DNA of 64,000 bases from a bacterium (GTDB lineage: Bacteria > UBP6 > UBA1177). The DNA is taken from positions 1,709-65,708 of the forward strand of contig JAFQZM010000013.1 of the NCBI GenBank assembly GCA_017405875.1. The letters are read 5' to 3'. This document shows, in pieces, positions 1 to 64,000 of this stretch (positions are counted from its first letter, which is position 1; each line of letters opens with the position of its first letter). Both the position numbers and the translations under genes were made by a program. The notes beneath the pieces are model-generated. The model saw nothing but the letters and a program-made list of their open reading frames with translations. It had not been told where the DNA came from and did not search any database.

Positions 1-367
1 CAAAATCTTGCGAACCGGAATCATCATCTTGGGTTTCGGAATCCTGCGTGTCTTCATCAGAATCAGAAATCATGTCGGAATCGTTCTGCGACTTTGACGA
101 AGAGCAGGAAAAAAGAAGAAAAACTAATAAAACAACCGATAAATTCAAAAACCTTTTCATCTTTCGGAACCCCGGAAACACATTATATGTAACAATCAGG
201 CTCACATTATACCGGATATTGGAAAATTAACAAGGGAAAAATGTTGAGTTTTAATAAAACGGATTTTAACCTTAAAAAATTGCCGGATCTCATAATTTTT
301 GCCGTAAAAAAGAAAATCGCTATAATCTTTCGTTTTTGTTTTTTTAACAATCATTTCGGAGGGAAAA

Positions 368-1801
368 ATGAACAACAAAATCCAGGCAGTTCTTGATTTG
401 TTCGCAGAACTCGACAAGGTTCCGAGACAGAGCAAACACGAAGAAAAAATCAGCGCATGGCTCGTTGAATGGGCAGAAAAACACGGTCTCAAGGCTGAAA
501 GAGACGAGTTTATGAACGTTCTCGTCCACGCTCCGGCAACTCCCGGCTACGAAAACAAACCGACGGTCGTTATCCAGGGCCACATGGACATGGTCTGCGA
601 AAAAATCGCGGGAAGCGCTCACGATTTCAGCAAAGATCCGATCAAATGCATCGTTGACGGCGAATGGCTCAGAGCTGACGGCACGACGCTCGGCGCTGAC
701 GACGGTATCGCTCTCGCTATGGGCCTTCTTCTTGCAACGGATAAAGACGTCATTCATCCGCCGCTCGAACTTCTCTTCACTATCGACGAAGAGACAGGTC
801 TTACCGGCGCAAACACCGTTAAACCGGGCTGGCTCAAAGGAAAGATCATGCTCAACATCGATACCGAGGACGAAGGCGTTTTCACGATAGGATGTGCAGG
901 TGGAAGAGACACCAAAATCGAAATGACCTACACTCCGGCTGAAATTCCCGCTGCATACAAAGCTTACGACCTCAGAGTATGGGGACTTTACGGCGGTCAC
1001 AGCGGCGTTGACATCAACCTTCCGAGAGGAAACTCCAACATCATCGCTGCAAGATTCCTCGATGAATTTTTGAGAAACGCGAAAATGCAGATCGTCTGCA
1101 TCAACGGCGGAAGCGCACACAACGCGATCCCGAGAGAAACCAACGTCCGTTTTGCTTCCGACAAGGACATCACGGCTCAGTTCAACGCTCTCAAAGAGAA
1201 GATTTTCGGAGAAATCGGCTACGCTGAAACCGGAATGAAAATCGACCTCACGCCGGCAGAAAACAAAGGTTTGAAAGGTCTGAGCCTTGAAGATTCCAAA
1301 AAATTCACAGGCATCATGATGGCGATGCCTCACGGCGTTGCTGCAATGAGCAAGGATATCGAAGGACTTCCGGAAACTTCCAACAACTTCGCGACAGTCA
1401 AAACGACCGAAAACACCGTTTCGATACTTTCGAGCCAGAGAAGCTCCGTTGAAAGCAAACTTGACTGGCTTTCAAGAAAAATCGAAGGAATCGCAGTCGC
1501 TGCAGGCGCAAAAACGGCAACAAGCGACGGTTATCCGAGCTGGGAACCCAATATGGAAAGCGCTCTCAACAAAAAATGCGTCGAAATCTACACGAAACTT
1601 TTCGGCAATGCTCCGAAAGTCGAGATCATCCACGCAGGACTTGAATGCGGAATCATCGGCTCGAAGCACGAAGGAATGGATATGGTCTCCTTCGGCCCGA
1701 CCATCAAGAACCCGCACACTCCCGATGAAAGACTCGAGATCGCGACAGTCGGCAAAGTTTGGGATTTCTGCGTAGAACTGCTAAAAGAACTTTCGTTATA
1801 A
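368..1801 (+). CDS. pepD: Aminoacyl-histidine (Xaa-His) dipeptidase, M20 metallopeptidase family
   Basis: 477 aa ORF with M20/PepD motifs (HMDMVCEK, ADDGIALA, TIDEETGLTGA) and a GGAGGG RBS. The long antisense ORF 344-1333 is a shadow ORF. Confidence 0.85.
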   Translation: MNNKIQAVLDLFAELDKVPRQSKHEEKISAWLVEWAEKHGLKAERDEFMNVLVHAPATPGYENKPTVVIQGHMDMVCEKIAGSAHDFSKDPIKCIVDGEWLRADGTTLGADDGIALAMGLLLATDKDVIHPPLELLFTIDEETGLTGANTVKPGWLKGKIMLNIDTEDEGVFTIGCAGGRDTKIEMTYTPAEIPAAYKAYDLRVWGLYGGHSGVDINLPRGNSNIIAARFLDEFLRNAKMQIVCINGGSAHNAIPRETNVRFASDKDITAQFNALKEKIFGEIGYAETGMKIDLTPAENKGLKGLSLEDSKKFTGIMMAMPHGVAAMSKDIEGLPETSNNFATVKTTENTVSILSSQRSSVESKLDWLSRKIEGIAVAAGAKTATSDGYPSWEPNMESALNKKCVEIYTKLFGNAPKVEIIHAGLECGIIGSKHEGMDMVSFGPTIKNPHTPDERLEIATVGKVWDFCVELLKELSL

Positions 1802-1829
1802 CGAGCGGCTTTGACTGCTCCCGGAATAA

Positions 1830-1874
1830 GGCTCCACTGAGGCAGGGGAGCTGCCGCAAAGCGGCTGAGGGGTC
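1830..1874. repeat. Copy (inverted orientation) of the dispersed ~48 bp hairpin repeat family (CCTCTCAG..CAGCTCCCCT..GGGGAGCC type)
   Basis: ggctccactgaggcaggggagctgccgcaaagcggctgaggggtc matches the family consensus seen at 26956-27003 and 27449-27538. It lies between the pepD stop and the guaA start. Confidence 0.5.
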
Positions 1875-1898
1875 TTGGTAAGTTATTTGGAGGTTTTC

Positions 1899-3431
1899 AT
1901 GGATAAGATTCTCATTCTCGATTTCGGTTCGCAGTATAATCAGCTCATCGCAAGAAGAATAAGGGAGATGAATGTTTACTGCGAGCTTAAGCCGTTTGAT
2001 GTAACACTTGATTTTATTAAGGAATTTAACCCTGCAGGTATAATTTTCTCAGGAGGTCCCTCATCTGTAAACGATGAAGGTTCGCCCGATGTTGACCCTA
2101 AGATTTTCGAGCTCGGAATCCCGATACTCGGCATCTGCTACGGAATGCAGCTCACTTCATCTCGCCTCGGCGGAAAACTGAGCAGCGGGAAAAGCCGCGA
2201 ATACGGAAGAGCTTACATCGAAAACCTCGCACCGGATTCACCTTTTTTCAAGGGGATTTCGCCTAAAACACAGGTCTGGATGAGCCACAGCGACTATGTT
2301 TCCGAGATTCCGCAGGGATTCTACCCGATCGCAAAGACAGACACTATTCCCTTTGCAGCAATAGGAAACAACGAGAAAAAAATCTACGCCGTTCAGTTCC
2401 ATCCTGAAGTAAACCACTCTCTCGAAGGGCGCAAAATGCTTTCGAATTTCCTTTTCGAAGTCTGCGGAGCAAAGGCTGAGTGGAAAATGGAAAACTACAT
2501 AAAGATCGCTACTGAAAACCTCAAAAACACCATTCAGGATAAAAAAGTGGTCCTCGGTCTTTCGGGCGGAGTCGATTCGTCGGTAACTGCGGCGCTTTTA
2601 GCCAAAGCGATAGGCAAAAATCTCACCGCGATATTCGTTGACAACGGCCTTCTGCGCAAAAACGAGCGCAAAGAGGTCGAAGCAAACTTCAAGGACATGC
2701 TCAACCTCATCGTAGTTGACGCCCGTGACGAATTTTTGACCAAACTCGCAGGTGTCACCGAGCCCGAAAAGAAAAGAAAGATCATCGGAAACACTTTCAT
2801 CGAAGTTTTCGAGCGCGAAGCAAACAAGATAAAAGACGCGGATTTCCTGGCGCAGGGAACGATTTATCCCGACGTAATCGAAAGTTCCGTCAACAAAAAA
2901 GGTGCTTCGACCACGATAAAAAGCCACCACAATGTCGGCGGACTTCCCGAAAACATGAAACTGAAACTCGTCGAACCGCTTAGAGACCTCTTTAAAGACG
3001 AAGTGCGCGAACTCGGGCTCAAACTCGGACTTCCAGAAAAGCTCATCAAGCGCCACCCCTTCCCCGGACCGGGTCTTGCTGTCAGAATTTTGGGCGAAGT
3101 CACGGGTGAAAAGTGCGACATACTCAAGGAAGCCGACCACATTTTCATCGAGGAAATCAGAAACGCGGGGCTTTACGACGAGATTTCGCAGGCATTCGTC
3201 GTGCTCCTTCCCGTCAAAACCGTAGGCGTCATGGGCGACTGCCGCACTTATGAATACGTCGTAGCGCTGCGCGCTGTCAAGACGGACGACTTCATGACAG
3301 CCGACTGGTTCGAGTTCGATCCGAAATTCCTCAAAAAAGTCAGTTCGCGTATCATCAACGAAGTCAAAAGAATAAACCGCGTCGTCATGGATATCAGCTC
3401 CAAACCGCCGGCAACTATCGAGTGGGAATGA
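1899..3431 (+). CDS. guaA: GMP synthase (glutamine-hydrolysing), GATase + ATP-pyrophosphatase domains
   Basis: [23 protein letters not shown] start, [10 protein letters not shown]-loop and a C-terminus typical of GuaA. GGAGG RBS 5 nt upstream of the ATG at 1899; the ORF-track start at 1875 is probably upstream of the real start. Confidence 0.95.
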
Positions 3432-3901
3432 AGAAAACAGAAAAAACCAATGTCATGCGTGTTCTGGAGAGCAAAAAAATCTCTTACACCGCGCATGAAT
3501 ACGAGCCCGACGCCACTTTGACAGGCGTTCAGATCGCCGCGATCTTAGGCGAAGACACGTCCAATGTTTTCAAAACGCTCGTCACCCAGGGAAAAAGCGG
3601 CCAGCACTATGTTTTTGTAATTCCCGTCCACGCCGAGCTTGACCTCAAAAAAGCGGCGAAAGCATCAGGTGAAAAATCGATCGAAATGATAAAACAGAAA
3701 GAGCTTCTTCCGCTCACCGGATATGTCCACGGCGGCTGTTCGCCGATCGGAATGAAAAAACAGTTCCCGACATTCCTGCACATAACCGCGGAAAATCTCG
3801 AAAAAATCTATGTCAGCGCAGGGAAAGTCGGCTTTCAGGTCGAGCTTTCACCGGTTGATCTCATCAATGCGGCGGGATGCGTTTTGGCTGATATCGTGTA
3901 G
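3428..3901 (+). CDS. ybaK: YbaK/ProX-family aminoacyl-tRNA (Cys-tRNAPro) deacylase
   Basis: ~158 aa with YbaK-like sequence ([11 protein letters not shown]). ATGA overlap with the guaA stop. Confidence 0.8.
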
Positions 3902-3911
3902 ACATTCAACT

Positions 3912-3935
3912 ACGTCATTTTTGCGAAAATGACGT
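3912..3935. promoter_or_regulatory. Perfect 24 bp palindrome ACGTCATTTT-TGCG-AAAATGACGT; candidate terminator hairpin for ybaK or operator ahead of the RM operon
   Basis: 10 bp stem / 4 nt loop read directly, 11 bp after the ybaK stop and ~135 bp upstream of hsdM. Confidence 0.3.
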
Positions 3936-4068
3936 AATTGACTTGATTTTTGAGGCAGTTGAATAGGATTTTTTCATCCAAATCAATTGATTTTTCATAA
4001 GAAATATGACAAATTTGAATGGAAATTTGGTGACTTGAATGAGACAAGGCAAAATAAAGGAGTAAAAC

Positions 4069-5646
4069 ATGATCACGGGTGAACTTAAAAACAAAATCGA
4101 CAGTCTTTGGGAAATTTTCTGGACGGGCGGGCTCACGAATCCGCTTGATGTCATCGAGCAGATGACCTATCTGATGTTTATCCACGATCTTGACGAGACT
4201 GACAATCTCCGTGCGAAAGAGGCTGCGATGCTGGGCTTGCCTTATGAGAGCATTTTTGCCAAGGAGGTGCATGCCGGCGAGCGCACTGTTGACGGAAGTA
4301 TGCTCAAGTGGAGCGCTTTCCACGATTTTCCGGCTGCGAAGATGTATTCCACGGTGCAGGAATGGGTTTTCCCGTTCATCAAAAACCTGCACGGCGACAA
4401 GGAAAGTGCCTATTCAAAATATATGGGCGACGCTATTTTCAAGGTGCCGACTCCTCTCATGCTTGATAAGATCGTGACGGCGATGGACGGTATCTACGAG
4501 CAGATGGCACAGCTCAAGACCACGGACACACGCGGCGATGTCTATGAGTATCTCCTTTCCAAAATCGCGACTGCCGGTGTAAACGGGCAGTTCCGCACTC
4601 CGCGCCACATTATCCGGATGATGGTCGAACTTATGGATCCCAAGGCTGACGAGATCGTCTGCGACCCTGCCTGCGGCACATCGGGCTTTCTTGTTGCTGT
4701 CAGCGATTACCTCAAGGAGAGGCGCAAAGAGGAGGTTTTCTTCAACCGTCAGAACAAAGACCACTACATGAACTGCATGTTCCACGGTTTTGATATGGAC
4801 CGCACGATGCTCCGTATCGGCGCGATGAACATGATGACGCACGGTGTTGACAATCCTTTCATCGAATACCGCGACAGTCTTTCCGACCAGAATCCAGACC
4901 GCGACAAATATTCCCTTATTCTCGCGAATCCCCCTTTCAAAGGGAGTCTGGACGCGGATATCGTCTCGACCGATCTGCTTAAAGTCTGCAAAACCAAAAA
5001 GACGGAACTTCTCTTTTTAACACTTTTCCTGCGTATGCTCAAAGTGGGCGGACGCTGTGCATGCATCGTTCCCGACGGCGTTCTTTTCGGGTCTTCGACT
5101 GCGCACAAAGCCATCCGCAGTGAACTTATTGAAAACAACCGTCTTGAAGCGGTTATTTCGATGCCCTCAGGCGTGTTCAAACCGTATGCTGGTGTTTCGA
5201 CTGCGATCCTCATCTTCACCAAAACAGGGCACGGCGGCACCGACAAAGTCTGGTTCTACGACATGAAAGCTGACGGATACAGCCTTGATGACAAACGCAG
5301 TCCCGTCAAAGAAAACGATATTCCGGATATAATTCAGAAGTTTACCCTCTCAGTCGCTTCGCGCCAGCTCTCCCAAAGGGCGAGCCAAGAACTTGCCTCC
5401 CACTCAGGGGGAGGTGTCGCCGCAGAAAGCGGTGACGGAGAGGGCGACCGCACCTCGCAATCCTTCTTCGTTCCGAAAGATGAAATCGTCGCCAACGACT
5501 ACGACCTTTCCATCAACAAATACAAACAAACGGAATATGTGGCGGTAGAATACCCGCCCACAAGCGAAATCATGGCAAAAATCGATGAACTCGAAAGCGA
5601 GATCCAGACAGAACTTGCAGAGTTGAAGAAGATGATTGGAGAATAG
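4069..5646 (+). CDS. hsdM: Type I restriction-modification system, N6-adenine DNA methyltransferase subunit M
   Basis: 525 aa with an HsdM N-domain, AdoMet-binding region and the NPPF catalytic motif (LILANPPFKGS). RBS GGAG upstream. Carries an in-frame 40-codon repeat insertion (see 5344-5452). Confidence 0.95.
   Translation: MITGELKNKIDSLWEIFWTGGLTNPLDVIEQMTYLMFIHDLDETDNLRAKEAAMLGLPYESIFAKEVHAGERTVDGSMLKWSAFHDFPAAKMYSTVQEWVFPFIKNLHGDKESAYSKYMGDAIFKVPTPLMLDKIVTAMDGIYEQMAQLKTTDTRGDVYEYLLSKIATAGVNGQFRTPRHIIRMMVELMDPKADEIVCDPACGTSGFLVAVSDYLKERRKEEVFFNRQNKDHYMNCMFHGFDMDRTMLRIGAMNMMTHGVDNPFIEYRDSLSDQNPDRDKYSLILANPPFKGSLDADIVSTDLLKVCKTKKTELLFLTLFLRMLKVGGRCACIVPDGVLFGSSTAHKAIRSELIENNRLEAVISMPSGVFKPYAGVSTAILIFTKTGHGGTDKVWFYDMKADGYSLDDKRSPVKENDIPDIIQKFTLSVASRQLSQRASQELASHSGGGVAAESGDGEGDRTSQSFFVPKDEIVANDYDLSINKYKQTEYVAVEYPPTSEIMAKIDELESEIQTELAELKKMIGE
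5344..5452. repeat. Inverted pair of the ~48 bp hairpin repeat family, inserted in-frame within hsdM
   Basis: ccctctcagtcgcttcgcgccagctctcccaaagggcgagccaag followed by its imperfect reverse complement. Encodes TLSVASRQLSQRASQELASHSGGGVAAESGDGEGDRTSQS inside HsdM without breaking the frame. Confidence 0.6.
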
Positions 5647-5648
5647 GG

Positions 5649-7046
5649 ATGGAAAATCAGAATATTGAATACAAGCAGTCTTGGCGTGACGAATATCTCA
5701 AATGGGTCTGCGCCTTTGCAAATACAGACGGAGGCAGGCTTTATATCGGTGTAAAGGATGACGGCACTGTCTGCGGCGTGGATGATGCACACAAACTGAG
5801 CGAAGATATTCCGAATAAAATCCGTAATTCCATGGGTCTGATCTGCGCTGTCAATCTGCTTTCCGAGAACGGTCTTGATTATTTTGAAATCGTTATCGAA
5901 AAATATCCGTTTCCTGTAAGTTATCACGGCAGATATTACAAGCGCACAGGCTCTACGATTCAGGAAGTAAGCGGTATCGAGCTGGATAAAATGATTCTGG
6001 GAGTCCAGGGCCGCACATGGGATTCGGTTCCGGTTCCGCATATTTCGGTTGCAGATCTGGAAAATGACGCGATCAGACTTTTCAAGAAAAAGGCTAAAGA
6101 ATCGGGTCGTCTTGATGACGAGGCTTTAGATGTGACAAACGAAACTCTCATTCAGAATCTGCACATTACGGAAGGTCACTACTTGACCCGTGCCTGTATG
6201 CTTGCGTTCCATCCCGACCCTGAAAGATGGGTAACAGGCGCATATATCAAAGTCGCCTATTTTGAAAATGATGCAGACATTCTCTATCAGGATGAAATTC
6301 ACGGCCCGCTGATTCTTCAGGTCGAAAAAACAATGGAGCTGATTTATACAAAGTATATGAAAGCTCTCATTTCCTATGATGACCTCTACAGAAAGGAAAC
6401 CTTTTTCTTCCCGAAATCGGCGTTTCGTGAGCTGCTTCTGAATGCCGTGATCCACAAAGATTATCTTTCCACCACGCCGATTCAGATCCGTATTTACAAA
6501 GACAAAATCCGTCTCTGGAACGACGGAGCGCTTCCCAAAGAAGTTCCGGTCGAGGATTTGTTTAAGGAACACGTTTCAAAACCGTGCAATCCGAACCTTG
6601 CGAATGTCTTCTTCAAATGCGGCATGATTGAAAGCTGGGCTCGCGGCTTCAACAAAATTACAAGATACTGCGAAGAGGAAAACGCAAAACTACCGGTAAT
6701 CGACCTTTCTCTCGGCGGTGTAACTGCCCGCTGCTATGCGTCGGATGTCTATCTGGCACTGATGAATGAGTATGAAAATGCAGAAAAGTTCACAGAAAAT
6801 GACCAGAAAACTGTGGAAAAGACAGAAAAAGTGCCCAAAAGGTGCCCAAAAAGTGCCCAAAAGACATATCTTGCTATTGTAAAAAATCCCAACGCAACTA
6901 TCGAAGAATTAAGCAAAGAACTTGGGATATCTGAACGAGCTGTAAAAAAACATCAAAAATTACTCAAGGATGCAAATTTGATAACACGTCTGGAAGGAAG
7001 AAAATCTGGTTATTGGGAGATTGTGCAGGGGGAAGAGAATGAGTAA
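5649..7046 (+). CDS. AlbA_2/Schlafen-like putative DNA-binding domain protein with a C-terminal HATPase_c_4-like region and a winged-HTH (RecG-like transcriptional regulator family commonly embedded in Type I RM loci)
   Basis: N-terminus EYKQSWRDEYLKWVCAFANTDGGRLYIGVKDDGTVCGV is the AlbA_2 'divergent AAA' signature. C-terminal HTH (IEELSKELGISERAVKKHQKLL). Sits between hsdM and hsdS. Contains an in-frame 11 bp triplet repeat near its 3' end. Confidence 0.75.
   Translation: MENQNIEYKQSWRDEYLKWVCAFANTDGGRLYIGVKDDGTVCGVDDAHKLSEDIPNKIRNSMGLICAVNLLSENGLDYFEIVIEKYPFPVSYHGRYYKRTGSTIQEVSGIELDKMILGVQGRTWDSVPVPHISVADLENDAIRLFKKKAKESGRLDDEALDVTNETLIQNLHITEGHYLTRACMLAFHPDPERWVTGAYIKVAYFENDADILYQDEIHGPLILQVEKTMELIYTKYMKALISYDDLYRKETFFFPKSAFRELLLNAVIHKDYLSTTPIQIRIYKDKIRLWNDGALPKEVPVEDLFKEHVSKPCNPNLANVFFKCGMIESWARGFNKITRYCEEENAKLPVIDLSLGGVTARCYASDVYLALMNEYENAEKFTENDQKTVEKTEKVPKRCPKSAQKTYLAIVKNPNATIEELSKELGISERAVKKHQKLLKDANLITRLEGRKSGYWEIVQGEENE
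6781..6862. repeat. Short-period motif array (AGTTCACAGAAAA, ACTGTGGAAAAG, 3x GTGCCCAAAAR) inside the 3' part of the AlbA_2-like CDS
   Basis: Read directly; same motif repertoire as the arrays at 7058-7280 and 10978-11200. Translated in-frame as KTVEKTEKVPKRCPKSAQK. Confidence 0.6.
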
Positions 7047-7057
7047 AAAAATGTCCG

Positions 7058-7280
7058 AAAAAACTGTGGAGAAGAACTGTGGAGAAAAACAGAAAACTGT
7101 GGAGAAAACTAGGGAGAAAATCGGACTGAAGGTCACCAAAAAGGTCACCGAAAAGGTCACTATAAAAACTACCCAGAAAATAAAAAGTGGCCAAAAAAGT
7201 GGCCTGAAAACGCTAAAAAGTGGCCAGAAAAACGGCCTAAAAAGTTCGCAGAAAGGTTCACAGAAAAGTGGACAGAAAAT
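7058..7280. repeat. Array of ~12 bp units of form [variable 6-mer]+(A)GAAAA, each 6-mer repeated 2-3x in tandem (ACTGTGGAG, ACTAGGGAG, GGTCACC x3, ACTACCCAG, AGTGGCC x3, GTTCACAG, AGTGGAC)
   Basis: Read directly, between the AlbA_2 gene end and the hsdS start. ORF 7021-7290 (K-rich tetrapeptide repeats KTVE/KVTK/KSGQ) is its translation. Confidence 0.7.
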
Positions 7281-7296
7281 TGCGGGGTGACGAGAG

Positions 7297-8439
7297 ATGA
7301 AAACGGTAAGACTTGGAGATATATGCGATATTGTTTCTGGCGGAACCCCATCGCGGTCAAAGCCAGAATTTTGGCAGGATGGTACTATTCCTTGGATTAA
7401 GATCGGAAACATAAGGGGAAAATATGTATCGAAAGCAGATGAATACATTACAAAGGCTGGTTTGGATGCTTCTTCTGCAAAGATGCTGCCCAAAGGAACA
7501 ATTCTCTATACTATCTTTGCGACGCTGGGAGAGGTCTGTATTCTGGACATTGAAGCTTGCACAAATCAAGCTATTGCTGGCATTTCAATGCGAGAGTCAT
7601 CAGGAACTAAATCTGACTATTTATACTATTATCTAAAATCAAAAAAAAGCTATGTTAATGGAATTGGTCGTGGTGTTGCCCAAAACAACATTAACATGTC
7701 AATGCTACGTGATTTTAGAATACCATTACCAACAATTGAGCAACAAGATAAAATTGTTTCTGTCCTTGACAGAATATCCTCAATAATAGCACTACGTCGC
7801 CAGCAGCTCACCGCCCTCGATGAGCTCGTCAAAGCAAGGTTTGTGGAGATGTTTGGGGATGGGAAATATGATTTGAAGTCGGTTGAAGAATTGTGTTCTG
7901 AAATAGTAGACTGCCCACACACAACGCCTAAATATGATGGGGAATTGAAAAATCCTGCTATCAGAACTTCAGAAATAAAAAAGGGTTATATTGCATGGGA
8001 ATCTATGAAGTTTGTTTCTGATGATGAATATGAAGAAAGAATTGCCAGACTTCGCCCAGAAGCTGGAGATATCGTATATGGACGAGAAGGAACATTTGGA
8101 AATGCAGCAATACTTCCTGCAGGATATAAATTTTGTTTAGGACAGAGAGTTATGCTACTTAGACCAAATTATAAAAAAACTTCTTCCGAATATTTACTTC
8201 ATGCCGTTATCTCAGATGATGTTTACAAACAGGCCTTGGATAAAAATAATGCTTCTACTGTGGCACATGTAAATGTGAAAGATGTAAAGCAGTTTAAAGT
8301 ACCTTTGCCACCATTAGATTTACAGAAACGATTTGCTGATTTCGTTTCTCAGGTTGACAAAACTAAAGCAAACATTCAAAAATCCCTTGAAAAATCGCAG
8401 CTTTTGTTTGATAGTTTGATGCAGGAATATTTTGGGTAG
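7297..8439 (+). CDS. hsdS: Type I restriction-modification system specificity subunit S (two target-recognition domains)
   Basis: 380 aa with duplicated TRD architecture and conserved central/C-terminal HsdS repeats (LPPLDLQKRFADFV..). Position between hsdM and hsdR. Confidence 0.9.
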   Translation: MKTVRLGDICDIVSGGTPSRSKPEFWQDGTIPWIKIGNIRGKYVSKADEYITKAGLDASSAKMLPKGTILYTIFATLGEVCILDIEACTNQAIAGISMRESSGTKSDYLYYYLKSKKSYVNGIGRGVAQNNINMSMLRDFRIPLPTIEQQDKIVSVLDRISSIIALRRQQLTALDELVKARFVEMFGDGKYDLKSVEELCSEIVDCPHTTPKYDGELKNPAIRTSEIKKGYIAWESMKFVSDDEYEERIARLRPEAGDIVYGREGTFGNAAILPAGYKFCLGQRVMLLRPNYKKTSSEYLLHAVISDDVYKQALDKNNASTVAHVNVKDVKQFKVPLPPLDLQKRFADFVSQVDKTKANIQKSLEKSQLLFDSLMQEYFG

Positions 8440-8448
8440 GAGGGAAAA

Positions 8449-9828
8449 ATGAACAGCATTGATAAAATACAAGAACTTTTTAAGCAATTATCTGAGAATC
8501 GTGACAAATTATCTGTCATTCTGCCTCAGTTATACCCGATAGCATTAGAGCAAAAAGACTTCGTCGGCTTCTGTTTGCTATATCTATGGGGAACACCGTT
8601 GGGTACATGCAACGAAGCGAATCAGTTATATTTTCAAGATGCTACTAACATGATGCGTTTAGCAGGAATAAGTGAAGAAGACGCTACGAAGATCGAAGCA
8701 ACAGCTGCGAAACAATATTTGTCAATGAGAGACATAAACAAAGATAATGTCCCGAAAGATAAGATAAAAATATGGTCTGCACGAGAACTTGAAGATTTCC
8801 TTCAGCGTTGCGATGTGCAAATTGCCGACTTGAAAGTTCCGGACGGATTAAATCCACTTGCTTCTTATCATATGGAGCAGAGGATTAACTATCAAAAATT
8901 ATCAATCCGTTCAAGCAAAACACAGGCTGAAAAGCAGTATGCTATTTTACATCAGTTAATAACCTCAAAACTTGCTGAGTATCAGACAAAATTATCACAA
9001 ATGGAAGAAATAGGAACAACGCAGGAGAACAACATGACACCATATGAGAAATTAAGGAAATTACGCGACGAAATAGATGAGTTGATTGATAAACAGATGA
9101 CATATTCATTGCCTGAATTCAAAAACTGGCATAAAGAACTCGGATTATTTTTGTCAGAAAAATACGGCACACAAAGCAAGCAATATAAGAATTTTATCGG
9201 GCGGAGTTTTGCACCAAGTCTTCCGCATACTTCAGCACAAGATTATATTGATTCTTGCAAGCGTGGTTTGGAAATAACTCGAACCGAATTATCAGCATAC
9301 TTGGATGACATGAAAGGAGAAACTACGGAATTAGCAATAAATATCCCTAAAGAAAAAGGAGAAATAAGCATGGGAAAAGAAACAAAGGACAGAAAAAAAG
9401 TTTTTATTGTTCACGGGCATGATGAAGCAAAAAGACGGGAATTAAAAGAATTCCTAAAAGACAAACTTAAATTAGATCCTATTGTGTTATCTGACCAATT
9501 GCCCGAAAAAACACTGATTGATAAATTCGAAAAATATGCAAAGCAGTGTTCATACGCTTTTGTTATATATACTCCTGATGATCAAGTCTCCAATCAAGAA
9601 CAAAAATATTTTCAAGCTCGTCCGAATGTTATTTTTGAGTTGGGTTGGTTCTATGCACATTTTGCGGGTTCTCCTAATATTTGTATACTGAAGCAAGAGA
9701 CGGATGCTAAAGATAACTTGATTTTTTCAGATCTACAAGGAGTCGAATATCTTACTTTCAGAAAAGATATTGAGGAAAAATTTTATAAAATTCAAGAAAT
9801 ACTTAAGGCAAGAGGAATTATTAACTAA
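8449..9828 (+). CDS. Two-domain protein: ~300 aa alpha-helical N-terminal domain of unknown function plus a C-terminal TIR-like nucleotide-binding domain (COG4271 / PF10137, CAP12-PycTIR type)
   Basis: C-terminus KKVFIVHGHDEAKRRELKEFLKDKLKLDPIVL...YAFVIYTPDDQ...QARPNVIFELGWFYAHFAGSPNICILKQ...SDLQGVEYLTF follows the PF10137 consensus as I recall it (VFIVHGhD...vvLlTpDD...RaRqNVifElGyF...vEiPSDlsGv.Y), including the conserved Glu. Excellent RBS AGGAGGGAAAA. Very AT-rich. 10 bp after hsdS. Confidence 0.7.
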   Translation: MNSIDKIQELFKQLSENRDKLSVILPQLYPIALEQKDFVGFCLLYLWGTPLGTCNEANQLYFQDATNMMRLAGISEEDATKIEATAAKQYLSMRDINKDNVPKDKIKIWSARELEDFLQRCDVQIADLKVPDGLNPLASYHMEQRINYQKLSIRSSKTQAEKQYAILHQLITSKLAEYQTKLSQMEEIGTTQENNMTPYEKLRKLRDEIDELIDKQMTYSLPEFKNWHKELGLFLSEKYGTQSKQYKNFIGRSFAPSLPHTSAQDYIDSCKRGLEITRTELSAYLDDMKGETTELAINIPKEKGEISMGKETKDRKKVFIVHGHDEAKRRELKEFLKDKLKLDPIVLSDQLPEKTLIDKFEKYAKQCSYAFVIYTPDDQVSNQEQKYFQARPNVIFELGWFYAHFAGSPNICILKQETDAKDNLIFSDLQGVEYLTFRKDIEEKFYKIQEILKARGIIN

Positions 9829-9858
9829 GACGAGGGACGCAATTGACAGGAGAACAGA

Positions 9859-10857
9859 ATGGGTAAAATCGTTGAAATAGCTAAAATATTAGTTTCACCT
9901 ACTGAAAAATTAATTGATGTAATTCGAGCTGCAATTGGTAAAGCCTATGAACCAAGATATGAGAAAAGGATGAGTGATGCTAAAGCATATGAAATTACAA
10001 CTGTTGCAAACGCATTAAGAGATTCAAGCGACATTCCTATCACATATAGTAAAGAAGGCTTGACAATGAGCACAACAGATTTTGATGAGTTCAAAAAACG
10101 AACTCAAAGCCGTTTGGCATATCAAGAGCTGACAAAACAAAAAAATATAGAGTCTGTAGCTGATTACGCCTACGCACAATTAGAAGGTGCGGCAGATGTT
10201 CCTAATGATCCTGTTGATCAAGATTGGATAAATAGATTCTTTAATTCTGTTGCTGATGTCAGCAATGAAGATATGCAACTTTTGTGGGGAAAAATTCTTG
10301 CAGGTGAAGTTAAACAACCAGGGAGCTTTTCATTGCGTACTTTGGAAACTTTAAGAAATATGAGCAAAAAAGATGCTGAACTTTTTGTTAAAATTGCTCC
10401 ATTTTTAGTTTCTATCACTTCTGACTCTCAAAAAGTACTTTCTTCAGATGACGAATTATGTGAAAAGTATGGTTTGTCTTATGGAAAGATTATTATGATC
10501 TTGGATGAATGTGGATTGATTAATTCTTCAGCATTTCTGACTTTCAATCTTTCGCTTACTAAAGAACAAGAAATTCCTGTGTATACTCTCGAAAGAGTTG
10601 CTTTGCTGAGAGGACTAAACGATAACAGTGTAAAAATTTCATTTGGGGTCCACACTTTAACAAAAGTAGGATTGGAATTGTTTAATCTTATTGATGCAAA
10701 ACCAAACAATGAATATTTTAGTGATTTCATAAAGAACATAGAATCAGCTAACAAAGGAAAAGTTGTTGCAACTATTCATAGTGTAAATACGATACAAAAT
10801 GGTGGCATAAATTATAAAAAGGAACCTATCGAAATTATTAAAAGTGATAATAAATAA
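9859..10857 (+). CDS. DUF2806-like protein (uncharacterised; assignment from recalled motif)
   Basis: 332 aa; central DQDWINRFFNSVADVSNEDMQLLWGKILAGEVKQPGSFSLRTLETLRNMSKKDAELF resembles the DUF2806 (PF10987) core as I remember it. RBS AGGAGAACAGA. 30 bp after the TIR-like gene, same strand. Confidence 0.5.
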   Translation: MGKIVEIAKILVSPTEKLIDVIRAAIGKAYEPRYEKRMSDAKAYEITTVANALRDSSDIPITYSKEGLTMSTTDFDEFKKRTQSRLAYQELTKQKNIESVADYAYAQLEGAADVPNDPVDQDWINRFFNSVADVSNEDMQLLWGKILAGEVKQPGSFSLRTLETLRNMSKKDAELFVKIAPFLVSITSDSQKVLSSDDELCEKYGLSYGKIIMILDECGLINSSAFLTFNLSLTKEQEIPVYTLERVALLRGLNDNSVKISFGVHTLTKVGLELFNLIDAKPNNEYFSDFIKNIESANKGKVVATIHSVNTIQNGGINYKKEPIEIIKSDNK

Positions 10858-10977
10858 ATTGCAAGGCAAACCAATGACCGGCTTTATTAAACAAATTCTC
10901 TACGCAGCGTGTAGCGAATTAAGCAGGTCACATATCCGTGAAACAGCGGCGGTTATTGCTTCTTTTGGCAATAGCAC

Positions 10978-11200
10978 CAAAAAACTACCAAGACAAATGC
11001 GAAAAAACTAGGGTAGAAAGCGAAAAAACTAGGGTGGAAAATGAGAAAACTAGGGTAAAAAACTGTGGAGAAAACCAAGAAACTGTGGAGAAAAACTGTG
11101 GAGAAAACTAAAACAATTACCCAAAAAACTACCCAAAAAAGTTCACAGAAAAGTACAGTGAAAGGTACAGTGAAAAGTACGGTGAAAAGTTCGGAAAAAA
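10978..11200. repeat. Second ~12 bp motif array (ACTAGGGT x3, ACTGTGGAG x3, ACTACCCA x2, GTTCACAGAAAA, GTACAGTG x2, GTACGGTG, GTTCGG)
   Basis: Read directly. Shares ACTGTGGAGAAAA, ACTAGGG, ACTACCCA and GTTCACAGAAAA units with the 7058-7280 array, so the two arrays bracket hsdS plus the two embedded genes. ORF 11065-11388 is its translation. Confidence 0.7.
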
Positions 11201-11226
11201 TAATGGAACTCGTTAAAATTGTAGAA

Positions 11227-11272
11227 CCCCTCTCAGTCGCTTTGCGACAGCTCTCCCTAAGGGCGAGCCAAG
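11227..11272. repeat. Copy of the ~48 bp hairpin repeat family
   Basis: cccctctcagtcgctttgcgacagctctccctaagggcgagccaag. Confidence 0.6.
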
Positions 11273-11364
11273 AAAGAGGAGCGAGTCTTAGTAGTTACTA
11301 CCAAGACAAATGTGGAAAAACGAATTTAAAAAAATGCGGTAATTTTGGGGTGTTAGAAATAAAA

Positions 11365-11557
11365 GTGAACTTTAAAAGTGTACTTTAAGTAGCCTTTAAG
11401 TGTACTTTAAAAGTAGACTTTAAGTAGACTTTAAGTAGCCTTTAAGTGTACTTTAAAAGTATACTTTAAGTAGCCTGAGTAGACTTTGAGTAGACTTTGA
11501 GTAGACTTTGAAGTAGACTTTGAGTAGACTTTAAGTGGTCTTTAAGTAGACTTTGAA
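11365..11557. repeat. Tandem array of ~17 copies of an 11 bp unit GTAGACTTTRA (variants GTGTACTTTAAAA, GTAGCCTTTAA, GTGGTCTTTAA)
   Basis: Read directly; period 11 (occasionally 12-13). Ends ~35 bp before the hsdR start codon. Confidence 0.8.
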
Positions 11558-11589
11558 ATGGAAGACGAGAAGGTAAATGCGGAGAAAAC

Positions 11590-14397
11590 ATGATGCCGGA
11601 AGAAGTTAAAAAGTTTGATGTTTCAAACCCCTCTCAGTCTGCTGCGCAGCCAGCTCTCCCTAATGGCGAGCCAAGCGAATACGCGACCCGCAAAAAATAC
11701 ATCGACACGATGCTGCGTGATGACGGCTGGATAGAGGGAAAAAACTGGCTCAACGAATACGAACTCCCTGGTATGCCGAACAAGTCGGAAGTGGGTTTTG
11801 CCGACTATGCGCTGTTCGGTGACGACGGCCGCATCCTTGCTGTAATCGAGGCGAAACGCACCTGCGTCGATGTTTCAAAAGGGAGGCAGCAGGCAAAACT
11901 TTACGCCGATCTGATTGAGAAGAAGCAGGGATTCCGCCCGGTTGTTTTTCTTTCAAACGGTTTCGAGACGCGGATCGTTGACAACCAGTATCCTGAGCGG
12001 AAGGTCGCAAGGATCTATTCAAAACGCGATCTTGAAAAGTGGTTCAATCTTCAGCGGATGCGCAGCATCCTGAAAAACATTATGGTGGATAGAAATATCG
12101 CCGGACGTTACTATCAGGAAGCTGCAATAAAAGCGGTATGCGACAGCTTCGGAGAGAAAAACCGCAGAAAGGCTCTCCTTGTCATGGCGACAGGTTCCGG
12201 CAAAACAAGAACCGTCATCGCTCTCGTAAAAGTGCTGATGGACAAGGGCTGGATCAAAAACGTCCTCTTCCTCGCAGACAGAAATTCCCTCGTGACCCAG
12301 GCGAAACGCAGCTTTGTGAACCTTCTCCCCGATCTTTCTGTCACAAATCTCTGCGAAGAAAAATGCAACATAGAAGCTCACTGCGTCTTTTCGACTTACC
12401 AGACAATGATAAACTGCATCGATTCAGTGCGCGACAAAGAAGGAAGAGTCTTTTCCTGCGGACACTTCGACCTTCTGATATGCGACGAAGCGCACCGCTC
12501 GATCTACAACAAATATCAGGAAATTTTCAACTACTTCGATTCTCCGCTCGTAGGTCTCACCGCGACACCGAAAGACGAAATCGACAAAAACACCTACGAG
12601 GTTTTCGAGCTTGAAAACGGCGTTCCGACTTACGGATACGAGCTGGCGCAGGCAGTAAAAGACGGCTATCTGGTCGATTTTCTTTCAGTCGAAACGACAC
12701 TCAAATTCATCCAGCGCGGAATAGTTTACGACGAACTGAGCGATGAAGAAAAAGAGGAATACGAAAAGACTTTTGCCGATGAAAGCGGCGAAATCCCCGA
12801 AAGCATCACCCCGTCAGCACTGAACGACTGGATCTTCAACGAAGACACCATCCGCAAAGTCCTGCGAATCCTGATGAACGACGGACTTAAAATCGACTAC
12901 AACAGCAAAATCGGCAAAACGATCATCTTTGCAAAAAACCACAGACACGCCGAAAAAATCCTCGAAGTTTTCGGGAAGGAATTTCCCCACCTGAACAACT
13001 ACGCCAAAGTGATCGACAACACCATAAACTATGCCCAGAGCGCGATCGACGAATTCTCGGACGCAAAAAAACTGCCGCAGGTAGCCATTTCAGTCGATAT
13101 GCTCGATACCGGAATCGATGTTCCCGAAGTGCTGAATCTGGTTTTCTTCAAAGTCGTTCTCAGCAAAGCAAAATTCTGGCAGATGATAGGACGCGGAACA
13201 CGCCTATGCCCGGGACTTATCGACGGATTCGACAAGACAAAATTCTATATCTTCGATTTCTGCGGGAACTTCGAGTTTTTCCGCATGAACAAAGGGCGCG
13301 CAAGTGCCGAAACTGTGGCTCTGCAAGGGGCTCTTTTCCTTCTCAAAGCGCAGATCGCCTTCAAACTTCAGGAGATCATCTGGCAGACACCTGAACTCAT
13401 CGCTTTCCGCAAAAAACTGGTTGAGGAAATGGTGAAAAAAGTGCGCGAACTCGACCGCGGCAATTTTGCCGTAAGACAGCATCTGAAATATGTCGAACTC
13501 TATTCAGACCCTGAAAACTACAAGGCTTTGACTTACGAAGAGACACTCAACATGAAGCGCGAACTCGTGCCGCTTATCCAGCCCGACATCGATGATGTCA
13601 AAGCACTGCGTTTCGATGCCCTTCTTTACGGAATAGAGCTTGCATTATTAGCAGGAAACAAATACGGCGCGGCGCGGAACGACCTCATGAAAAAGGTGAA
13701 TGCCGTGGCAAATATCGCCAATATTCCCGCAATTATGATGCAGTCAGAACTTATAAACAAAATCCTCCACACATATTACCTGGATACCGCAGGAATCATG
13801 GAATTTGAGGAGATCCGCATAAATCTGCGCAATCTGATGACGTATGTCAACTATTCGCACAGTCTATACGACACGAATTTCAGCGACGAAGTGCTTTCGA
13901 CAAAATGGAGCGTCGCAGAAGCCGAAACTACCTATCTCGCAACTTACCGCGAACGGGCGGAATACTTTGTCCGCAAGCACCAGAACGAAGGAGTCATCGC
14001 CAAACTCAAAAGCAATCTTCCTCTCACAGGCAAAGATATGACCGATCTCGAGGCGATACTCTGGAGCGAAGCAGGAACCAAGGAAGATTACGAAGCTTTG
14101 TATAAAGCAAAACCGCTCGGCGAATTCGTGCGTGAAATCGTCGGACTCGACATGAATGCGGCAAAAGAGGCTTTCGCGGAATTTCTGAACAACACCAGCC
14201 TTGACAGCCGCCAGATCTATTTCGTCAACCAGATCGTGGAATACATCGTTCACAACGGCATGATGAAAGACCTTTCAGTCCTTCAGGAAGCACCGTTTAC
14301 CGACCGCGGCAGCATCGTGGAAGTCTTCACCGACCTTTCAGTCTGGGCAGGCATCCGCAAAGTAATTGAGCAGGTCAACGCAAACGCAGCGGCGTAA
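11590..14397 (+). CDS. hsdR: Type I restriction-modification system restriction subunit R (SF2 helicase/endonuclease)
   Basis: 935 aa with an N-terminal RKKYIDTMLRDDGW HsdR motif, PD-(D/E)xK region (VIEAKR), Walker A ATGSGKTRT, DEAH-like LICDEAHRS and helicase C-motifs (QMIGRGTR). The N-terminal 30 aa include an in-frame repeat copy. Confidence 0.95.
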   Translation: MMPEEVKKFDVSNPSQSAAQPALPNGEPSEYATRKKYIDTMLRDDGWIEGKNWLNEYELPGMPNKSEVGFADYALFGDDGRILAVIEAKRTCVDVSKGRQQAKLYADLIEKKQGFRPVVFLSNGFETRIVDNQYPERKVARIYSKRDLEKWFNLQRMRSILKNIMVDRNIAGRYYQEAAIKAVCDSFGEKNRRKALLVMATGSGKTRTVIALVKVLMDKGWIKNVLFLADRNSLVTQAKRSFVNLLPDLSVTNLCEEKCNIEAHCVFSTYQTMINCIDSVRDKEGRVFSCGHFDLLICDEAHRSIYNKYQEIFNYFDSPLVGLTATPKDEIDKNTYEVFELENGVPTYGYELAQAVKDGYLVDFLSVETTLKFIQRGIVYDELSDEEKEEYEKTFADESGEIPESITPSALNDWIFNEDTIRKVLRILMNDGLKIDYNSKIGKTIIFAKNHRHAEKILEVFGKEFPHLNNYAKVIDNTINYAQSAIDEFSDAKKLPQVAISVDMLDTGIDVPEVLNLVFFKVVLSKAKFWQMIGRGTRLCPGLIDGFDKTKFYIFDFCGNFEFFRMNKGRASAETVALQGALFLLKAQIAFKLQEIIWQTPELIAFRKKLVEEMVKKVRELDRGNFAVRQHLKYVELYSDPENYKALTYEETLNMKRELVPLIQPDIDDVKALRFDALLYGIELALLAGNKYGAARNDLMKKVNAVANIANIPAIMMQSELINKILHTYYLDTAGIMEFEEIRINLRNLMTYVNYSHSLYDTNFSDEVLSTKWSVAEAETTYLATYRERAEYFVRKHQNEGVIAKLKSNLPLTGKDMTDLEAILWSEAGTKEDYEALYKAKPLGEFVREIVGLDMNAAKEAFAEFLNNTSLDSRQIYFVNQIVEYIVHNGMMKDLSVLQEAPFTDRGSIVEVFTDLSVWAGIRKVIEQVNANAAA
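11628..11675. repeat. In-frame copy of the ~48 bp hairpin repeat within the first 30 codons of hsdR
   Basis: cccctctcagtctgctgcgcagccagctctccctaatggcgagccaag encodes NPSQSAAQPALPNGEPSE upstream of the conserved HsdR N-motif. Confidence 0.55.
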
Positions 14398-14559
14398 CCC
14401 TCTCAGCCAGCGTTGCGAAGAAACCCTCTCAGTCGCTTCGCGCCAGCTTCCCCTGAGTGGGAGCCATGTGGGTGAGAGGCAAGTCTTGGCTCGCCCTTTG
14501 GGAGAGCTGTCTGCACAGCAGACTGAGAGGGCAAAGTGTCACGCAGTGACGGAGAGGGC
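14398..14559. terminator. Cluster of 3-4 copies of the hairpin repeat family in inverted orientation immediately after the hsdR stop; likely transcription terminator / island boundary
   Basis: ccctctcagtcgcttcgcgccagcttcccctgagtgggagcca ... cttggctcgccctttgggagagctgtctgcacagcagactgagaggg form a long inverted repeat, plus partial flanking copies. Confidence 0.5.
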
Positions 14560-14571
14560 ATCAGCCGATTT

Positions 14572-15804
14572 TTAAAACACCGCTGAAACCAGCACGAAAA
14601 GCCAGTGTGCGGAAATGCCGGCACAGAGACCGCCGATGGTGTGGCTGAATATCGCCTTGCCGATGAGTTCTTTGCAGTCGAGGCTGTCCATCATCGAAGT
14701 GTGGGTGCTCAAATATCCGCTCCAGCACATGCACATTGCGGTAAAAACTGCGATGTCGCAGGGACCGACGAGTTTTGCGTGAACGAGGCGTTCCGCAAGG
14801 CTGAGTGAAGCTCCTGCCGCTCCGAGAGCGGTTACCGGAATACCGATGGCTTCGGGGGACGAGAAACCGAAGAGCGGTTTCAATATGAAATTTACTTTTG
14901 CCGCGAGTACGGGAAGAAGCCTTATGCCTTCGTAGGCCGCGCCGGTGTAGGCTCCGCTTTCCGAGGGGCCGTTGATGAGCATCATGACGAGCGTGCAGAT
15001 GACGAGGACGCCGGGAACTATCGCAAGTCCCATTTCAACACCGCCGTGGCCGCCTTCAAGTATCGCGTCGATGATTCGTCTGCCGAGACCTCCAGCTCTG
15101 ACCGGACGCATATGCAGAGGCGGCATTTCCATTGTCTGACAGTCAGGAACCATTTTTTCTTTCGTGCCGAAAATCTTCTTCGTAAATCCGAGCATTAACC
15201 TCGTGCTGATGAGGCTGCCGATGACTGCTCCGATGATACCGATTATTACTGCCATTCCGAGCGGCTGCCCCATTGCCGGAGAAAGGCTGTACATATATGA
15301 ACAGACGATAAGCCCCATTCCGAAAGCGGTTCCCAGATTGGTGAGAGCCGGGAACTGGTATTTTTTGAAAAAGCGGCGGAAGTTGTTGTCTTCGGCAAGT
15401 GCAAGTATCGCCGGATTATCTGAAAGAAATGTCGTGACGATACCGAGCGACGCGGCTCCGGGCATACCGAAAAGCGGTTTCATGAGCGGCTGGAGAAGCC
15501 TGTTTGCAAGCGAAACGAAACCGAATTCCGAAAGCAGCGCCGAGACCGAGCCCATGATGACACAGACCGCAGTCAGATAAAGGACTGTGTCAATGAGCAG
15601 GCGGTAAGCGGTGTTCATCATCGTGTTGAGCGTGTTTTCAAGCCCCATCTGGGTGGCAAAAAGGGCGAAAAATCCGAAAAATATTACGGGAAAAATAAAA
15701 GTTTCAAGCCCGAGTTCTTTTTTGTAGTAAATCTTCGAGCCGGGAATTCTCTGCATAGCGTGTTCAACCTCCGATCCAAGCAAGCCAACAACAAAAAACA
15801 GCAT
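14572..15804 (-). CDS. Polytopic membrane protein with nucleoside-recognition (Gate) domains, YjiH/SpmA-B-like
   Basis: 410 aa, hydrophobic throughout; a second Gly-rich Gate-like segment (AIVPGVLV...). Start may be the internal Met (MQRIPGS). Confidence 0.5.
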   Translation of the reverse strand: MLFFVVGLLGSEVEHAMQRIPGSKIYYKKELGLETFIFPVIFFGFFALFATQMGLENTLNTMMNTAYRLLIDTVLYLTAVCVIMGSVSALLSEFGFVSLANRLLQPLMKPLFGMPGAASLGIVTTFLSDNPAILALAEDNNFRRFFKKYQFPALTNLGTAFGMGLIVCSYMYSLSPAMGQPLGMAVIIGIIGAVIGSLISTRLMLGFTKKIFGTKEKMVPDCQTMEMPPLHMRPVRAGGLGRRIIDAILEGGHGGVEMGLAIVPGVLVICTLVMMLINGPSESGAYTGAAYEGIRLLPVLAAKVNFILKPLFGFSSPEAIGIPVTALGAAGASLSLAERLVHAKLVGPCDIAVFTAMCMCWSGYLSTHTSMMDSLDCKELIGKAIFSHTIGGLCAGISAHWLFVLVSAVF

Positions 15805-15890
15805 TCAGCCAAAGAGCGTTTTGCGCCGCCCTTCTATAGAGTTGCATGCAAAAGTCAACCAAAATTTACTTTTTTTGAAAAATCGAAGAG

Positions 15891-16679
15891 CTACCAGACC
15901 ATTCCTTCGAAAGTTTCAGGAAATTTATAGGTGAGCATCTCTTCGGGAGTTCTGAAAAGCTTGTAGAGGAAAAGCCCGCTTCCGGGAAGTGTGTGCGGCA
16001 CGAGATTGCGGTTTTTCGCTTCGATGAGTCCGGGAATCTCAAAAGGCTCGATCCTGCCTCGCCCTACTCCGACCAGGGTTCCCGCCATGATTCTTATCTG
16101 GTGCTTCAAAAAACCGTCGCCTGAAAAATCGAGCGCTAAATATCCCTCAAATTCTGTGATTTTTGCCTGATGGATCGTGCGGACTGTCGTTTTGACGTCG
16201 CTTCCTGCCGACATGAATGACGCGAAATCGTGAATTCCGACAAAATGACGCATCGCTTCTTTCATTTTCGGGATATCGAGCGCATATCCGCTGTGCCACG
16301 AATAATCGGCTGCAAAAGGAGATGCTGCCGGTTTTGTGCAGATCATGTAGCGGTAGTGCTTTCCTGCGACAAATTCGCGCCCGTCGTGCATTCCTTCGAC
16401 CGTTTCGACCTTGGTCACGCGGATATCACTAGGCAGAAATGAGTTCAGCCCTTTCTGAAAATTTTCGGGCGGAATATTCCTGAGCTCGGGAACTGTCGCG
16501 ATGAATTCAAGAGCGTGGACACCCGCGTCTGTCCTGCTGCAGCCCGAAGGAAACGGCGTTTCAGTCCTGAAAATCTCAGAAACGACGTCTTTCAGAACGC
16601 GCTGAATCGTAACCGCGTTTTCCTGCGACTGCCAGCCGTGATAATTTTTGCCGCAAAAAGCCAAAGTGAGAACGTACAT
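15891..16679 (-). CDS. truA: tRNA pseudouridine(38-40) synthase
   Basis: 262 aa; MYVLTLAFCGKNYHGWQSQ N-terminus and the catalytic RTDAGVHA motif. Confidence 0.9.
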   Translation of the reverse strand: MYVLTLAFCGKNYHGWQSQENAVTIQRVLKDVVSEIFRTETPFPSGCSRTDAGVHALEFIATVPELRNIPPENFQKGLNSFLPSDIRVTKVETVEGMHDGREFVAGKHYRYMICTKPAASPFAADYSWHSGYALDIPKMKEAMRHFVGIHDFASFMSAGSDVKTTVRTIHQAKITEFEGYLALDFSGDGFLKHQIRIMAGTLVGVGRGRIEPFEIPGLIEAKNRNLVPHTLPGSGLFLYKLFRTPEEMLTYKFPETFEGMVW

Positions 16680-16822
16680 TTTTCCTCTGCAAAAACCAAA
16701 AACGGGCGATTATACTCACAAATCCTGAAATTGAAATTGAAGCGCAAAAAAATCTTTACACTTTTCTGCATTGGTGAAAAATAGAGCGTTATTTGCTGAT
16801 TTTGTTGAGAAAAGGGGGATTT

Positions 16823-17389
16823 ATGAAAAAAAGTGCTATTTTAGGGATTTTGATTTCGGTTTTTCTTCTTTTTTCGTGCCAGAACGGTGACAGTAAGGAA
16901 AATCCGAAAGAAAACAGCGTAAAACCGGCAGAAGAGGCGACTATCAGTCCTGCAAAACCTGAAAAAACAGAAGAAACGGAGGAATTAACAATGCAGTCAG
17001 TTTATGAATTTATCAAAGAGTGCAAAACTTATTACCTGGCGACAGTTGAAGCAGACGGTCAGCCGAGAGTACGTCCTTTCGGAACGATCGACATTTTCAA
17101 CGGCAAACTTTACATCCAGACAGGCAAGAAGAAAAACGTCTCGAAGCAGCTCGCAGCCAATCCCAAAGCGGAACTCTGCTGCTTTGACGGCAAAAAATGG
17201 CTCAGACTTTCGGGCGAACTCGTAAACGACGACAGCGTCGAAGCAAAAAAGCACATGCTTGACAACTATCCGAATCTCCGCGGAATGTACAACGAAAACG
17301 ACGACAACACTCAGGTTTTGTACTTCAAAAACGCAACTGCTGTTTTCACGAGTTTCGGCGGCGGAGAACCGAAAACGGTTAAATTTTAG
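16823..17389 (+). CDS. Lipoprotein with a C-terminal pyridoxamine-5'-phosphate-oxidase-like (split-barrel, FMN-binding/general stress protein 26-like) domain
   Basis: MKKSAILGILISVFLLFSC lipobox signal; RBS AAGGGGGA. C-terminal domain with a PNPOx-like pattern (YLATVEADGQPRVRPFG...). Confidence 0.55.
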   Translation: MKKSAILGILISVFLLFSCQNGDSKENPKENSVKPAEEATISPAKPEKTEETEELTMQSVYEFIKECKTYYLATVEADGQPRVRPFGTIDIFNGKLYIQTGKKKNVSKQLAANPKAELCCFDGKKWLRLSGELVNDDSVEAKKHMLDNYPNLRGMYNENDDNTQVLYFKNATAVFTSFGGGEPKTVKF

Positions 17390-18894
17390 TTTCCAAAGCG
17401 AAGTTTATAGATCGTAAAATCACCGTTATCACTGATTTTTTCAAGATTTCCCGTATATTCCTGCGGCATTTCGATACCGTTTTTGAAAGCGCAGTAAGTG
17501 CCCGACTGCCTTGATTCGACTGCTTTGCGCATCATCTTTCTCACATCTTCCGGATTCGAAGTAAAAGAAATGGGTGCATTTTTGTGAAAATAAGCGTACC
17601 CGCCTGTCCAGATCTGCGGAATCCCGAAAAGGTAAGCCCGCTTCAAGTCTGCAATACGCCCAAGTTCCGCTTCAGTTTCCAAAACTCCGCCGAAAAGTTT
17701 TTCCACCCCCCTGTCGTTCCCGTAGAAATTATCTACAGATGTCGCCGAATGGTTCCAGAGCCGCGCGTATTTTATGTGTGTAAAGGCGTCAAGCGAAAAA
17801 AGGAGGCAGATCGCAAGAAAAAGAGCGGCATTTTTTCTGTTGTTTCCGTATTTTCGAACCAAATTGGCGAAAAATTCGGCTGAAAGCGCCAGAATCACGA
17901 AAAAGCAGACAAAAACAAAGCGCGGTTCTTTGTGACCGATCGCGCTGTGAACGATAAAAAACAAAAGAAACGGGAAGAAAAAAAGAAATATCTGCCTGTT
18001 TTTCTTGAAACTGACTACTCCGATTGCCATTATCAAAACCGCAGAGATCCAAGTTACAGGATGGAAAGTCTTAGCAATATCGGATAGATAATAATACCAA
18101 GGCGAAACTCCGTGTTTGTTTGCGACTCCGCGGAGAACATTGTAGTCGAAATAGGTGATAAAAGACTTGAAAAAACTTCCCCACGTAAAAATATCGAGAA
18201 GCCCCTGAAGCGCCACCATCCCCAAAAATCCGAAACCAAATATGAGAGAGGACTGAAAACGCTTTTTTGCAGTCAGGAACAGTGCGACCGCGATCCCGAA
18301 AGAGAAGGCTGCGGTCTGGAAACGGACCATAAAGGCGATTCCGGCAGTCACAAAGGCGAAAACAAGGTCTCTGATCCGCTCGTTTTTGATGTAGTTCGAA
18401 GCAAAATAGACGGCAAAAACCATGAAGGGAAGCGAAGCAGATTCCGTCAGCGTCCTCACAGAAATATACGAAGCCAGATAACTTGCGGCAAGCGGAAGCG
18501 TGAAAAGAAAAGCCTCTTTTTTCGCAAGACCGTGCTTCCTGAAAAGAAGATATACGACCGAAACAGCCAAGCTGCTGAATATACTTAAGAAAATCTTTAT
18601 TCCGATATTTATTGAAAGCGGGTCTTTAACACCTATAGTATCAAGAATTTTGTAAACTCCCGCCAGAATTCCGGGAAAAAACCAGCTCCTTGCCCCGTAT
18701 TTGAATTCCCAGTAAGTTATTCCACGCCCAAAAACCAGTTTGTGCGCCGGCTCGATCGTCTGAAAAATCTCATCGGGGTATATCTGGGCGATGCTCGTGT
18801 GTGCGGCGTAAATGCGGACAAGCAGCGAGAGCGCAAAAATTATAAAAAACGGCAACACCTCTGAATCATTGATGATCTTTTTATTTTCGTTCAT
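17386..18894 (-). CDS. GT-C fold membrane glycosyltransferase (PMT_2/Alg9-like mannosyltransferase family candidate)
   Basis: 502 aa with multi-TM N-terminal two-thirds, an HKEPRF motif (the GT22 HKExRF signature) and a soluble C-terminal domain. Confidence 0.5.
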   Translation of the reverse strand: MNENKKIINDSEVLPFFIIFALSLLVRIYAAHTSIAQIYPDEIFQTIEPAHKLVFGRGITYWEFKYGARSWFFPGILAGVYKILDTIGVKDPLSINIGIKIFLSIFSSLAVSVVYLLFRKHGLAKKEAFLFTLPLAASYLASYISVRTLTESASLPFMVFAVYFASNYIKNERIRDLVFAFVTAGIAFMVRFQTAAFSFGIAVALFLTAKKRFQSSLIFGFGFLGMVALQGLLDIFTWGSFFKSFITYFDYNVLRGVANKHGVSPWYYYLSDIAKTFHPVTWISAVLIMAIGVVSFKKNRQIFLFFFPFLLFFIVHSAIGHKEPRFVFVCFFVILALSAEFFANLVRKYGNNRKNAALFLAICLLFSLDAFTHIKYARLWNHSATSVDNFYGNDRGVEKLFGGVLETEAELGRIADLKRAYLFGIPQIWTGGYAYFHKNAPISFTSNPEDVRKMMRKAVESRQSGTYCAFKNGIEMPQEYTGNLEKISDNGDFTIYKLRFGN

Positions 18895-18940
18895 TGTTTT
18901 CCCAACTTTTCACGTGAAACATTCTCAAAAAAACAAGCAA

Positions 18941-19669
18941 TTATAATGACTTTTGCGAAAATTTCGACAAATTCGAACGTATTTCTGCAATTTTTTCAAG
19001 AATCAGCAGAATATCCTGAGGTTTTGAAAAATTCTCCCCTTTTTTAGGCTGATAAGGCGCGTCAGTTTCAGTCAGAATCCGGTTTTCATGCAGAATTTTG
19101 ACCGTTTCCAGCGCTTTTTTATGCCCGTTGAGAAGCGCGTTTCCGAAACTGAAAAATGCGTTGACACCGTGATTTAAAATGCTTTCCGCCTCTGCCGCAG
19201 TCCCCGAATAAGAGTGAAAAATCACTTTTCCTATTTTTTTAAGTTCCTGAATTCGCTCAAAAATTTCAGGAATCGCCTTGCGGATGTGCAGAGTCACCGG
19301 AAGTTTTGCATTTTGAGCGATTTCAAGCTGTACAGCAAAAAGTCTTTTCTGCAGTTCAATCGTTGCGGCAAATTCTTCATTAAACCGGTCAAGCCCGATC
19401 TCTCCGACTGCTGCGATCCGCTTTTCCGAAACGAGTTTTTCCAGTATTTTCAGCTTTTTTTCATCTGGCGCCTGCGGGTGAATTCCGAAAGTTATTTCCA
19501 GCTTTTTTTCAGTTCCAGGATTTTGGGCAATGAAGTTTTCAACAAATTCGACTTCTTCCAACGTGTGACACGAGCAGAAGCCGAAAAAGTCGTTTTCTTT
19601 AATAAATTCAGCTGATTCATGAGAAACTTCAAGAAGCTGCTTTAAGTGAAAATGGGCGTCAGAAATCAT
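18941..19669 (-). CDS. tatD: TatD-family metal-dependent hydrolase/DNase
   Basis: 242 aa; N-terminal ISDAHFHL and TatD-like conserved His/Asp positions (HSYSG, TETDAP). Confidence 0.85.
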   Translation of the reverse strand: MISDAHFHLKQLLEVSHESAEFIKENDFFGFCSCHTLEEVEFVENFIAQNPGTEKKLEITFGIHPQAPDEKKLKILEKLVSEKRIAAVGEIGLDRFNEEFAATIELQKRLFAVQLEIAQNAKLPVTLHIRKAIPEIFERIQELKKIGKVIFHSYSGTAAEAESILNHGVNAFFSFGNALLNGHKKALETVKILHENRILTETDAPYQPKKGENFSKPQDILLILEKIAEIRSNLSKFSQKSL

Positions 19670-20445
19670 TGGAGCGTAATTGTCAGCGGATTATTCTGAT
19701 TTGCGATAAACGCCTTGAAATCAAGGGAGTGCGCCGTTCTGAAACTCTTCACGAGCTCACGCAGCATCTGCGGAGAGTTGTTTTCTTCACTCAAATGGCT
19801 GAAAATCACGGTTTTCGGGTGATTTTCCCCCATTCTTTCAAGGGCATCCAGGCTCTGATCATTTGAAAGATGACCGAACTGGCTCCTGATACGCTCCTTC
19901 AGAACAGGCGGATAGTGCGTATTCTGATAAAGCATTGCCGGATCGTGGTTTGCCTCTAAAATTATGCGCGTTCCCTGATTTATGTAGCTCATCATTCTGT
20001 TCGTCACTTTGCCGGTATCAGTCGCAAAACAGACCGTCTCGCCGCACGGAGCCGAAATAAGGTAACCGACCGGATCGACCGCGTCGTGCATGATTTCGAA
20101 CGGAGTAAATTCAAAAGCTCCGAGCTTGATTTTCCTGTCTTTTTCGACAGCTCTGCAATGGATCGGATGTTTTGTGTTTTCGTTAAGGATTTCAAGCGTT
20201 TTTGCCGTTGAAAAAACCGGGGCGTCAAGTTTGTATGCGGTGTATGCGACACCTTTTATATGGTCTTCGTGCTCGTGGGTAAGCAGAATTCCCTTTATCC
20301 GCGAAATGTCGATCCCAAGCATGTCGGCACGCCTTGAAAATTCACGAAAACTCAAGCCCTGATCGACGAGAAGCATTGAATTTTCGTATTCGATTATGTA
20401 GGCGTTAGCCTTGGAACCGCTGGCGAGAATGTGTATCGCGCTCAA
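19666..20445 (-). CDS. MBL-fold metallo-hydrolase (YycJ/PhnP-like)
   Basis: 259 aa with the THEHEDH metal-binding motif; 4 bp overlap with tatD. Confidence 0.8.
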   Translation of the reverse strand: MSAIHILASGSKANAYIIEYENSMLLVDQGLSFREFSRRADMLGIDISRIKGILLTHEHEDHIKGVAYTAYKLDAPVFSTAKTLEILNENTKHPIHCRAVEKDRKIKLGAFEFTPFEIMHDAVDPVGYLISAPCGETVCFATDTGKVTNRMMSYINQGTRIILEANHDPAMLYQNTHYPPVLKERIRSQFGHLSNDQSLDALERMGENHPKTVIFSHLSEENNSPQMLRELVKSFRTAHSLDFKAFIANQNNPLTITLQ

Positions 20446-20939
20446 TCCGAAATCCCCAGAAAATCTTTAATATCGTCAACAAAATCAGGCATTTCGCGTT
20501 CAAGCAGGAACGTGTTGAAAAGAGCTTTCATGATAAGTTCGAGTTTCGTCATCGCAAGAAGTCTCACCGAAATCATCTCATCCTCACTCTTTTCGCCCGT
20601 GATCGGAAGTTTGACCGAGCTGATTTTGAAGGGCATCGCCTTCACCTGAAAACTCCACTCGAGTTCTTTGGAAGCTATTCTGATTTTCGCCGCTTCCGGA
20701 AGTCTCCCCTTTTTGATCGACTCACGCACTGACGGTAGCGTTGTGATTTCCTGAGATTTTATAGTTTCGCAGTAACCGTCACCCGTGACCGAAGCCAAAG
20801 TGAGAGAATCTTCAATAAAAACGGATATTTCACCAAGGCCCAAATTGTTAAGTGACATTGTTTCGTCGGTCGCGCTCTTCCAGAAAAGCCAGAGCAGAAA
20901 TTCCGAACCCAAGTATCCGATACCGCTTTCTTTTGTCAT
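20442..20939 (-). CDS. Hypothetical protein; possibly the C-terminal part of a split RdgC-like recombination-associated protein
   Basis: 165 aa; the EFLLWLFW segment resembles the mid-RdgC region. ATGA overlap with the upstream ORF. Confidence 0.3.
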   Translation of the reverse strand: MTKESGIGYLGSEFLLWLFWKSATDETMSLNNLGLGEISVFIEDSLTLASVTGDGYCETIKSQEITTLPSVRESIKKGRLPEAAKIRIASKELEWSFQVKAMPFKISSVKLPITGEKSEDEMISVRLLAMTKLELIMKALFNTFLLEREMPDFVDDIKDFLGISD

Positions 20940-21547
20940 TTTTCACCCCAGATTTTCGTAAAAACAGGTTCCATTTTGTCCGCGCCGCCGAGTTCTTTCA
21001 CCGAATCGAAAAGGCTGACCTGATTGATTGAAATTTCGAAACTTTTCTCAAAAATATCGGTAAATTTTGCGATAGTTGCGCCCGACTGCGAAAAAAGATA
21101 AATCAGCTTCGAATCCATATCCCACGCGACTTCCGTGATCGTCGTTTTCGGATAGGAATTTGTCTTCATGCGCCTGATGACCTGCTCGCGGAGCTCCTTT
21201 TTCTGCTGCGCCGCAATGTATTCAAGATTGTTTTCGCGTTTGAAAACGAACTCCGCCTCTTCGATGTACGGACGAAGCTGCGCCGCCGTGAAGGAATATT
21301 TGTCCTCGCGGAGAGCGAAAACGAAAAAACTGTCGTGCAGAAGCGACGAAAAATTCTCGTTGTCAAAGCAGAGCACCGCATCGACCCAGCCGACGGACTC
21401 GTCTCTCAGATCTGTCGGATCAAGCCTCTGAAACGCACTTCCGGCAAGAGCCTCGCGCGCTTTTTCAATGCTATCGGGAGTTTTTTCCGGCATGAACACC
21501 GTGAAAGAAACATTTCCCTTCAACAATCTTGTCATCTTAAACCTCAA
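20936..21547 (-). CDS. RdgC-like recombination-associated protein, N-terminal portion
   Basis: 203 aa; MRFKMTRL...EALAGSAFQRLDPTDLRDESVGWVD parallels the E. coli RdgC N-terminus (MLWFKNL...LASMAFTPCG...MGWVPP). Confidence 0.4.
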   Translation of the reverse strand: MRFKMTRLLKGNVSFTVFMPEKTPDSIEKAREALAGSAFQRLDPTDLRDESVGWVDAVLCFDNENFSSLLHDSFFVFALREDKYSFTAAQLRPYIEEAEFVFKRENNLEYIAAQQKKELREQVIRRMKTNSYPKTTITEVAWDMDSKLIYLFSQSGATIAKFTDIFEKSFEISINQVSLFDSVKELGGADKMEPVFTKIWGEK

Positions 21548-21571
21548 TATTTAACATAAAATTTTCAAGAA

Positions 21572-21757
21572 CTAAGCCTTTTTGAAAGGATCTGGCGGTG
21601 GAGGTGGCGGCGGATCGGGATTTCCGGGAGGCGAAGGCGGCGGATCGTAGGCTCCGGCAACGAGCGGAGTCTGCTGAGAAGAGTGCAAACCACCGAAATC
21701 ACTGACCGAAAAAATCATTAAAAGCGCCGCTGAAACGACAATCGGAACGAATTTCAT
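21572..21757 (-). CDS. Small secreted proline-rich peptide (signal peptide + PPPSPPGNPDPPPPPPPDP)
   Basis: 61 aa ORF with a hydrophobic N-terminus. No homology recognised; could be spurious. Confidence 0.25.
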   Translation of the reverse strand: MKFVPIVVSAALLMIFSVSDFGGLHSSQQTPLVAGAYDPPPSPPGNPDPPPPPPPDPFKKA

Positions 21758-21868
21758 TATTACCCCGACTATATAAAACGAAACTATTTTAAAAGCTTCG
21801 CGGGCAAAGTCAACCTTTTATTTTTCGGAAAGCACAAACACGTAAAGTGTATGAGAAAACATTATCTA

Positions 21869-22885
21869 TTACTTGGTTAATATTTCTCTTATCCGTTTAA
21901 AAACACCTGGCAAACCTTCCATTCTGAGAACACACAAAGCCTTTTCAGTAAGAGAACGATTTAATGTTGATCTCGCCGCTTGAATATAAAATTTGCCCCA
22001 ATATTCCCTATTTCTTCTGAAAGCACTCTGTTTTTCCTGACTGAAAATATGATGAAAAAAATTACCCAGCTGCTTAACTTGGACTTTTCTATCGAATTTT
22101 TCCGGATCAAGCAAGGCCGGAGTACCAAGATACCTTAAATAAAGTTCATCATTTTCATCAATTTCTTTAACCTTATTAACGACTGCATCCAATGATTCGA
22201 AATCATTAACAAAAACAAAAGATTCCGAGTTGAAAACTTTTTTTACTTCAGGATCTCCCCAATATATCGGAACCGTGTTTGCCGCAAAAGATTGAATTAA
22301 TTTTTCCGTTGTGTAACCGGGATGTGACGAATTTTCAAAAGCGATAGAAAATTTATGCCGGCTTTCAAATTCAATTTTATCTTTGACACCTTCAGGTATC
22401 CCGACATTGTTCATATAGCGGCCGCCGGAATCGACTTTTTTATATTTTGAAAGCTCTTGAAAAAATTGCTCTCTACTCGGATTTCCATTGTTGTTTGAAT
22501 AAACAAAATTGCAAAAATCGGTCTTTTTTGCCAGTTTTTTTTGAGGATCGATATGTTTTGACATAAAAGCGTCCCACAATTCCTGACCATAGGCATAATA
22601 CAAAGGCCATCGTAAATATCTGTCGCCAAAATCCAAATACTCAAAACCGATGGCGTAGTCATACAAATTAAAATCAGGACAGATGTTCTCTCCCGTGAAA
22701 AAGATTTTTACGCAGTTGTCATATTTTTTGTTTAAGGCTTCGTGTCCGAAAACACTGCATATCAGATAATCAGGTTCTTCGGAAAGTTCCGTTTCATATC
22801 CGATAGAACCTGCTATTCTATGCAAAAAATTATTGTTTGGATTAAAACCTTTGTAAAAATCTACATATTTTATTCTCTTCGACAT
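21869..22885 (-). CDS. GT10-family alpha-1,3-fucosyltransferase-like glycosyltransferase
   Basis: C-terminal HKFSIAFENSSHPGYTTEKLIQSFAANTVPIYWGDPEV matches the GT10 signature (cf. H. pylori FutA YKFNLCFENS..GYVTEKI....IPIYWG). Start chosen at MSKRIKY with a GGGAG RBS. Confidence 0.8.
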   Translation of the reverse strand: MSKRIKYVDFYKGFNPNNNFLHRIAGSIGYETELSEEPDYLICSVFGHEALNKKYDNCVKIFFTGENICPDFNLYDYAIGFEYLDFGDRYLRWPLYYAYGQELWDAFMSKHIDPQKKLAKKTDFCNFVYSNNNGNPSREQFFQELSKYKKVDSGGRYMNNVGIPEGVKDKIEFESRHKFSIAFENSSHPGYTTEKLIQSFAANTVPIYWGDPEVKKVFNSESFVFVNDFESLDAVVNKVKEIDENDELYLRYLGTPALLDPEKFDRKVQVKQLGNFFHHIFSQEKQSAFRRNREYWGKFYIQAARSTLNRSLTEKALCVLRMEGLPGVFKRIREILTK

Positions 22886-22950
22886 GACTTTCTCCCGAGA
22901 ACACTTCAAAGACTGAAAAAAATAGTTTATTCCCGATTTTTTTCAAGAAA

Positions 22951-24375
22951 TCATCTTATATCGCAGATCACGACTTGTTTAAGTCGGTAGTATTCGGCAA
23001 AACTGACATTTTCTTTTTTTAACGGATCTTCAAAAAGGTCTTTGTAAAAAATAGACCTCGGAATTTTTTCAATTTTCGGCAAACAAAGAAGACCGCTTTT
23101 ATAATTTTTGATTTTTTCTTCGCGTTCCAACATCGTTTTTCTAAAATCAGATGCCTTGCCTGAAAAAAGATCGGCACAGACATGATATAAATTATTCTGA
23201 CCGTAAGTAATCACAGTCCATCTTGCTCCTTCAAAAGGATGCTCCAGATAAAAAGAAAAATCGCGTTTCTGCATCGAATCAAGAGAAGAAACGTAAAGAT
23301 TTCCAAAAAACCAAACAACAAAAACGGTGAAAAGCAGAAATTTTTTGTTCAATATTTTAACCATTACAGCCTGTGTTTTTTCAAGAGAAACGATGTAGAA
23401 AAAAAGAAATATGAAGACGAAACACGAAATATTCAAAGTTCTTCCCGGCGCAGGCACTCCTGTCGACCAAAAATGTGTAAAAGGTGCACAAAAAATCAAA
23501 AACAGCAGAAATAATATCACAAAAATCGGTTTTTCTTTCGGTAAAACAATTTTGACATTCAGTTTTTGCCTGAAACAGCAAAACAGAAAAGCCGCGCCCC
23601 AAAGCAGAGGATTAAGAAGCCAAACTCCAACCAAAGTTCCGGTCAAACCAAATGACGCAACTAAGGAAAACAAAAAATCGTGTTCTTTTGCAGCGCGCAC
23701 GGCATTTCCGGGAGCTAAAATGACAACTAAAGAAAACAGTGAGAAAACCGCAGCCATCAGCCAAAGTCTCTTGTTTTTACGATCTCTTAAAAGAGAGACA
23801 AACACAAAAATCATTAGAAGGAGCATCGAGACTTCATTGGAGCCGATCACAAAAATACCAATCAAAATCAATAAGATACAAATTTTATTGTTTTTGATTG
23901 AGTCAAAACATGAAAGAAAAATTACTATCGCAATATTTGCCGGAGCATAAGTCGCCCATCCTGTAAACCAATAAATTTCCTGCGAGAGTGAAGGCATTCC
24001 GCTTACATAAAGCAAAAATAGCGTGATTGCAGAAACAAGCCGGAATTTCCTGGAAATATCAGGAAAAACTTTCTTTGAAACGAGGTGAAATGCAAAAATA
24101 TAACCGAAAATCGCCGAAACAGGGAAGAGCTTGTATAAAATCGAAAAATCGATGTAACATCCTGAAATTAATAGCATTGTCGAAGAAAATCTGCCGAACC
24201 AGGTTTTATACCAGTTTATTTGCGAGCCCAGCCAACCAAATTGATAAAGCGAATTGGCAAAAATAAAGTCATCTGCTTGCGGATAGGAAAAAAAACTGAT
24301 GATAATCAACAATATCAAAGTGATAATTTCGAAATACAGAAGAATTTTTGCTGTTTTAGTCATAACTTGCCTCAA
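22951..24375 (-). CDS. Polytopic membrane protein (>=10 TM), candidate GT-C/O-antigen-processing membrane protein
   Basis: 474 aa, hydrophobic throughout; sits in the polysaccharide locus. Confidence 0.45.
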   Translation of the reverse strand: MRQVMTKTAKILLYFEIITLILLIIISFFSYPQADDFIFANSLYQFGWLGSQINWYKTWFGRFSSTMLLISGCYIDFSILYKLFPVSAIFGYIFAFHLVSKKVFPDISRKFRLVSAITLFLLYVSGMPSLSQEIYWFTGWATYAPANIAIVIFLSCFDSIKNNKICILLILIGIFVIGSNEVSMLLLMIFVFVSLLRDRKNKRLWLMAAVFSLFSLVVILAPGNAVRAAKEHDFLFSLVASFGLTGTLVGVWLLNPLLWGAAFLFCCFRQKLNVKIVLPKEKPIFVILFLLFLIFCAPFTHFWSTGVPAPGRTLNISCFVFIFLFFYIVSLEKTQAVMVKILNKKFLLFTVFVVWFFGNLYVSSLDSMQKRDFSFYLEHPFEGARWTVITYGQNNLYHVCADLFSGKASDFRKTMLEREEKIKNYKSGLLCLPKIEKIPRSIFYKDLFEDPLKKENVSFAEYYRLKQVVICDIR

Positions 24376-24387
24376 ACAAATATTCCA

Positions 24388-24471
24388 GCGAATTTATTAC
24401 CCGAACCACAGATATTTGCAACAAAATACATTGATTTGACCTTGACATCCGTCGCAACTTGTGGGATTTTA
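24388..24471. promoter_or_regulatory. Divergent promoter block, copy 1: 40-mer GCGAATTTATTACCCGAACCACAGATATTTGCAACAAAATA plus 30-mer TTGACATCCGTCGCAACTTGTGGGATTTTA, 30 bp upstream of wzm
   Basis: Both blocks recur at 26719-26759 and 27572-27601 respectively. The 30-mer begins with a TTGACA-like hexamer. Confidence 0.45.
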
Positions 24472-24500
24472 CACCGTTTTGAGACTCGGAGAAGTCACTT

Positions 24501-25352
24501 ATGAGCGCAGAAAAAGAAAATTGGACGACGATAATCACCCCTAGAAACAGTTTTTTCCGGCTCAACTTGAAAGAACTCTGGCAATACCGCGATTTAATTA
24601 CATCTTTTGTAAAAAGAGATATCTCTGCAACATACAAACAAACGATTCTTGGTCCTTTGTGGTTTTTCATCCAGCCGATTTTTACTACGATCATGTTTCT
24701 CATAGTTTTCGGCAACATAGCTAAAATCCCGACTGACGGCGTTCCTCAGGTTCTCTTTTACATGAACGGCATTATCTTGTGGAACTATTTTTCCAAATGT
24801 CTGGTTTCGACATCAAACACCTTTGTCACAAATTCTGCGATTTTCAAAAAGGTCTATTTTTCAAGGCTCACCATGCCTATCTCCAATGTAATTTCGGCAT
24901 TGGTTCAGTTCATTATTCAATTTATTCTTTTTATAATAATTCTAATTGCTTACAAAATATACGGTGCCAACTTTAAATTGAGCACTGCTGTTTTTGCAGT
25001 TCCGCTTTTTGTGCTTCAGATGGCAGTTCTCGGGCTGGGACTCGGACTTATCATAACATCTTTGACAACAAAATACCGCGATTTGACCCATCTTGTAGGC
25101 TTTGCAGTGCAACTTTGGATGTATGCAACACCTATTGTTTATCCGCTTTCGATGGTTCCTGAAAAATGGCGCACTATTTACGGCTTGAATCCAGTCGTCC
25201 CGATTCTGGAAGGCTTCAAACACGCATTTTTCTCAACCGGAATGCCGTCATTCACCGAATACGGAATCAGTGTGGCAACGACTATTTTTCTCCTTTTTGC
25301 CGGAATTTTTATCTTTAACAAGGTCGAAAAAAATTTCGTGGATACGGTTTGA
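24501..25352 (+). CDS. wzm: ABC-2 type polysaccharide/O-antigen exporter permease
   Basis: 283 aa with 6 TM helices and an ABC-2 permease signature; wzt lies downstream. Confidence 0.85.
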   Translation: MSAEKENWTTIITPRNSFFRLNLKELWQYRDLITSFVKRDISATYKQTILGPLWFFIQPIFTTIMFLIVFGNIAKIPTDGVPQVLFYMNGIILWNYFSKCLVSTSNTFVTNSAIFKKVYFSRLTMPISNVISALVQFIIQFILFIIILIAYKIYGANFKLSTAVFAVPLFVLQMAVLGLGLGLIITSLTTKYRDLTHLVGFAVQLWMYATPIVYPLSMVPEKWRTIYGLNPVVPILEGFKHAFFSTGMPSFTEYGISVATTIFLLFAGIFIFNKVEKNFVDTV

Positions 25353-25438
25353 CGGACAAATCAAAATATAGTTCTTTTAAAATTATTTAATTTTCTGGAA
25401 TCTAACTTTAATTTTTACTACATACCAAAATAGAATCT

Positions 25439-26692
25439 TTAAAACGAGTGTAATTTAAATTTGTTGTTAAAAATTTTCCCAATATCGCTGCATACAAAAA
25501 ACAGCAGTAAAACAAACAAAGCCCATGCAAAAAATTCATCAACAAAATTAAATACAATGATGATTTCAGGGAAAAAAGTTAATGTGTGACGTATGATTTT
25601 AGCAATCATAGGTTCCCAGAGCAACCACATTACTAAAAAGAATGCTGTAAAAGACAAAATTTTGTATTTACCAGAAAAAGATTGTATCCAAATTACTAAC
25701 TGCGGAATAACAAAAATCAAAAACATCAACCGATAAATGAAATTTGAACCAAGTAAAAAAGTGCCGATATAAATTATTGCTCCGGCTCTAAAAGAATCCA
25801 AAGCCAGCGATTCTTCAAATTTCACAGGAAGCGAATTTCTAAACAACATAAAAAAAGCTGTCACAGCACAGATTGCCAGAATAAGATATGAACAATATTT
25901 AACAAACACACCAAAACTTTCATTTATCATAAGAGTTTTTATCCATACGACATCTTTACCGAATGCGAAAAAAACAGGTCGCGGAGTTCCCTTACTTATC
26001 AAAATAAGATCCGGAAAAGTCACCGCAAGATAAACTATAAAAACAACAGTTACTATTCCCAAAAACCTAAAACTTCGTTTTTTGTCGCTTCTAAAAAAAG
26101 TGACGGCAGCAAATATCGGAAATAATTTAAGAAATACCGCTGACAAAATAACAATTGATGAAAGAAAAAACTTGTTTTTATTTATCAAAAATACAGCAAG
26201 AGCAATCAAAAAAAACATAAAAAGATCTGTGTTTCCTCTTTCGATTCCTAGTAAAACAACCGGTGATAAAAGAGCCAGAATTGTAGTCAAAATTGTCACA
26301 TTTGGAGCATTCGGCAAAACAAGGCAAACTCCGAATAAAAAAAGCGAAACAAACAGAATGCCTATCGAAACAGTATCGCTTTCATCAATTCTAAACAAGT
26401 AAAGTGATTGCCAGATTCGCGGATAGTTCATAACCCTGTTCCATGGATCTCCAGGATTTTTTATCATGGGATCGAATCCCTGCTTTCTTGATTCAGCTCC
26501 AGCTGTTATAGTTCTTAAATCAGCAAAACACGGTTCCCTAACAGGAACTGCAAAAAAACGAAATAGGTAAGACGAACCGCCATAAGAAGTGCAAGCTCTT
26601 GAACACAAAAGAAAAATCGACACTAATAAAACAATTGATGCTATGATTTTTTTTCTGGATTTGACTTCCTTTATTATTTTTACAAACAACAT
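25439..26692 (-). CDS. Polytopic membrane protein, unknown function
   Basis: ~417 aa from MLFVKIIKEV, with an AAGGGA RBS. The longer ORF start at 26752 would run into the duplicated 40-mer promoter block, so the shorter start is preferred. Confidence 0.45.
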   Translation of the reverse strand: MLFVKIIKEVKSRKKIIASIVLLVSIFLLCSRACTSYGGSSYLFRFFAVPVREPCFADLRTITAGAESRKQGFDPMIKNPGDPWNRVMNYPRIWQSLYLFRIDESDTVSIGILFVSLFLFGVCLVLPNAPNVTILTTILALLSPVVLLGIERGNTDLFMFFLIALAVFLINKNKFFLSSIVILSAVFLKLFPIFAAVTFFRSDKKRSFRFLGIVTVVFIVYLAVTFPDLILISKGTPRPVFFAFGKDVVWIKTLMINESFGVFVKYCSYLILAICAVTAFFMLFRNSLPVKFEESLALDSFRAGAIIYIGTFLLGSNFIYRLMFLIFVIPQLVIWIQSFSGKYKILSFTAFFLVMWLLWEPMIAKIIRHTLTFFPEIIIVFNFVDEFFAWALFVLLLFFVCSDIGKIFNNKFKLHSF

Positions 26693-26718
26693 TCCCTTTG
26701 TCCTCGAACTACATACCG

Positions 26719-26759
26719 GCGAATTTATTACCCGAACCACAGATATTTGCAATAAAATA
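26719..26759. promoter_or_regulatory. Copy 2 of the 40-mer promoter block (GCGAATTTATTACCCGAACCACAGATATTTGCAATAAAATA)
   Basis: 39/41 identical to 24388-24428; immediately upstream of the minus-strand membrane protein gene. Confidence 0.4.
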
Positions 26760-26955
26760 GTATGATTTCTATCCCTTCAAAGCCGTGAGTGATGCGATAT
26801 AGATACCGTCAGAAGGTAATTCTTTCAAAAAAGCGCCGTTCTTCAAAGTTTTTGGCAACCTCACCCTCAATCCCTCTCCAATGTGGCGAGGGAAAATGCG
26901 GTGCCACTTTTTCCCGGTATTTTCGGATGGTTTTTGCCACTTTTTCCAGGTAAAT

Positions 26956-27538
26956 GACCTCTCAGACAACCTGCGGTTGCCAGCTCCCCTACTTCAGGGG
27001 AGCCTAGACGGGGAGCCAAAATATATCGACAATTTTTTGTCATTAGATATTTGTGTTTGATTTATTTGCCATTTGAGTTTTGTGGTAAAATGAGAAAGAG
27101 ACCGCTTCTTGTAGAAGCAGCAAGAATACTGCGTAAAGATATGACTCCTCAGGAAAAACATCTATGGTTTGATTTTTTGCGTCATTATCCCGTAAAGATC
27201 TACAAACAAAAAATTATAAATGATTTCATTGCTGATTTTTACTGCGCTAAAGCAATGTTGATTATAGAACTTGACGGCAACCAACATTATACTGAAGACG
27301 GCTTGGCTCATGATGCTGAAAGGACCAATGTTTTAAACGCATTAGGCTTTTTGGTCATTCGATTTCCGAACTCGGAAATCGATAATAATTTTTCGTCAGT
27401 CTGCAATCAAATCGACAACATCATACAAACTAGAATTAAGGTCCCAATGACCTCTCCGTCACGTAGTGACTGAGAGGTTTAAGGCTCCCCTGAGGTAGGG
27501 GAGCTGGCTGCGTAGCTGTCTGAGAGATCTGAGAGGTC
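26956..27538. mobile_element. Mini element: DUF559 endonuclease-like gene bracketed by ~50 bp terminal inverted repeats of the hairpin-repeat family
   Basis: Left end GACCTCTCAGACAACCTGCGGTTGCCAGCTCCCCTACTTCAGGGGAGCC; right end (reverse complement) GACCTCTCAGATCTCTCAGACAGCTACGCAGCCAGCTCCCCTACCTCAGGGGAGCC. Inserted between the duplicated 40-mer and 30-mer promoter blocks. Confidence 0.45.
27090..27473 (+). CDS. DUF559 (Vsr-like PD-(D/E)xK endonuclease fold) protein
   Basis: MRKRPLLVEAARILRKDMTPQEKHLWFDFLR...FIADFYCAKAMLIIELDGNQH...RTNVLNALGFLVIRFPNSEI has the classical DUF559 layout. Confidence 0.75.
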   Translation: MRKRPLLVEAARILRKDMTPQEKHLWFDFLRHYPVKIYKQKIINDFIADFYCAKAMLIIELDGNQHYTEDGLAHDAERTNVLNALGFLVIRFPNSEIDNNFSSVCNQIDNIIQTRIKVPMTSPSRSD

Positions 27539-27571
27539 TAAAAAAAACACCTTCAAACCCCGTTTTCCCTA

Positions 27572-27601
27572 TTGACATCTGCCGCAACTTGTGGGATTTT
27601 A
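27572..27601. promoter_or_regulatory. Copy 2 of the 30-mer promoter block (TTGACATCTGCCGCAACTTGTGGGATTTTA), 31 bp upstream of wzt
   Basis: 28/30 identical to 24442-24471, with the same spacing to the start codon. Confidence 0.4.
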
Positions 27602-27631
27602 TGGCGTTTTTGTTTTGTGTTGCTGGTGCTT

Positions 27632-28876
27632 ATGAGCGAAACCGTCATCAAAGTCGAAAATATCTCGAAATTTTATCAGTTGGGTCTCATCAATCACGGT
27701 ACTCTTGCCAAGGATCTGCAGGGATGGTGGGCAAAAATACGCGGAAAAGACGACCCGAATTCACGCATTTCCATGGTCTCAAACAAAAACACCAATTCCG
27801 ACACCGATTTCATCTACGCCCTGAAAGATGTCTCGTTTGATGTCCAGCAGGGAGAAGTTCTGGGGATCATCGGAGCCAACGGTGCCGGCAAATCGACCCT
27901 TCTCAAAATTTTGAGCCGCGTCACCTCACCCACAAGCGGCTGCATCAAGATCAAAGGGCGCATCGGCTCTCTCCTTGAAGTCGGGACCGGCTTCCACCCC
28001 GAACTTACAGGCAGAGAAAACATCTATCTCAACGGTGCGATCCTCGGCATGAGACGCCATGAAATAGACAAAAAACTTGATGAAATCATTGACTTTTCAG
28101 GAGTTGAAAAGTTCATTGACACACCCGTAAAAAGATATTCTTCCGGAATGTATGTCCGTCTCGCATTCGCGGTAGCGGCACACCTCGACCCCGAGATCCT
28201 CGTAGTTGACGAAGTTTTGGCAGTCGGAGATGCTGATTTCCAGAAAAAATGCCTCGGAAAAATGGATGATGTCAGCAAAAAAGAAGGCCGGACAGTGCTG
28301 TTTGTCAGCCACAACATGGCGGCAGTGAAGCAATTATGTGATCGTTCGCTTATCATAGAAAAAGGCAGTATTATTTTTGACGGAGATTGTGGAGAAGCAA
28401 TAGATAAATACACAACGGATGAAATGTCTGAATTCAACAAGTTTCTTCCGTCTGTAAAAAGATATGGTAGCGGCGAAGCTAAAATAGTTGATTTTATTGT
28501 TGATCCTAAAAAACCAGAGTGCGCAAAAGAGATAAAATTTACTTTTGTCATTAACTCTTCCTGCGAAATAAAAGATGCCTCTTGTGCTGTTTCTTTCAGA
28601 GATTCGATGGGAAATCTTTTGTTTCAGTTCTTTTCTGAAAATATGAATAAAACTTATGTTTTAAAGCCAGGAATCAATAAAATTTCTGTTTCCGTGCCGC
28701 AATGTCCACTTGTAGAAGGTATTTATCGTTCTTCTTTGTGGCTTGGGAAAAATTCAAAAAATGTTCTTGATTTTTGTGAAGATTCACTCTTTCTTAAAGT
28801 TTTTTATAATCAGGAAGGCAAATTTATAGATAATAGAAAATATCATATAATCTTTGACAGCAACTGGAGTGATTAA
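27632..28876 (+). CDS. wzt: ABC polysaccharide/O-antigen exporter ATP-binding protein with C-terminal glycan-binding domain
   Basis: MSETVIKVENISKFY..., Walker A GANGAGKST, signature YSSGMYVRL, Walker B ILVVDEVL and an ~150 aa C-terminal extension typical of Wzt. Confidence 0.9.
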   Translation: MSETVIKVENISKFYQLGLINHGTLAKDLQGWWAKIRGKDDPNSRISMVSNKNTNSDTDFIYALKDVSFDVQQGEVLGIIGANGAGKSTLLKILSRVTSPTSGCIKIKGRIGSLLEVGTGFHPELTGRENIYLNGAILGMRRHEIDKKLDEIIDFSGVEKFIDTPVKRYSSGMYVRLAFAVAAHLDPEILVVDEVLAVGDADFQKKCLGKMDDVSKKEGRTVLFVSHNMAAVKQLCDRSLIIEKGSIIFDGDCGEAIDKYTTDEMSEFNKFLPSVKRYGSGEAKIVDFIVDPKKPECAKEIKFTFVINSSCEIKDASCAVSFRDSMGNLLFQFFSENMNKTYVLKPGINKISVSVPQCPLVEGIYRSSLWLGKNSKNVLDFCEDSLFLKVFYNQEGKFIDNRKYHIIFDSNWSD

Positions 28877-29637
28877 TGGTGTTTCATTCAAAGAAATTAC
28901 AAAGGTATAAAAAGAACTTTTTGCACAAGATGCTGAAATTGGTTTATGAACAAACAGATTTTCTTTTTAGAACTCAGGCGAAAAAAGATATTTCTTTTGA
29001 AGAATGGGAAAAAATAACGAATTATGCAAGGCTTTCTTTTTCTCAGGAAGGCGAAGATGCCGTTCTGCAAACTATTTTTGCAGGCAAAAATAACGGTTTT
29101 TTTGTAGATGTCGGTGCTCACCATCCATATCAGATAAGCAATACTTTTGCTCTTTATCTAAAAGGTTGGAGAGGAATAAATATTGAACCGAATCCTGAAT
29201 TATTTGAACTTTTTAAAATGAGGTCTGAGGATATAAATTTAAATGTCGGTGTCAGTGAAACAGCTGGGAAATTGCCATATTACATGATGGATCAGCCGGC
29301 ATGTAATACTTTTTCTGAGTATCATATGAAAACACATGAAAACATGGGATTTGCTTTAAAAGAAATCAAAGAAATTGAAGTCTTGCCTCTTTCTGAAATA
29401 CTTGATAAACACCTCGGGAACAACACGATTGATTATATAAATATAGATGTGGAATGTTTTGAAATGCAAATTCTAAAATCCAACAATTGGGAAAAATATT
29501 TGCCGAAAATAATTACTATAGAAGAACTTGATTTTAATGATGATAGTAAAAATATAGATTTGTTTTTAAAAAATAAAGGATATGAATATCTGTTTAAGAC
29601 AGGCAGAACTTGTTTTTATAAATTGAAAGAGCAATAA
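28876..29637 (+). CDS. FkbM-family methyltransferase
   Basis: GFFVDVGAHHPYQISNT ... INIEPNP motifs; TAATG overlap with wzt. Confidence 0.75.
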   Translation: MVFHSKKLQRYKKNFLHKMLKLVYEQTDFLFRTQAKKDISFEEWEKITNYARLSFSQEGEDAVLQTIFAGKNNGFFVDVGAHHPYQISNTFALYLKGWRGINIEPNPELFELFKMRSEDINLNVGVSETAGKLPYYMMDQPACNTFSEYHMKTHENMGFALKEIKEIEVLPLSEILDKHLGNNTIDYINIDVECFEMQILKSNNWEKYLPKIITIEELDFNDDSKNIDLFLKNKGYEYLFKTGRTCFYKLKEQ

Positions 29638-29640
29638 GAA

Positions 29641-29715
29641 TTATGATTAACCCCAAAATCTCAATAATCATCCCTGCTTATTTTATCGGAAAAATTTTAA
29701 AGAGAATATTTAGAT
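29641..29715 (+). pseudogene. Remnant of a GT2 glycosyltransferase N-terminus (MINPKISIIIPAYFIGKILKRIFR*)
   Basis: 24-codon ORF reproducing the GT2 start motif (KISIIIP.Y) seen in the intact GT2 genes of the locus. Confidence 0.4.
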
Positions 29716-29745
29716 GAAGACTTTTTTACTATTTGGAGATTTTTA

Positions 29746-31303
29746 ATGTCGCTAGCTCCAATCGTCCTTTTTGTTTACAACCGCCCGTGGCACACACAAC
29801 AAACTGTTGAAGCTTTGCAAAAAAACGAACTGGCAACAGATAGCGAACTTTTCATTTTTGCTGATGGCCCCAAAATAAACGCAACTGAAGAACAAAAAGA
29901 AAAAATCAGGCAAGTCAGAGAATATATTCACAAAATATCGGGGTTTAAATCTGTAACCATTTCAGAAAAGGAAAAAAACTGTGGTCTGGCAAATTCTGTG
30001 ATTGCTGGTGTGACGGAAATCATCAATAGATTCGGCAAAGCCATAGTTGTTGAAGATGATATTGTGACAAGTAAAGGTTTTTTAAAATATATGAATGATG
30101 CCTTGGAGTTATATCAATATGAAGAAAAGGTAATGCATATATATGTACCCAATAAAGAATAATAGATTGCCAGAAACTTTTTTTTATCCAGCAACATCAT
30201 GTTGGGGATGGGCTACATGGAAAAGGGCTTGGGATTGTTTTAATTCTGATGCCAAAGACCTGTATCTCAAAATAACAAATAACAAATTGATAGATCTTTT
30301 GAATATTAATACAATTCACGACTTTGAGAAACAGTTGGTTGATAATGCAAACAGAACCTTAAACACATGGTTTATCAAGTGGAATGCTTCAGTGATTATT
30401 AAAGGTGGATATTCGTTGTATCCTAAATTTTCTTTAGTTCAAAATATTGGTTTTGACGGTACTGGCGAACATTGCGGTGAAAATAATAAATTTTATTGGG
30501 AAAAACTTGCCCAAAGTATTGCTGTAAAAAAAATAAAAATAAAATTTTCGAACGAAGCTATTGATGCCTTAAAAAAATTTAATCGCAATAAAACGCAAAT
30601 TTCGATAAAAAATTGTTTAATAAAGTTAGCTCCTGAATTTCTTAAAAAAAGTATCAAAAACATAATTCGAAAACTGGTTTATGCCACTTGTCCAGAAATA
30701 AATGTACTCTCTCAACATCATAATTGGGATTTTCTGGATGATTATTGCCCGCAGAACAATAAAGTCGGAAAACATGTCTTGGTCTACTCCCCATCTCACA
30801 TCTCTGATTCAAGCATAGGAGATTATACATATATCGCTATGAATCCCTATATTTCCAAGACTAATATTGGTAAATTTTGCTCTATTGGACCTAATTTAGT
30901 TTGTGGTTGGGGAATCCATCCGTTAAACGGCATTAGCACGGCTCCAATGTTTTTTTCAACTAGGAAACAAAACGGTATGTCGTTGTCATCTGTTGACAAG
31001 GTTGACGAACGGAAAGAAATAAGCATAGGAAACGATGTGTTTATCGGGGCTAATGTTACTATTCTAGATAGTGTAACTATTGGTGATGGCGCGGTAATTG
31101 GTGCTGGGGCGGTCGTTTCTAAAGATATTCCACCTTATGCGATAGCAGTAGGGTGTCCGATTAGAATTATACGATATCGTTTTGAACAAAGTCATATTGC
31201 TGAATTGCAAAGAATAAAATGGTGGGATTTTGATGATGAAAAATTAAAAGAAGTAGAGAAGTATTTCTGGAATATTGACAAGTTTATTCAACAAAATAAA
31301 TGA
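29746..31303 (+). pseudogene. GnT-I-like (GT-A) glycosyltransferase fused to a C-terminal hexapeptide-repeat acetyltransferase, interrupted by a frameshift near 30140-30165 (or sequencing error / programmed shift)
   Basis: ORF 29746-30162 (MSLAPIVLFVYNRPWHTQQ...) aligns to the N-half of paralogs 35379-36299 and 39231-40154. ORF 30143-31303 continues in another frame with [11 protein letters not shown] (paralogs: WGWGTWKDRWD) and ends with a left-handed beta-helix ([31 protein letters not shown]). Confidence 0.5.
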
Positions 31304-31356
31304 TAGAAGATCATAACAAAACAAACAATTGGGATAAAGAATCTAAGCGAATACAA

Positions 31357-32169
31357 ATGAAGATCTCAATAATCACCGTCTGCAAAAACGCTGAAAGCGC
31401 TATTGAAAGAACAATGCTGAGCGTTGTGACACAAAGTTGTTTTGTAGAAAACATTGAATATTTGATCATTGACGGAGCTTCTACCGACAAAACTATCGAA
31501 ATCATTAAGAAATATGCTGACAAATATCCGATAAAATGGATAAGTGAACCCGACTCCGGAATTTACAATGCAATGAACAAAGGAATAAAAATTGCAAGCG
31601 GAGATTATCTTCTTTTTCTCAATGCCGGAGATTATTTTGTTCACTATAACACACTAGGATTACTAGTTAATTTGTTGAAAGATTCAGTTTTTGATGTTAT
31701 ATATGGGGACCTTTTATGCGTAGATCCTAAATCTGGTGAATACAGTATAAAAGCAGTTGGAGAAGCACTTGGAGTAAATTTCTTTTTCGTAAATACACTA
31801 CCGCATCAAGCAACGTTTTATAACAAAAATGTCTTTAAAAAATTCGGCGGTTATGAGGAAAATTTCAAAATAATTTCAGACAATATCATAAACAAAAAAC
31901 TATTATGTGATCACAAAGTTTCTACAAAATATGTCAATCAAATAATTTCAGTATTTTTAAATGACGGAATAAGTTCAACGAACAAAGAACTTGATCTGCA
32001 GGAAAGAAAAATATTTCAAGCAAAATACTTCAGCGAAGAAGAAATTAAGGAAATAGAAAAACAAAAACAAAGGGAAGAAACGTTAAGGTTACGAAAAGAA
32101 CAAAAATCTTTACTTCGTTTCTTATCAAAAATATTTGCGAAATTTTATGAATTATGGGTCACCCGATGA
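31357..32169 (+). CDS. GT2-family glycosyltransferase
   Basis: MKISIITVCKNAESAIERTMLSVVTQ... with a DxD-type region (IIDGASTD). ~88% nt identity to paralog 37507-38313. Confidence 0.85.
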   Translation: MKISIITVCKNAESAIERTMLSVVTQSCFVENIEYLIIDGASTDKTIEIIKKYADKYPIKWISEPDSGIYNAMNKGIKIASGDYLLFLNAGDYFVHYNTLGLLVNLLKDSVFDVIYGDLLCVDPKSGEYSIKAVGEALGVNFFFVNTLPHQATFYNKNVFKKFGGYEENFKIISDNIINKKLLCDHKVSTKYVNQIISVFLNDGISSTNKELDLQERKIFQAKYFSEEEIKEIEKQKQREETLRLRKEQKSLLRFLSKIFAKFYELWVTR

Positions 32170-33140
32170 CAGGACCAAAAATCTCAATAATAATCCCTGT
32201 TTACAATGTCGAGATTTATTTAAGGGAATGTCTTGATTCATGTGTCAACCAAACATTGGAAGATATTGAAATCATTTGCGTTGATGACTGCTCGACAGAT
32301 AATTCTTATGAAATTCTTGAAGAATATCAGCAAAAAGATTCTCGAATAAAAATATTCAAGCAGGAAAGAAATAATAAGCAGGGTGCCGCCAGAAACAAAG
32401 GATTAGAAGTTGCTACAGGAGAATATATCTGGTTCGTAGACAGTGATGATTATATTGACACCAAAGCCTGCCAGATCCTCTATAACGCAATAAAAGAGTT
32501 TGGAGTTGATATGCTTTGCTTCAGTGCGACACAATTTTCAGAAGAAAATGGTTATAGAAAATATTTTTATGATGGTTACTTCCATCAAGGTATTCAGATC
32601 AACAAAATTTATCATCCTCAAACCGATTGGAGAAAGATTAAGTTTGCACACATGAATGTCACACCTTGGGCCTACATAACCAAAGCATCTATGATTCAGA
32701 AATTTAGATTTCGTGAAGGCGTGTGGCACGAAGACATTGATTTTACTCCGATTTTGTTGGCATCGGCAAATTCCTTTTGTTTTATTCCGTATTCTGCATA
32801 TTTTAGGAGAAACAATCCAAGTTCAACAACGCAAACAGCAATCTCACAAAAAAGGTCTGAAGATTTAGTTAAGACTCTTGAATATTTAGATAAGTTTGTA
32901 TCTGACAAAAAAATTTCAAAGAATCATTTTTTATACAATCAGCTTGTTGCTGAAATTTATGGCATATCAAAAACATTACTATCTCTCAATGACATACAGC
33001 CGAATAATGTTAGTGTGTTACCCCATTTGCTTAAAAAATATCACAGAAGTTTGGATACATATATAAAAACACTTCGACCGCCGAAATACTCATTGAAAAG
33101 GTTCGTAGGGAAAGTTTTGAAAAGAATCCGAGGCAAATAA
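32166..33140 (+). CDS. GT2-family glycosyltransferase
   Basis: KISIIIPVYNVEIYLRECLDSCVNQTLEDIEIICVDDCSTDNS. Confidence 0.85.
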   Translation: MTGPKISIIIPVYNVEIYLRECLDSCVNQTLEDIEIICVDDCSTDNSYEILEEYQQKDSRIKIFKQERNNKQGAARNKGLEVATGEYIWFVDSDDYIDTKACQILYNAIKEFGVDMLCFSATQFSEENGYRKYFYDGYFHQGIQINKIYHPQTDWRKIKFAHMNVTPWAYITKASMIQKFRFREGVWHEDIDFTPILLASANSFCFIPYSAYFRRNNPSSTTQTAISQKRSEDLVKTLEYLDKFVSDKKISKNHFLYNQLVAEIYGISKTLLSLNDIQPNNVSVLPHLLKKYHRSLDTYIKTLRPPKYSLKRFVGKVLKRIRGK

Positions 33141-33268
33141 TGTCTGAAACTAAAATTCCAACAATAATTCCTGTTTATAATATCGAAAAATATTTGAGAG
33201 AAAGCCTTAAGTCCTGTGCAAGTTTACGTCAAAGCCCCTTGGTATATTTAAAGGATATATGCAAATGA
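33140..33268 (+). pseudogene. Remnant of a GT2 glycosyltransferase N-terminus (MSETKIPTIIPVYNIEKYLRESLKSCASLRQ...*)
   Basis: 42-codon ORF with the GT2 N-terminal motif and a premature stop; TAATG overlap with the previous gene. Confidence 0.45.
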
Positions 33269-34332
33269 AAGTTTATCAAGCTGTTCAAAATCCATATATG
33301 GATACCAATCAATATGTAATGACATTGATGGATGGTATCGATGCTCAATTTGATGATGTTGAGTGGGGATGGGGACTGGAAAAATTCTGGCAGAATGATA
33401 TATTTGACTATGATATCATTCATATTCAATGGCCAGATTTATTGCTGTGGCCAAATCGTACCCCGATGCAACTTGAGCACAGGTTGTCAAAGTTGAAAGA
33501 AAACGGAAAGAAAATAATCTCTACTTGTCATAATTTGGAACCGCATTATTGTTCAGATATTAATAGAAAAGAAGCCTATGATGTCGTATATAGAAAGGCT
33601 GATATGATGTTACATTTAGGGAATTATAGTTTAGATATTATGAAACAGCGCTTCCCTGAAGCAAATCATGTGTTGTTACCTCATCAGACCTATGATTCAA
33701 TATATGACAATCTGCCAGATCGAGATGCCGCATGTCATAAGATAGGACTAAATCCAAAGCATAAGTATGTAATTTGTTTTGGTGCATTCCGTGATGACGA
33801 GGAAAGGTTGATGGTTAAAGATTTAGCGGACAAATTAAAAAATAATGGCGTTTATTTTATAGCCCCGGCATACAATGAGATAAGAAAAACAGGCATTGCA
33901 GGTCGATTGTTACGAAAATATGAAAAAATCAAAATTTATTATTGTAATCATATCATAATGACAGGACATTCAAGCGCTCCTGTAGCAGTAACAATGGTTC
34001 CATATTATTATGCTGCCGCAGATGTCGCGTTAATACAAAGAAAGAAAATATTGAATTCCGGTAATTTACCGTTGGCTTTCTTGATGAAAAAAGTAGTTGT
34101 GGGTCCCAATATCGGTAATGTTGGATTATTGTTAAAGGAAACAGGGAATCCGACGTTTGACGTTAATGATGACAATATTATTGCTGCTGTCAGAAAAGGA
34201 TTTGATTTGGCAAAAGAAAATTATGGAAACAAAAATAGGCGCTATGCATTGGAGAATTTTTCAACCACCATTATTGCAAAGCAATTACATAGATATTACC
34301 TGTTACTAACAAATGATGTAAAATGGCAGTAA
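33259..34332 (+). CDS. Hypothetical protein of the glycan locus (possible glycosyltransferase, family not recognised)
   Basis: 357 aa ORF with codon usage like its neighbours; no motif recognised. Confidence 0.4.
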   Translation: MQMKVYQAVQNPYMDTNQYVMTLMDGIDAQFDDVEWGWGLEKFWQNDIFDYDIIHIQWPDLLLWPNRTPMQLEHRLSKLKENGKKIISTCHNLEPHYCSDINRKEAYDVVYRKADMMLHLGNYSLDIMKQRFPEANHVLLPHQTYDSIYDNLPDRDAACHKIGLNPKHKYVICFGAFRDDEERLMVKDLADKLKNNGVYFIAPAYNEIRKTGIAGRLLRKYEKIKIYYCNHIIMTGHSSAPVAVTMVPYYYAAADVALIQRKKILNSGNLPLAFLMKKVVVGPNIGNVGLLLKETGNPTFDVNDDNIIAAVRKGFDLAKENYGNKNRRYALENFSTTIIAKQLHRYYLLLTNDVKWQ

Positions 34333-34372
34333 GATCGTTGCGGGAAAATTACTTTTAAATATTGGAAAAAAT

Positions 34373-35368
34373 ATGATTACTCCTCTGATTTCAGTAGTTA
34401 TGCCAGTTTATAACCGAGAACAATATCTGAAAGAATCAATAGAAAGCATTCTGAATCAGACTTTTACCGATTTCGAATTCATCATCGTTGATGATCAGTC
34501 AACTGATTCTTCGTGGCAGATAATTCAGGAATATGCCAACAAAGATTCCAGAATTGTTGCAGTAAAAAACACTGGTAAAAAAGGATGTTTTTCTGCTAGA
34601 AATTGTGGACACAGATTGGCAAAAGGAAAATATATAGCGGTAATGGATTCAGATGATATCTCCTTGCCACACAGACTTCAAACTCAGTTCGACTTTATGG
34701 AAAAAAATCCTGGAATCGGTATTTGCGGAAGCTGGGCAAAAAATTTTGGAACTCGAAACGATATCATAGAATTGCCAACAACTCATTCAGAAATTAAAGA
34801 TAGCATCTTTTTTTATTGCGCTATAATTCACCCGACTATTATTTTTGCAAACAAAAGGATTTTCTACTCTGAAGAATACCATTCAGCACAAGATTATGAA
34901 TTGTGGTGCCGAGAAATTGACAATTTACAATTCGCAAACATTCCTGAAACATTATTGCTTTACAGAAGACATTTAACCCAAACAAATGGAAAAAAACAAA
35001 ATGATACCGCCAACATTACTCGTCTTAGGAATGTTAAAAAAATCGGTGTAATATTGTCAGAAGAAGAAAAACAAATCTATCAGGATTTATTTTCAGACAC
35101 ATTTTTACCACAAAATATTAAAGAAATAAGTATTGCAATAAACATTTTTGAAAAAATAGCTATTGCCGGAAAAAAATTCGGTTATGGGAAAAAATTCCAA
35201 GCACTCACAAAACTCTCTCAGAAAAAAATTTTGGATTGCGGCATAAAAAATCATAAAACTTCTCTGATGCTCTATGTTACCACTTTCAGAAAATTGAAAA
35301 TTTTTAACAATCCAAGGGCGCATTTGCGATATGTTTATCATTGTTTTAGAAATTTACTACATTTATAG
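34373..35368 (+). CDS. GT2-family glycosyltransferase
   Basis: ISVVMPVYNREQYLKESIESILNQTFTDFEFIIVDDQSTDSS ... DSDD. Confidence 0.9.
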   Translation: MITPLISVVMPVYNREQYLKESIESILNQTFTDFEFIIVDDQSTDSSWQIIQEYANKDSRIVAVKNTGKKGCFSARNCGHRLAKGKYIAVMDSDDISLPHRLQTQFDFMEKNPGIGICGSWAKNFGTRNDIIELPTTHSEIKDSIFFYCAIIHPTIIFANKRIFYSEEYHSAQDYELWCREIDNLQFANIPETLLLYRRHLTQTNGKKQNDTANITRLRNVKKIGVILSEEEKQIYQDLFSDTFLPQNIKEISIAINIFEKIAIAGKKFGYGKKFQALTKLSQKKILDCGIKNHKTSLMLYVTTFRKLKIFNNPRAHLRYVYHCFRNLLHL

Positions 35369-35378
35369 GTATTTAATT

Positions 35379-36299
35379 ATGGTGTTAGCTCCCATCGTAC
35401 TTTTTGTTTACAACCGTCCCGTGCACACACAGCAAACAATTAAAGCTCTGCAGAAAAATGAATTGGCAAAAGATAGCACCCTCTATATTTTTGCAGATGG
35501 TCCAAAAGAAAATGCAACTGACGAGCAAAAAGAGAAAATTAAACAAGTTCGAGAATACATTCATCAAATTGATGGATTTAAGCAGATAATAATTTACGAA
35601 TCAGAACAAAACATCGGCTGTGCAGATTCAATAATTGCAGGCATTTCCTCTGTTTTAAAAAAATATGAAAATATTATTGTTGTAGAAGACGACATCGTAA
35701 CTTCAAGATATTTTCTTAGATTCATGAATGAATCCTTAGATTTTTTTGAAAAAGATAAAATGATTTTTTCTGTCAGCGGATATAACTATCCCGAAAAAAT
35801 AATGAAAATCCCGAGAAATTACAAAAATGACATATATCTTGCCTACCGTCATGGAGCTTGGGGCTGGGGAACATGGAAAGACAGATGGGACAAAGTCGAT
35901 TGGAAAATGATTGATTTTAATAGTTTTTTGAAGAATAAAAAACTGCAAAAAGCATTTAACAGAGGTGGCTCTGACATGAGCGAGATGCTTAAAGCACAGA
36001 TGGATGGAAAAATTGATGCGTGGGACATAAGATTCGATTTTTCACTTTTTAAAAATAATTGTTTTTGCGTAAGACCAGTGAAATCTCTAGTAAACAATGT
36101 CGGTTTGGACAACAGCGGCACCCATACAGGGAAAGATGAAAGACTTAACAATATTTTGGATAACAACTGGAATCCAAGAATTGAAACTGTTGAACCAAAC
36201 AAAACGATATTGAAAAATTTTAGAAAAGTTTTTAATCCACCGCCGAGATATTCATTAAAGCGTTTTATCGGAAAAGTTTGGAAAAGGATATCTAAGTGA
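35379..36299 (+). CDS. GnT-I-like (GT-A fold) glycosyltransferase
   Basis: MVLAPIVLFVYNRPVHTQQTIKALQKNELA...VVEDDIVTS...WGWGTWKDRWDKVDW; paralog of 29746-30162/39231-40154. Confidence 0.75.
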   Translation: MVLAPIVLFVYNRPVHTQQTIKALQKNELAKDSTLYIFADGPKENATDEQKEKIKQVREYIHQIDGFKQIIIYESEQNIGCADSIIAGISSVLKKYENIIVVEDDIVTSRYFLRFMNESLDFFEKDKMIFSVSGYNYPEKIMKIPRNYKNDIYLAYRHGAWGWGTWKDRWDKVDWKMIDFNSFLKNKKLQKAFNRGGSDMSEMLKAQMDGKIDAWDIRFDFSLFKNNCFCVRPVKSLVNNVGLDNSGTHTGKDERLNNILDNNWNPRIETVEPNKTILKNFRKVFNPPPRYSLKRFIGKVWKRISK

Positions 36300-37510
36300 A
36301 AATTTTACATATTAACACTTCTTACGACAAAGGTGGAGCCGCATTGCTTATGAGGGCTCTTGCAAAAAATATTGTACAAAATCAAGATGTTGAGCAACTT
36401 TTTATAGTTAAAGGATCTACTAAAGAAAAAACTAGGGACATCTTTCAGGCAAAAGATGTCTCTAATGTTTTGGGTTATCAAAAACTTTCGCGTATTGCAT
36501 CAGAATATGGTTTTTTATACCAATTTCTACCACTTGAGACGCATTTTATTTTGAAAAAAATGCACGAAACAGCTCCCGATCTGATTCATATTCACAATAT
36601 TCACGGGGGATATTTTCAAACCAATCTGCTCCCCAAACTTTCAAAAATCGCGCCCATAGTTTGGACATTTCACGATATGTTCCCGATAACAGGGCATTGC
36701 GCATACTCTTTTGAGTGTGAAAAATGGAAAACCGGATGCGGAAACTGCGAAAGGTTGGATATTTATCCATCGATCAAAAAAGACCGCACAAAATTTTTGT
36801 GGAATTATAAAAACAATATCTTCAATTCAGCCGATTTCACTATCGTTACCCCGTCGCTCTGGCTGAAAAAATGTGTCGAGCAGAGTTTTTTGAAAAATAA
36901 GGATATCCGCCTAATCTACAATGGAATTGATTTGGAAACCTTCAAAAAAACGGACAAATATCAAGCAAGAAAAACGCTCAAACTGCCGGAAAATAAAAAA
37001 ATCGTTCTCTTTTCGGCAAATGGCGGAATCAAAAACCCTTTCAAAGGCGGAGAATTTGTCTTTCATACATTTGAAAAACTGAAAAACCGCAATGATATTC
37101 TATTCTTAAACATTGGCGGAAAAAACGAAGAAAAGCCCGAAAACTGGCTTGATTTCGATTATGTCAAAGATTCTCAAATCATGGCAAAACTCTATTCTGC
37201 CGCAGATATTTATCTTTTCCCCACTTTGGTGGACAACTGCCCCTTGACCGCCATAGAATCACTTGCCTGCGGTCTTCCTGTTATCACTTTTGAAACAGGC
37301 GGGGTGCCTGAAATCGTTGAAAACAATAAAACCGGTTTTGTTGTTGAATATAAAAAAGGAGGAATGCTAACAAACGCACTTGCAAAACTTTTGGATGACA
37401 ATGATTTAAGACAAAAAATGGCTGAAAACGCAGTTGAAGCAAGCAAAAAATTTTCTTCCGAACGAATGGCACTAGAATACTTGAAGCTTTATGAGGAACT
37501 TTTGCAATGA
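36296..37510 (+). CDS. GT4-family (GT-B) glycosyltransferase
   Basis: MKILHINTSYDKGGAALL...; C-terminal FPTLVDNCPLTAIESLACGLPVITFETGGVPEIV (E-x7-E-like region). Paralog of 40151-41362. Confidence 0.9.
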   Translation: MKILHINTSYDKGGAALLMRALAKNIVQNQDVEQLFIVKGSTKEKTRDIFQAKDVSNVLGYQKLSRIASEYGFLYQFLPLETHFILKKMHETAPDLIHIHNIHGGYFQTNLLPKLSKIAPIVWTFHDMFPITGHCAYSFECEKWKTGCGNCERLDIYPSIKKDRTKFLWNYKNNIFNSADFTIVTPSLWLKKCVEQSFLKNKDIRLIYNGIDLETFKKTDKYQARKTLKLPENKKIVLFSANGGIKNPFKGGEFVFHTFEKLKNRNDILFLNIGGKNEEKPENWLDFDYVKDSQIMAKLYSAADIYLFPTLVDNCPLTAIESLACGLPVITFETGGVPEIVENNKTGFVVEYKKGGMLTNALAKLLDDNDLRQKMAENAVEASKKFSSERMALEYLKLYEELLQ

Positions 37511-38313
37511 AAGTCTCGATAATCACAGTCTGTAAAAACGCTGAAAGCGCGATAGAAAGAACAATTTTGAGCGTTGTGACTCAAAATTGCTTCTCTGAAA
37601 ATATTGAGTATTTGATTATTGACGGAGCTTCCACCGACAAAACAGTCGAAATCATTAAACAATATGCCGACAAATATCCGATAAAATGGATAAGTGAGCC
37701 TGATTCCGGAATTTATAACGCAATGAATAAAGGAATAAAATTGGCAACTGGAGATTATCTCCTTTTCCTCAATGCCGGAGATTATCTCATCCACTATAAT
37801 GTCGTAAAATCATTAACGAATTTGTTTGAGAGCGGCACATTCGACTTGATCCACGGAAACACTTTTTGTGTGGATCCCGAAACTGAAAAATATGCCGTAA
37901 AAGCAGTCCCCGAAACACCTGAAGTAGATTTTTTCTATCTGGATACCCTTCCCCACCAGGCAACATTTTATAAAAAAGAGGTCTTCGAAAAATTCGGCGG
38001 TTATGAGGAGAATTTCAAAATCATTTCAGACAATATCCTTAATAAAAAGTTGATCTGCGATTACCATGTTTCCGCAAAACACGTGGATCAAGTGATTTCA
38101 GTCTTTGTAAGTGACGGAATAAGTTTCACAAACACCAAACTTGATCTGGAAGAAAGAAAGACTTTCCAGAAAAACTATTTCAGCGAGGAAGAGATAAAGC
38201 AGATAAAGGCAAAACACATAGTTCTGCCAAGCAAAAAAAAGAAATCCCTGCCTCGATTCTTGGCGAAAATTTTAATAAAAATACGCACTTTACGAAATAA
38301 TAGCGGAGAATGA
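37507..38313 (+). CDS. GT2-family glycosyltransferase (paralog of 31357-32169)
   Basis: MKVSIITVCKNAESAIERTILSVVTQ...; 4 bp overlap with the upstream GT4. Confidence 0.85.
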   Translation: MKVSIITVCKNAESAIERTILSVVTQNCFSENIEYLIIDGASTDKTVEIIKQYADKYPIKWISEPDSGIYNAMNKGIKLATGDYLLFLNAGDYLIHYNVVKSLTNLFESGTFDLIHGNTFCVDPETEKYAVKAVPETPEVDFFYLDTLPHQATFYKKEVFEKFGGYEENFKIISDNILNKKLICDYHVSAKHVDQVISVFVSDGISFTNTKLDLEERKTFQKNYFSEEEIKQIKAKHIVLPSKKKKSLPRFLAKILIKIRTLRNNSGE

Positions 38314-38314
38314 T

Positions 38315-39238
38315 TTGCCTATAGAGTTTTCAATCATAGTCTGCACCTACAACAGGGCATCAATGCTTGCCGACTGCATTGATTCTCTCCTTAACCAAAC
38401 TGCAGATAAAAACCGCTTTGAAATAATAATCGTTGACAACAATTCAACTGACAATACCGAAGAAATTGCAAAAGAATTGGTCAAAAACCATAACAATATC
38501 AAGTGCTTTAAAGAACCGATTGCTGGCTATTCCGCTCCCAGAAACTGCGGTTGGAAGAACGCAACAGGCAACATAGTTGCCTATATCGATGATGACGAGA
38601 TCGCCTCTCCATACTGGCTCGAAAGCATTGAAAAGGCTTTTCAAATAGAAAAAAAACCTGATATTGTCGGCGGAATTTGTCTGCCAAAATATGATGCGGC
38701 CCCACCTGATTGGTTTACCGAATCAATGGGAGGAACCAACAGAAACCGGCAAAAAGGGATATTAAATCAACGAAATGATTCGTATCTTGGTTGCGGCAAT
38801 ATCGCGTTCAAAAAAGAAGTTTTGGAACAATTGAACGGATTTTCCAATGATTTCGACATGAAGAATGGTTTTCTCATGATGGGCGAAGACACAGATATAT
38901 GCCAAAGAGCAATGAAAGCGGGATTCCAACTTTACTACGATTCTGACATAAAAATCTATCACCGAATGAATCAAAACAACTACGATATTGAAGTTAGAAA
39001 ACAAAAAGCTGAAAAAACCGGAATGACCGCAAGATTCATCTTCGGCAGAAAACCATTTTTCAGCCATTATTTCAAATACTTAACTTACTTCTCAATGATT
39101 TTGGCTGATACACTAAACGACATTTTTTCTAAAAAGATAACAACTAAATCCGTCATTCTCAAAGAAAAGATCGCATACCGAAAAGGCTATTTTGAAATGG
39201 ATCAAAAGTTGAAAACTCAGGAGCAAAAAAATGACTGA
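38315..39238 (+). CDS. GT2-family glycosyltransferase
   Basis: FSIIVCTYNRASMLADCIDSLLNQT...IIVDNNSTDNT...YIDDDE. Confidence 0.85.
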   Translation: MPIEFSIIVCTYNRASMLADCIDSLLNQTADKNRFEIIIVDNNSTDNTEEIAKELVKNHNNIKCFKEPIAGYSAPRNCGWKNATGNIVAYIDDDEIASPYWLESIEKAFQIEKKPDIVGGICLPKYDAAPPDWFTESMGGTNRNRQKGILNQRNDSYLGCGNIAFKKEVLEQLNGFSNDFDMKNGFLMMGEDTDICQRAMKAGFQLYYDSDIKIYHRMNQNNYDIEVRKQKAEKTGMTARFIFGRKPFFSHYFKYLTYFSMILADTLNDIFSKKITTKSVILKEKIAYRKGYFEMDQKLKTQEQKND

Positions 39239-40154
39239 CCTCGCCCCGATAATTTTATTCGTCTACAATCGGCCGAAACACACTGAAACTGTGCTTAACG
39301 CGCTGAAAAAAAACTCTCTCGCAAAAGATTCAATTCTTTATGTTTTTTCCGATGCCGCGAAAAAGGAAAAAGACTTTGAAAATGTGAATAAAGTTCGCGA
39401 GATCATTAGTAAAGTCAGCGGTTTTAAAGAAGTTGTCGTGACTGAGGCCGAAACGAACATAGGATGTGCCGATTCAATAACATCCGGCATCACAAAAGTG
39501 ATAAACGAGCACGGAAAAGCGATAATCGTTGAGGATGACATCCTCACCGCACCAAACTTCCTCGAATTCATGAATGAAGCACTGAACAGATACGAAAGCG
39601 ATAAGCGGATATACTCAGTTTCAGGCTTTGTTCCCAACGAAAAAATGGCAGAAATATGCAAAGATTTTCTGTTTTTAGCTTACCGCAACTCAAGCTGGGG
39701 CTGGGGAACATGGGCCGATCAATGGAACGATGTCGACTGGGACATGCTGCTATGGGAAAAGATAAAAAAAGACAAAAATCTTTGGAAAAAACTCCAACGC
39801 GGAGGAGAAGATGCGCCATATTTGCTGAAATTGCAGATGGAAGGATTTATTGATTCCTGGGCAATCCGGTTTTATGCTGACAATGCTTTGAAGGATAAAT
39901 ATACCGTTTTCCCGACAAAAACTTTTGTCACAAATATTGGTCTTGACGGCAGCGGAACCCATTGCGGAAATGTGAAAAACAACAAATCTTTATTCTCAGA
40001 AAATCTTCCGGCAGTCGATTTCAGTTTTCCCGGAAAATTGGAATTCAACAATGAAATTAACAACTTGTTTGCATCAAACTATAAATACAGCTTGAAAGAT
40101 ATCATCAGGCGCAAGATCAAAAACTGGCTCATAATTTTAAAGAGAAAAGGATGA
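39231..40154 (+). CDS. GnT-I-like (GT-A fold) glycosyltransferase
   Basis: MTDLAPIILFVYNRPKHTETVLNALKKN...IIVEDDILTAP...WGWGTWADQWNDVDW. Confidence 0.75.
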   Translation: MTDLAPIILFVYNRPKHTETVLNALKKNSLAKDSILYVFSDAAKKEKDFENVNKVREIISKVSGFKEVVVTEAETNIGCADSITSGITKVINEHGKAIIVEDDILTAPNFLEFMNEALNRYESDKRIYSVSGFVPNEKMAEICKDFLFLAYRNSSWGWGTWADQWNDVDWDMLLWEKIKKDKNLWKKLQRGGEDAPYLLKLQMEGFIDSWAIRFYADNALKDKYTVFPTKTFVTNIGLDGSGTHCGNVKNNKSLFSENLPAVDFSFPGKLEFNNEINNLFASNYKYSLKDIIRRKIKNWLIILKRKG

Positions 40155-41362
40155 AAATTCTTTTTATAAATACTGCAGATATTACCGGTGGAGCAGCACT
40201 GCTTGCCGACAGTCTGGCGGAATCTCTTTCCAGCAGATACGGTGTTGAAACATCGTTTCTGGTTTCAGAAAAATTTTCCAATAAAAAAAATGTCATTCAG
40301 ACCAGATCAAAACCTCTTTGGTTTATGGAAAAATGTTTTGACAAGTTTTTGAATTTATTCGGTTTTCAATATTGTTTTATACCGTTGTCATCGAATAAAA
40401 TCTTGAAAGAAGCTAAAAAAACCGCTCCCGATATCATTCATATTCACAATATTCATGGTGGATATTTTCAAACAAATTTACTACCCAAACTTGCCGAAAT
40501 TGCTCCCATCGTCTGGACTTTTCATGACATGTTCCCGATAACTGGTCACTGTACACACTCTTTTGAGTGCGAAAAGTGGAAAACCGGTTGCGGAAACTGC
40601 AAAAGATTGGATATTTATCCTTCAATCAAAAAAGACAGAACAAACGCTCTTTGGAATTACAAAAATAAAGTCTTCAACTCTGCTGATTTTACGATCGTTA
40701 CCCCTTCACTCTGGCTGAAAAAATGCGTTGAGCAGAGTTTTTTGAAAAATAAGGATATCCGCCTCATCTATAACGGAATTGATTTGGAAACCTTCAAAAG
40801 AACAGATAAACAGGAAGCAAGAAAAGCACTTAAACTGCCTGAAAATAAAAAAATTATCCTTTTTTCCGCAAACGGCGGAATCAAGAATCCATTCAAGGGC
40901 GGAAAATTTGTTTTCCAAGCTTTTGAAAAATTGAAAAACCGTAGTGATATTTTGTTCTTAAATATTGGCGGAGACAGCAATCAAACTTCTGAAAACTGGC
41001 TTGATTTCGGATACGTCAAAGAAACAAAAACCATGGCGATGCTTTATTCCGCAGCAGATGTTTATTTTTTTCCGACTTTGGCTGAGACTTTCGGAATGAC
41101 CATTGTCGAAGCAATGTCGTGCGGGCTCCCAGTTGTAACTTTTGAAACAGGCGGAGTCCCCGAAATAGTTGAGAACAATAAAACCGGATTCGTTGTTGAA
41201 TACAAAAACGGAGAAATGCTTACATCCGCACTCGAAAAACTTCTTGATGATGACAGTTTAAGAGAAAAAATGTCAGAAAATACGGTTGAAGCAGGCAAAA
41301 AATTCTCTTCAGAAAGAATGACTACAGAATATTTGCGGCTTTACGATGAACTTTTAAAATGA
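40151..41362 (+). CDS. GT4-family (GT-B) glycosyltransferase (paralog of 36296-37510)
   Basis: Long stretches >90% nt-identical to 36296-37510 (e.g. CTCTGGCTGAAAAAATG.GT.GAGCAGAGTTTTTTGAAAAATAAGGATATCCGCCT). Confidence 0.9.
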   Translation: MKILFINTADITGGAALLADSLAESLSSRYGVETSFLVSEKFSNKKNVIQTRSKPLWFMEKCFDKFLNLFGFQYCFIPLSSNKILKEAKKTAPDIIHIHNIHGGYFQTNLLPKLAEIAPIVWTFHDMFPITGHCTHSFECEKWKTGCGNCKRLDIYPSIKKDRTNALWNYKNKVFNSADFTIVTPSLWLKKCVEQSFLKNKDIRLIYNGIDLETFKRTDKQEARKALKLPENKKIILFSANGGIKNPFKGGKFVFQAFEKLKNRSDILFLNIGGDSNQTSENWLDFGYVKETKTMAMLYSAADVYFFPTLAETFGMTIVEAMSCGLPVVTFETGGVPEIVENNKTGFVVEYKNGEMLTSALEKLLDDDSLREKMSENTVEAGKKFSSERMTTEYLRLYDELLK

Positions 41363-42582
41363 ATACCGAAACAAAAGAACTGAAATTTTTTTATATCGGA
41401 TCTTTTCTGATTTCTTTACTATCCTCATATTTTATCTGGCTCCAAACATCAAAATACGGAGTTGATTTATCTCCTGACTCAATTGTTTATATGAAATGGG
41501 CTCAAAATATTTTAGATAATGGTTTGGGTTTTATTATAAGCAACAACGATGCTAAATGGCCTCCTTTGTATCCGCTTATAATTGCTGTTTTTTCAAAAAT
41601 ATCCCATGCTGACATTGTATCTGTTGCAAGACACTTCAGTTGTTGCTTGATATTTTTCACCTGTTTTTTATTAACATTATTATTGAAAAAATTATCAGGG
41701 AAACGATTTGTTTCTGCTATAGCATTTGGACTATTTATACCTTTTTCTATACCGCTTAATCTTGTCTATTCTTTTGCTTGGAGCGAACCTTTATTTATTT
41801 TTCTTTTAATACTTATTGCCTTTTCTATTGAAAAAACGACCTATAGCCGGCTAGTTCTATGCGGTTTTCTAAGTGCATCAGCAATACTTACCAGATATGC
41901 AGGGGTCACAATAGTTCCGGCAGTATGTTTGCTAATTTTCATTCAAAAAAGCAGCTTGACAGACAAAATAAAAAAATGTTTTTGTTATGCAATAATTCCC
42001 ACATTAATTTACATAACCTATATTTTTAGAAATTACTATTTTACAAAAACATTAATGGGACCGAGAGTCGCCTCAAGCACCGGATTAATTTTAAATGCCA
42101 CAAGAGCCTGTGCAACAATTGCTCTTTGGTTTTCAGGCAAAAATTTTTTTGTAGCCACGCTTTTTATTTTGATTTTTATTATAGTTATTTTAAATCACAA
42201 AAAACAGATCCCATCATACTTTGTTAAATGTTCAAGCATAGCGATTTTTTCGATAAGTTTTTTGGTAATTTATTTCATTTTTATTGTAATATCTTCAACA
42301 ACCACTGCTTATGATCCAATAGATGTCAGACTTATGTCACCTGCATTCCCATTTATACTAATCACATTATTTTCAGCATTTGTTTCGATGGATTTGTTAC
42401 AGCAAAAAACAAAATTTTATTACGCTGGACTCTTACTATATTTATTTCTAATATCAATATCTGTCGTAACAACCATAGAAGATTTAGAATATAGAAAAAA
42501 CCACGGAACATACGGATATAATTCTGTTTCCTGGCAAGAAAACAAACTTATCCTATATTTATTCAGTCTTCGGACCCAGTAA
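41359..42582 (+). CDS. Polytopic membrane protein, GT-C (GT39/83 ArnT/PMT-like) candidate
   Basis: 407 aa with ~11 TM helices and an N-proximal loop ...DAKWPPLYPL... reminiscent of the ArnT/PMT family. Confidence 0.45.
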   Translation: MNTETKELKFFYIGSFLISLLSSYFIWLQTSKYGVDLSPDSIVYMKWAQNILDNGLGFIISNNDAKWPPLYPLIIAVFSKISHADIVSVARHFSCCLIFFTCFLLTLLLKKLSGKRFVSAIAFGLFIPFSIPLNLVYSFAWSEPLFIFLLILIAFSIEKTTYSRLVLCGFLSASAILTRYAGVTIVPAVCLLIFIQKSSLTDKIKKCFCYAIIPTLIYITYIFRNYYFTKTLMGPRVASSTGLILNATRACATIALWFSGKNFFVATLFILIFIIVILNHKKQIPSYFVKCSSIAIFSISFLVIYFIFIVISSTTTAYDPIDVRLMSPAFPFILITLFSAFVSMDLLQQKTKFYYAGLLLYLFLISISVVTTIEDLEYRKNHGTYGYNSVSWQENKLILYLFSLRTQ

Positions 42583-42882
42583 TTTCAAACGATCCTTTCG
42601 CCTTATTTATAGTTAATAAAAAAATTTATGCCGACTCAGCATATCAAAGTTCAACCTCAATATGTCAAAAATTTGGAGGGTATTTTTTTGTCTTTTTTTA
42701 TATTCCGACATCATCACCTTTAGAAAGATTATTTTCTGAGTGTGAAATGGAAACAATTACAAAAACATCAGACGGATCCCTTTTTAGAATCACTAACCCC
42801 AAGCAATAAAGTAATTAATTTGGGAAAATAGAAAATAATGGAAAAAACGTGTTTTCCAACTTTTCAATATTTCGGTCTTATT

Positions 42883-43808
42883 TTACAGATTCGATTCCGA
42901 CTCTTCTTCACGGCTCACTACCGAGCATCTTTTTTTGACCAACTCAAAAAACGGTTCCGTCAGATCTTCCAAAAAATACTCAACAAACTCACGGTCTATT
43001 TTTTTTGCAACCTCGACACTCCGTTCGATCATTCTGCGTGCAGCTTTTTCATTCAAACCCAAATTTTCCTCTTTTTTCCGTTCAGAGTTAACGCCGTCTC
43101 CTCCGTATCCGCCGGATTGACGATCTGAACAGAAAGAAGATCGTAGGCGGCAGAAAGCACAAAAATCGAATCCCCGCTCTCGATCAGTGAAAAGTTTTTC
43201 AAATGCATATCGTTGTTGCCGATTATAAAACAAAAAAGCAAGCGGTTGAAAAAATCACTTTTGTCTGCAACCGGCATTGCTGAATATTTTGAAATAATTT
43301 TGCCGCACTGTTCATAAGAACCCTTGTATTTGTCTTCCGTCAGACGTTCACCGAGCTGACAGAAATCCTCCATGGCAATTTTTTCATCGGTTCGGTCTAT
43401 CCGTTTGGCAATATAGGCCAGGCTGCCGTCAGCCATTTGAAAAAGCGCGTTAGGCACTGTTTTGATCTTCCACAACTCAGCAAGTTTCATTGCAACGAAC
43501 TCGCTTTGAGGCAGCTTCTGAAACTCGCTGCTTTCCGGTTTCAAAATGTAGCCTGCAGGATACCCCACAAGAGTAAGACGCGATCTTCCTGCCGAAGATT
43601 CAAGGTGAAGAGAGAGCTTCTTTTGCACTCCGGCGACCGTTTTACCGATTTTTACCGATCTTTCAGCGAGATCTTCAAGATTTTCCTTTTTGAGTTCGAT
43701 AGCCGGTAGCTCTTTTGTACCGAAAAATCTTTTGATGCAGCTCAAATGATAATGCGAATTCGTATCCTCAAGTAGTTTTCCGCAACAAAGGCAACGGTTC
43801 TTATTCAT
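42883..43808 (-). pseudogene. HipT/HipA-like Ser/Thr kinase toxin lacking the HipA N-subdomain; reading frame interrupted in an A6/T6 homopolymer near 43072-43090
   Basis: Frame 1 (43053-43808): MNKNRCLCCGKLLED... with the HipA_C catalytic core CFIIGNNDMHLKNFSLIESGDSIFVLSAAYDLLS...LTLNGKKRK. The C-terminal remainder continues in another frame (ORF 42883-43233: ...NLGLNEKAARRMIERSVEVAKK...). Strong RBS CGGAGGGAAAAC. Confidence 0.55.
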
Positions 43809-44145
43809 GTTTTCCCTCCGTATTTTCCGGGACAACGCTAACCGCACCGATGCAGTCCCTGCAGGCCGCAAGAAGGATCCCCATCCGGTCACGAGTATCA
43901 AGTTTCCAGCTTTTCACAGTAACCTCCAAAAGCCAGCCCTCGGGAATAAGCCCGTCGAAAAAAGGAAAAAGCGTCTTTGAAAAATAAGCCTCCTCTCTAA
44001 GCGGAAGAGTCAGACTGACAGCGTGAGATCGCGGACTTTCAAGGAATTTTTTATCGTAGACGAACTCATATCCCCTCTCTGTCTCCGAGATCACACCCGC
44101 TTTTTTATCCTTGAAAAAAACTGTTCCGCGACGAAATTCACTCAT
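43801..44145 (-). CDS. HipS-like protein (stand-alone homolog of the HipA N-terminal subdomain)
   Basis: 114 aa: MSEFRRGTVFFKDKKAGVISETERGYEFVYDKKF...SLTLPL...FFDGLIPEGW parallels the HipA N-terminus (...FKYAPEWL...LSLSLPL...FFDNLLPD). Overlaps the hipB-like stop (ATGA) and the kinase start. Confidence 0.6.
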   Translation of the reverse strand: MSEFRRGTVFFKDKKAGVISETERGYEFVYDKKFLESPRSHAVSLTLPLREEAYFSKTLFPFFDGLIPEGWLLEVTVKSWKLDTRDRMGILLAACRDCIGAVSVVPENTEGKHE

Positions 44146-44366
44146 TTTTTATCTTCCTCTTCATTTTTCCGTTCGATCCTGACCACACCGAGGCAGCAGC
44201 CGAACATCTCCAGCGCCTGGTTGACTTTATCCGTGCGGCAGCTCTTTTTCCCTTGTTCAAGCTCACGGACAAAGCGCAGCCCCAAGCCCGAACGCAGAGC
44301 AAATTCCTCTTGTGTCAGTCCCGCCTCCTTTCTTTTTCTTTTGAGAAATTCCGAAACCCTTTCCAT
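44142..44366 (-). CDS. HipB-like XRE-family HTH antitoxin/repressor
   Basis: 74 aa; LKRKRKEAGLTQEEFALRSGLGLRFVRELEQGKK is a classic XRE HTH. First gene of a three-gene operon. Confidence 0.7.
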   Translation of the reverse strand: MERVSEFLKRKRKEAGLTQEEFALRSGLGLRFVRELEQGKKSCRTDKVNQALEMFGCCLGVVRIERKNEEEDKK

Positions 44367-44380
44367 TGCACGCCTCTAAC

Positions 44381-44474
44381 ACCCTATCGGGTATAAACTC
44401 ATTAAAAAATATACTTCAACACCCTTTCGGGTATAAAACAGCAACGAAACACATAAATTATACCCTAAAAGGTA
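44381..44474. promoter_or_regulatory. Three palindromic candidate operator sites (ACCCTATCGGGTA, ACCCTTTCGGGTA, TACCCTAAAAGGTA) spaced ~40 bp apart, upstream of the hipB-like gene
   Basis: Read directly; TACCC-N4-GGGTA dyads at 4-helical-turn phasing, analogous to HipB operator arrays. Confidence 0.45.
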
Positions 44475-44505
44475 TTATTTGCAACTATTATTTCCAGATA
44501 TCAGA

Positions 44506-45795
44506 TTATTTTACCGCATTCATTCCGTCTAAAATCGCGTCTTCCATCGCGGAATAGGTCCATTTTCCGTATCTTCCGGCGAGTTTGACGGAGTTTTTTT
44601 CGCACCAGTTTTTGATAAGTTCCATGTCATCGAAATATTCTTTGTGGTAGATGACATATCCGGCATCGATTTTGCGGTAATCCATGAATTCGATGTCGTT
44701 TTCAGTTGAAATGAGTCCCATCGCAAGAAGAAGTTCGATGCTTTTCTGCCTGAATTTTTCGATGTCAATAGTTTCTTCCTGATGAGTGAATTCGATATAG
44801 GCACTTCCCTTGCCCGATGGTGCCAACTTATTGAAAATATTGGAGAAAGATCCAACTCTGTAAGGCATGAACTTTTCTTCGGGAATGTAGAACCAGTGCC
44901 CTTTGTGCCCGCACGGCTTTTTGAAAGCGGCATTGAAATAGCTGACGTGCGCGATCTTCATTCTGCCGGCGATCTCGCATGCCGGAAGCGAATCCGAAGC
45001 GGTCAGAAGTCTCAGAAATCTGTTGAGCGGGATAGTGTTTATGAGTTTTTCATACTCAATTTCAGTGCCGTTGCTCAGTTTCACCAGCTTCTTTGCCGCG
45101 TCGATCGAAACAGGCTCCGTGTTGAAGATGAATTTTTCCTTTTCGCACTGGTCAAAAAGTTTATTCGGCAGCTCTCCGATCCCGTTTTCGGATGGATAGA
45201 AAAACTTTGCGTTGTAACCGATATTTTTCTGTTCCGGTGCGGTTACGGCACCTTCGATCACCTGCTCCAGCGTGGGTTTCGGCACATAGTAGTCGCACCA
45301 GTGGCTCGCGTAATCCTTCGGGTGGACGGTATAGATTTTGGTGTTGTAGGGGATCATGAAGTGCTTCGAAATTCCCTCGCCGAGATAGGCCATGCACCAC
45401 TCGTAGAAGTTCTCCTTCGCTTTAGATTTGTCGTTTTCGTAGTATGCCTTGACGAAACCTAGAACACACTCTTTTATGACCTGCGGCGGCAAGCCGAAAG
45501 TGTTCGACTGGAAGGGATACTGCGTAAAAACACCGTGCGAAAAAACAAAAGTTCTGCGTTCTATTTCAACGAAATTTTCCCCGAGAAGCCGCGTCATCAG
45601 TGAACGAACCTCAGGAGTTTTCACGTGAAACCAATGTCCGGTCTGGTCGAAAATGAAGCCGTTTTTTTTCTCGCTCGTGCAGATCCCGCCGACGCGGTCA
45701 CTTTTCTCGACGACAAGAAAATCTGTTCCTTTCGCGTGGTATGCAGCCGAGAGACCGGTGAGGCCGGCTCCTAAAATAAGTGTATTTGTTTTCAT
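44506..45795 (-). CDS. FAD/NAD(P)-binding oxidoreductase of the amine-oxidase/UDP-galactopyranose-mutase-like superfamily
   Basis: N-terminal dinucleotide-binding motif LILGAGLTGLSAAYHAKGTDFLVVEKSDRVGGIC. Confidence 0.55.
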   Translation of the reverse strand: MKTNTLILGAGLTGLSAAYHAKGTDFLVVEKSDRVGGICTSEKKNGFIFDQTGHWFHVKTPEVRSLMTRLLGENFVEIERRTFVFSHGVFTQYPFQSNTFGLPPQVIKECVLGFVKAYYENDKSKAKENFYEWCMAYLGEGISKHFMIPYNTKIYTVHPKDYASHWCDYYVPKPTLEQVIEGAVTAPEQKNIGYNAKFFYPSENGIGELPNKLFDQCEKEKFIFNTEPVSIDAAKKLVKLSNGTEIEYEKLINTIPLNRFLRLLTASDSLPACEIAGRMKIAHVSYFNAAFKKPCGHKGHWFYIPEEKFMPYRVGSFSNIFNKLAPSGKGSAYIEFTHQEETIDIEKFRQKSIELLLAMGLISTENDIEFMDYRKIDAGYVIYHKEYFDDMELIKNWCEKNSVKLAGRYGKWTYSAMEDAILDGMNAVK

Positions 45796-45810
45796 GACTA
45801 TCTCCTACTT

Positions 45811-47172
45811 TCACCCATTCAAAACATCCGAATCGATTTTGTATATCATTTTTTCATCAATGGAAACGTTTTTGACAAACATCATCATGTAGACCGGCAG
45901 ATAAGTTATTTTGCCGCGCTGCTCCACGTTGCCGTTGTGAAAGACAAAAGCGTTTCTGATGCCGTAATCTTCATTGTTGCAGACATTGCTCAAAGCCGCG
46001 TGTTTCGCGTAATCCTTGCCCGATTTTATCTCGACCGGAACGACTTCACCGTTATGTTCTATCACAAAATCAAGCTCGCCCTGCTTTTTGCTGTTGAAAT
46101 AAAAGAGGTTGAAGCCGTGCGCCTTCAGCTCCTGCGCCGCCGCGTTCTCATAAACAGAACCGAAGTTTATGTCTGCTTCATTGTTAAGGATTTTCAGTTG
46201 TATCCCGTCCATGTACATGCTTGCAAGAAGCCCGACATCCGCTAAAAAAAGTTTGAACAGGTTCGTGGTTTTTGAAAGAAGGAGAGGGATCTTAGGCTCG
46301 CTCACGCAAAAAACAGGAAGTGCGACTCCCGCATCCTTAAGCCATACAAAGCTATTCTCGAATCTTGAAAAACGTTGGTTTTCATTAAGATTTTTCAGCA
46401 GAAAACGCTTGTTTTTGGAATTGAGTTCGCTCGGGATCAGATCAAAAATGTCTTCTAAATAAAGTTTGTTCTGCGGATCGTATTTCGCGATATCCTTTTT
46501 ATAAAGCCTGATTATGCTTTTCTGCTCGCTTACGACATCGGCAATGTTGTTCGTATCGAGATACTTCTGCACCACCGCGGGCATGCCGCCGACAATTAGG
46601 TAGAGGCGGAAAAATTCCAAAAGTTTGTTGTGAACAAGCTGATCAACGGGGGTTTTCTTCTCAAATGAATCGCGTAAAGCGTCAAAAACCCGTTTCGAAA
46701 CGCAGTTAGCAGTCAAAAATTCCTCGAAATCGAGCGGGAACATCTCTTCCACATCCATATAACCGACAGGAACTGAACGGATATCCTTCAGATCGACACC
46801 GAGCAGAGAACCGCTCATAATGTACTGGTAACTTCCCTCTTCAACTAAAAATTTTATGGCAGTCGCAATGTTTTTACATTCCTGAACTTCATCAAAAAAG
46901 ATAAAAGTCTCGTTTTTGACAAGCTCTTTTCCGGCAAAAACGGAAATCCGAAGCAGCATCTCGTCAACACTCGAAGCATTTTCAAAAAGAGATGCCGCCG
47001 CGGGATTTTCGATAAAGTTGATCCTGACATAATGCCGGTATTTTTTGGCGAACTGCTCAATAATAAAAGTTTTTCCGACCTGCCTTGCTCCAGTTATCAG
47101 GAGAGCTTTTTTCTCTTTTTTCTCGTAAAACCGCTCCAACCTTTTCGCTATTTTTCGCTCTAACATAGGCAC
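45811..47172 (-). CDS. AAA+ ATPase with C-terminal DUF4143 domain
   Basis: Walker A ALLITGARQVGKTF and Walker B IFFDEVQ; family layout AAA_14 + DUF4143. Confidence 0.8.
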   Translation of the reverse strand: MPMLERKIAKRLERFYEKKEKKALLITGARQVGKTFIIEQFAKKYRHYVRINFIENPAAASLFENASSVDEMLLRISVFAGKELVKNETFIFFDEVQECKNIATAIKFLVEEGSYQYIMSGSLLGVDLKDIRSVPVGYMDVEEMFPLDFEEFLTANCVSKRVFDALRDSFEKKTPVDQLVHNKLLEFFRLYLIVGGMPAVVQKYLDTNNIADVVSEQKSIIRLYKKDIAKYDPQNKLYLEDIFDLIPSELNSKNKRFLLKNLNENQRFSRFENSFVWLKDAGVALPVFCVSEPKIPLLLSKTTNLFKLFLADVGLLASMYMDGIQLKILNNEADINFGSVYENAAAQELKAHGFNLFYFNSKKQGELDFVIEHNGEVVPVEIKSGKDYAKHAALSNVCNNEDYGIRNAFVFHNGNVEQRGKITYLPVYMMMFVKNVSIDEKMIYKIDSDVLNG

Positions 47173-47226
47173 CTCTTTTCAAAAAAGAATCAACAAACTG
47201 AAATCACAATATAAAATAGCATACCC

Positions 47227-47310
47227 TTAACGGTTTTCCAAGCTTTTTTTTGAAAAATTTAACGGTTTTCCATGAATTTTTCGGAAAATTTTAACGGTTT
47301 TCCAAGATTT
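47227..47310. repeat. Three phased direct repeats of TTTAACGGTTTTCCA(A/T)G, 32-33 bp centre-to-centre, plus a partial inverted half-site ACCGTT
   Basis: Read directly in the 146 bp gap between the polA stop and the AAA+/DUF4143 gene start. Confidence 0.5.
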
Positions 47311-47317
47311 TTACCGT

Positions 47318-49813
47318 TTATTTGAGTTCTGCCCAATTGTCGCCAATGGAATAGTTGACATCGAGCGGCACTTCAAAATCTTTGCCCGCAGCCCGCATTT
47401 TCTCGGCACACAGTTCTGCGATATCGCTTCTGTTTTCCGGGAATTCGATGATGAGTTCGTCGTGGATCTGAAGCAGAATACGCGCTTCGGGGCAGACACT
47501 TTTAAGCATGTTGTAGACTGCGACACTTCCCTGCTTGATCACGTCCGCAGCAGTTCCCTGGATCACGGTATTTACCGCCATTCTTTCGCCAGATTTCGCG
47601 ATATTTTTGTTTGAATTTGCGATCTCAGGGATGTAGCGGCGGCGTCCGAAGTAAGTCTCGACATAGCCTTCTTCGCGGGCATTCCTGATGGTGTCGTCGA
47701 TGAACTGCTTGATTTTCGGGTAGCATGCGAAGTAGTTGTCGATATATTTTTTCGCAAAAGCAATGTCGACACCCGTATCGACCGAAAGTTTGTAGGCCTG
47801 CATCCCGTAGATTATGCCGAAGTTGACCGCTTTCGCGTTGCGGCGCATTTCTTTGTCCACGAATTCGGGAAGAGTGCCGAAAATCGCGGCTGCGGTACGT
47901 CTGTGAATGTCTTCTCCGTTTTTGAAAGCCTCGATAAATTCAGGCTCTTTGCTGAGTGCCGCCAGGATCCTGAGTTCGATCTGGCTGTAGTCGAGAGAAA
48001 GGAGTTTGAACCCTTTTTCTGCAACAAAAAGAGAGCGGATCTTCTGGCCGTCCTCAGTGCGCGTCGGAATATTCTGCAAATTTGGCTCCCTGCTCGCAAG
48101 TCTGCCCGTAGCGGCGTAAGTCACGATGTAGGAAGTGTGCAACCTGCCGTCGGATGCGGTCTTCGCGGCGATCGGCTCGAGATAGGTAGAGACGAGCTTC
48201 GAATATTTTCTGTTTTCGATGATGAGTTTGGGAAGCGGATGGTCGTTTTCCTCGGCGACTTTTTCAAGAATATCGTGACCTGTGCTGTAGCCTGTTTTCG
48301 TCTTTTTGCCGCCCGAAAGCTGAAGTTTGTCAAACAAAATCTCGGCAAGCTGTTTCGGCGAATTCGGATTGAAAACAGTGCCAGCTGCCTCGTAAATCTG
48401 CTTCGTCAGCTCGTTGATCCTGCTTAAAAACTCGCTTCTGAGCCTGCTCGTTTCACTAAGATCTACCTTTATTCCGTTCTGCTCCATCGCCCTGACGACC
48501 TCAAGGTGCGGCATCTCTATTCCGTTCAGAAGGAACGACTTGTCTTCATGTTTTTCCTCGATTTTCGCGCGGAGCTTTTCCAGAAAAGCAAAAAACTGCT
48601 CGGGAGACTCTTTGTTCACTTCGCCAAAGCCCAGCGCCTCTGCGATCTCTTCAGGCGAATAGCCGTGACGGCCGCTGTCGTGACAGAAGTAGTAAATCTG
48701 CAAATCGATGAACTTTATCCCTTTAGGAAAAGGCGCATCAAGGAACTCTTTCACTTCAAAAGAATAAACCGTCGAATCAGCAGGCAGTTTTGCGATCTCA
48801 AGCGGCATAAATTTGCCATCTTTTCCGACATAAAAACTGCCGTAAAAGGTGCTTCCGTAAAGGGTTTCATCGCTTTTTACATAAAATTCGCCAGTTTCCC
48901 ATTTTTCGTGAAGTTCGATCGTTTTTTTAGGTTCCGGCACCGACTCTTTTTTTGCCGGAAGATCGCTTTCAATTTTTCTTAAGATAGACGCGAAACCTAA
49001 TTCGGAACAGAGTTTCACGATTTTTTCGGTGTCAGGATTCGTCCATGGATCAAAACATTTCTGACAGCCCTCCAGCTTTACCGAAGAATCAAGACGGATC
49101 AGAAATTTCGAAAACTCAAACTGTTCCTTATTCTCCGCAAAACCCTTTTGCAATGCAGGTTTCAGAGCACTCAGATTCTGATAGATGTTATCAGCCGAGC
49201 CGTATTTGTTGAGAAGTTCTGCCGCAGTTTTGAGCCCGACTTTCGGCATTCCCGGAACATTGTCGGAGCTGTCGCCCAAAAGAGCGAGGAAATCGAGCAT
49301 CTGAGTCGGCATAACGCCGTATTTTTCCTGCACAGCCGCAGGATCGATGATTTTATCCTTCATGCTGTCATACATCAGGACATTCCCGCCCACGAGTTGC
49401 ATCAAGTCCTTGTCGGAAGAGATGATGACGATTTCTTTGTCGGGATTGTTGGCTACGATCGAAGCAATGACGTCGTCAGCCTCGAAGCCGTCACAGGCAA
49501 AAACCGGAATGTTGAGCGCCTCAAGCATCGGCATAATCAGCTCAAACTGCGATTTGAGCTCAGGATCGACCTCCTTCCGGTTCGCCTTGTATTCGGGATA
49601 AGCCTTTTTTCTGAAGGTCTCCGTCTTGCTGTCAAGTGCCGCGACCGCCGCAAAACCTTTGAACTTCGATATCGTCCTAAAAAACATGTTGATAAAGCCG
49701 TATATTGCGTTCACCGGCTCGCCCTTCGGCGAATACATCGGCGGAAGCGCGTGAAAAGCCCTGAAAATATAAGAACTTACGTCAAGTATCGCGATTTTCC
49801 CCTCGTTCTGCAT
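47318..49813 (-). CDS. polA: DNA polymerase I
   Basis: 5'-3' exonuclease N-domain (IAILDVSSYIFRAFHALPPM) and polymerase motifs (RRTAAAIFG, KAVNFGIIYG, QIHDELIIE). Start set at MQNEGK, preceded by a GAGGAGG RBS; the ORF-track start at 49999 is upstream of it. Confidence 0.9.
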   Translation of the reverse strand: MQNEGKIAILDVSSYIFRAFHALPPMYSPKGEPVNAIYGFINMFFRTISKFKGFAAVAALDSKTETFRKKAYPEYKANRKEVDPELKSQFELIMPMLEALNIPVFACDGFEADDVIASIVANNPDKEIVIISSDKDLMQLVGGNVLMYDSMKDKIIDPAAVQEKYGVMPTQMLDFLALLGDSSDNVPGMPKVGLKTAAELLNKYGSADNIYQNLSALKPALQKGFAENKEQFEFSKFLIRLDSSVKLEGCQKCFDPWTNPDTEKIVKLCSELGFASILRKIESDLPAKKESVPEPKKTIELHEKWETGEFYVKSDETLYGSTFYGSFYVGKDGKFMPLEIAKLPADSTVYSFEVKEFLDAPFPKGIKFIDLQIYYFCHDSGRHGYSPEEIAEALGFGEVNKESPEQFFAFLEKLRAKIEEKHEDKSFLLNGIEMPHLEVVRAMEQNGIKVDLSETSRLRSEFLSRINELTKQIYEAAGTVFNPNSPKQLAEILFDKLQLSGGKKTKTGYSTGHDILEKVAEENDHPLPKLIIENRKYSKLVSTYLEPIAAKTASDGRLHTSYIVTYAATGRLASREPNLQNIPTRTEDGQKIRSLFVAEKGFKLLSLDYSQIELRILAALSKEPEFIEAFKNGEDIHRRTAAAIFGTLPEFVDKEMRRNAKAVNFGIIYGMQAYKLSVDTGVDIAFAKKYIDNYFACYPKIKQFIDDTIRNAREEGYVETYFGRRRYIPEIANSNKNIAKSGERMAVNTVIQGTAADVIKQGSVAVYNMLKSVCPEARILLQIHDELIIEFPENRSDIAELCAEKMRAAGKDFEVPLDVNYSIGDNWAELK

Positions 49814-49953
49814 CGTTTCCTCCTCAAAAAAACGGCAGATTTTATTAAAAAACCGATTTTTCTCAAATATGTCACTAAAACTTTTTTTCTTGCCTATTTT
49901 GCAAAGTGGGATATAATCAAAAGTGGGATTTCCTACTGCAAAGGAGGTGCAGA

Positions 49954-50211
49954 ATGCAGGCTGTAGCAATGAGATCTTATGATGCAAAAATCGATTCAAA
50001 GAAAAGAATCACTTTGCGAAACACTATTTACGAGTATTTTCACGTTGAAGAATACGATGACGGAAAAATCGTTCTTGAACCGCGTGTCCTGACCAAACCT
50101 TTCACTATTTCTGAGAACTCCCTTTCCATGATGGATGCGAGCATGAAAAACTTCAAGGAAGGTATGGTTGCGGAACCGATCGATTTTTCTGAATACGAGG
50201 ATATCAAATAA
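49954..50211 (+). CDS. AbrB/MazE/SpoVT-family antitoxin-like protein
   Basis: MQAVAMRSYDAKIDSKKRITLRN... (swapped-hairpin KIDSKKRITL signature); RBS AAGGAGG. TAATG overlap with the downstream ORF. Confidence 0.5.
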   Translation: MQAVAMRSYDAKIDSKKRITLRNTIYEYFHVEEYDDGKIVLEPRVLTKPFTISENSLSMMDASMKNFKEGMVAEPIDFSEYEDIK

Positions 50212-50573
50212 TGTTCAATATAAGAATGGGAATTCCGGAAATGAAAAATTTCTGGGAAACGCTTTCTCAAAAAATCAAAGAGGAAAAAGCCGGCAAAACC
50301 GAAAAAATTTTATTCAAAAAACTCCTTGCATGCTTCAAAAAACTGGCATCCGATCCAAAATATCCGGGACTTTGCACCCATGACATAGAGGTTTTGTCCA
50401 GAAGGTACGGAATAAAAGTCTGGGAATCCTATCTTGAGAACAAGAAACCAGCTGCCGGACGAGTTTTCTGGGTTTACGGCCCGAATCAATCCGATATTAC
50501 GATCATAGCGATAGAGCCTCACCCTGATGACAAAAAATCGGCTTACAAAGAAATAACTCTTTCCTCAATGTGA
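50211..50573 (+). CDS. Putative RelE/ParE-superfamily toxin partner
   Basis: 120 aa, basic, translationally coupled; C-terminal ...GRVFWVYGPNQSDITIIAIEPHPDD resembles the RelE/YafQ-type C-terminus. Weak assignment. Confidence 0.35.
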   Translation: MFNIRMGIPEMKNFWETLSQKIKEEKAGKTEKILFKKLLACFKKLASDPKYPGLCTHDIEVLSRRYGIKVWESYLENKKPAAGRVFWVYGPNQSDITIIAIEPHPDDKKSAYKEITLSSM

Positions 50574-50596
50574 GAAATGTATTGATAAGTTTCAAG

Positions 50597-51397
50597 ATGA
50601 AAAAAATCTTCTGCATATTTTTTCTGATTTTATTAGCTTTCCCTTTGTTTGCCGAAGAACCGGAAAGCAAAAAGATTTTCGCGCTTGACCCGCTGACTGA
50701 CGGGATCCTGCTCGGAACAGGCGTTCTGCTTACCGGCGGAGAGCTGCTTCTTGATGATGTAATGGAGCTAAACCGCAGAAAATACGAAGAAAAAAGTTAT
50801 TCCAAAAGCGATGTGAACGCTTTCGACCGCAAACTTGTCAGACCTTATTCGAAAATTCACGACGGCGCATCCGATTTTCTCATCATGGCTTCACTGGTGA
50901 CACCTGTCGCGCTGCTTTCCACCGACAAAAATGAGTGGTTCGCAAACGGCGTGATGTATCTCGAAACGATACTTATCGCAAACAGTTTGAAAGAGACGCT
51001 TAAACTCGCCGTCAACCGCCCAAGGCCTTACATCTATTCCGGCTCGGAGAATTTGCCCGAAAGCGATCTCAACGACGGCGGCTGGGCAAAATCCTTTCCT
51101 TCCGGACACACGACTTTAGCTTTCGCGAGCGCGACTTTTCTGACCTACACTTTCTGCAGATACTTCCGCAATTCACCGTGGCGTATCCCCGTTTCCATCG
51201 GAAGTTACGCACTTGCCACAGGTGTCGCAGTCTTGCGAGTTTCCAGCGGAAGCCACTTTTTGAGCGACGTTCTTGTCGGTGCGGCAATAGGAAGTGCTGT
51301 CGGATTTTTAGTGCCGTTTTTCCACACTTTAAACACGAAAAACGACATGAGCGTCGCCGTGACGGGAAACGGATTAAGTTTTACGGTGAAGTTTTAG
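50597..51397 (+). CDS. PAP2-family (type 2 phosphatidic acid phosphatase) membrane phosphatase
   Basis: All three PAP2 motifs: KLAVNRPRPY, SFPSGHT, SRVSSGSHFLSDVLVGA. Confidence 0.85.
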   Translation: MKKIFCIFFLILLAFPLFAEEPESKKIFALDPLTDGILLGTGVLLTGGELLLDDVMELNRRKYEEKSYSKSDVNAFDRKLVRPYSKIHDGASDFLIMASLVTPVALLSTDKNEWFANGVMYLETILIANSLKETLKLAVNRPRPYIYSGSENLPESDLNDGGWAKSFPSGHTTLAFASATFLTYTFCRYFRNSPWRIPVSIGSYALATGVAVLRVSSGSHFLSDVLVGAAIGSAVGFLVPFFHTLNTKNDMSVAVTGNGLSFTVKF

Positions 51398-51418
51398 GAA
51401 ACTACTGAGATAAACACC

Positions 51419-52243
51419 ATGATTCAGGACATAGAGCCAAGTAAATTCGATATCGCTTTCAAAAATCTCAAGCCACAAGGCGCTGATTCTATTATATTTT
51501 TCAATCAAAAAGGTGAAATTCTAGTCAAAGCGGCAGGGGACTCGCTTTTGTTCCCGACTGCAAAAGATTCACCTAAGTCTAAGCAGATAATTTACCTGTT
51601 TTCTGCGGATGAAAAACGTTTTTTTCTTGCCGTAACTCAGGATGAAATTTCGCTCGAAGGCTTCAGCTATCAGGAGTTGCGTGAGCTGCGCGGAACATGC
51701 AGAAATGTTGATCTTCTCGCTGCATTCACCGCTTATCACTTGTGGCGCTGGTACACAGACAACCGTTTCTGCGGAAAGTGCGCCGAAAAACTCTCTTTTT
51801 CCGAGACTGAACGCGCACTCGTCTGCAAAAAATGCGGAAACACGATCTATCCGCGCATAAATCCGGCAGTTATCGTGGCAGTCACGAAAGGTGACTCTCT
51901 TTTGGTAACACGCTATCGCAACGGCTACAACCACAACGCCCTTGTTGCAGGTTTTACAGAGATCGGCGAAACTCTTGAGCAGACCGTGGCACGCGAAGTG
52001 ATGGAAGAAACCGGCATAAAAGTGAAAAACATCCGCTACTACAAATCGCAGCCATGGGGCATCGCGCAGGACATTCTGGTCGGTTACTTCTGCGAAGCCG
52101 ACGGCGACGACAAGATCCGTCTTGACGAAAACGAACTGAAATTCGCGCAGTGGCTCAAACGCGATGAGATCGAACTGCAGCCGGACAGCATCAGTTTAAC
52201 CAACGAAATGATGAAGATGTTTAAAGAGAGGAAAAATCCATGA
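51419..52243 (+). CDS. nudC: NAD+ diphosphatase (Nudix hydrolase with zinc ribbon)
   Basis: CGKCAEK...CKKCGN zinc ribbon followed by a Nudix box (GFTEIGETLEQTVAREVMEETG). Confidence 0.8.
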   Translation: MIQDIEPSKFDIAFKNLKPQGADSIIFFNQKGEILVKAAGDSLLFPTAKDSPKSKQIIYLFSADEKRFFLAVTQDEISLEGFSYQELRELRGTCRNVDLLAAFTAYHLWRWYTDNRFCGKCAEKLSFSETERALVCKKCGNTIYPRINPAVIVAVTKGDSLLVTRYRNGYNHNALVAGFTEIGETLEQTVAREVMEETGIKVKNIRYYKSQPWGIAQDILVGYFCEADGDDKIRLDENELKFAQWLKRDEIELQPDSISLTNEMMKMFKERKNP

Positions 52244-52566
52244 TCGGTTACTGCGGTCTTGACTGCGAAAAGTGCGACGCATACATCGCGACGAAAAACA
52301 ACGATGACGCCCTGCGTGAAAAAACGGCGAAACTATGGAGTGAACTGAATCACGCCACAATTCTGCCGGAACAAATCAACTGCGACGGATGCCGCGCGGA
52401 CGGAATCAAAACATTCTACTGCGAAAACCTCTGCGCTGTCCGTAAATGCGCTTTGCAAAAAGGTTTTGCGACCTGCGGCGACTGCCCCAAAATGGAAAAA
52501 TGCCCGACTCTCGGAGTCATCACCGCGAACAATCCCGATGCGTTGAAAAATTTGAAATCATCATAA
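52240..52566 (+). CDS. Cys-rich DUF3795-family protein
   Basis: MIGYCGLDCEKCDAY...CDGC...CENLCAVRKCALQKGFATCGDCPKMEKCP. Confidence 0.55.
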   Translation: MIGYCGLDCEKCDAYIATKNNDDALREKTAKLWSELNHATILPEQINCDGCRADGIKTFYCENLCAVRKCALQKGFATCGDCPKMEKCPTLGVITANNPDALKNLKSS

Positions 52567-52638
52567 TGCTAACATTTTATCAAAAACTTGACTTTTAAGC
52601 CTATAATCGCTAATATATTGACGATTTTGAGGTGCAAA

Positions 52639-52914
52639 ATGATAGTGCTGAAAACTCCGCAGGAAATGGCGGTTGATGCCGCAAAACGCTTCAAGGAAAT
52701 GAGAAAAGCGAAAAAAATAACGATAAAAAAGTTGAGCGAAAATAGCGGCGTTCCCTATTCCACAATCAGACGTTTTGAAAGCAGCGGCGAAATATCGTTT
52801 CTTTCACTCGTTAAAATCGTTTCGACTGTCGGTGAAGATGAAGAGATCACAAACCTGTTTGCCAAGCGCATACCAGCATCAATAGAGGAGATCATCCGTG
52901 AAAACCGCAGATAG
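52639..52914 (+). CDS. hipB: HipB-like XRE HTH antitoxin (second hip locus)
   Basis: KKITIKKLSENSGVPYSTIRRFESSGEISFLSLVKIV; overlaps the downstream hipA start. Confidence 0.6.
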   Translation: MIVLKTPQEMAVDAAKRFKEMRKAKKITIKKLSENSGVPYSTIRRFESSGEISFLSLVKIVSTVGEDEEITNLFAKRIPASIEEIIRENRR

Positions 52915-54034
52915 AATTGAAGTTTTTTTGAACGGGAAAAAAGTCGGAACAATGGTTCCCTACCAGAAACGGCTGACCGCTTTTGAATATTCCGAGGAAT
53001 GGCTTCGGGACGGATTTTCCATAAGTCCTTTTTCGCTTCCGCTGCAGGCAGGTGTAAAAATCGCAAAGGTCGATCCCTTCGACGGAATTTTCGGGATATT
53101 CGCCGATTCGCTTCCTGACGGCTGGGGCAAATTGTTGGTCGACCGGATGCTCAGAAAAGCGGGAGAACGCCCTGAAGAAATCGATCCTTTTTCCCGCCTT
53201 TCCATTGTCGGAACATCAGGAACGGGAGCATTGGAATACAAACCTGTTTACAACTTGAAAACAAATGAACATATTGACGATCTCGACCGCCTTGCCGAAG
53301 AATGCCGGAAAATCCTGCAAACAGAAGATTCGGGCGACCTTGACACGCTTTTTGCGATGGGCGGTTCTTCCGGCGGAGCGAGACCGAAAGTGACAATTCG
53401 GCTGAACGGAGAAGAGTGGATCGTGAAATTCCCGTCGTCGGGCGATCCGGCAGATATCGGTTTTATGGAATACGAATACAACCTCTGTGCAAGAGACTGC
53501 GGCATTGATATTCCGGGAATCAGGCTTTTTCCGTCTGATTTATGTCCAGGATATTTCGGTTGCATTCGCTTTGACAGAGTGAAAACCCCGCTCGGTGAAA
53601 AAAAAATCCACACCGCTTCCGTTTCTGCGCTGCTCGAAACTTCCCACAGGATCCCTGCACTTGATTACTGCTCGCTGCTCTCTCTGACCTGGCAGCTCAC
53701 GAAGCGTGAAGATGAAGTTGAAAAAATGTTCACTCTCATGTGTTTCAATGTTTTTGCGCACAACAGAGACGACCACTCAAACAATTTTTCATTTGTTTAT
53801 GACGGCGGCTGGCGGCTCTCTCCAGCTTATGACCTGACTTATTCGAACTCTGTCGGCGGTGAGCATGCGACGACCGTTGCAGGAGAAGGAAAAAATCCCA
53901 CAATAAAGGATATTCTTGCTGTCGCGAAAAAAATCGGCATGAAAGAATCCCGTGCAAAGCAAATAGAGGAAAAGGTTAGTGAAACCGTGAATGAACGACT
54001 GTTTGGAATTATGAAAAAATCGAGGCTTTCATGA
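52898..54034 (+). CDS. hipA: HipA-family Ser/Thr kinase toxin (full length, with N-subdomain)
   Basis: N-terminus [19 protein letters not shown]...SLPLQAG...[10 protein letters not shown]; catalytic core [34 protein letters not shown]. Confidence 0.85.
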
Positions 54035-56565
54035 AACACTACATTGTTACCGGAATGAGCTGCGCAGCGTGTCAGGCGCGTGTTGAAAAGGCTGTATCAA
54101 AGGTGAGCGGCGTTGAGTCCGTAAGCGTGAGTCTGCTCACCAATTCGATGGGTGTCGAAGGTTCAGCCAGCGATGAAGCGGTCATCAAGGCGGTCGTTGA
54201 TGCGGGTTACGGCGCAAAACTCAAGGATGAAAATCGGGAAAACTCGGTTTTTGAGAGCGAAAAAGAGTTTTTAAAAGACCGCGAAACCCCAGTTCTTAAA
54301 AGGCGTCTTGTCATTTCGGCAGTTTTTCTACTTCTTCTCATGTATATCACGATGGGGTACAACATGCTGCACCTTCCCCTGCCCGCTTCTCTGCACGGAA
54401 ACTTCATCGTTCTCACTTTCTTGCAGATGGTGATCGCACTTATTGTGATGTTTGTAAACAGGAAATTTTTCACGAACGGCTTTTCTGCGCTTTTTCACAG
54501 ATCCCCGAATATGGATACTCTCGTCGCGCTCGGTTCCTCGGTCTCTTTCGGCTGGAGCCTTGCTGTAATCTGTGAAATGTTCACGCACGCAGAGAATATC
54601 GCAGAGCTTTATCACTCGAGCCTGTACTTTGAATCGGCAGCGATGATCCCGGCATTGATCACAGTCGGAAAGATGCTCGAAGCAATATCGAAAGGAAGAA
54701 CAACGAACGCGCTGAAAGGGCTCATCGAACTCGCTCCGGTGAAGGCAATCATCGTGAAAAACGGTGCCGAGATCGAGGTGAAAGCTGATGAAGTCAGGGT
54801 CGGAGACTTATTTATAGTCCGACCGGGTGAAAAGATCCCTGTCGACGGAGTCGTCGTTTCGGGAGAGAGTTCAGTTGACGAGTCGGCTCTGACGGGCGAA
54901 TCGATCCCCGTTGACAAAAATGTCGGCGAAAACGTGAGCGCGGCGACGATAAATCAGACCGGCTGCATTACCTGCAGAGCGACGCAAGTCGGCGAGGACA
55001 CCGCTCTGGCACGCATCATCCGACTTGTTTCGGATGCCGCTGCGACAAAGGCGCCTATTGCCCGGATAGCGGACAAAGTTTCGGCATATTTTGTTCCCGC
55101 CGTCATGATCATCGCCGTGATCGTATGCGCCGGCTGGCTCATCGCAGGTGAAACTTTGGCATTCGCGCTGGCGAGAGCGATATCGGTGCTCGTCATTTCG
55201 TGCCCGTGCGCTCTGGGGCTTGCTACACCCGTTGCGATAATGGTGGGAAACGGTGTCGGAGCAAAAAACGGTATCCTTTTCAAAAGCGGCGAAGCCTTGG
55301 AATCTGCAGGAAAAACTGCGATCGTTGCACTCGACAAAACGGGGACCATCACTTCGGGAGAGCCGAAAGTCACAGACATTCTGCCGGCTTCGGGGATCAC
55401 CGAAGAAGAACTTCTCAAAAAAGCCTCTTCTCTTGAGAAAAAAAGCGAGCATCCTTTGGCGAAAGCGATAGTCAGAAAGGCCGAAGAGATGAATCTGGAA
55501 GCGTTTGAAACAACAGATTTCCGCATCCTGCCGGGTAACGGAGTGGAAGCGAAACTCGAAGGCAGGCTCTTTCGCGGCGGCAGCGAAAAATATATAAGCG
55601 ATTTTCTCAAAGTGTCTGAAAACTTTACGAAAGCCGCATCAATTCTAGCTGAAGCAGGCAAAACGCCTCTTTATTTCTGTAAAAACGAAGAAATTCTCGG
55701 AATAATCGCGGTAGCCGACACGATAAAGCCCGATTCTGCAAAAGCGATCGGAGAACTGCACAAAATGGGGCTCAAAGTGATTATGCTCACCGGCGACAAC
55801 GAAAGAACGGCACGCGCAATAGGCAGAGAAGCGGGAGTTGACGAGATTATCGCGGGAGTCCTCCCCGAAGAAAAAGCGGCGGCAGTCGTTTTGATGCAGA
55901 AATACGGAAAAGTCGCATTCGTCGGTGACGGGATCAACGATTCACCCGCATTGATAAAGGCCGATACCGGCATCGCGATAGGCGCCGGGACCGACATCGC
56001 GATAAAGAGCGCCGACATTGTTCTGATGAACAGTTCGCTAACCGATGCCGCAGCAGCAATAAGGCTCAGCCGAAAAACCTTGAAAAACATTCACGAAAAC
56101 CTCTTCTGGGCGTTTTTCTACAATGTCGTCTGCATTCCTCTTGCAGCAGGACTTTTTGCTTGGAAAATGAACCCCATGATCGGAGCTGCGGCAATGAGCC
56201 TTTCAAGTTTCACAGTCTGCATGAACGCACTCAGACTAAATCTGTTCAAAATATACAACACAAAGCACGATAAACCTCTTAAAGTATTAGGTTTTTCAGC
56301 AACAGATATAAGTAAGGAAATTTCGGAAAACTTCAACAAAAAAAGGAGAAAAAAAATGAAAAGAACAGTAAAGATCGAAGGAATGATGTGCCCGCACTGC
56401 GAAGCGAGAGTAAAAAAAGTGCTCGAAGGACTTCCTTTCGTCACCTCTGCCGATGTCAGCCACGAAAAAGGCGAAGCAGTCCTTACCCTTTCAGGCGAAT
56501 TTGATGAAGCGGCAGTCCGCAAAGTTATTGAAGATAACGGATACAAAGTCGTTTCGGTAGGATAA
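54031..56565 (+). CDS. copA: Copper-translocating P1B-type ATPase with N- and C-terminal HMA metal-binding domains
   Basis: [12 protein letters not shown] (HMA), CPC motif ([11 protein letters not shown]), DKTGT phosphorylation site, [10 protein letters not shown], and a C-terminal [15 protein letters not shown] domain. Confidence 0.9.
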
Positions 56566-56660
56566 TTTCACTCTCTTCGCCTTAAAAATTTAAAGAAAAT
56601 ATTCCGTTTATCCGCTTTTTGTGCTATAAACAGGCAGTTTTTTTAATTTCGGAGAAAAAA

Positions 56661-58298
56661 ATGTTCGAACAGATCGAGATCCTGCCGCTCGGCGGACTGA
56701 AAGAGATCGGAAAAAACTGCATGCTCATAAAAGCGGGCGAAGACGCGATAATGATCGACTGCGGCATGGGTTTTCCGGGCAATGACGACTTTATGGAAGA
56801 TGATTTTTTCATCCCCGATTTTGATATAATCGAAGAACTGGGGATAAATCTGCTCGGCTGCGTGATAACCCACGGGCATGAGGACCACATCGGCGGCGTG
56901 CCGTATCTCCTGCAGGAATTCGATGTTCCGGTCTATATGACTAATTTTCCTGCGCTCGTTCTTGCCGAAAGGATCGACCGTTTTGCAGTTTACAAAAAGA
57001 ACATCAGGACTTTGAACTACAAACATCCTGAGACAATAAAACTCGGCGATTTCACGATCGACATGATCGACGTTCCCCACTCTATTCCAGAGGCGAAGGC
57101 GCTTGTCATCAAAATCGGCGACTTTACTATCCTCCACACCGGTGATTTCAAGTACGAACCGGGTAAAGGTTCTCCTTTTACCGGGAAAATTCCTGAAAAT
57201 ATCGACATTCTCCTTTCAGACAGCACGAATATCGAGCGTCAGGGTCACTCCGAAAGCGAAGAATCGATCCTCGGAAACATCGCCGACATTATTGAAAACG
57301 CCACGGGGCGCGTGATTGCGACCGGTTTTTCGTCAAATACGACGAGGATAGGAAACATCATCAACATTTCGCTGCTCAAAGGCAGAACTGTAGGCCTTCT
57401 CGGACGCAGCGTAAACACTTACATGCAAATCGCTTCTGAGCTCGGCCACATCAAGCTGCCGGCATCGGTCCTCACCGACCAGACGAAGATAAACCGTGTT
57501 CCCGAAAACAAGATAACCCTCATAGTTACGGGCTCTCAGGCAGAACCGCGCAGCGTCATGAAGCGGATGAGCCTCGACATGATGAAGTCAGTCTCTGTCC
57601 GTTACGGCGACACCATCTTTTTCAGCTCGAAAAACATTCCCGGAAACGAACTTTCGATCGGCAGAATGATCGACAAGCTCATTGAAAAGGGAGCTGACGT
57701 CTACTACGAAAATACCGACAAGATCCATGTTTCGGGACATGCTTTCCAGGATGACATCGTCCAGGCTTTCAAAGACGTTCATCCGCGCTATGTCGTTCCG
57801 GTGCACGGCCACAGAAGATTTTTGGATCTCAGCGCGAGACTTGCCGAAAAGAACGGTTTCAGCTCAGTAGTAATCAGCGACGGCGACATGCTCTGCTTCA
57901 AAAAAGGGAGACGTCCTTTCATTTCGCACACTTTCGAACTTTCGACAAAAGTCGTTTCCAACGGCGAATCGGATCTCATTGATTTTGAGAACATAAAAGA
58001 GCGCAAACGTATTGCCAAAGCGGGTTTCATGACAGTTATGATGACTGTCGACTTCTTCTCGAACGAACTTTTGGCGGCTCCGAGAATAATTTCAGCAGGT
58101 ATCGCGAACGCGGCTAAAATGAAGCAGATAGAGCGCGAGATCAAGGATATGATCGAAGACTACTTCAAAGACGAACTTGCCGAAGAGCCCATCTGGAAGG
58201 ATGTCGAAGAGGATATCCGCATCATGGTCCGCCACTATCTCACCGAACTCACCGACAAAAAGCCGGTGGTTCATGCAATCATTGTAAATCTGGATTAG
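56661..58298 (+). CDS. rnj: Ribonuclease J (MBL/beta-CASP)
   Basis: HGHEDHIGG motif and the beta-CASP region; RBS GGAGAAAAAA. Confidence 0.9.
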   Translation: MFEQIEILPLGGLKEIGKNCMLIKAGEDAIMIDCGMGFPGNDDFMEDDFFIPDFDIIEELGINLLGCVITHGHEDHIGGVPYLLQEFDVPVYMTNFPALVLAERIDRFAVYKKNIRTLNYKHPETIKLGDFTIDMIDVPHSIPEAKALVIKIGDFTILHTGDFKYEPGKGSPFTGKIPENIDILLSDSTNIERQGHSESEESILGNIADIIENATGRVIATGFSSNTTRIGNIINISLLKGRTVGLLGRSVNTYMQIASELGHIKLPASVLTDQTKINRVPENKITLIVTGSQAEPRSVMKRMSLDMMKSVSVRYGDTIFFSSKNIPGNELSIGRMIDKLIEKGADVYYENTDKIHVSGHAFQDDIVQAFKDVHPRYVVPVHGHRRFLDLSARLAEKNGFSSVVISDGDMLCFKKGRRPFISHTFELSTKVVSNGESDLIDFENIKERKRIAKAGFMTVMMTVDFFSNELLAAPRIISAGIANAAKMKQIEREIKDMIEDYFKDELAEEPIWKDVEEDIRIMVRHYLTELTDKKPVVHAIIVNLD

Positions 58299-58307
58299 GA
58301 GGAAAAA

Positions 58308-58760
58308 ATGGAATCTCTGGCCGTTGCTCCCTGGATAATCTGGACGGTTATCGCCGTCGCTTCGTTCATTTTAGAAATTTTCATTCCCGGTTTCTGGGTT
58401 GCGATTTTAGGTATCGGTGCGCTTGCAGCAGTTCCTTTAGCTGCTCTCGGAGCGGGAACGACCTGGCAGATACTCGTTTTTGCCGTCGTTTCGATAATTG
58501 CCGGAATATTTTTCAGACCGCTCGCCCTCAAATATTTCTTCAAATCGTCCGAAAAACGCGAGGCCAACACCTATGCAATGATCGGCAAAAAGGCGAAAGT
58601 CCTTTCAAAAATAACTTCCGACGAGCCGGGAAAGGCAAAGATCGGAAGCGAAGTCTGGACAGCTGTTCCCGAAAACGAGGAGGCCGTTTTCAATGAAGGC
58701 GAAACAGTAGAAATCACTGCCGTTGACGGCGCAAAAATTATAGTAAAATCTCACAATTAG
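58308..58760 (+). CDS. NfeD-family membrane protein (partner of SPFH protein)
   Basis: 150 aa with an N-terminal TM segment and a C-terminal OB-fold-like region (KAKIGSEVWTAV...GETVEITAVDGAKIIVK). Confidence 0.8.
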   Translation: MESLAVAPWIIWTVIAVASFILEIFIPGFWVAILGIGALAAVPLAALGAGTTWQILVFAVVSIIAGIFFRPLALKYFFKSSEKREANTYAMIGKKAKVLSKITSDEPGKAKIGSEVWTAVPENEEAVFNEGETVEITAVDGAKIIVKSHN

Positions 58761-58769
58761 GAGGCAAAA

Positions 58770-59750
58770 ATGGTTTGGGTAATCGTTGTTCTCTGCGTTT
58801 TTGCAGTAATCATCATCGCAAAAGGAGCGAAAATCGTTCCTCAGGCGAAAGTCATCATCGTTGAAAGGCTCGGAAAGTATCACTGCACGCTTCAGAGCGG
58901 TTTCAACATCATCGTTCCGATCATCGACAAGCCGCGCAAAATGGAAACAAGAGTGATGAAACAGCTCTACGACGGCAGAAAGATCATGGTCACGACGGAG
59001 CAGACCTTCATCGATCTGCGCGAGACCGTTCACGACTTCCCGAAGCAGAACGTTATTACGAAAGATAACGTCGTAATCGAAATCGACGCGATCCTTTACT
59101 ACCAGATCACCGATCCGTTCAAGGCGATGTACGAAATTTCGAACCTTCCCGATGCTATCGAAAAGCTCGCTAAAACGACTCTTAGAAACATCATCGGAAA
59201 CATGGACCTCGATCACACCTTGTCGAGCAGGGACGATATAAACTCGAAAATGACCGAGATCCTTGATGAAGCGACCGACAAATGGGGCGTAAAAGTCAAC
59301 CGCGTCGAGATTCAGGACATCAACCCGCCGCAGGACATCAAAAACGCGATGGAAAAGCAGATGCGTGCAGAGCGCGACAAACGTGCTGCAATACTCACGG
59401 CTGAGGCTGACAAACAGTCGAAGATCCTTGAATCGGAAGGTGAAAAGCAGAAGAACATCAACTACGCTGCCGGCATGAAGGAATCGAACATCCTCGAAGC
59501 CGAAGGTCAGGCTGCGGCGAAAATCAAAGTCGCAACGGCTGAAGCTGAGTCAATCAAACTCATTGCTGACGCAATAAAAGACACGAAAATGGATCCGGCG
59601 CAGTATCTCATCGCACTCAAATACATCGAAACCTTAGCTGCAATCACTTCGGGCAAGGATAACAAAGTCGTCTACATGCCTTACGAAGCAAGCGGGATAC
59701 TCGGTTCGGTCGGCTCGATTCAGGAAATGTTCAAAAATCTGCCGAAATAA
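58770..59750 (+). CDS. SPFH/band-7 (stomatin/slipin-like) protein
   Basis: N-terminal TM segment plus SPFH domain (IVPQAKVIIVERLGKY...TKDNVVIEIDAILYYQITDP). Confidence 0.9.
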   Translation: MVWVIVVLCVFAVIIIAKGAKIVPQAKVIIVERLGKYHCTLQSGFNIIVPIIDKPRKMETRVMKQLYDGRKIMVTTEQTFIDLRETVHDFPKQNVITKDNVVIEIDAILYYQITDPFKAMYEISNLPDAIEKLAKTTLRNIIGNMDLDHTLSSRDDINSKMTEILDEATDKWGVKVNRVEIQDINPPQDIKNAMEKQMRAERDKRAAILTAEADKQSKILESEGEKQKNINYAAGMKESNILEAEGQAAAKIKVATAEAESIKLIADAIKDTKMDPAQYLIALKYIETLAAITSGKDNKVVYMPYEASGILGSVGSIQEMFKNLPK

Positions 59751-59825
59751 GCGGCAAAAATACAAAAAATCAATCCGTCAAATCAATTTATGAATCCAAA
59801 AATTATCGGGATTTTATTTAAGAAG

Positions 59826-59912
59826 TGGTGCCGAGAACAGGACTTGAACCTGCACGGAGTTGCCCCCACTAGAACCTGAATCTAGCGTGTCTGCCAATTC
59901 CACCATCCCGGC
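59826..59912 (-). tRNA. tRNA-Leu (anticodon CAG), type II with long variable arm
   Basis: Reverse complement GCCGGGATGGTGGAATTGGCAGACACGCTAGATTCAGGTTCTAGTGGGGGCAACTCCGTGCAGGTTCAAGTCCTGTTCTCGGCACCA: 7 bp acceptor stem (one G-U), anticodon loop UUCAGGU, T-loop GTTCAAGTCC, encoded CCA. Coordinates +/-2. Confidence 0.85.
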
Positions 59913-59966
59913 ACACAAAAAGCGCGGTAATTATACTCAAAATGCGTTATAGTCAAGAATTTTCGG

Positions 59967-61721
59967 CTAATCGCCCGCAAGATGCTTGAGCTGCTCCTTG
60001 AGAGCGTTGAATTTTTCGGCCTCTTTTTTCATTTTTTCGACCTCTGCCGAAAGCTCTGCAGCTTTTTTCTCAGCCGCAGCAAGTTTCTCCGCAGATTCTG
60101 CCGCACTCTTTTTGAGAGCTTCCAACTCGGTGTGAGCCGTTTCTAAAGCCTCTTTCGTTTCCATGAGTTTGTCGATCTGCTCGTTGAGAGTTTTGATCTT
60201 GTCGAGTTTTTCGGCATTTTTGCTTTTCAAAGACTCGTTTTCTTTAACAAGTTCATCGTTCTGGTCGGTGATTTCAGCCGCTTTCGCTATAGCTTCGCCG
60301 AGTTCCTCGATTTCGCTTTTCTGAGTCGAGCAAACTTTTTCAAGTTCCGCTTTTTCACTGCGGACTTTTTCAAATTCATCGGCGATGATCGTCAGATTCG
60401 ATATTGTATCCTTGAGTTCAGCAGCCTCGGACTCGGATTCTTTGATAAGAGCTTCCTTTTCTTCGACAAGGCGGGATTTTTCGGCTGCCTCGTCTGTTGC
60501 TTTTTTCAGCGAAGTTTCAAGATTTTTCTTCTCAGCCGCAACCGCATCTGCCGCTTTCTTAAGATCAGCTATTTCGGAATCATTCTTTTTTACTTTGGCA
60601 GTTTCTGCTTCGAGAGCCTTCTTCAATTCTTCGGCTTCCTTTTTGTGCGCCTCAACCAGCTTTTCTTTTTCGGAAGCAGCGGATTTTTTGGTTTCTTCCA
60701 GTGATTTTGCAAGTTTATCTTTTTCCGTTGCAACTTCTTTGGTTTCCGCCTCAGCCTTTTTGACTCTCTCTTTCATCTCTTTGTTGTAAACCGAAAGAAC
60801 ATCGTTCTGATCTTTGACTTCGTTGATTTTCTTTTTCAGATCGTCAACGTCTTTCTGGCTGAACGAATTTTTGAGCGTTGCTTCAAGATCCTGAACCGAC
60901 TTTTCAAGAGTAGCGTTTTTCTTTTCGGCTTCTTCAAGTTTTGCGGCGGTTGCAGTTTTCTCTTCCTCAACTTTTTTCATGTCGGAGGCAAGTTTTTCCT
61001 TTTCTGCCGAGGCTGCGTCAAGCTGTTTTTTGAGTTCGTCGCACTCTTTTGCCGTATTTCCGGCAGCGGCAAGCTTTTCTTCGAGATCGGCAACCTGCTC
61101 TTCAAGATTTTTTATGCGAAGTCCTTTCTGTACAATGGCGTCTTTGAGTTCGCCCGTTTCCTCTTCTATTTTTGAAGCATCGGAAAGATTTTTTTCAAGA
61201 GTCGCGATTTTTTCAGCCTGAACGCGGAGTTTTTCTTCACTTTCCGAAACCTGTTTGTTCATCAAATCGATTTTTTCTGCATCCTCGGCAAGTTTTCCTT
61301 TCAAAGCTGAAAGTTCTGCCGCGCTTTCTTCGGCTGCCAAAGCGTCAAGGAAGGGATAAATCGCATTCATCGAAGCAAGGATTGTCTCGTCGTCGGTCGG
61401 AATTTTGAGATAATAATCAGCGTGGTAGTCGAATTCTCTGTGTCTGTCGAAAGTCGCCTCGTCCGCATTGCTCGAAATAAGCAGGATCGGGCGTGATGCG
61501 TAAAGGCTCAGAGCCCTGATTTTTTTGCAGAGCATAAAACCTTGCATTCCCGGATTTTCAGCCCTGATTATAAAGGCGTTGATTTTCGTCCTGTCGAGAA
61601 TTTCCTGAACCTTTGTTTCGGAATCCGCAACAAAAACGGAAAAACCGAATTGTTCAAAAAGAGCCGAAAGATTTCCGGCATTTGCTGAATCGGATTCGTA
61701 AATAAGAAGGTTTTTGCTCAT
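59967..61721 (-). CDS. Response-regulator receiver domain fused to a ~450 aa coiled-coil
   Basis: N-terminal REC (MSKNLLIYESDSANAGNLSALFEQFGFSVFVADS...ILLISS), then E/K/A/L-rich heptad-like sequence. Confidence 0.65.
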   Translation of the reverse strand: MSKNLLIYESDSANAGNLSALFEQFGFSVFVADSETKVQEILDRTKINAFIIRAENPGMQGFMLCKKIRALSLYASRPILLISSNADEATFDRHREFDYHADYYLKIPTDDETILASMNAIYPFLDALAAEESAAELSALKGKLAEDAEKIDLMNKQVSESEEKLRVQAEKIATLEKNLSDASKIEEETGELKDAIVQKGLRIKNLEEQVADLEEKLAAAGNTAKECDELKKQLDAASAEKEKLASDMKKVEEEKTATAAKLEEAEKKNATLEKSVQDLEATLKNSFSQKDVDDLKKKINEVKDQNDVLSVYNKEMKERVKKAEAETKEVATEKDKLAKSLEETKKSAASEKEKLVEAHKKEAEELKKALEAETAKVKKNDSEIADLKKAADAVAAEKKNLETSLKKATDEAAEKSRLVEEKEALIKESESEAAELKDTISNLTIIADEFEKVRSEKAELEKVCSTQKSEIEELGEAIAKAAEITDQNDELVKENESLKSKNAEKLDKIKTLNEQIDKLMETKEALETAHTELEALKKSAAESAEKLAAAEKKAAELSAEVEKMKKEAEKFNALKEQLKHLAGD

Positions 61722-61735
61722 GATAAATCCCCTGA

Positions 61736-62188
61736 TTATTTGTTTTTAAAAGCCGAAAGTTTTTTTTCTATCGCAAAAATCGAACCGACACCGTTATCTT
61801 TCAAAATTTTCCAAAAAGCACTTCCGCCTAAAGAAATGAGTTTCGGATAACCGTGAAGAGTAAGTTTCAAAAAATTCGCGTAAATTACCAAATCCACCTT
61901 TTCTTTTTCGCCCGTAAGCAGTTTTGCAGCAAAAACCAAAAAATCTTCAACACTTAAATTTGAAGAGTATTCAGAAAACAGTTTAGTGAAAACTTCTTCC
62001 TGCATACTTACGACAAAATCAGGTTTTTCAGAACCGGGTTCACGGAACGAAATCCCGCACTTTTCACGTGAAACAATTGCCTTCCCGCCGCATTCTACCG
62101 AGACTCCGAAGGATGCTCCCTTTGAAAGAGAATTTAAGATTTTCATTACCGCGTCATTCTTTCTGACTGCTTCTTCTATAGAAATCAT
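61736..62188 (-). CDS. Hypothetical protein (possible SCP2-like fold)
   Basis: 150 aa; weak resemblance only. Confidence 0.3.
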   Translation of the reverse strand: MISIEEAVRKNDAVMKILNSLSKGASFGVSVECGGKAIVSREKCGISFREPGSEKPDFVVSMQEEVFTKLFSEYSSNLSVEDFLVFAAKLLTGEKEKVDLVIYANFLKLTLHGYPKLISLGGSAFWKILKDNGVGSIFAIEKKLSAFKNK

Positions 62189-62289
62189 GCACTGAACCTC
62201 TCAGCCAAAGAGCGCGTTTTTTTATCATAAGCTCTTTTCTTTTGCAAGAATTTAAAATAATATGCGCCGGGTTTTGCGGCAAAGCCGTC

Positions 62290-62362
62290 AGGGGCGTGTG
62301 TGAAAAACCAACACACTCCACAGTCTGCTAATGCAGCCAACCCCCTAACTTAGGGGAGCAGT
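62290..62362. repeat. Hairpin repeats upstream of the GT2 gene: GTGTGTG-loop-CACACAC hairpin plus a diverged copy of the dispersed repeat (..CAGTCTGCTAATGCAGCCAACCCCCTAACTTAGGGGAGCAG)
   Basis: Read directly. Confidence 0.35.
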
Positions 62363-62377
62363 TGCAAGGAGGTATCA

Positions 62378-63208
62378 TTGAAATTTTCAATAGTTATCCC
62401 GAGTTACAATCAGGGTGAGTTTTTGGAGCGCACTCTCCTTTCAGTCATAAATCAGGGCGTTGACACTGAAATCATCGTGATTGACGGCGGTTCGACCGAC
62501 AATTCTGTCGAAATCATCAAAAAATACGAAGACAAGATCGCCTACTGGGTTTCCGAGCGTGACCGCGGACAGAGCCACGCGCTGAACAAAGGTTTTGCTC
62601 ATGCTACAGGCGACATTTTCGGCTGGCAGAACAGCGACGACGTCTATATGCCCGGCGCGTTCAGGAAAGTTCAGGAAGTTTTTGAAAAATTTCCCGATAA
62701 AAAGATCGTTTACGGCAACTGGTATGAAATCGACGAAAACGACAACGTCATTGACAAAACATATTCTGCGCCGAAACCAAGAGTGCCGCATTTTTCCTAC
62801 GAAGGGTTTGACTGCTACAACCAGACAATGTTCTGGAGAAGAAGCGTTCACGAAAAATTCGGTCAGCACGATGAAAGTCTGCACATGCTGATGGATGACG
62901 ACATGATTTTCCGCTTCATTTTTCAGGAAGGAGTCGATTCTTTTTATAAAATCAATGACTTTTTGGCTGCGTTCAGGCGCACTTCGACGCAGAAAAGCCC
63001 TGATGACCATCTGAACGAAACGACGATTCTGAATGAAAAAATGCTCGCCGAAAAATTCGGATTTCCGCAGGAAAACAGTTTTGTCGGGAAATATTACCGG
63101 GTGCGTCACAGATTCGCGAAACTCTGGTGGCATCTCACTCAGGGCGGTATCCGCTACACCTGGCACAAATTCTGGCGCGGCTATAAAAAAAGAGGAAAAA
63201 TTTTTTAA
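62378..63208 (+). CDS. GT2-family glycosyltransferase
   Basis: KFSIVIPSYNQGEFLERTLLSVINQ...VIDGGSTD...WQNSDD. Confidence 0.85.
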   Translation: MKFSIVIPSYNQGEFLERTLLSVINQGVDTEIIVIDGGSTDNSVEIIKKYEDKIAYWVSERDRGQSHALNKGFAHATGDIFGWQNSDDVYMPGAFRKVQEVFEKFPDKKIVYGNWYEIDENDNVIDKTYSAPKPRVPHFSYEGFDCYNQTMFWRRSVHEKFGQHDESLHMLMDDDMIFRFIFQEGVDSFYKINDFLAAFRRTSTQKSPDDHLNETTILNEKMLAEKFGFPQENSFVGKYYRVRHRFAKLWWHLTQGGIRYTWHKFWRGYKKRGKIF

Positions 63209-64000
63209 ATGAAAGTCGTTTCGATCACCACCGCATTTCCGAGAAGCGATTCAGACGTTCTGATTCCGTGGATAATCCGCCTTATCAATCTTCTGCAAGA
63301 AAAGGGCATAGAAACCTCTGTTTTCACTTCGTCATACTGCGGAAGAAAAAGCGAAATCAGCAACAACATCAAAGTGTTCCGATTTAGATACTTTTTCAAA
63401 AAGAGGGAAAAGTTAAGCCACGATATGTCTGTTCCCGAAAAGCTGAAAAGCAACAAACTTTATTTTTTTGTATTACCGTTTTTTATGATTTTCGGAATGA
63501 TTTCGGCTTGTTTTTATGCAAAAAACAATGATTTTGACATTATTCACGTCCACTTCCCTTTTCCTTTGGCTCTTTTCGGAATTATAATGAAAATTTTTTC
63601 CAAAAAGCCGCTTGTCATGACGTGTCACGGAAGCGAAGTCAACATGGCGAAAAAGAATCCTGTTTTCAGAAAAATCTTCAATTTTATGCTTAAAAAAGCT
63701 GATTTTATTACGGTAAATTCAACTTTTATGAAAAACGAAGTGGAAAAAATCATTGAAAACAAAAATATAGAAATAATCCCTATGGGGGCCGGAATCGGCA
63801 ATGTTTCCGCAAAAGAAACAATAAAAAAAGATCAGAAGGCAAAAACAAACATTCTTTTTGTCGGGCGCTTGATCGAGTGGAAAGGCGCGAAATATCTCAT
63901 TGATGCGCTGAATCTGCTTGATCCGGAAAAATTCGAGCTTCATATCGCGGGAGACGGTCCTGAGCGGGAAAAACTTGAAAAACAGGCGCCTGAAAACGTC
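63208..64000 (+). CDS. GT4-family glycosyltransferase, 5' part (runs off the window end)
   Basis: MKVVSITTAFPRSDSDVLIPWIIRLIN...FVGRLIEWKG; TAAATG-type overlap with the upstream GT2. Confidence 0.6.

Follow-up and report, generated by a model that had tools for sequence, protein, structure and literature searches.

Linkage of a dispersed two-hairpin repeat family to a small DUF559 nuclease gene, with translated copies in hsdM and hsdR

The REP/BIME and REPIN/RAYT repeats consist of short, imperfect palindromes that are rich in GC and carry a conserved, unpaired head. They form clusters of alternating orientation and inverted doublets without target duplication, and in REP/RAYT systems genome-dispersed repeats flank a small, apparently single-copy gene. 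Inheritance of REP/RAYT systems has been reported to be mostly vertical, and the systems to be lineage-specific (bioRxiv 10.1101/2022.05.22.493013). We analyzed repeats that share all of these structural features in a 64,000-nucleotide stretch of contig JAFQZM010000013.1 (the window), whose host is an unclassified non-firmicute lineage. Unlike REP/RAYT, the gene linked to them encodes a PD-(D/E)XK Vsr-fold nuclease (DUF559) and not an HUH/Y1 transposase, the unit has two hairpins, and one sequence family spans many Clostridia families as well as an unrelated lineage. The E. coli repeat BoxC (56 bp, about 22–32 copies) has an identical hairpin core, CTCTCCC-AAA-GGGCGAG, down to the T.C mismatch that type A units show in the window. 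A C-rich head is placed 5' of this core, and BoxC is directly linked to a DUF559 gene, ycjD. However, the BoxC head is CCCTCACCC-TAA, the variable hairpin 1 and the CAAG tail of the window units are missing, the arms are longer (CCCTCTCCCC/GGGGCGAGGGG), and host phylum and copy number differ. BoxC is a relative or convergent counterpart of the same system and not the same family.

Other mobile repeats resemble the window units in part. Ogata and colleagues are said to have described in 2000 that Rickettsia palindromic elements (RPE) insert in frame into coding genes and are translated while the protein is kept. Palindromic repeats in the window are likewise in frame within coding genes and translated, but RPE are 100–150 bp long, AT-rich, Rickettsia-specific and not known to have a linked enzyme. 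Like Neisseria Correia elements (CREE/NEMIS) and other MITEs, the units are small, non-autonomous, intergenic and sometimes intragenic, and may carry expression signals. Terminal inverted repeats of 26 bp bound the Correia elements, which also contain an IHF site and duplicate a TA target, whereas the window unit consists of a head and two hairpins with no target duplication seen. Subterminal hairpins and the lack of target duplication recall IS200/IS605 single-strand transposition, as does the conserved head, which behaves as a fixed left-flank target with solo heads marking unit-less sites; in contrast to IS200/IS605, a Y1 transposase is absent and the head is 9 nt long compared with a target of 4–5 nt. 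VSR, DUF559 and DUF2726 have been placed in one nuclease fold group (PMC3424549), which is shared by Vsr repair nucleases and by the Vsr-like homing endonucleases of the I-Bth0305I family (free-standing or intron-borne). Those enzymes are not known to be tied to dispersed hairpin repeats, whereas here a 126-aa stand-alone DUF559 domain is embedded between units.

The repeat unit and its copies in the window

The ~48-bp unit comprises a head (CCCTCTCAG), a variable hairpin 1, hairpin 2 (CTCTCCC-loop-GGGMGAG) and a CAAG tail. The copies found are as follows.

1825–1876, minus strand: full unit, subtype C, pepD-guaA spacer (nhmmer E 5e-10; nearest to the DUF559-flanking copies, 73–77% identical)
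5341–5393, plus strand: full unit, type A, inside HsdM, frame +3 as LSVASRQLSQRASQ (nhmmer; missing from head-only allele L001)
5389–5446, minus strand: full unit, type B (CACCTCCCCC...GGGAGG), inside HsdM as LASHSGGGVAAESGDGEG (nhmmer, translation)
11224–11274, plus strand: full unit, type A, intergenic, upstream of an 11-bp tandem array and hsdR (nhmmer E 1e-15)
11625–11677, plus strand: full unit, type A, HsdR N-terminus, frame +1 as PSQSAAQPALPNGEP (nhmmer; missing from the 913-aa orthologue L206)
14394–14417, plus strand: solo head CCCTCTCAGCC and short remnant, immediately 3' of the hsdR stop (nhmmer)
14420–14470, plus strand: full unit, type A variant (nhmmer E 5e-14)
14483–14535, minus strand: full unit, type A, inverted pair with 14420–14470 (nhmmer E 5e-15)
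14537–14562, minus strand: partial unit, type B head and hairpin 1 (CCCTCTCCGTCACTGCGTGAC) (nhmmer)
26953–27009, plus strand: full unit, subtype C, DUF559 left flank, starting with AATGACCTCTC (nhmmer)
27446–27481, unstranded: hairpin of head and inverted head (GACCTCTCCGTCAC-GTA-GTGACTGAGAGGT), DUF559 3' end (sequence)
27479–27531, minus strand: full unit, subtype C, DUF559 right flank, inverted relative to 26953–27009 (nhmmer; 83% identical to the left copy)
27529–27540, minus strand: extra terminal head (CTGAGAGGTC) (nhmmer)
62318–62362, plus strand: degenerate unit, subtype C-like, without intact head (by eye; 67–72% identical to other copies; below nhmmer significance)

The sequence-only reading had described a dispersed, REP/MITE-like hairpin repeat family whose unit contained a single internal stem. 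The family is real, since full units reach nhmmer E values of 5e-9 to 1e-15 and chance is excluded, and its REP/MITE-like character is supported, but the unit has two hairpins, the presumed N14 spacer being itself a palindrome. With a profile built from the copies, nine full units were identified in the window, which also contains four or more partial units. To reach the 11 or more copies counted earlier, the partial units are needed. The head with at most one mismatch was present 20 times in the window versus 6.7 expected, a number reached in none of 100 shuffles, and the hairpin-2 pattern six times versus 0.34 expected. Hairpin 1 is free in sequence with its pairing kept, and hairpin 2 is conserved. 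Across 137 units there were 62 different hairpin-1 sequences, almost all palindromes, and the mean MFE was −3.8 kcal/mol compared with −0.9 for shuffles. RNAalifold detected compensatory pairs in hairpin 1 (AU15/GC13/UA2/CG1) as well as in hairpin 2 (GC26/CG8, this pair being broken in no unit), and the loops are TGC or TTC. No target duplication was visible at the insertions. The unit is best read as a member of a large REP/BoxC-like repeat family with two hairpins.

An exact-pattern scan matched at least 120 stretches in gut and rumen genomes, mostly of Clostridia, and units also occur in isolate genomes. The copies in the RM island form their own subtype (87–93% alike), distinct from that at the resident DUF559 gene and the pepD-guaA spacer. 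HsdM is ~80% identical to Lachnospiraceae proteins, whereas the host GuaA is at most ~62% identical to any named taxon. On the simplest reading, the island probably arrived by horizontal transfer with repeats already inside, followed by local expansion and contraction; its type A and B copies would have come with it, and the type C copies would belong to the resident DUF559 cassette. The clustering around the island had earlier been taken to suggest a role in its mobility or expression. That suggestion is unsupported, because the island copies are a separate subtype and were probably imported together with it.

Translated insertions in hsdM and hsdR

Two genes of the RM island carry units within their coding sequence.

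4069–5646, plus strand: hsdM, host gene with an inverted unit pair in the loop preceding the C-terminal FFVPKDEI motif (Pfam N6_Mtase, HsdM_N; orthologue alignments)
11590–14397, plus strand: hsdR, host gene with one unit in codons 13–29 (Pfam ResIII, HSDR_N, EcoEI_R_C)

The units at 5341–5393 and 5389–5446 form an inverted pair with their heads outward. The earlier reading had 40 in-frame codons added to HsdM. The element-derived stretch covers ~36–40 codons, but the gene exceeds its nearest head-only orthologues by only 29 codons (525 versus 496 aa), and the ancestral-type proteins of 500 aa by 25. The hsdR ATG at 11590 is preceded, at a distance of 7 nt, by the ribosome-binding site GGAG, and the conserved motif SEYATRKKYID is located downstream of the unit, which must therefore be translated. 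Most reading frames of the unit are free of stop codons, so that it is tolerated when translated in the variable HsdM loop and at the HsdR N-terminus.

Within 90%-identity clusters, HsdM ranged from 496 to 557 aa and HsdR from 913 aa (zero units) to 1009 aa. HsdM proteins that are 96–98% identical had either 496–497 aa, with the 9-nt head alone at the site, or 525, 535, 537, 545 or 557 aa, with differing unit stacks. Comparison of the DNA of filled, head-only and ancestral sites showed that solo heads mark sites without the rest of the unit. The same solo head is found 3' of the hsdR stop in L206, where synteny breaks, the entire after-hsdR cluster is missing at that site in the related species L068, and L138 contains tandem arrays of units. 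At the same two sites, orthologues of 96–98% identity have no unit, a single unit or several. The hsdM and hsdR copies are thus in-frame, translated insertions, as the sequence-only reading had proposed; they are recent and not native sequence, and the motif recurs in well over 100 other genomes. True internal coding copies were found essentially in HsdM and HsdR alone. The repeat, a non-autonomous DNA element, has preferred sites at which it is gained, lost and stacked.

A DUF559 gene embedded between units

Both the second hairpin and a repeat-flanked gene had been overlooked in the earlier reading.

27090–27473, plus strand: DUF559 (YcjD-like, Vsr-fold PD-(D/E)XK) nuclease gene, 127 aa, proposed repeat partner (Pfam PF04480 E 1e-27; PDB 3HRL E 2e-11)

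This gene is bracketed by inverted units, and gene calls of 13 contigs place the exact protein at the same locus. At loci elsewhere, an inverted head, GAGAGGG, is positioned 7 nt before the DUF559 ATG and resembles a Shine-Dalgarno sequence; in the window, the hairpin at 27446–27481 encodes the final residues and the stop codon. The 11 nt at 27446–27456 (AATGACCTCTC) repeat those at 26953–26963, and the cassette 3' end is joined to its 5' end via this repeat in L215, a single short contig. Among repeat-selected loci, 11 of the 120 matches listed have a DUF559 gene whose ends carry units. In unbiased ORF clustering, DUF559 was the only family, spurious ones aside, whose genes lay at distance 0 from repeats. 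No RAYT, IS200-like, Y1 or other transposase family was enriched near repeats in 836 kb of repeat-selected DNA, and no transposase was found in the window. In the reciprocal test, 80 metagenome loci were picked solely by DUF559 similarity, and 77 of them had units at the gene ends, with a density of 6.23 per kb there versus 0.137 per kb elsewhere. These loci represent at least 25 flank contexts and 12 protein clusters at 90% identity, and their units often provide the ribosome-binding site and stop codon of DUF559. Heads point inward in most Clostridial cassettes (50/80) and outward in the window and L218. A small DUF559 nuclease gene is linked to the repeat family.

Small DUF559 genes of eight distant taxa also lie within C-run/G-run hairpin sequences, as judged by inspection with no matched control. 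Recurrence of the flanking hairpins was shown in four of the eight (E. coli, Neisseria, Sinorhizobium and Deinococcus); similar hairpins flank DUF559, by inspection, in Picosynechococcus, Azospirillum, Sphingomonas and Photobacterium. In E. coli, the stop codon of ycjD resides in a BoxC-like CCCTCTCCC-TGAAA-GAGCGAGGG hairpin with an inverted BoxC copy downstream, and the linked repeat, present at a median of 16 places per genome, was confirmed as BoxC by published sequences (PMC2267715). BoxC was detected in all 5426 E. coli genomes, although a query of ycjD with its flanks reached a coverage of 80% or more in only 3374 of them. At the level of sequence, the linkage of DUF559 to repeats is seen again in other phyla, E. 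coli ycjD with its BoxC repeats being one case.

Possible routes of repeat movement

We somewhat favor a mobile two-hairpin REP/BoxC-like repeat with the DUF559 nuclease as its partner, and infer the enzymology from the observed association. The nuclease would recognize the head and hairpins and nick or cut there, and cutting could drive excision, copying or break-repair-mediated spread and the tandem growth of units. It would be to these repeats what RAYT is to REP/REPIN, but with another enzyme fold. Counting against a partner role, the sole functional data on a DUF559 protein point to Vsr-like mismatch repair (PMC12907096), and the dispersed copies in the window are mostly types A and B, unlike the subtype flanking the resident DUF559 gene. 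Two further observations, the non-uniform cassette arrangement (inward versus outward heads) and the retention of BoxC in E. coli genomes without well-matched ycjD and flanks, also speak against it and suit an alternative that we regard as unlikely, namely that the repeats are moved by an unlinked enzyme (RAYT, IS200/IS605-type Y1 or an IS transposase in trans) or by host recombination alone, with DUF559 a bystander in a favored landing site or a co-traveller. The REP/BIME-like build is consistent with this alternative, as is the CGTC in type B heads, the tag of one REP superfamily that "apparently lacks a dedicated transposase" (PMC3733652). The lack of transposase enrichment near the repeats in the 836 kb of repeat-selected DNA, and of any transposase in the window, argues against it, and a landing site would explain neither the ribosome-binding site and stop codon that units supply to DUF559 nor the recurrent linkage with lineage-specific repeats in Proteobacteria, Deinococcota, Cyanobacteria and Clostridia.

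Less probable still is that the units are mainly structural signals (mRNA 3'-end stabilizers or terminators, translation-initiation modules, or sites for a self-regulating DNA-binding DUF559) that spread slowly by duplication and recombination, the genic copies being neutral by-products. The compensatory changes, the TGC/TTC loops, the Shine-Dalgarno-like sequence and the placement of units between convergent genes, such as after hsdR, all fit such signals. However, palindromes can acquire compensatory changes by template switching without RNA selection, unit orientation relative to flanking genes is inconsistent within the window, T-runs are absent 3' of the hairpins, and Rfam gave zero family matches. 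Moreover, the presence/absence polymorphism and stacking in 96–98% identical alleles, the tandem arrays and the near-identical units across phyla point to active turnover and horizontal spread and not to a conserved regulatory site. There is next to no chance that the segments in hsdM and hsdR are ancient coding sequence of native origin with a mere resemblance to an intergenic motif, or artefacts of metagenome-bin assembly. The window does come from a metagenome-assembled contig and the insertion sites are in naturally variable regions, but orthologue comparisons refute this explanation: near-identical orthologues have no units or different stacks, the exact proteins occur on 7–23 independent contigs, and the same units are found in isolate genomes (Faecalibacterium prausnitzii UT1).

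The I-Bth0305I family provides a precedent for a Vsr-like fold acting as a mobile-DNA endonuclease. The linkage described here points to the DUF559 nuclease as the unrecognized partner enzyme of the repeats.

A polymorphic, horizontally widespread two-hairpin repeat family

The hairpin motif of the sequence-only reading was borne out by the sequence at the positions it had named and by a repeat search of the window, which recovered the family as entry D8 and the inverted pairs I1, I4, I8, I9 and I12. An nhmmer profile made from nine copies and used on the window found nine full units (E 5e-9 to 1e-15), which include two inverted pairs (5341-5446 and 14420-14535), as well as partial head modules.

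Repeat units in the window (full units and head modules from the nhmmer profile)
1825-1876, minus strand: full unit, pepD-guaA spacer
5341-5393, plus strand: full unit, in hsdM
5389-5446, minus strand: full unit, in hsdM
11224-11274, plus strand: full unit
11625-11677, plus strand: full unit, in hsdR
14420-14470, plus strand: full unit
14483-14535, minus strand: full unit
26953-27009, plus strand: full unit, left of the DUF559 gene
27479-27531, minus strand: full unit, right of the DUF559 gene
14394-14417, 14537-14562, 27446-27481 and 27529-27540: partial head modules
~62318-62362: degenerate copy

The head CCCTCTCAG, counted with up to one mismatch, appears 20 times in the window where 6.7 would be expected, and the hairpin-2 pattern 6 times where 0.34 would be; neither count was reached in any shuffle. 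A chance origin of the family is excluded. From all fetched DNA we gathered 441 copies (E<=0.05), of which 283 were near-full-length (E<1e-4) and comprised 221 distinct sequences with the consensus CCCTCTCAG-TCACC-TGC-GGTGA-CAGCTCTCCC-AAA-GGGAGAGC-CAAG. The N14 stretch of the sequence-only reading is a second hairpin (hairpin 1), with 62 sequences among 137 units, almost all of them palindromes; its arms in these units are TCACC/GGTGA, TCGGC/GCCGA, TCAGC/GCTGA, GCGC/GCGC and longer ones, and its mean MFE is -3.8 kcal/mol compared with -0.9 for shuffles. RNAalifold on 34 units found compensatory pairs in both stems: one hairpin-1 pair is AU in 15 units, GC in 13, UA in 2 and CG in 1, and the first hairpin-2 pair is GC in 26 and CG in 8, with none broken. 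Three subtypes are present in the window. Hairpin 2 contains a T.C mismatch in type A (CTCTCCC/GGGCGAG). Type B combines CCTCCCCC/GGGAGG with the head CCCTCTCCGTC, and in type C a loop of 7 nt separates GCTCCCC from GGGGAGC. Units are 45-53 bp long, GC-rich and mostly stop-free, the +1, +3 and -1 frames being open in 130-133 of 143 units. No Rfam family covered them, either at gathering thresholds across the whole window or at E<=1 across 11-15 kb.

An exact-pattern scan with CCCTCTCAGTC-N7-11-CAGCTCTCCC over one genome per species, for which ~1.4 chance matches are expected, matched at least 120 stretches. Clostridia of the gut or rumen made up almost all of the matches listed, namely Faecalibacterium (with F. 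prausnitzii UT1, a complete genome), Oscillospiraceae, Ruminococcaceae, Monoglobus, Christensenellaceae and some Lachnospiraceae; a few matches were outliers, and one was locus L068, from 'Bacterium isolate RGIG7134', a relative of the window organism. The window corresponds to about 1623-65622 of a 230-kb scaffold from a ruminant metagenome. The best named taxa for the window GuaA, at ~62% identity, are Acidobacteria, Nitrospirota and Bacteroidetes, below closer relatives that reach down to 69%, so the host is not a Clostridium-type firmicute. The family is real, polymorphic and horizontally widespread.

Units inside hsdM and hsdR

Genes of the window
368-1801: pepD
1899-3431: guaA
3422-3901: ybaK-like
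4069-5646: hsdM
5649-7046: AlbA_2/Schlafen
7297-8439: hsdS
8449-9828: CAP12-type TIR
9859-10857: DUF2806
11590-14397: hsdR
14572-15804, minus strand: membrane protein
27090-27473: DUF559
27572-28876: wzt-like

The unit pair in HsdM is translated as TLSVASRQLSQRASQELASHSGGGVAAESGDGEGD and the single unit in HsdR as NPSQSAAQPALPNGEPS. The latter must be translated, because no start codon other than one before the unit has a ribosome-binding site (GGAG, 7 nt ahead of it) and because the conserved SEYATRKKYID motif follows the unit. Translation of the units is tolerated in both proteins. Most HsdM homologues are 500 aa long and read ...RFHALDAEEGRERTEQSFFVP at the insertion site, and about a quarter of the best 120 have an extra Ser/Pro/Gly/Ala-rich stretch of ~15-200 aa exactly there. 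For the HsdM and HsdR of the window, we compared the alleles that share their 90%-identity clusters. HsdM alleles of 496-497 aa (EKF-TL-SD-EGRTSQ) or of 525, 535, 537, 545 and 557 aa are 96-98% identical outside the insertion site, and HsdR alleles range in length between 913 aa, with no unit (MTSELSE..TRK), and 1009 aa, with about five. The proposal that the hsdM and hsdR copies are insertions held up in this ortholog alignment: the residues are not common to all orthologues, since near-identical HsdM proteins lack units or carry varied ones, and the motif is widespread rather than unique. Judged from these alleles, the genic copies are recent insertions.

At the DNA level, a 496-aa hsdM allele (locus L001) reads GCC CTC TCA GAT GAA GGC and retains a solo head CCCTCTCAG. 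Loci L204 and L205 have true ancestral-type hsdM sites with no head, although at L205 the native sequence GACGGAGAG nearly matches the inverted head. Downstream of the hsdR stop codon, the related species L068 has nothing, locus L206 has the solo head CCCTCTCAGCC alone before synteny changes, and the window has the L206-type solo head followed by ~160 nt of units. These comparisons indicate that units are gained and lost 3' of the head and stack at the same places without target duplication. Filled and empty sites were sought across all fetched loci, which gave few informative pairs; the target-site duplications raised by the sequence-only reading were seen neither at the window copies nor in comparisons of filled with head-only sites.

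In 120 repeat-bearing loci, open frames of at least 250 codons contain 21% of units compared with 71% of random positions. An internal in-frame scan of these loci returned mostly spurious GC-rich ORFs, and the only real cases were HsdM (again, in locus L067) and HsdR; this sample therefore gives no support to the notion of an element that decorates many proteins. A search of the protein database with concatenated unit translations was uninformative, returning only 42 small domain-less ORFs over repeat clusters. GuaA variants of 540 aa, considered as a coding insertion, proved to be gene calls extended too far at the N-terminus, through the upstream unit. An AlphaFold model of HsdM from a 20-sequence alignment (mean pLDDT 43.6) was too poor to place the insert and was discarded. 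Because the units are stop-free, two sets of database proteins are annotation artefacts: P0223-P0230 (GuaA, 540-542 aa), in which guaA is called 30 codons too long via the upstream unit, and P0181-P0222, 'hypothetical proteins' of 50-120 aa called over repeat clusters.

The Type I RM operon is split at 5649-10857 by defence-type genes (AlbA_2/Schlafen with HTH, CAP12/Pycsar-type TIR, DUF2806) with a GC content of 34-40% compared with 47-50% for hsdM and hsdR, and the RM operons of relatives hold other inserts (AbiH, a second AlbA_2, Fic). Dense short tandem arrays of 11-13-nt period and the form 'AAAA plus 7-8 nt' occupy 6826-7279, which covers the AlbA_2/HTH 3' end and the stretch before hsdS, and 11000-11554, in the DUF2806-hsdR gap. 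Their units are AAAAAGTGCCC, AAAACTGTGGAG, AAGGTCACCAAA, TAAAAAGTGGCC, AAAAGTTCACAG and ACTTTAAGTAG (15.5 copies), and a comparable AGTAGACTTTAAAAGTATACTTT stretch lies upstream of hsdR in L206. The one-helical-turn period suggests phased binding sites or bent DNA. Elsewhere in the window, a low-GC (32-39%) island of paralogous glycosyltransferase-type genes at 29700-41400 adjoins ABC-2/Wzt export genes and contains repeated 300-nt segments of 73-85% identity (31356/37506, 36509/40361, 29746/35379). Two HipA-like kinase genes are found at 43053-43901, without the N-terminal coupling domain, and 52898-54034, and three tandem 32-nt units (TTAACGGTTTTCCAAG...) at 47227-47322 lie directly upstream of the polA start on the minus strand.

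The concentration of units around the RM island had been read as a role in its mobility or expression. An effect on RM expression, assembly or mobility found no support in this analysis, and history explains the clustering best. The island's type A copies are 87-93% alike and distinct from the type C units at the DUF559 gene and in the pepD-guaA spacer, HsdM is ~80% identical to Lachnospiraceae proteins, and L068 carries a DUF559 cassette with type A units immediately upstream of its hsdR. The RM island looks horizontally acquired.

Small DUF559 genes are physically linked to the repeats

The 127-aa product of the window DUF559 gene, which is bracketed by inverted type C units, matched PF04480 with 96.3 bits (cut-off 20.6) and PDB entry 3HRL with E 2e-11. 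The residues D49, E60, D62 and H66 of its D...ExD..H core are invariant in our alignment A2, and DUF559 has been grouped with Vsr and a homing endonuclease (PMC3424549). The protein is a predicted Vsr-fold PD-(D/E)XK nuclease. The window DUF559 sequence was used in tblastn against 120 loci picked only by the repeat, and 11 of them contained homologues with units at the gene ends. In the commonest cassette, the inverted unit ends GACTGAGAGGG, Shine-Dalgarno-like and 7 nt before the ATG, and the gene ends ...PLSHLR-TGA with its stop codon within hairpin 1 of the forward unit. Unbiased ORF clustering of the 120 loci gave DUF559 as the only non-spurious family at a median distance of 0 from the repeats; no RAYT (REP-associated tyrosine transposase) or IS200-like family was near the repeats in these loci or the window, and the 64-kb window has no transposase.

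For the reciprocal test, 80 metagenome loci were chosen by DUF559 similarity alone. Units were present at the gene ends in 77 of them, on both sides in 55, with a density of 6.23 per kb beside DUF559 compared with 0.137 per kb elsewhere in these loci. At least 25 different flank contexts upstream and 37 downstream are represented, and the proteins form 12 clusters at 90% identity. The architecture of the cassette varies, with heads inward in 50 of the 80 loci and outward in the window. In locus L138, the DUF559 gene is preceded by a ~98-nt unit in about five tandem copies (983-1471) and followed by the 48-nt unit in at least three exact tandem copies (1830-1950), which shows local amplification at the cassette ends.

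The only direct repeat, the 11-nt AATGACCTCTC, brackets the left unit and DUF559. In an 866-nt contig (L215; ena ERZ28019071 k141_1475165), window 27398-27456, from the 3' end of the DUF559 gene, is fused to 26953 onward via this 11-nt sequence. Tandem duplication of the 493-bp segment (left unit plus DUF559), or its excision as a circle, would produce such a junction, which comes from one contig. Every other place at which the exact DUF559 protein was found was the same locus. Searches of plasmids and phages for close homologues gave only two 'UNVERIFIED: Bacteriophage sp.' faecal contigs (L217 and L218; MT835749.1 and MT835756.1), with DUF559 homologues 58-62% identical, flanking units and several further unit pairs. 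If these are phage DNA, they could be a vehicle for spread between phyla.

We also inspected small DUF559 genes of eight distant taxa. Escherichia coli K-12 ycjD ends ...RRSPSP-TGA, with its stop codon in the loop of CCCTCTCCC-TGAAA-GAGCGAGGG, and an inverted copy, CCCCTCGCCCCTCTGGGGAGAGGGTTAGGGTGAGGGG, lies downstream. By published sequences, the flanking repeat is BoxC (PMC2267715 supplement); a 65-mer of it occurs at a median of 16 and a maximum of 29 places per E. coli genome. The sapF-fabI site holds ycjD there and eefRABCD in other E. coli phylogroups (PMC12817139), and BoxC persists in E. coli genomes without ycjD. In NC_000913.3 1351040-1351830 (L222), a partial duplicate of the ycjD 3' end and the inverted BoxC copy lie before fabI. 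In Neisseria gonorrhoeae, two direct copies of a unit that occurs at 23-27 places per chromosome flank a homologue of the 3HRL protein. The Sinorhizobium unit occurs at 14 places in its replicon and at 1353 places across 198 Rhizobiaceae records. In Deinococcus, inverted copies abut the DUF559 start and stop codons, and the unit is upstream of DUF559 in four species. Inspection of Picosynechococcus, Azospirillum, Sphingomonas and Photobacterium gave a similar picture, and two of these four carry GGGGAGGGTTAGGGTGGGG, close to BoxC. Small DUF559 genes are tightly, reciprocally and across phyla linked to the repeats, the distant taxa by inspection. In the literature searched we found neither a DUF559/YcjD-repeat link nor a description of this repeat family.

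Likeness to known elements and a candidate enzyme

Like REP/BIME-REPIN sequences, the units are short imperfect palindromes with a conserved unpaired head, dispersed in many copies and arranged in alternating or inverted doublets (5341-5446 and 14420-14535). With regard to the REP tag GTAG/CGTC, type B heads (CTCCGTCAC) contain CGTC, whereas type A heads read CTCAGTC. Unlike REPs, the units have no cognate RAYT (Y1/HUH) beside them in the 120 loci or the window, where DUF559 is the only linked family; the Y1 transposase of IS200/IS605-like peel-and-paste, which uses the hairpin foot as a guide to cleave on the 3' side of a short target, is likewise not linked here. A MITE such as Correia should leave a target-site duplication, which the window units do not show, and as to terminal inverted repeats, the ends of the inverted pairs read CCCTCTCAG...CTGAGAGGG, but a single unit lacks an inverted end. 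In-frame translated insertion into conserved proteins (HsdM, HsdR) recalls the Rickettsia palindromic elements, which are 100-150 bp long and found in Rickettsia; the units here differ in being 45-53 bp, GC-rich and from gut and rumen bacteria. The E. coli BoxC hairpin is CCCTCTCCCC-loop-GGGGCGAGGGG, and its core CTCTCCC-AAA-GGGCGAG is common to the window type A hairpin 2, mismatch included. The BoxC head CCCTCACCC-TAA directly abuts a single hairpin in a unit of ~56 bp, whereas the window unit has the head CCCTCTCAG and a CAAG tail and contains the additional, variable hairpin 1. Catalogues of BoxC and other small dispersed repeats date back to the 1990s, and to our knowledge no mechanism for their origin or spread has been described. 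CGTC-type REPs 'lack a dedicated transposase' (PMC3733652).

We propose that the candidate DUF559 nuclease would act on the head or the hairpins and drive unit turnover, as RAYT does for REPINs, and that the head may serve as a fixed left-flank target. A broader reading, which we consider somewhat more doubtful than probable, is that YcjD-type DUF559 nucleases are the partner enzymes of pan-bacterial, RAYT-independent C-run/G-run hairpin repeats comprising E. coli BoxC, the Clostridial/gut family and the Neisseria, rhizobial, Deinococcus and cyanobacterial units: a nuclease-driven miniature mobile-element system that crosses phyla and writes variable peptide linkers into hsdM and hsdR-type genes.

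The repeat family makes length-polymorphic, low-complexity inserts in Type I RM subunits, misleads gene calling into spurious small ORFs and extended N-termini, and marks break-points of defence islands in gut metagenomes. The link to DUF559 spans gut Clostridia, an unclassified rumen lineage, E. coli K-12, Neisseria, rhizobia and Deinococcus. As a reproducible link, it would give orphan repeats a candidate enzyme and the widespread DUF559 domain a candidate substrate, an idea that is directly testable in E. coli with ycjD and BoxC.

Follow-up and report, generated by a model that had tools for sequence, protein, structure and literature searches.

Class-specific tandem repeats beside winged-helix modules in a type I restriction-modification locus: candidate binding sites and recombination joints

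The window analysed here, a 64-kb stretch of bacterial DNA, contains a type I restriction-modification (RM) locus in which a COG2865 gene, two cargo genes and four arrays of short tandem repeats lie among hsdM, hsdS and hsdR. Its features are given below with the evidence for each in brackets; loci used for comparison carry L numbers.

4069–5646, plus strand: hsdM, type I methylase (Pfam N6_Mtase and HsdM_N)
5649–7046, plus strand: COG2865 or 'Schlatpase'-wHTH gene, with SLFN_AlbA_2, GHKL ATPase (PF13749) and a C-terminal winged helix (Pfam, AF2, homologues)
6781–6862, plus strand: array 1, in-gene repeat linker (amino acids 378–405)
6863–7046, plus strand: coding segment of the wHTH module, class 'SERxIKxH' (Pfam HTH_24, TrmB, HTH_11; C-terminus clustering)
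7014–7063, plus strand: conserved cassette junction (recurs in L179, L180 and L189)
7039–7290, plus strand: array 2, an 83-codon K-rich ORF
7297–8439, plus strand: hsdS (Pfam Methylase_S)
8449–9828, plus strand: CAP12/Pycsar-type TIR protein, cargo, matching PADLOC candidate system PDC-S35 (Pfam, PADLOC)
9859–10857, plus strand: DUF2806 protein, cargo (Pfam)
8450–10908, no strand assigned: cargo segment, in the window and missing from L180 (blastn against L180)
10978–11200, plus strand: array 3, no frame open throughout
11200–11226, plus strand: putative stub 'KIMELVKIVE' 3' of array 3
11360–11556, no strand assigned: array 4, non-coding
11590–14397, plus strand: hsdR (Pfam)

A preliminary description of this DNA had placed three arrays in the locus (6781–6862, 7058–7280 and 10978–11200), all of which were found at those positions; it had overlooked the fourth, just 5' of hsdR. 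Each unit consists of a run of three to six A residues and a core, the cores being CTGTGGAG, CTAGGG, CTACCC, GTTCACAG, GGTCACC, GTGGCC, GTGCCC and GTACAGTG, most of them in tandem runs of two to four. Units of core and A-run, described earlier as ~12 bp long, are real, but their spacing ranges from 11 to 14 bp and is not always 12. Words made of AAA and a core number 21 within the arrays (572 bp in total) against one in the remaining 63.4 kb (both strands), and no comparable array of period 11 to 13 was detected by TRF in the rest of the window. The sharing of units between arrays also held up: six informative 9-mers are common to arrays 1 and 2, nine to arrays 1 and 3 and thirteen to arrays 2 and 3, compared with 0.13–0.36 expected from Markov resamples. 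These counts far exceed chance and confirm that the arrays are real. The K-rich translations and the ORFs at 7021/7039–7290 and 11065–11388 were correct on re-checking, and the proposal that the repeats are a DNA-level feature with an incidental K-rich translation is supported.

The resident COG2865 gene encodes the SLFN_AlbA_2 and GHKL ATPase supradomain of Schlatpase-HTH proteins (Pfam E-values 1.9e-17 for PF04326 and 6.6e-18 for PF13749), is also a PADLOC pAgo match and has 2992 homologues at E<=1e-10. Its C-terminal HTH matches HTH_24, TrmB and HTH_11 at residues 405–455, and the AF2 model (mean pLDDT 89) has three helices and a hairpin at 401–458. Within the stretch encoded by array 1, pLDDT is below 50 for residues 383–392, and this stretch is predicted to form a disordered linker. 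Array 1 comprises single GTTCACAG, TGACCAG, CTGTGG and GACAG units followed by three GTGCCC units, the latter lying directly 5' of the wHTH coding segment. These three units are 11 bp each and are read in all three frames (KVPKRCPKSAQK); the 11-bp period is common to all members of the resident wHTH class, for which the triplet is specific. The resident wHTH's own unit (AAAGTGCCC) was found nowhere in the window outside the resident gene, nor in any obvious promoter. At the cassette junction the last wHTH codons (WEIVQGEENE and stop) overlap the start codon (ATG) of the following cassette (ATGAGTAAAAAAATGTCCGA), and every cassette boundary of L179, L180 and L189 has the same junction.

Across the family, 47 complete COG2865 loci were surveyed (from Spirochaetota, Fibrobacterota, Bacteroidota, Bacillota, Planctomycetota and Lentisphaerota), and 45 of them carry an array of period 9–14 in the linker before the wHTH or at the stop codon; the C-termini of COG2865 proteins follow the same pattern as the DNA arrays. 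Neither arrays nor a COG2865 gene occur in any of the 58 related hsdM loci whose sequence extends 1.5 kb or more 3' of hsdM, though the content between hsdM and hsdR varies widely among them. The arrays travel with the COG2865 gene, not with hsdS. Modules of repeat and wHTH also occur elsewhere: a Fic protein in L029 has a tail of this kind, and short repeat and wHTH proteins are numerous and found in defence contexts. Triplets of identical units adjoin each wHTH.

When C-termini are clustered, both the sequence and the period of the array units track wHTH class. Similarity between wHTH domains is correlated with similarity between units (Mantel test, r=0.42; none of 2000 permutations as high), although unit and wHTH are physically adjacent, so that co-inheritance alone accounts for part of the association. 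At wHTH amino acid identities of 0.6–0.8, units are 97% identical while the codons of conserved residues are 63% identical. For KTRE units, identical codons number 7/7, 7/7 and 8/8, compared with 9/24 to 11/29 in the adjacent wHTH. The same DNA is moreover translated in different ways, GTGGCCAG being read as KWPE or SGQK and CTGTGGAG as KTVE or NCGE, and 11-bp units are read in all three frames. In Bacteroidota the unit family is non-coding and lies 3' of the stop codon. Arrays also occur inverted in promoter-like regions, as in L045, where an inverted array of a foreign class occupies the promoter region of the COG2865 gene. Class-specific repeat units are conserved as DNA together with their own wHTH.

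Array 2 is made of MSxK, three KTVE, KTRE, three KVT, KTTQ, three to four KSGQ and KSSQ-type units. Its ORF is preceded by an RBS-like GGGGGA and stops 6 nt 5' of hsdS, with which this still open frame is translationally coupled. The same position in sister strains holds intact stand-alone genes of repeat and wHTH, the intact counterparts being P0125/L180, L179 and L189. In L179, two tandem stand-alone ORFs of this type and a decayed stub precede hsdS. L180 has the order hsdM, repeat and wHTH gene, stub, hsdS, array 3, array 4 and hsdR, with no Schlafen body. L189 has a body of the window type joined to three KVT units and another wHTH, followed by a cassette of three KTVE units and a wHTH. 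Compared with these loci, array 2 is read as a multi-block repeat linker and wHTH cassette that has probably since lost its wHTH. However, block indels have not closed the orthologous ORFs of L015 and L019, and identity between the window and L015 is 86% across array 2, against 66–72% at third codon positions. With the ORF retained in three loci, the window included, and at this level of identity, array 2 may be more than a relic.

Array 3 contains three CTAGGG units (21-bp period), three of CTGTGGAG, two CTACCC, GTTCACAG, three of GTACAGTG and GTTCGG, and copy numbers differ in its orthologues in L180 and L015. The stub that follows it probably represents helix 1 of a wHTH since lost, truncated by a MITE-like element at 11227–11272; its equivalent in L015 (...STVKILEL) is joined to the hsdR leader. 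Array 3 would be a cassette of which only the stub of the wHTH is left. Array 4 repeats an 11-bp unit (ACTTTAAGTAG, or AAAGTCTACTT when the minus strand is read) ~15.5 times, ends 35 bp from the hsdR start codon, is shorter in L180 (~9 units) and is elsewhere confined to contigs of the same strain. The blocks of arrays 2 and 3 are mostly those of other wHTH classes, no genes of which lie in the window. Spare or decayed modules lie downstream in L179, L189, L070 and L031, but beyond the window's lineage a second wHTH cassette downstream is rare (2 of 51 loci).

Related loci cease to be homologous at the arrays, where they differ in wHTH modules, Schlafen-ATPase body and adjacent DNA. As first suggested, the arrays sit at mosaic junctions: homology of the window to L019, L014, L055, L024, L018 and L021 stops at array 1, within the array itself, and pieces of arrays 2 and 3 form islands of identity between otherwise differing hsdS and cargo alleles. 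Schlafen-ATPase bodies that are 95–97% identical nevertheless bear different modules of repeat and wHTH. What is exchanged at the arrays appears to be this module or the Schlafen-ATPase body, and not a cassette of cargo as had been envisaged, the TIR/DUF2806 cargo boundaries lying outside the arrays (blastn against L180). Array 3 begins 70 bp past the end of the cargo segment, and the DUF2806 gene also adjoins hsdS in L135 and L145. Nor do the arrays bracket an AT-rich module exactly, as low GC begins within hsdS at ~7600. Arrays gain and lose units, with copy numbers that differ between strains. Copy number is constant across 30+ contigs of the same strain, so the recombination is evolutionary and not frequent. 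Its likely route, judging from where homology breaks, is homologous recombination at the arrays. In a simple-sequence contingency locus (phase variation), changes in copy number switch a frame or a promoter within a population; units of 11 bp could shift the frame here, but all observed cases are in frame.

These observations are best accommodated if the arrays are the repeat part of portable modules, each combining a class-specific tandem repeat with a wHTH, and if the units are the predicted cognate sites of that wHTH, a reading we hold to be moderately probable. The module forms the C-terminus of Schlafen-ATPase (COG2865, 'Schlatpase') proteins, the tail of some Fic proteins or a small stand-alone gene, and in this Treponema-like lineage its copies occupy the spaces of the type I RM operon. 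Arrays 2 (between the COG2865 stop codon and hsdS) and 3 (before hsdR) would then be cassettes minus the wHTH. A protein-binding role for the arrays is plausible, and we infer that each wHTH binds the triplet of units next to its own coding segment, so that the module would carry its own operator or docking site. Blocks of foreign classes 5' of hsdS and hsdR could also bind paralogous wHTH proteins. Most likely, then, the units are cognate wHTH sites which also serve as recombination joints. Of the original interpretation, DNA-level repeats at mosaic junctions survive, but an hsdS shufflon and general A-tract phasing do not.

Arrays 2, 3 and 4 might instead be working multi-operator platforms and not relics, their triplets for many wHTH classes serving Schlatpase, Fic or stand-alone wHTH proteins which regulate, or dock at, the RM operon. 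We consider this unlikely, if the best placed of the alternatives. Block cores in the window, L015, L019 and L180 are conserved beyond the third-position divergence of flanking genes, every block type matches the cognate unit of some known wHTH class, and the arrays lie directly 5' of hsdS and hsdR; the inverted foreign-class array of L045 points the same way. However, no paralogues were found in the window, array 3 no longer has an open frame and bears a truncated stub and a MITE, no promoter signal stands out, and the intact cassettes of sister strains at the position of array 2 suggest that this array has decayed. A precedent, for this reading and for the main one alike, exists in RptR, a repressor that binds three direct repeats in a defence island embedded in a type I RM locus (PMC12255303). 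Both cases involve a small DNA-binding regulator genetically tied to type I RM loci and about three short direct repeats, which for RptR form a cooperative operator, with regulator and site conserved together. In contrast, repeats of the window type are 11–13 bp long, lie mostly in coding sequence before the wHTH or at the stop codon, come in many class-specific versions that move with the domain as a cassette, and are predicted to be bound. No sequence relation to RptR was found, the stand-alone cassette matching only wHTH of the Lrp/AsnC/ArsR type (phmmer, PDB sequences, E<=1), a comparison which presumes that the RptR structure is among the PDB sequences searched.

A more elaborate proposal, which we regard as speculative and rather improbable, is that the repeats are portable self-encoded docking sites at which Schlafen-ATPase or Fic effectors are held inactive until released by infection. 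The wHTH 'sensor' module would travel with cognate sites one helical turn apart, and the effector, assembled into oligomers on the array within or beside its own gene, would be kept inactive there, in analogy with the guide-RNA filament locking SLFN-pAgo. Infection would free the effector to cleave tRNA, and several effectors would be coupled to the type I RM operon through the multi-class arrays that precede hsdS and hsdR. In SLFN-pAgo the Schlafen domains cleave tRNA; the sensor there is the Argonaute core, whereas in the resident protein it would be the wHTH. According to a recent survey, which counted ~60,000 non-redundant Schlatpase proteins, HTH domains make up more than 90% of the tails, and there is exchange of Schlatpase modules with type I RM systems (bioRxiv 10.64898/2026.05.29.728809); the survey makes no mention of tandem repeats or of HTH-module swapping.

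It is also possible, although doubtful, that the arrays are slippage-prone coding linkers with no role as DNA, any hydrophilic flexible peptide being tolerated between ATPase and wHTH, and the 83-aa ORF encoding a disordered basic peptide or serving as a leader for translational coupling. The predicted disorder of the linker, the copy-number differences between strains and the maintenance of the array 2 ORF, with its RBS-like sequence and its stop close to hsdS, agree with this. Against it, synonymous sites of class-specific units are conserved across phyla, the 11-bp period is conserved inside the coding region, the Bacteroidota and promoter-region arrays of these units are non-coding, and no small-protein family homologous to the array 2 ORF was found.

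Shufflons of hsdS are known from Mycoplasma pulmonis hsd, S. pneumoniae SpnD39III/ivr and Bacteroides fragilis, and depend on several hsdS copies that contain inverted repeats, on a tyrosine recombinase and on mixed populations. The preliminary description had proposed the arrays as dedicated sites of such programmed exchange or inversion of hsdS or its cassette, given direct-repeat arrays with common units on both sides of hsdS and cargo. The likeness extends to variation in a type I RM locus, and hsdS and cargo alleles do differ among the orthologous L015, L019, L180 and window loci. Nothing that a shufflon depends on was found here, and this explanation is largely refuted. The window holds a single hsdS, with tblastn matches at 7297–8436 alone and no second or silent copy. 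There are no inverted pairs in 10850–11720, unit words are missing from the minus strand, and the arrays are direct repeats outside hsdS. No integrase or resolvase was found in ~10 kb on each side (Pfam gene lists, with a few ORFs lacking a Pfam match). Metagenome copies of the locus all have one structure: in short-read assemblies, 13 contigs at least 99.8% identical have no indels over up to 10.3 kb, and 21 contigs with identical hsdM share one architecture, giving zero structural variants among 34. Variation in hsdS is of the usual kind, by TRD swapping with breakpoints within the gene (against L015, TRD1 differs and TRD2 is 92.5% identical), cargo boundaries fall outside the arrays, and RM loci without COG2865 vary equally yet have no arrays. 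Equally improbable is the idea that A-tract phasing makes the arrays intrinsically curved and that nucleoid proteins bind them to silence acquired, AT-rich DNA. A-runs do recur every 11–13 bp in each of the four arrays, but their homologues in other phyla have no A-tracts (e.g. AATGAGCCGATT, GACCCTGTAAAC, ATGACCCAATAA) and the conserved, class-specific parts are the cores, not the A-runs.

Several other systems resemble the locus in part. In Rhs/CdiA polymorphic toxins, C-terminal modules are displaced and left as 'orphan' modules downstream. The COG2865 loci likewise have a conserved body, swappable C-terminal modules, spare or displaced modules downstream and recombination at a defined junction. 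The resemblance lies in the working only, as the variable module here is a DNA-binding domain with no toxin/immunity pair, and modules join at a tandem-repeat array where the toxins have a conserved peptide motif. In EcoR124I/II, a 12-bp (TAEL) repeat in central hsdS determines how long the spacer in the recognition site is. It too is an in-frame tandem repeat of 12 bp in a type I RM locus whose copy number is altered by unequal exchange, but it lies inside hsdS and the window arrays outside. PrrC and RloC are anticodon nucleases embedded in type I RM operons, and also place an effector gene of tRNA-nuclease type between hsd genes; they belong to another protein family, the link of the resident gene to the RM enzyme is putative, and prr loci are not known to have repeat arrays. 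Type III toxin-antitoxin systems (ToxIN-like) have tandem repeats of ~34–45 nt 5' of an endoribonuclease toxin, giving a processed RNA antitoxin. A repeat RNA of this type was rejected, the units here being 11–13 nt at the 3' end of a gene, with no Rfam match at E<=1.

Schlafen-ATPase-HTH proteins are among the commonest unexplained genes of bacterial defence islands. Should the neighbouring repeat prove to be the cognate site, the targets of thousands of HTH sensors could be read directly from gene sequence. Module swapping at repeat joints would be a mechanism for rapid change of DNA-binding specificity, parallel to TRD swapping in the neighbouring hsdS. Repeat modules also account for small K-rich ORFs and 'low-complexity' linkers that are puzzling when met in annotations. 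Elsewhere in the locus, MITE-like inserts lie in frame within hsdM (~5345–5444, missing from L180 hsdM) and within hsdR (~11628–11675).

The arrays lie in a type I RM locus, laid out as follows.

4069-5646, + strand: hsdM
5649-7046, + strand: COG2865-type ("Schlatpase") gene encoding SLFN_AlbA_2, a GHKL ATPase domain (PF13749) and a C-terminal winged helix (wHTH); array 1 is at 6781-6862
7039-7290, + strand: 83-codon K-rich ORF (array 2)
7297-8439, + strand: hsdS
8449-9828, + strand: CAP12/Pycsar-type TIR protein, PADLOC candidate PDC-S35
9859-10857, + strand: DUF2806 protein
Between the DUF2806 gene and hsdR: about 730 bp of repeats, with array 3 at 10978-11200 and array 4 at 11360-11556
11590-14397, + strand: hsdR

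The nearest public genomes to the window are ruminant-gut Treponema MAGs. The TIR protein matches PDC-S35, a PADLOC candidate single-gene system, at E 9e-50; the TIR gene of the related locus L015 is different, and locus L180 has none. A DUF2806 gene also lies directly 3' of hsdS in two unrelated loci (L135 and L145), which makes it a passenger met repeatedly in type I RM operons. A MITE-like element (CCTCTCAGTCGCTTYGCGMCAGCTCTCCC...GGCGAGCCAAG), some 50-100 bp long, occurs at 5345-5444, 11227-11272, 11628-11675, 14425-14531 and 1844-1872(-). One copy is in frame within the hsdM C-terminal region, an insert that L180 hsdM lacks, and another is in frame within hsdR at codons ~14-30; further copies are found 3' of array 3 and 3' of hsdR, one as an inverted pair. 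At 47227-47312 there is a tandem repeat with a 32-bp unit (2.7 copies, TTAACGGTTTTCCAAGATTTTTTCGGAAAAAT) that bears no relation to the arrays.

Sequence reading, TRF and a parse of the units all confirm that the arrays exist, each unit being A3-6 plus a 6-8 nt core and each core being repeated two to four times. Pairs of arrays have 6, 9 and 13 informative 9-mers in common against 0.13-0.36 expected, and the count of AAA+core words is 21 within the arrays (572 bp) against one in the other 63.4 kb of the window. The ~12-bp unit of the preliminary description gives way to a spacing of 11-14 bp; the GTGCCC triplet of array 1, for instance, repeats every 11 bp and uses all three reading frames. 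Array 4, absent from that description, is a non-coding run of about 15.5 copies of an 11-bp unit that ends 35 bp 5' of the hsdR start codon; L180 has about 9 copies, and none was seen outside this lineage. Its membership, inverted, of the unit family of the other arrays is unproven, a common AAAGT prefix being the only likeness and 9-mer seeds giving no matches. In a promoter and terminator scan, promoter-like sites were fewer than in shuffled sequence, and neither an Rfam search nor viral-contig scans with two unit dimers returned a match.

The arrays had been proposed as exact flanks of an AT-rich cassette and as sites of shufflon-like hsdS exchange. Their positions do not match the edges of the AT-rich segment (GC 0.31-0.38 from ~7600 to ~11600, down from about 0.48-0.52) or of the TIR/DUF2806 cargo, which relative to L180 spans 8450-10908 with neither boundary inside an array. 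The shufflon itself finds no footing: the window has a single hsdS (and a single COG2865 gene), a search of the stretch with arrays 3 and 4 (10850-11720) gave no inverted repeats, and the annotated genes within about 10 kb of the locus include no recombinase. Exact-protein matches to COG2865, hsdR and hsdM came from same-strain contigs only, with identical architecture: no structural variant was present among 13 contigs with identical COG2865 or hsdR protein (at least 99.8% identity, free of indels across up to 10.3 kb), and no alternative architecture among 21 contigs with identical hsdM. An hsdM-based metagenome comparison set comprised 80 related loci (hsdM 72-83% and hsdR 70-78% identical). 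Neither a COG2865 gene nor such arrays were found in any of the 58 whose sequence extends at least 1.5 kb past hsdM, where the hsdM-hsdR interval is highly variable, which argues that the arrays go with COG2865 and not with hsdS.

It is instead well supported that the arrays represent one half, the repeat, of modules that pair a repeat with a wHTH coding segment. A short tandem repeat stands directly before the wHTH in nearly all C-termini of 120 COG2865 homologues (with peptides such as KTREKTREK, KMSDKMSDK, NVPLNVPL, NDPVNDPV, TTQKTTQK and CPEIAQKLPRN). In 79 genome loci, drawn from six or more phyla, TRF found an array of period 12 (sometimes 11, 13 or 21) at this position, and 45 of 47 complete COG2865 loci have an array either within the linker or at the stop codon. 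The AF2 model shows array 1 (aa 378-405) as a coil of low confidence that links the ATPase part to the wHTH, with pLDDT below 50 at residues 383-392 vs 89 overall. The module can also stand alone as a short gene in the neighbourhood of AbiE, Fic and type I RM genes. In locus L029 (8240-9226), a Fic-domain protein encoded 3' of hsdS ends in KVTVKVTQKVTV (AAAGGTTACTGT x3.2) plus a wHTH, so that the module is not confined to Schlafen-ATPase proteins. No description of these repeats was found in the literature on COG2865, AlbA_2 and HATPase_c_4.

Judged from the sequences, constraint on the repeats acts on the DNA and not on the peptide. The GTGGCCAG unit is read as KWPE or SGQK, the CTGTGGAG unit as KTVE or NCGE inside one ORF, and 11-bp TGCCCAGAAAT-type units are used in all three frames. 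Bacteroidota arrays, such as those of 13-bp TGACACTGTAAAC and 12-bp AATGTCACTGTA, are non-coding, beginning at the stop codon and containing stops in every frame, and the ..CNYTGTAAAY unit family is non-coding in Bacteroidota and coding (VNDTVNGT) elsewhere. Array 4 sits immediately upstream of hsdR, and locus L045 has inverted arrays in promoter-like intergenic DNA. KTRE units are ACTAGGGAGAAAACTAGGGAGAAA in three distant genomes (GC 0.38-0.48), with identical codons at 7/7, 7/7 and 8/8 positions, while the wHTH beside them keeps the same codon at just 9/24 to 11/29 conserved residues. Unit sequence and period also track wHTH class: all nine members of the 'SERxIKxH' class (Fibrobacter, Treponema, Bacteroidales and the window) have 11-bp T[GCT]CC[CG]A units, and CTAGGG pairs with 'KGVEWQLK', CTACCC with 'DGIKW/Y', GTGGCCAG with 'GHTTIKK', GGTYAC with 'NKNMKKLQ' and CGTAG with 'xRxVQ'. 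A Mantel test of wHTH against unit similarity gave r=0.42, a value that none of 2000 permutations reached; part of this association is owed to physical linkage alone.

That the arrays are the joints where homology between related loci breaks is likewise well supported. The Schlafen-ATPase body of the window (5640-6862, 1.2 kb) is common to L014, L055 and L024 at 95-96% identity, beginning at the start codon; within the array the four part ways into different repeat + wHTH modules, and L014, L055 and L024 again have a downstream Fic gene in common from the stop codon on. This homology runs from start codon to array whether the surroundings are a type I RM locus or a Fic locus, indicating that the body itself moves as a unit. 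Homology between the window and L019 (96.8%) stops at 6802, within array 1. L180, a close relative of the window by hsdM (93%) and by arrays 3 and 4 plus hsdR (93%), lacks the Schlafen body; its long multi-block linker keeps the block order of array 2 and ends in a TTQK-class wHTH. L179 carries two tandem stand-alone ORFs of repeat linker and wHTH, each start overlapping the preceding stop (GAAAATGAGTGAAAAAATGTCCGA), followed by a decayed stub (..QEIAG* at its end) and by hsdS. In L189 a window-type body is joined to KVT x3 and its own wHTH, followed by a KTVE x3 + wHTH cassette, a stub and hsdS. In the Bacteroidota locus L070, a second, silent 3'-end copy (AKVSLPVFKYDLSGFVIEF...wHTH, 3110-3560) with its own repeat array begins about 100 bp past the COG2865 stop codon.

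The junctions of array 2 in the window (WEIVQGEENE* overlapping ATGAGTAAAAAAATGTCCGA at its start, ..AAATTGCGGGGTGA before hsdS) are those of the L179, L189 and L180 cassettes, and array 2 is therefore best read as the remnant of a cassette that lost its wHTH. Block indels have not closed its frame in the window, L015 or L019. With the 83-aa ORF as query, a search for homologues found a single match, which led to contig L179; a conserved small-protein family is thereby ruled out. Array 3 is probably another decayed cassette, being followed by a 'KIMELVKIVE' stub interrupted by a MITE-like element. This stub was also considered as a duplicate of the hsdR leader; the fusion in L015 of ..STVKILEL to the leader ('KILEL' + PEEVKKFDVSN) would instead fit the joining of a wHTH stub to the start of hsdR. 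The blocks of arrays 2 and 3 come mostly from wHTH classes without genes in the window, so that relic and working platform are indistinguishable. A segment of ~150 nt (ATGAAAGAACTCCCGGTGCGACTACCGC...), conserved in sister loci 3' of hsdS or the TIR gene and 5' of array 3 (L180 9707-9855, L015 13640-13790), is kept only in part at ~10895-10977 of the window.

Unit number differs between loci, which in this as in every other comparison came from short-read MAGs and contigs: CTAGGG is present once in the window vs four times in L015, CTGTGGAG of array 3 three times vs once in L180 and GTACAGTG three times vs ten in L015, besides the difference in array 4. Within the strain, 13 contigs showed no such differences. 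The related type I RM locus L147 holds an integrative element (11700-16300; integrase, Cro/CI-like, excisionase-like, relaxase-like) whose iteron-like GTACAGTAAC repeats (14332-14423) superficially resemble GTACAGTG units but are probably unrelated to the arrays.

Each unit triplet would be a putative binding site of the neighbouring wHTH, and the module may thus form a self-contained operator or docking unit. The candidate pairing of triplet and adjacent wHTH is suggested by unit conservation that is class-specific and at the level of synonymous sites. There is a precedent in RptR, whose binding sites in a type I RM defence island are three direct repeats (PMC12255303). Of the parts of SLFN-pAgo, the Schlafen domain acts as a tRNA nuclease, tetramerisation is driven by the GHKL domain and the C-terminal part serves as sensor; HTH domains make up >90% of Schlatpase tails, and repeats go unmentioned in that paper (bioRxiv 10.64898/2026.05.29.728809). 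At the start of the linker array in L015 (~11133-11148) and L019 (~11126-11141) there is a perfect 15-bp palindrome, GGTGACAGTGTCACC, which looks like an operator.

Follow-up and report, generated by a model that had tools for sequence, protein, structure and literature searches.

What two genes are doing between the specificity and restriction genes of a Type I restriction-modification (RM) operon, and whether they act together, separately or under the control of the operon itself, is the question raised by this locus. In the window (the whole stretch of DNA analysed, 64,000 nt), hsdM (4069-5646), encoding the Type I methyltransferase (Pfam N6_Mtase, E=8e-64, and HsdM_N; PADLOC MTase_I, E=6e-180), hsdS (7297-8439), encoding the specificity subunit (Pfam Methylase_S, E=3e-51), and hsdR (11590-14397), encoding an EcoEI-type restriction subunit (Pfam ResIII, E=3e-38, EcoEI_R_C, E=1e-19, and HSDR_N; PADLOC REase_I, E=1e-147), are all present, intact and collinear on the forward strand, as had been predicted. 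Compared with its orthologues in other strains, hsdM is longer by an in-frame insertion of 29 aa (about aa 429-457), which is the site of one copy of a small palindromic repeat. A 465-aa gene combining SLFN_AlbA_2 (PF04326, E=2e-17), HATPase_c_4 (PF13749, E=7e-18) and winged-HTH (HTH_24, E=6e-6) domains lies between hsdM and hsdS (5649-7046, forward strand), and the same gene occupies the same place in sister strain L235; the original prediction was silent on it.

The two genes in question, gene A (8449-9828, 459 aa) and gene B (9859-10857, 332 aa), lie downstream of hsdS on the same strand. NCBI nr holds both exact proteins from an unclassified metagenome-assembled genome, titled 'nucleotide-binding protein [bacterium]' (MBQ3367586.1, gene A) and 'DUF2806 domain-containing protein' (MBQ3367587.1, gene B). 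Gene A follows hsdS after 9 nt (given earlier as 10 bp) and gene B follows gene A after 30 nt, each preceded by its own strong ribosome-binding site (GGAGGG and AGGAG, respectively). The tight packing first described thus extends from hsdS through gene B, but not to hsdR, which is reached only after a repeat-laden spacer of 732 nt (10858-11589, forward strand). No terminator was found on the forward strand between hsdS, gene A and gene B, the promoter scan returned 11 promoter-like sites where chance alone would give 17, and no Rfam family was found over 3800-14700. The cargo is probably co-transcribed with the operon.

Comparison with other strains shows how mobile this interval is. GC content is 33-39% across 7500-11500 versus 46-53% in hsdM and hsdR, in agreement with the AT-richness noted at the outset. 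Among strains of the same species, hsdM and hsdR retain 95-98% DNA identity while hsdS and the cargo are replaced, and by blastn hsdR is 92-98% identical to that of strains with other cargo. The slot contains a TIR-like gene, AbiH and two AlbA_2 genes in L001, AlbA_2 only in L237, and genes for a 245-aa HEPN-like protein, DUF3800 and DUF559 in L238. In L235 it holds a DUF2806 gene, whose product is 40% identical to that of gene B, preceded by a gene for a 442-aa protein that shows no relationship to gene A and no Pfam match. Sister strains, in other words, exchange gene A and gene B independently. The 3' end of hsdS (8323-8452) forms a junction that is kept across different cargo cassettes (blastn: L008, L235 and L238). 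On the other side, the spacer contains low-complexity repeats coding K/T/E (11000-11200), an 82-bp palindromic element common to other cargo cassettes (11225-11306) and a tandem array with a period of 11 and 15.5 copies (11382-11554; Tandem Repeats Finder), and has blastn matches to L001, L005, L008 and L238; it is probably the right-hand recombination junction together with the remnant of an AlbA_2-type gene. Neighbours in the slot are overwhelmingly defence-type genes. The hsdS-hsdR interval is a hypervariable slot for cargo that amounts to a small defence island, and its cargo region was acquired as a module, as the original prediction had proposed.

Gene A ends in a TIR-like domain (aa 317-438; 9397-9762, forward strand) that matches Pfam family PF10137 (CAP12-PCTIR_TIR) over nearly the whole profile (E=3e-31; 108.3 bits versus a cut-off of 24.7; profile positions 1-118 of 119). 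The glutamate of its NVIFELGWF motif, which had been singled out as conserved, is E397 (codon 9637-9639); it is invariant across 32 aligned sequences, as are G323, P352, T355 and A390, and it aligns to the glutamate of VVFEFG in the Cap12 chains 7un8 and 9lmq. From TIR-STING work, this conserved glutamate of the PF10137 motif is taken to be the catalytic residue, and the domain is predicted to be an NAD+ hydrolase effector. Gene A belongs to the same TIR-like family as Cap12/TIR-STING and PycTIR, with the conserved glutamate in (V/I)FE(F/L)G, and NCBIfam names its Cap12 models NAD(+) hydrolases. Unlike these proteins, however, gene A lacks STING, SAVED and any other domain that senses cyclic nucleotides, its presumed sensor part being an unrelated all-helical region. 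A Pfam scan of the other operon genes (hsdM, AlbA_2, hsdS, DUF2806 and hsdR) found no cyclase or cyclic-nucleotide sensor either, as had been remarked before. Gene A reaches 36 and 29 bits with the NCBIfam Cap12 equivalogs, whose cut-offs are 450, and PADLOC PycTIR matches the TIR-like part alone (E=2e-8). With Cap12 scores so far under the cut-off, and neither a sensor domain nor a cyclase in the scanned genes, we rejected the reading of gene A as an effector of CBASS or Pycsar. PHROGs returned one family of unknown function for the TIR-like part.

The first ~316 aa of gene A had been described as roughly 300 aa of helical sequence without a known motif. The region is indeed all helical, but the alignment resolves it into two modules rather than one: an N-terminal domain (aa 1-190; 8449-9018, forward strand) without a Pfam match and a middle module (aa 196-315; 9034-9393, forward strand). 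Pfam and structure searches with the first 316 aa gave no match to a sensor domain, structure searches with the N-terminal domain gave no functional clue, and NCBIfam held nothing informative for either module. From aa 196 to 456, gene A matches the PADLOC PDC-S35 profile PDLC05005 (E=9e-50; profile positions 1-254 of 264), and four further PDC-S35 profiles also match (E=7e-34 to 6e-26). Gene A and PDC-S35 are thus alike as single-gene TIR-like candidates over nearly the whole profile, but gene A adds its N-terminal 190 aa, which fall outside it. The PDC candidates were predicted from genes that lie inside Type I RM, BREX and DISARM loci (Payne et al., bioRxiv 10.1101/2024.01.29.577857), and a full-text literature search found no paper mentioning PDC-S35.

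Among the aligned sequences, the middle module is confined to gene A and four relatives (P0002, P0003, P0004 and P0005), and these reveal extensive shuffling. P0002 matches gene A to about aa 325, with the 121-residue middle module identical, and then continues into a different TIR-like subtype; P0004 has no N-terminal domain, yet its TIR-like domain is nearly identical to that of gene A. The N-terminal domain, a rare one with 28 clusters among 1.8 billion representatives, is fused elsewhere to PF10137, TIR_2 or HEPN-like effectors, the HEPN-like partner (motif RNLCDH) recurring as separate genes in the slot. Proteins in which it is fused directly to a TIR-like domain make up an otherwise separate family of ~332 aa. 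It is this N-terminal helical domain of gene A that is new in detail here, and we infer for it a sensor or regulatory role.

As anticipated, gene B is a DUF2806 protein, with a full-length match to PF10987 in the profile search (aa 80-289, 10096-10725; E=6e-47; 160.6 bits versus a cut-off of 24.5; profile positions 1-219 of 221) and 1192 homologues of ~330 aa. Its AF2 model (pLDDT 82) has no fold match in the PDB, structure searches of DUF2806 gave no functional clue, and neither a PDB sequence search with the DUF2806 profile nor PHROGs returned anything. The DUF2806 domain does, however, have a validated precedent in Belisama, an abortive-infection system made of one gene and found in the chromosomal integron of Vibrio cholerae. 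Belisama protects against phage, cultures carrying it lyse at high MOI without recovering, and its overexpression is toxic (bioRxiv 10.1101/2024.07.02.601686). Like Belisama, gene B is a stand-alone protein, its sole recognisable feature being full-length PF10987; unlike Belisama, which lies in a proteobacterial integron cassette, it is found in the Type I RM operon of a Clostridia-like metagenome-assembled genome from gut or rumen, and it falls in a subclade with hsdS and hsdR on either side in roughly half of the members (among the 40 closest relatives, hsdS is directly upstream in 15/29 and hsdR directly downstream in 12/23). Gene B also falls under the cut-off of the DUF2806-related model TIGR03899 (E=3e-38; 131.6 bits versus 155.65), of which we presume, as a guess, that Belisama is a member, and the two are likened here by their shared DUF2806 domain. 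The broader DUF2806 family is found in integron cassettes, prophages and conjugative plasmids, and a distant viral member shows a weak link to Abi_alpha, a connection also stated in the Belisama paper (bioRxiv 10.1101/2024.07.02.601686). Gene B is probably an independent abortive-infection gene of the Belisama type.

Do genes A and B nevertheless form one system? The original prediction joined them in one cassette. Read as an obligate pair, the TIR-like and DUF2806 proteins would divide the labour, with a sensor or regulator working alongside an effector. Their common strand, short spacer and individual ribosome-binding sites are consistent with such a system, and a second lineage (L008/L009) has the same pairing, with the DUF2806 protein P0218 coming after P0004. 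There the TIR-like domain is nearly identical to that of gene A but the DUF2806 protein is only ~51% identical to gene B, so the pairing has been either kept or re-formed. The neighbourhood counts argue against the pair: a TIR-like neighbour was found in 0/80 DUF2806 loci and a DUF2806 neighbour in 0/80 TIR-like loci. DUF2806 is the only cargo in 12 metagenome loci with the complete order hsdM-hsdS-DUF2806-hsdR, part of which is seen on 7 further truncated contigs. Proteins combining the N-terminal domain with a TIR-like domain likewise occur without DUF2806, as sole cargo between hsdS and hsdR in L230, in the same interval in L013, after an MNT/HEPN pair in L231 and ahead of AbiH in L001, the last of these being the closest full-length relative of gene A. 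In addition, sister strain L235 pairs DUF2806 with its unrelated 442-aa protein, Belisama functions as one gene, and PADLOC models PDC-S35 as a single-gene candidate. On the neighbourhood counts and the strain comparison we rejected a conserved pair, and we consider an obligate two-gene system quite improbable. As far as gene order and strain comparison can tell, A and B are two separate, interchangeable cargo genes and do not constitute a new two-gene system.

The RM slot is a recurrent home for each family separately, though the two are not a conserved pair. The idea that the pairing was undescribed holds only in part, DUF2806 being the Belisama domain and the TIR-like part corresponding to PDC-S35. 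A weaker variant of the restriction-monitor idea taken up below is that TIR-like proteins with the middle module cooperate with whichever Abi gene comes next, be it DUF2806 or AbiH. An Abi-type gene lies <=30 nt downstream in 3/4 of their lineages (DUF2806 in the window and L008, AbiH in L001), small numbers that may point to functional coupling of the TIR-like protein to its downstream partner. A separate observation is that both subfamilies have a strong bias for the position right after hsdS, which fits a restriction-linked regulator equally well.

The location of gene A, directly 3' of hsdS with a 9-nt spacer, matches that of prrC, and raises the possibility of a restriction guard. There is precedent in PrrC, masked by EcoprrI, and in PARIS, which Ocr triggers. 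A guard of this kind would have gene A (via its N-terminal domain), gene B or both bound to HsdMS or HsdMSR and held silent by it, until a phage anti-restriction protein disabled the complex, the TIR-like enzyme was freed and NAD+ was depleted. Several patterns are consistent with this: proteins that join the N-terminal domain to a TIR-like domain are located in Type I or Type I-like RM operons in 7/11 lineages, hsdS and hsdR flank roughly half of the close DUF2806 relatives, and a rare N-terminal domain with interchangeable PF10137, TIR_2 and HEPN-like effectors is the pattern of a dedicated sensor. The guard is weakened, however, by members beside a DpnII system, on mobile elements and outside Type I RM: one directly follows a DpnII Type II cassette (L011), one follows DUF4379 on an ArdC/Toprim mobile element (L015) and one follows DUF4379 among housekeeping genes (L240), with no Type I complex encoded nearby in any of the three. 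The dispersal of DUF2806 among integrons, prophages and plasmids also counts against it, as does the protection given by one Belisama cassette cloned on a plasmid, which suggests that no partner gene is needed.

Autonomous defence systems are frequent among the genes that Type I RM, BREX and DISARM loci harbour (bioRxiv 10.1101/2024.01.29.577857; PMC11411939), and many unrelated autonomous systems are commonly embedded in RM operons. PrrC itself is cited as almost exclusively embedded in Type I RM (bioRxiv 10.1101/2024.01.29.577857). Gene A shares with PrrC and RloC the hsdS-hsdR slot, where a suicidal second-line logic is plausible, but it carries no PrrC or RloC domains by Pfam and PADLOC, neither gene has an ABC-ATPase or anticodon-nuclease domain or a PADLOC PrrC match, and relatives of gene A also occur outside Type I RM. 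TgvAB, a GmrSD-like system inside the V. cholerae VPI-2 Type I RM (PMC11411939), likewise places two cargo genes in a Type I RM operon and protects independently of HsdR activity, illustrating embedding as a way to complement restriction. TgvA and TgvB are interdependent, DNA-targeting Type IV restriction proteins, whereas genes A and B have no relationship to either and can be separated by comparative genomics. The literature yielded nothing specific on a Type I restriction guard of TIR or NADase type. Overall, a PrrC-like guard seems unlikely. One may speculate further that the N-terminal domain, which mostly lies directly after hsdS, is a dedicated monitor of RM status wired to interchangeable suicide effectors. 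We give this idea a similarly small chance; if true, it would define a family of PrrC-like guards which, once phage has disabled restriction, kill by depleting NAD+ or cleaving RNA.

Perhaps, instead, the cargo has no part in phage defence, and consists of selfish stabilising or addiction genes, or regulators, that ride a mobile hsdS cassette and maintain the RM module through their toxicity. The AT-rich block exchanged with hsdS between conserved hsdM and hsdR, the toxin-antitoxin-type MNT/HEPN pair found in the same slot elsewhere and the toxicity of overexpressed Belisama could all be accommodated. However, no antitoxin-like partner is evident, Belisama provides direct anti-phage evidence for DUF2806, PF10137 is annotated as a CBASS/Pycsar effector domain (by Pfam, and through the NCBIfam Cap12 hydrolase models), and the slot is populated by defence-type genes, all of which makes such selfish cargo very unlikely. 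A defence or abortive-infection role of genes A and B is likely.

The reading we favour, and hold to be reasonably probable, is that the slot holds two independent single-gene abortive-infection modules, probably transcribed with the operon. The helical part of gene A would sense an infection cue or keep the enzyme off; on activation, the TIR-like domains would assemble and hydrolyse NAD+, and the infected cell would stop growing. Gene B, for its part, would kill or lyse the infected cell alone. Both genes would act as a second line once a phage escapes restriction, neither would need the other, and direct control by HsdMSR would not be required.

The general principle of defence genes embedded in RM operons is already published. 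To it, this locus adds a clear case from nature in which abortive-infection genes are exchanged through the hsdS-hsdR interval: conserved hsdM and hsdR arms and common junction repeats flank cargo that varies within one species, and sensor and effector domains are reshuffled among cargo genes. The DUF2806 (Belisama) family also gains a Firmicute subclade that is RM-embedded, and the locus defines a small family in which a helical domain is fused to a TIR-like domain, the former being a reasonable candidate for a sensor of infection or of restriction status.

All genes of the operon lie on the + strand. The ORF listing places guaA first within 1.9-14.4 kb, then a YbaK/tRNA_edit-like gene, and then hsdM (4069-5646), hsdS (7297-8439) and hsdR (11590-14397), which are collinear; Pfam confirmed all three Hsd subunits. 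Between hsdS and hsdR lie gene A (8449-9828), which encodes a 459-aa protein with a TIR-like domain (PF10137 CAP12-PCTIR_TIR, aa 317-438, E=3e-31), and gene B (9859-10857), which encodes a 332-aa DUF2806 protein (PF10987, aa 80-289, E=6e-47), as the original prediction had proposed for both domains. Identical sequences of the two proteins are present in NCBI nr (MBQ3367586.1 and MBQ3367587.1, unclassified MAG). The tight packing claimed for this cargo holds for the spacers between hsdS and gene A (9 nt, after GGAGGG) and between genes A and B (30 nt, after AGGAG), but not for the interval between gene B and hsdR, a repeat-rich gap of 732 nt. Because the spacers are short and a terminator scan found no + strand terminator between hsdS, gene A and gene B, co-transcription of the two genes with hsdS is plausible. 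The AT-richness ascribed to hsdS and the cargo was borne out, with a GC content of 33-39% over 7.5-11.5 kb compared to 46-53% in hsdM and hsdR. Overlooked in the original prediction was an embedded SLFN_AlbA_2/HATPase_c_4/wHTH gene (AlbA_2 gene; 5649-7046) between hsdM and hsdS, followed by a short K/T/E-rich ORF ahead of hsdS. One or two paralogues of the AlbA_2 gene precede hsdR in sister strains, and the gene has weak PADLOC matches to pAgo-associated and Aga N-terminal regions and to Csa3/CasR HTH parts.

In an alignment of 32 relatives, the gene A protein falls into an N-terminal domain, a middle module and the TIR-like domain; the helical part of ~300 aa, previously read as a single unit, is indeed helical over 316 aa but consists of two modules. 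The N-terminal domain (aa 1-190) is common to an abundant ~332-aa family from Lachnospiraceae, Oscillospiraceae and Acutalibacteraceae MAGs, whose members have it fused directly to the TIR-like domain, and an exhaustive phmmer search with it found only 28 proteins among 1.8 billion cluster representatives. By Pfam, nine of the ten longer ones carry PF10137 and the other (P0287) a canonical TIR_2 domain. In the relatives P0006 and P0020, the N-terminal domain is followed by a HEPN-like module (RNLCDH, Rx4H motif; weak Pfam HEPN match, E=0.018) in place of the TIR-like domain. The middle module (aa 196-315) occurs in the alignment only in gene A, P0002, P0003, P0004 and P0005, with P0004 and P0005 having no N-terminal domain, and PADLOC matches aa 196-456 to the phage defence candidate PDC-S35 (E=9e-50). 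Residues G323, P352, T355, A390 and E397 of the TIR-like domain are invariant among the 32 relatives; E397 is the Glu of NVIFELGWF, which had rightly been singled out as conserved, and it aligns, in the solved Cap12 structures (chains 7un8 and 9lmq), with the VVFEFG Glu. Gene A belongs to the PF10137 family, retains the conserved Glu and has a swappable-effector architecture. A CBASS/Pycsar effector was ruled out by the scores of the NCBIfam Cap12 models (36 and 29 bits against cut-offs of 450).

By the same alignment, the gene A protein is a mosaic. P0002 matches it up to ~aa 325, with an identical 121-residue middle module and scattered differences in the N-terminal domain, and then continues into a different TIR-like subtype. 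In P0004, the TIR-like domain is nearly identical and the middle module ahead of it more divergent.

Exchange is also visible at the level of whole genes. Sister loci, which were traced via proteins within 90% identity of the window HsdR and have the same guaA-tRNA_edit-hsdM neighbourhood, are 95-98% identical in hsdM and hsdR DNA but carry a different hsdS and different cargo. The slot between hsdS and hsdR holds the TIR-like and DUF2806 genes in the window and L239 (99.8% identical), a TIR-like gene of another subtype with AbiH and two AlbA_2 genes in L001, a gene for a 442-aa protein with a DUF2806 gene at 40% identity in L235/L236, an AlbA_2 gene only in L237, and genes for a 245-aa protein, DUF3800 and DUF559 in L238. 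The 442-aa protein, encoded right after hsdS (L235/L236 6655-7983), matches no Pfam family and is unrelated to gene A; it is a candidate defence gene product. The 245-aa protein is 84% identical to that encoded after DUF2806 in L008, and its C-terminal module shares 77% identity with the HEPN-like end of P0006. The occurrence of the RNLCDH module both as the C-terminus of this slot gene (L008 3455-4192, L238 6193-6930) and fused to the N-terminal domain of gene A is direct evidence of effector swapping among cargo genes. The cassettes have two junction sequences in common: one is the hsdS 3' end (8323-8452), the other a palindromic element of 82 bp (11225-11306) with a tandem array after it. 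With shared junctions and replaced cargo, the slot looks like a recombination-driven site at which whole genes and single domains are exchanged.

Several repeats lie in and around the operon. A small palindromic repeat with the core CTCAGTCGCTTTGCGACAGCTC has four copies in the window (1848-1869; 5349-5448, within hsdM; 11225-11306; 14423-14556), where chance predicts 0. The window HsdM has, at the site of the copy in its gene, a 29-aa in-frame insertion (~aa 429-457, TLSVASRQLSQRASQELASHSGGG...), which is missing from orthologues with 98-99% identity in the rest of the protein. The tandem array (11382-11554), which directly precedes the hsdR start, comprises 15.5 copies of the 11-nt unit ACTTTAAGTAG and can also be read in units of 35 or 46 nt. 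It matches no Rfam family, similar arrays precede AlbA_2 or hsdR in L001 and L005, and it could serve as a recombination junction or be a regulatory or phase-variable tract. Low-complexity repeats coding for K/T/E (with units like AAAACTGTGGAG and AAAAGTACAGTG) flank the hsdS-cargo block at 7040-7290 and 11000-11200 and resemble the linker ahead of the wHTH in AlbA_2 proteins. The right-hand repeats, together with an ORF at 11065-11388, look like what is left of an AlbA_2-type gene of the sort that precedes hsdR in L001 and L237. A few kb downstream of the operon, L235 has a Lactamase_B-fold gene (17062-17841, - strand; by offset ~19.7-20.4 kb of the window) annotated in its record with a weak Anti-Pycsar_Apyc1 match, which is probably a housekeeping metallo-β-lactamase-fold enzyme.

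Gene B is a DUF2806 family member. Its 1192 homologues are nearly all ~330 aa in length, with PF10987 as the sole domain of each, and the family invariants (R81, R85, Q89, N96, W123, R126, W143, G149, E150, P154, S158, R160, T161 and N167) cluster in aa 81-176. Distant DUF2806 proteins are found on viral and prophage contigs, one with a below-threshold Abi_alpha match, and as a gene of ~31-35 kb conjugative Enterobacteriaceae plasmids. We scanned six-frame ORFs of 80 metagenome loci with DUF2806 relatives using iterated HMMs (hsdM, hsdS, hsdR, the TIR-like domain and the gene A modules). Of the 80, 20 had a Type I RM-type gene; twelve loci had the complete order hsdM-hsdS-DUF2806-hsdR with DUF2806 as sole cargo, and seven truncated contigs had part of it. 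Several of these RM-linked loci (L102-L109) carry one DUF2806 allele with different hsdS alleles, giving about ten distinct lineages. For the 40 closest relatives, hsdS lay directly upstream in 15 of 29 with upstream sequence and hsdR directly downstream in 12 of 23; neither flanked the gene directly in the next 40 loci or in 60 viral loci.

The same scan found a TIR-like gene in none of the 80 DUF2806 loci, and a DUF2806 neighbour was likewise absent from all 80 genome loci found by the TIR-like motif. Outside the window lineage, the combination was seen only in L008/L009, where P0004 accompanies P0218, a DUF2806 protein ~51% identical to gene B. Recurrence between hsdS and hsdR therefore applies to each family separately, and not, beyond L008/L009, to the pair. 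These counts, and the twelve slots with DUF2806 only, contradict an obligate pair and do not support the proposal that the two genes form one system, although an Abi-type gene does lie within 30 nt downstream in three of four lineages with a middle-module TIR-like protein, numbers too small to decide.

Proteins with the gene A N-terminal domain and a TIR-like domain occur in eleven distinct contexts. Within the hsdS-hsdR interval, they precede DUF2806 (window, L239) or AbiH (L001-L004), follow an MNT/HEPN pair (L231), or stand alone (L230) or without DUF2806 or other recognised cargo (L013). In other loci, they follow hsdS with AlbA_2 downstream (L005-L007), are located on a mobilisable element after an MTase-S pair, an AAA_15/21 ATPase and a T5orf172 gene (L241), directly follow a DpnII Type II cassette (L011), are flanked by a YhcG gene and an integrase at the end of a contig (L233), or come after DUF4379, either on a mobile element with ArdC also upstream (L015) or among housekeeping genes (L240). 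The DUF4379 (treble-clef zinc finger repeat) genes, directly upstream at these two unrelated loci outside RM operons (L015 8338-9561, L240 4035-5972), may represent a second recurrent partner or context of the family.

A PrrC-like guard, in which the Hsd complex would keep a suicide effector silent until phage disables restriction, finds some support in the location directly 3' of hsdS, in the placement of seven of the eleven lineages within Type I or Type I-like operons, and in a rare N-terminal domain with interchangeable effectors. However, other members adjoin DpnII, DUF4379 or ArdC instead, RM operons in general harbour many autonomous systems (PMC11411939; bioRxiv 10.1101/2024.01.29.577857), and, unlike PrrC and RloC, gene A has none of their domains (Pfam, PADLOC). 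The best-supported reading is that genes A and B are two autonomous single-gene abortive-infection modules backing up the Type I enzyme; a non-defence addiction role is the least likely. On activation by a presumed trigger, the TIR-like domains of gene A would assemble and hydrolyse NAD+. Gene B may bring about an abortive, lytic outcome, as does Belisama, which consists of one DUF2806 cassette gene, prevents phage amplification, causes lysis without recovery at high MOI and has a toxic effect on overexpression (bioRxiv 10.1101/2024.07.02.601686).

Defence genes within an RM operon are a known type of context, and both kinds of gene are also known. Gene B adds a member to the DUF2806/Belisama kind, from a subclade that favours the hsdS-hsdR slot, and gene A encodes a PDC-S35-like TIR protein extended by the N-terminal domain. 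The PDC candidates were predicted from their embedding in Type I RM, BREX and DISARM loci and are included in PADLOC (bioRxiv 10.1101/2024.01.29.577857); the literature searched reports no test of PDC-S35. The locus matters mainly as a clean case of cargo and domain shuffling, and for its unexplained N-terminal domain.
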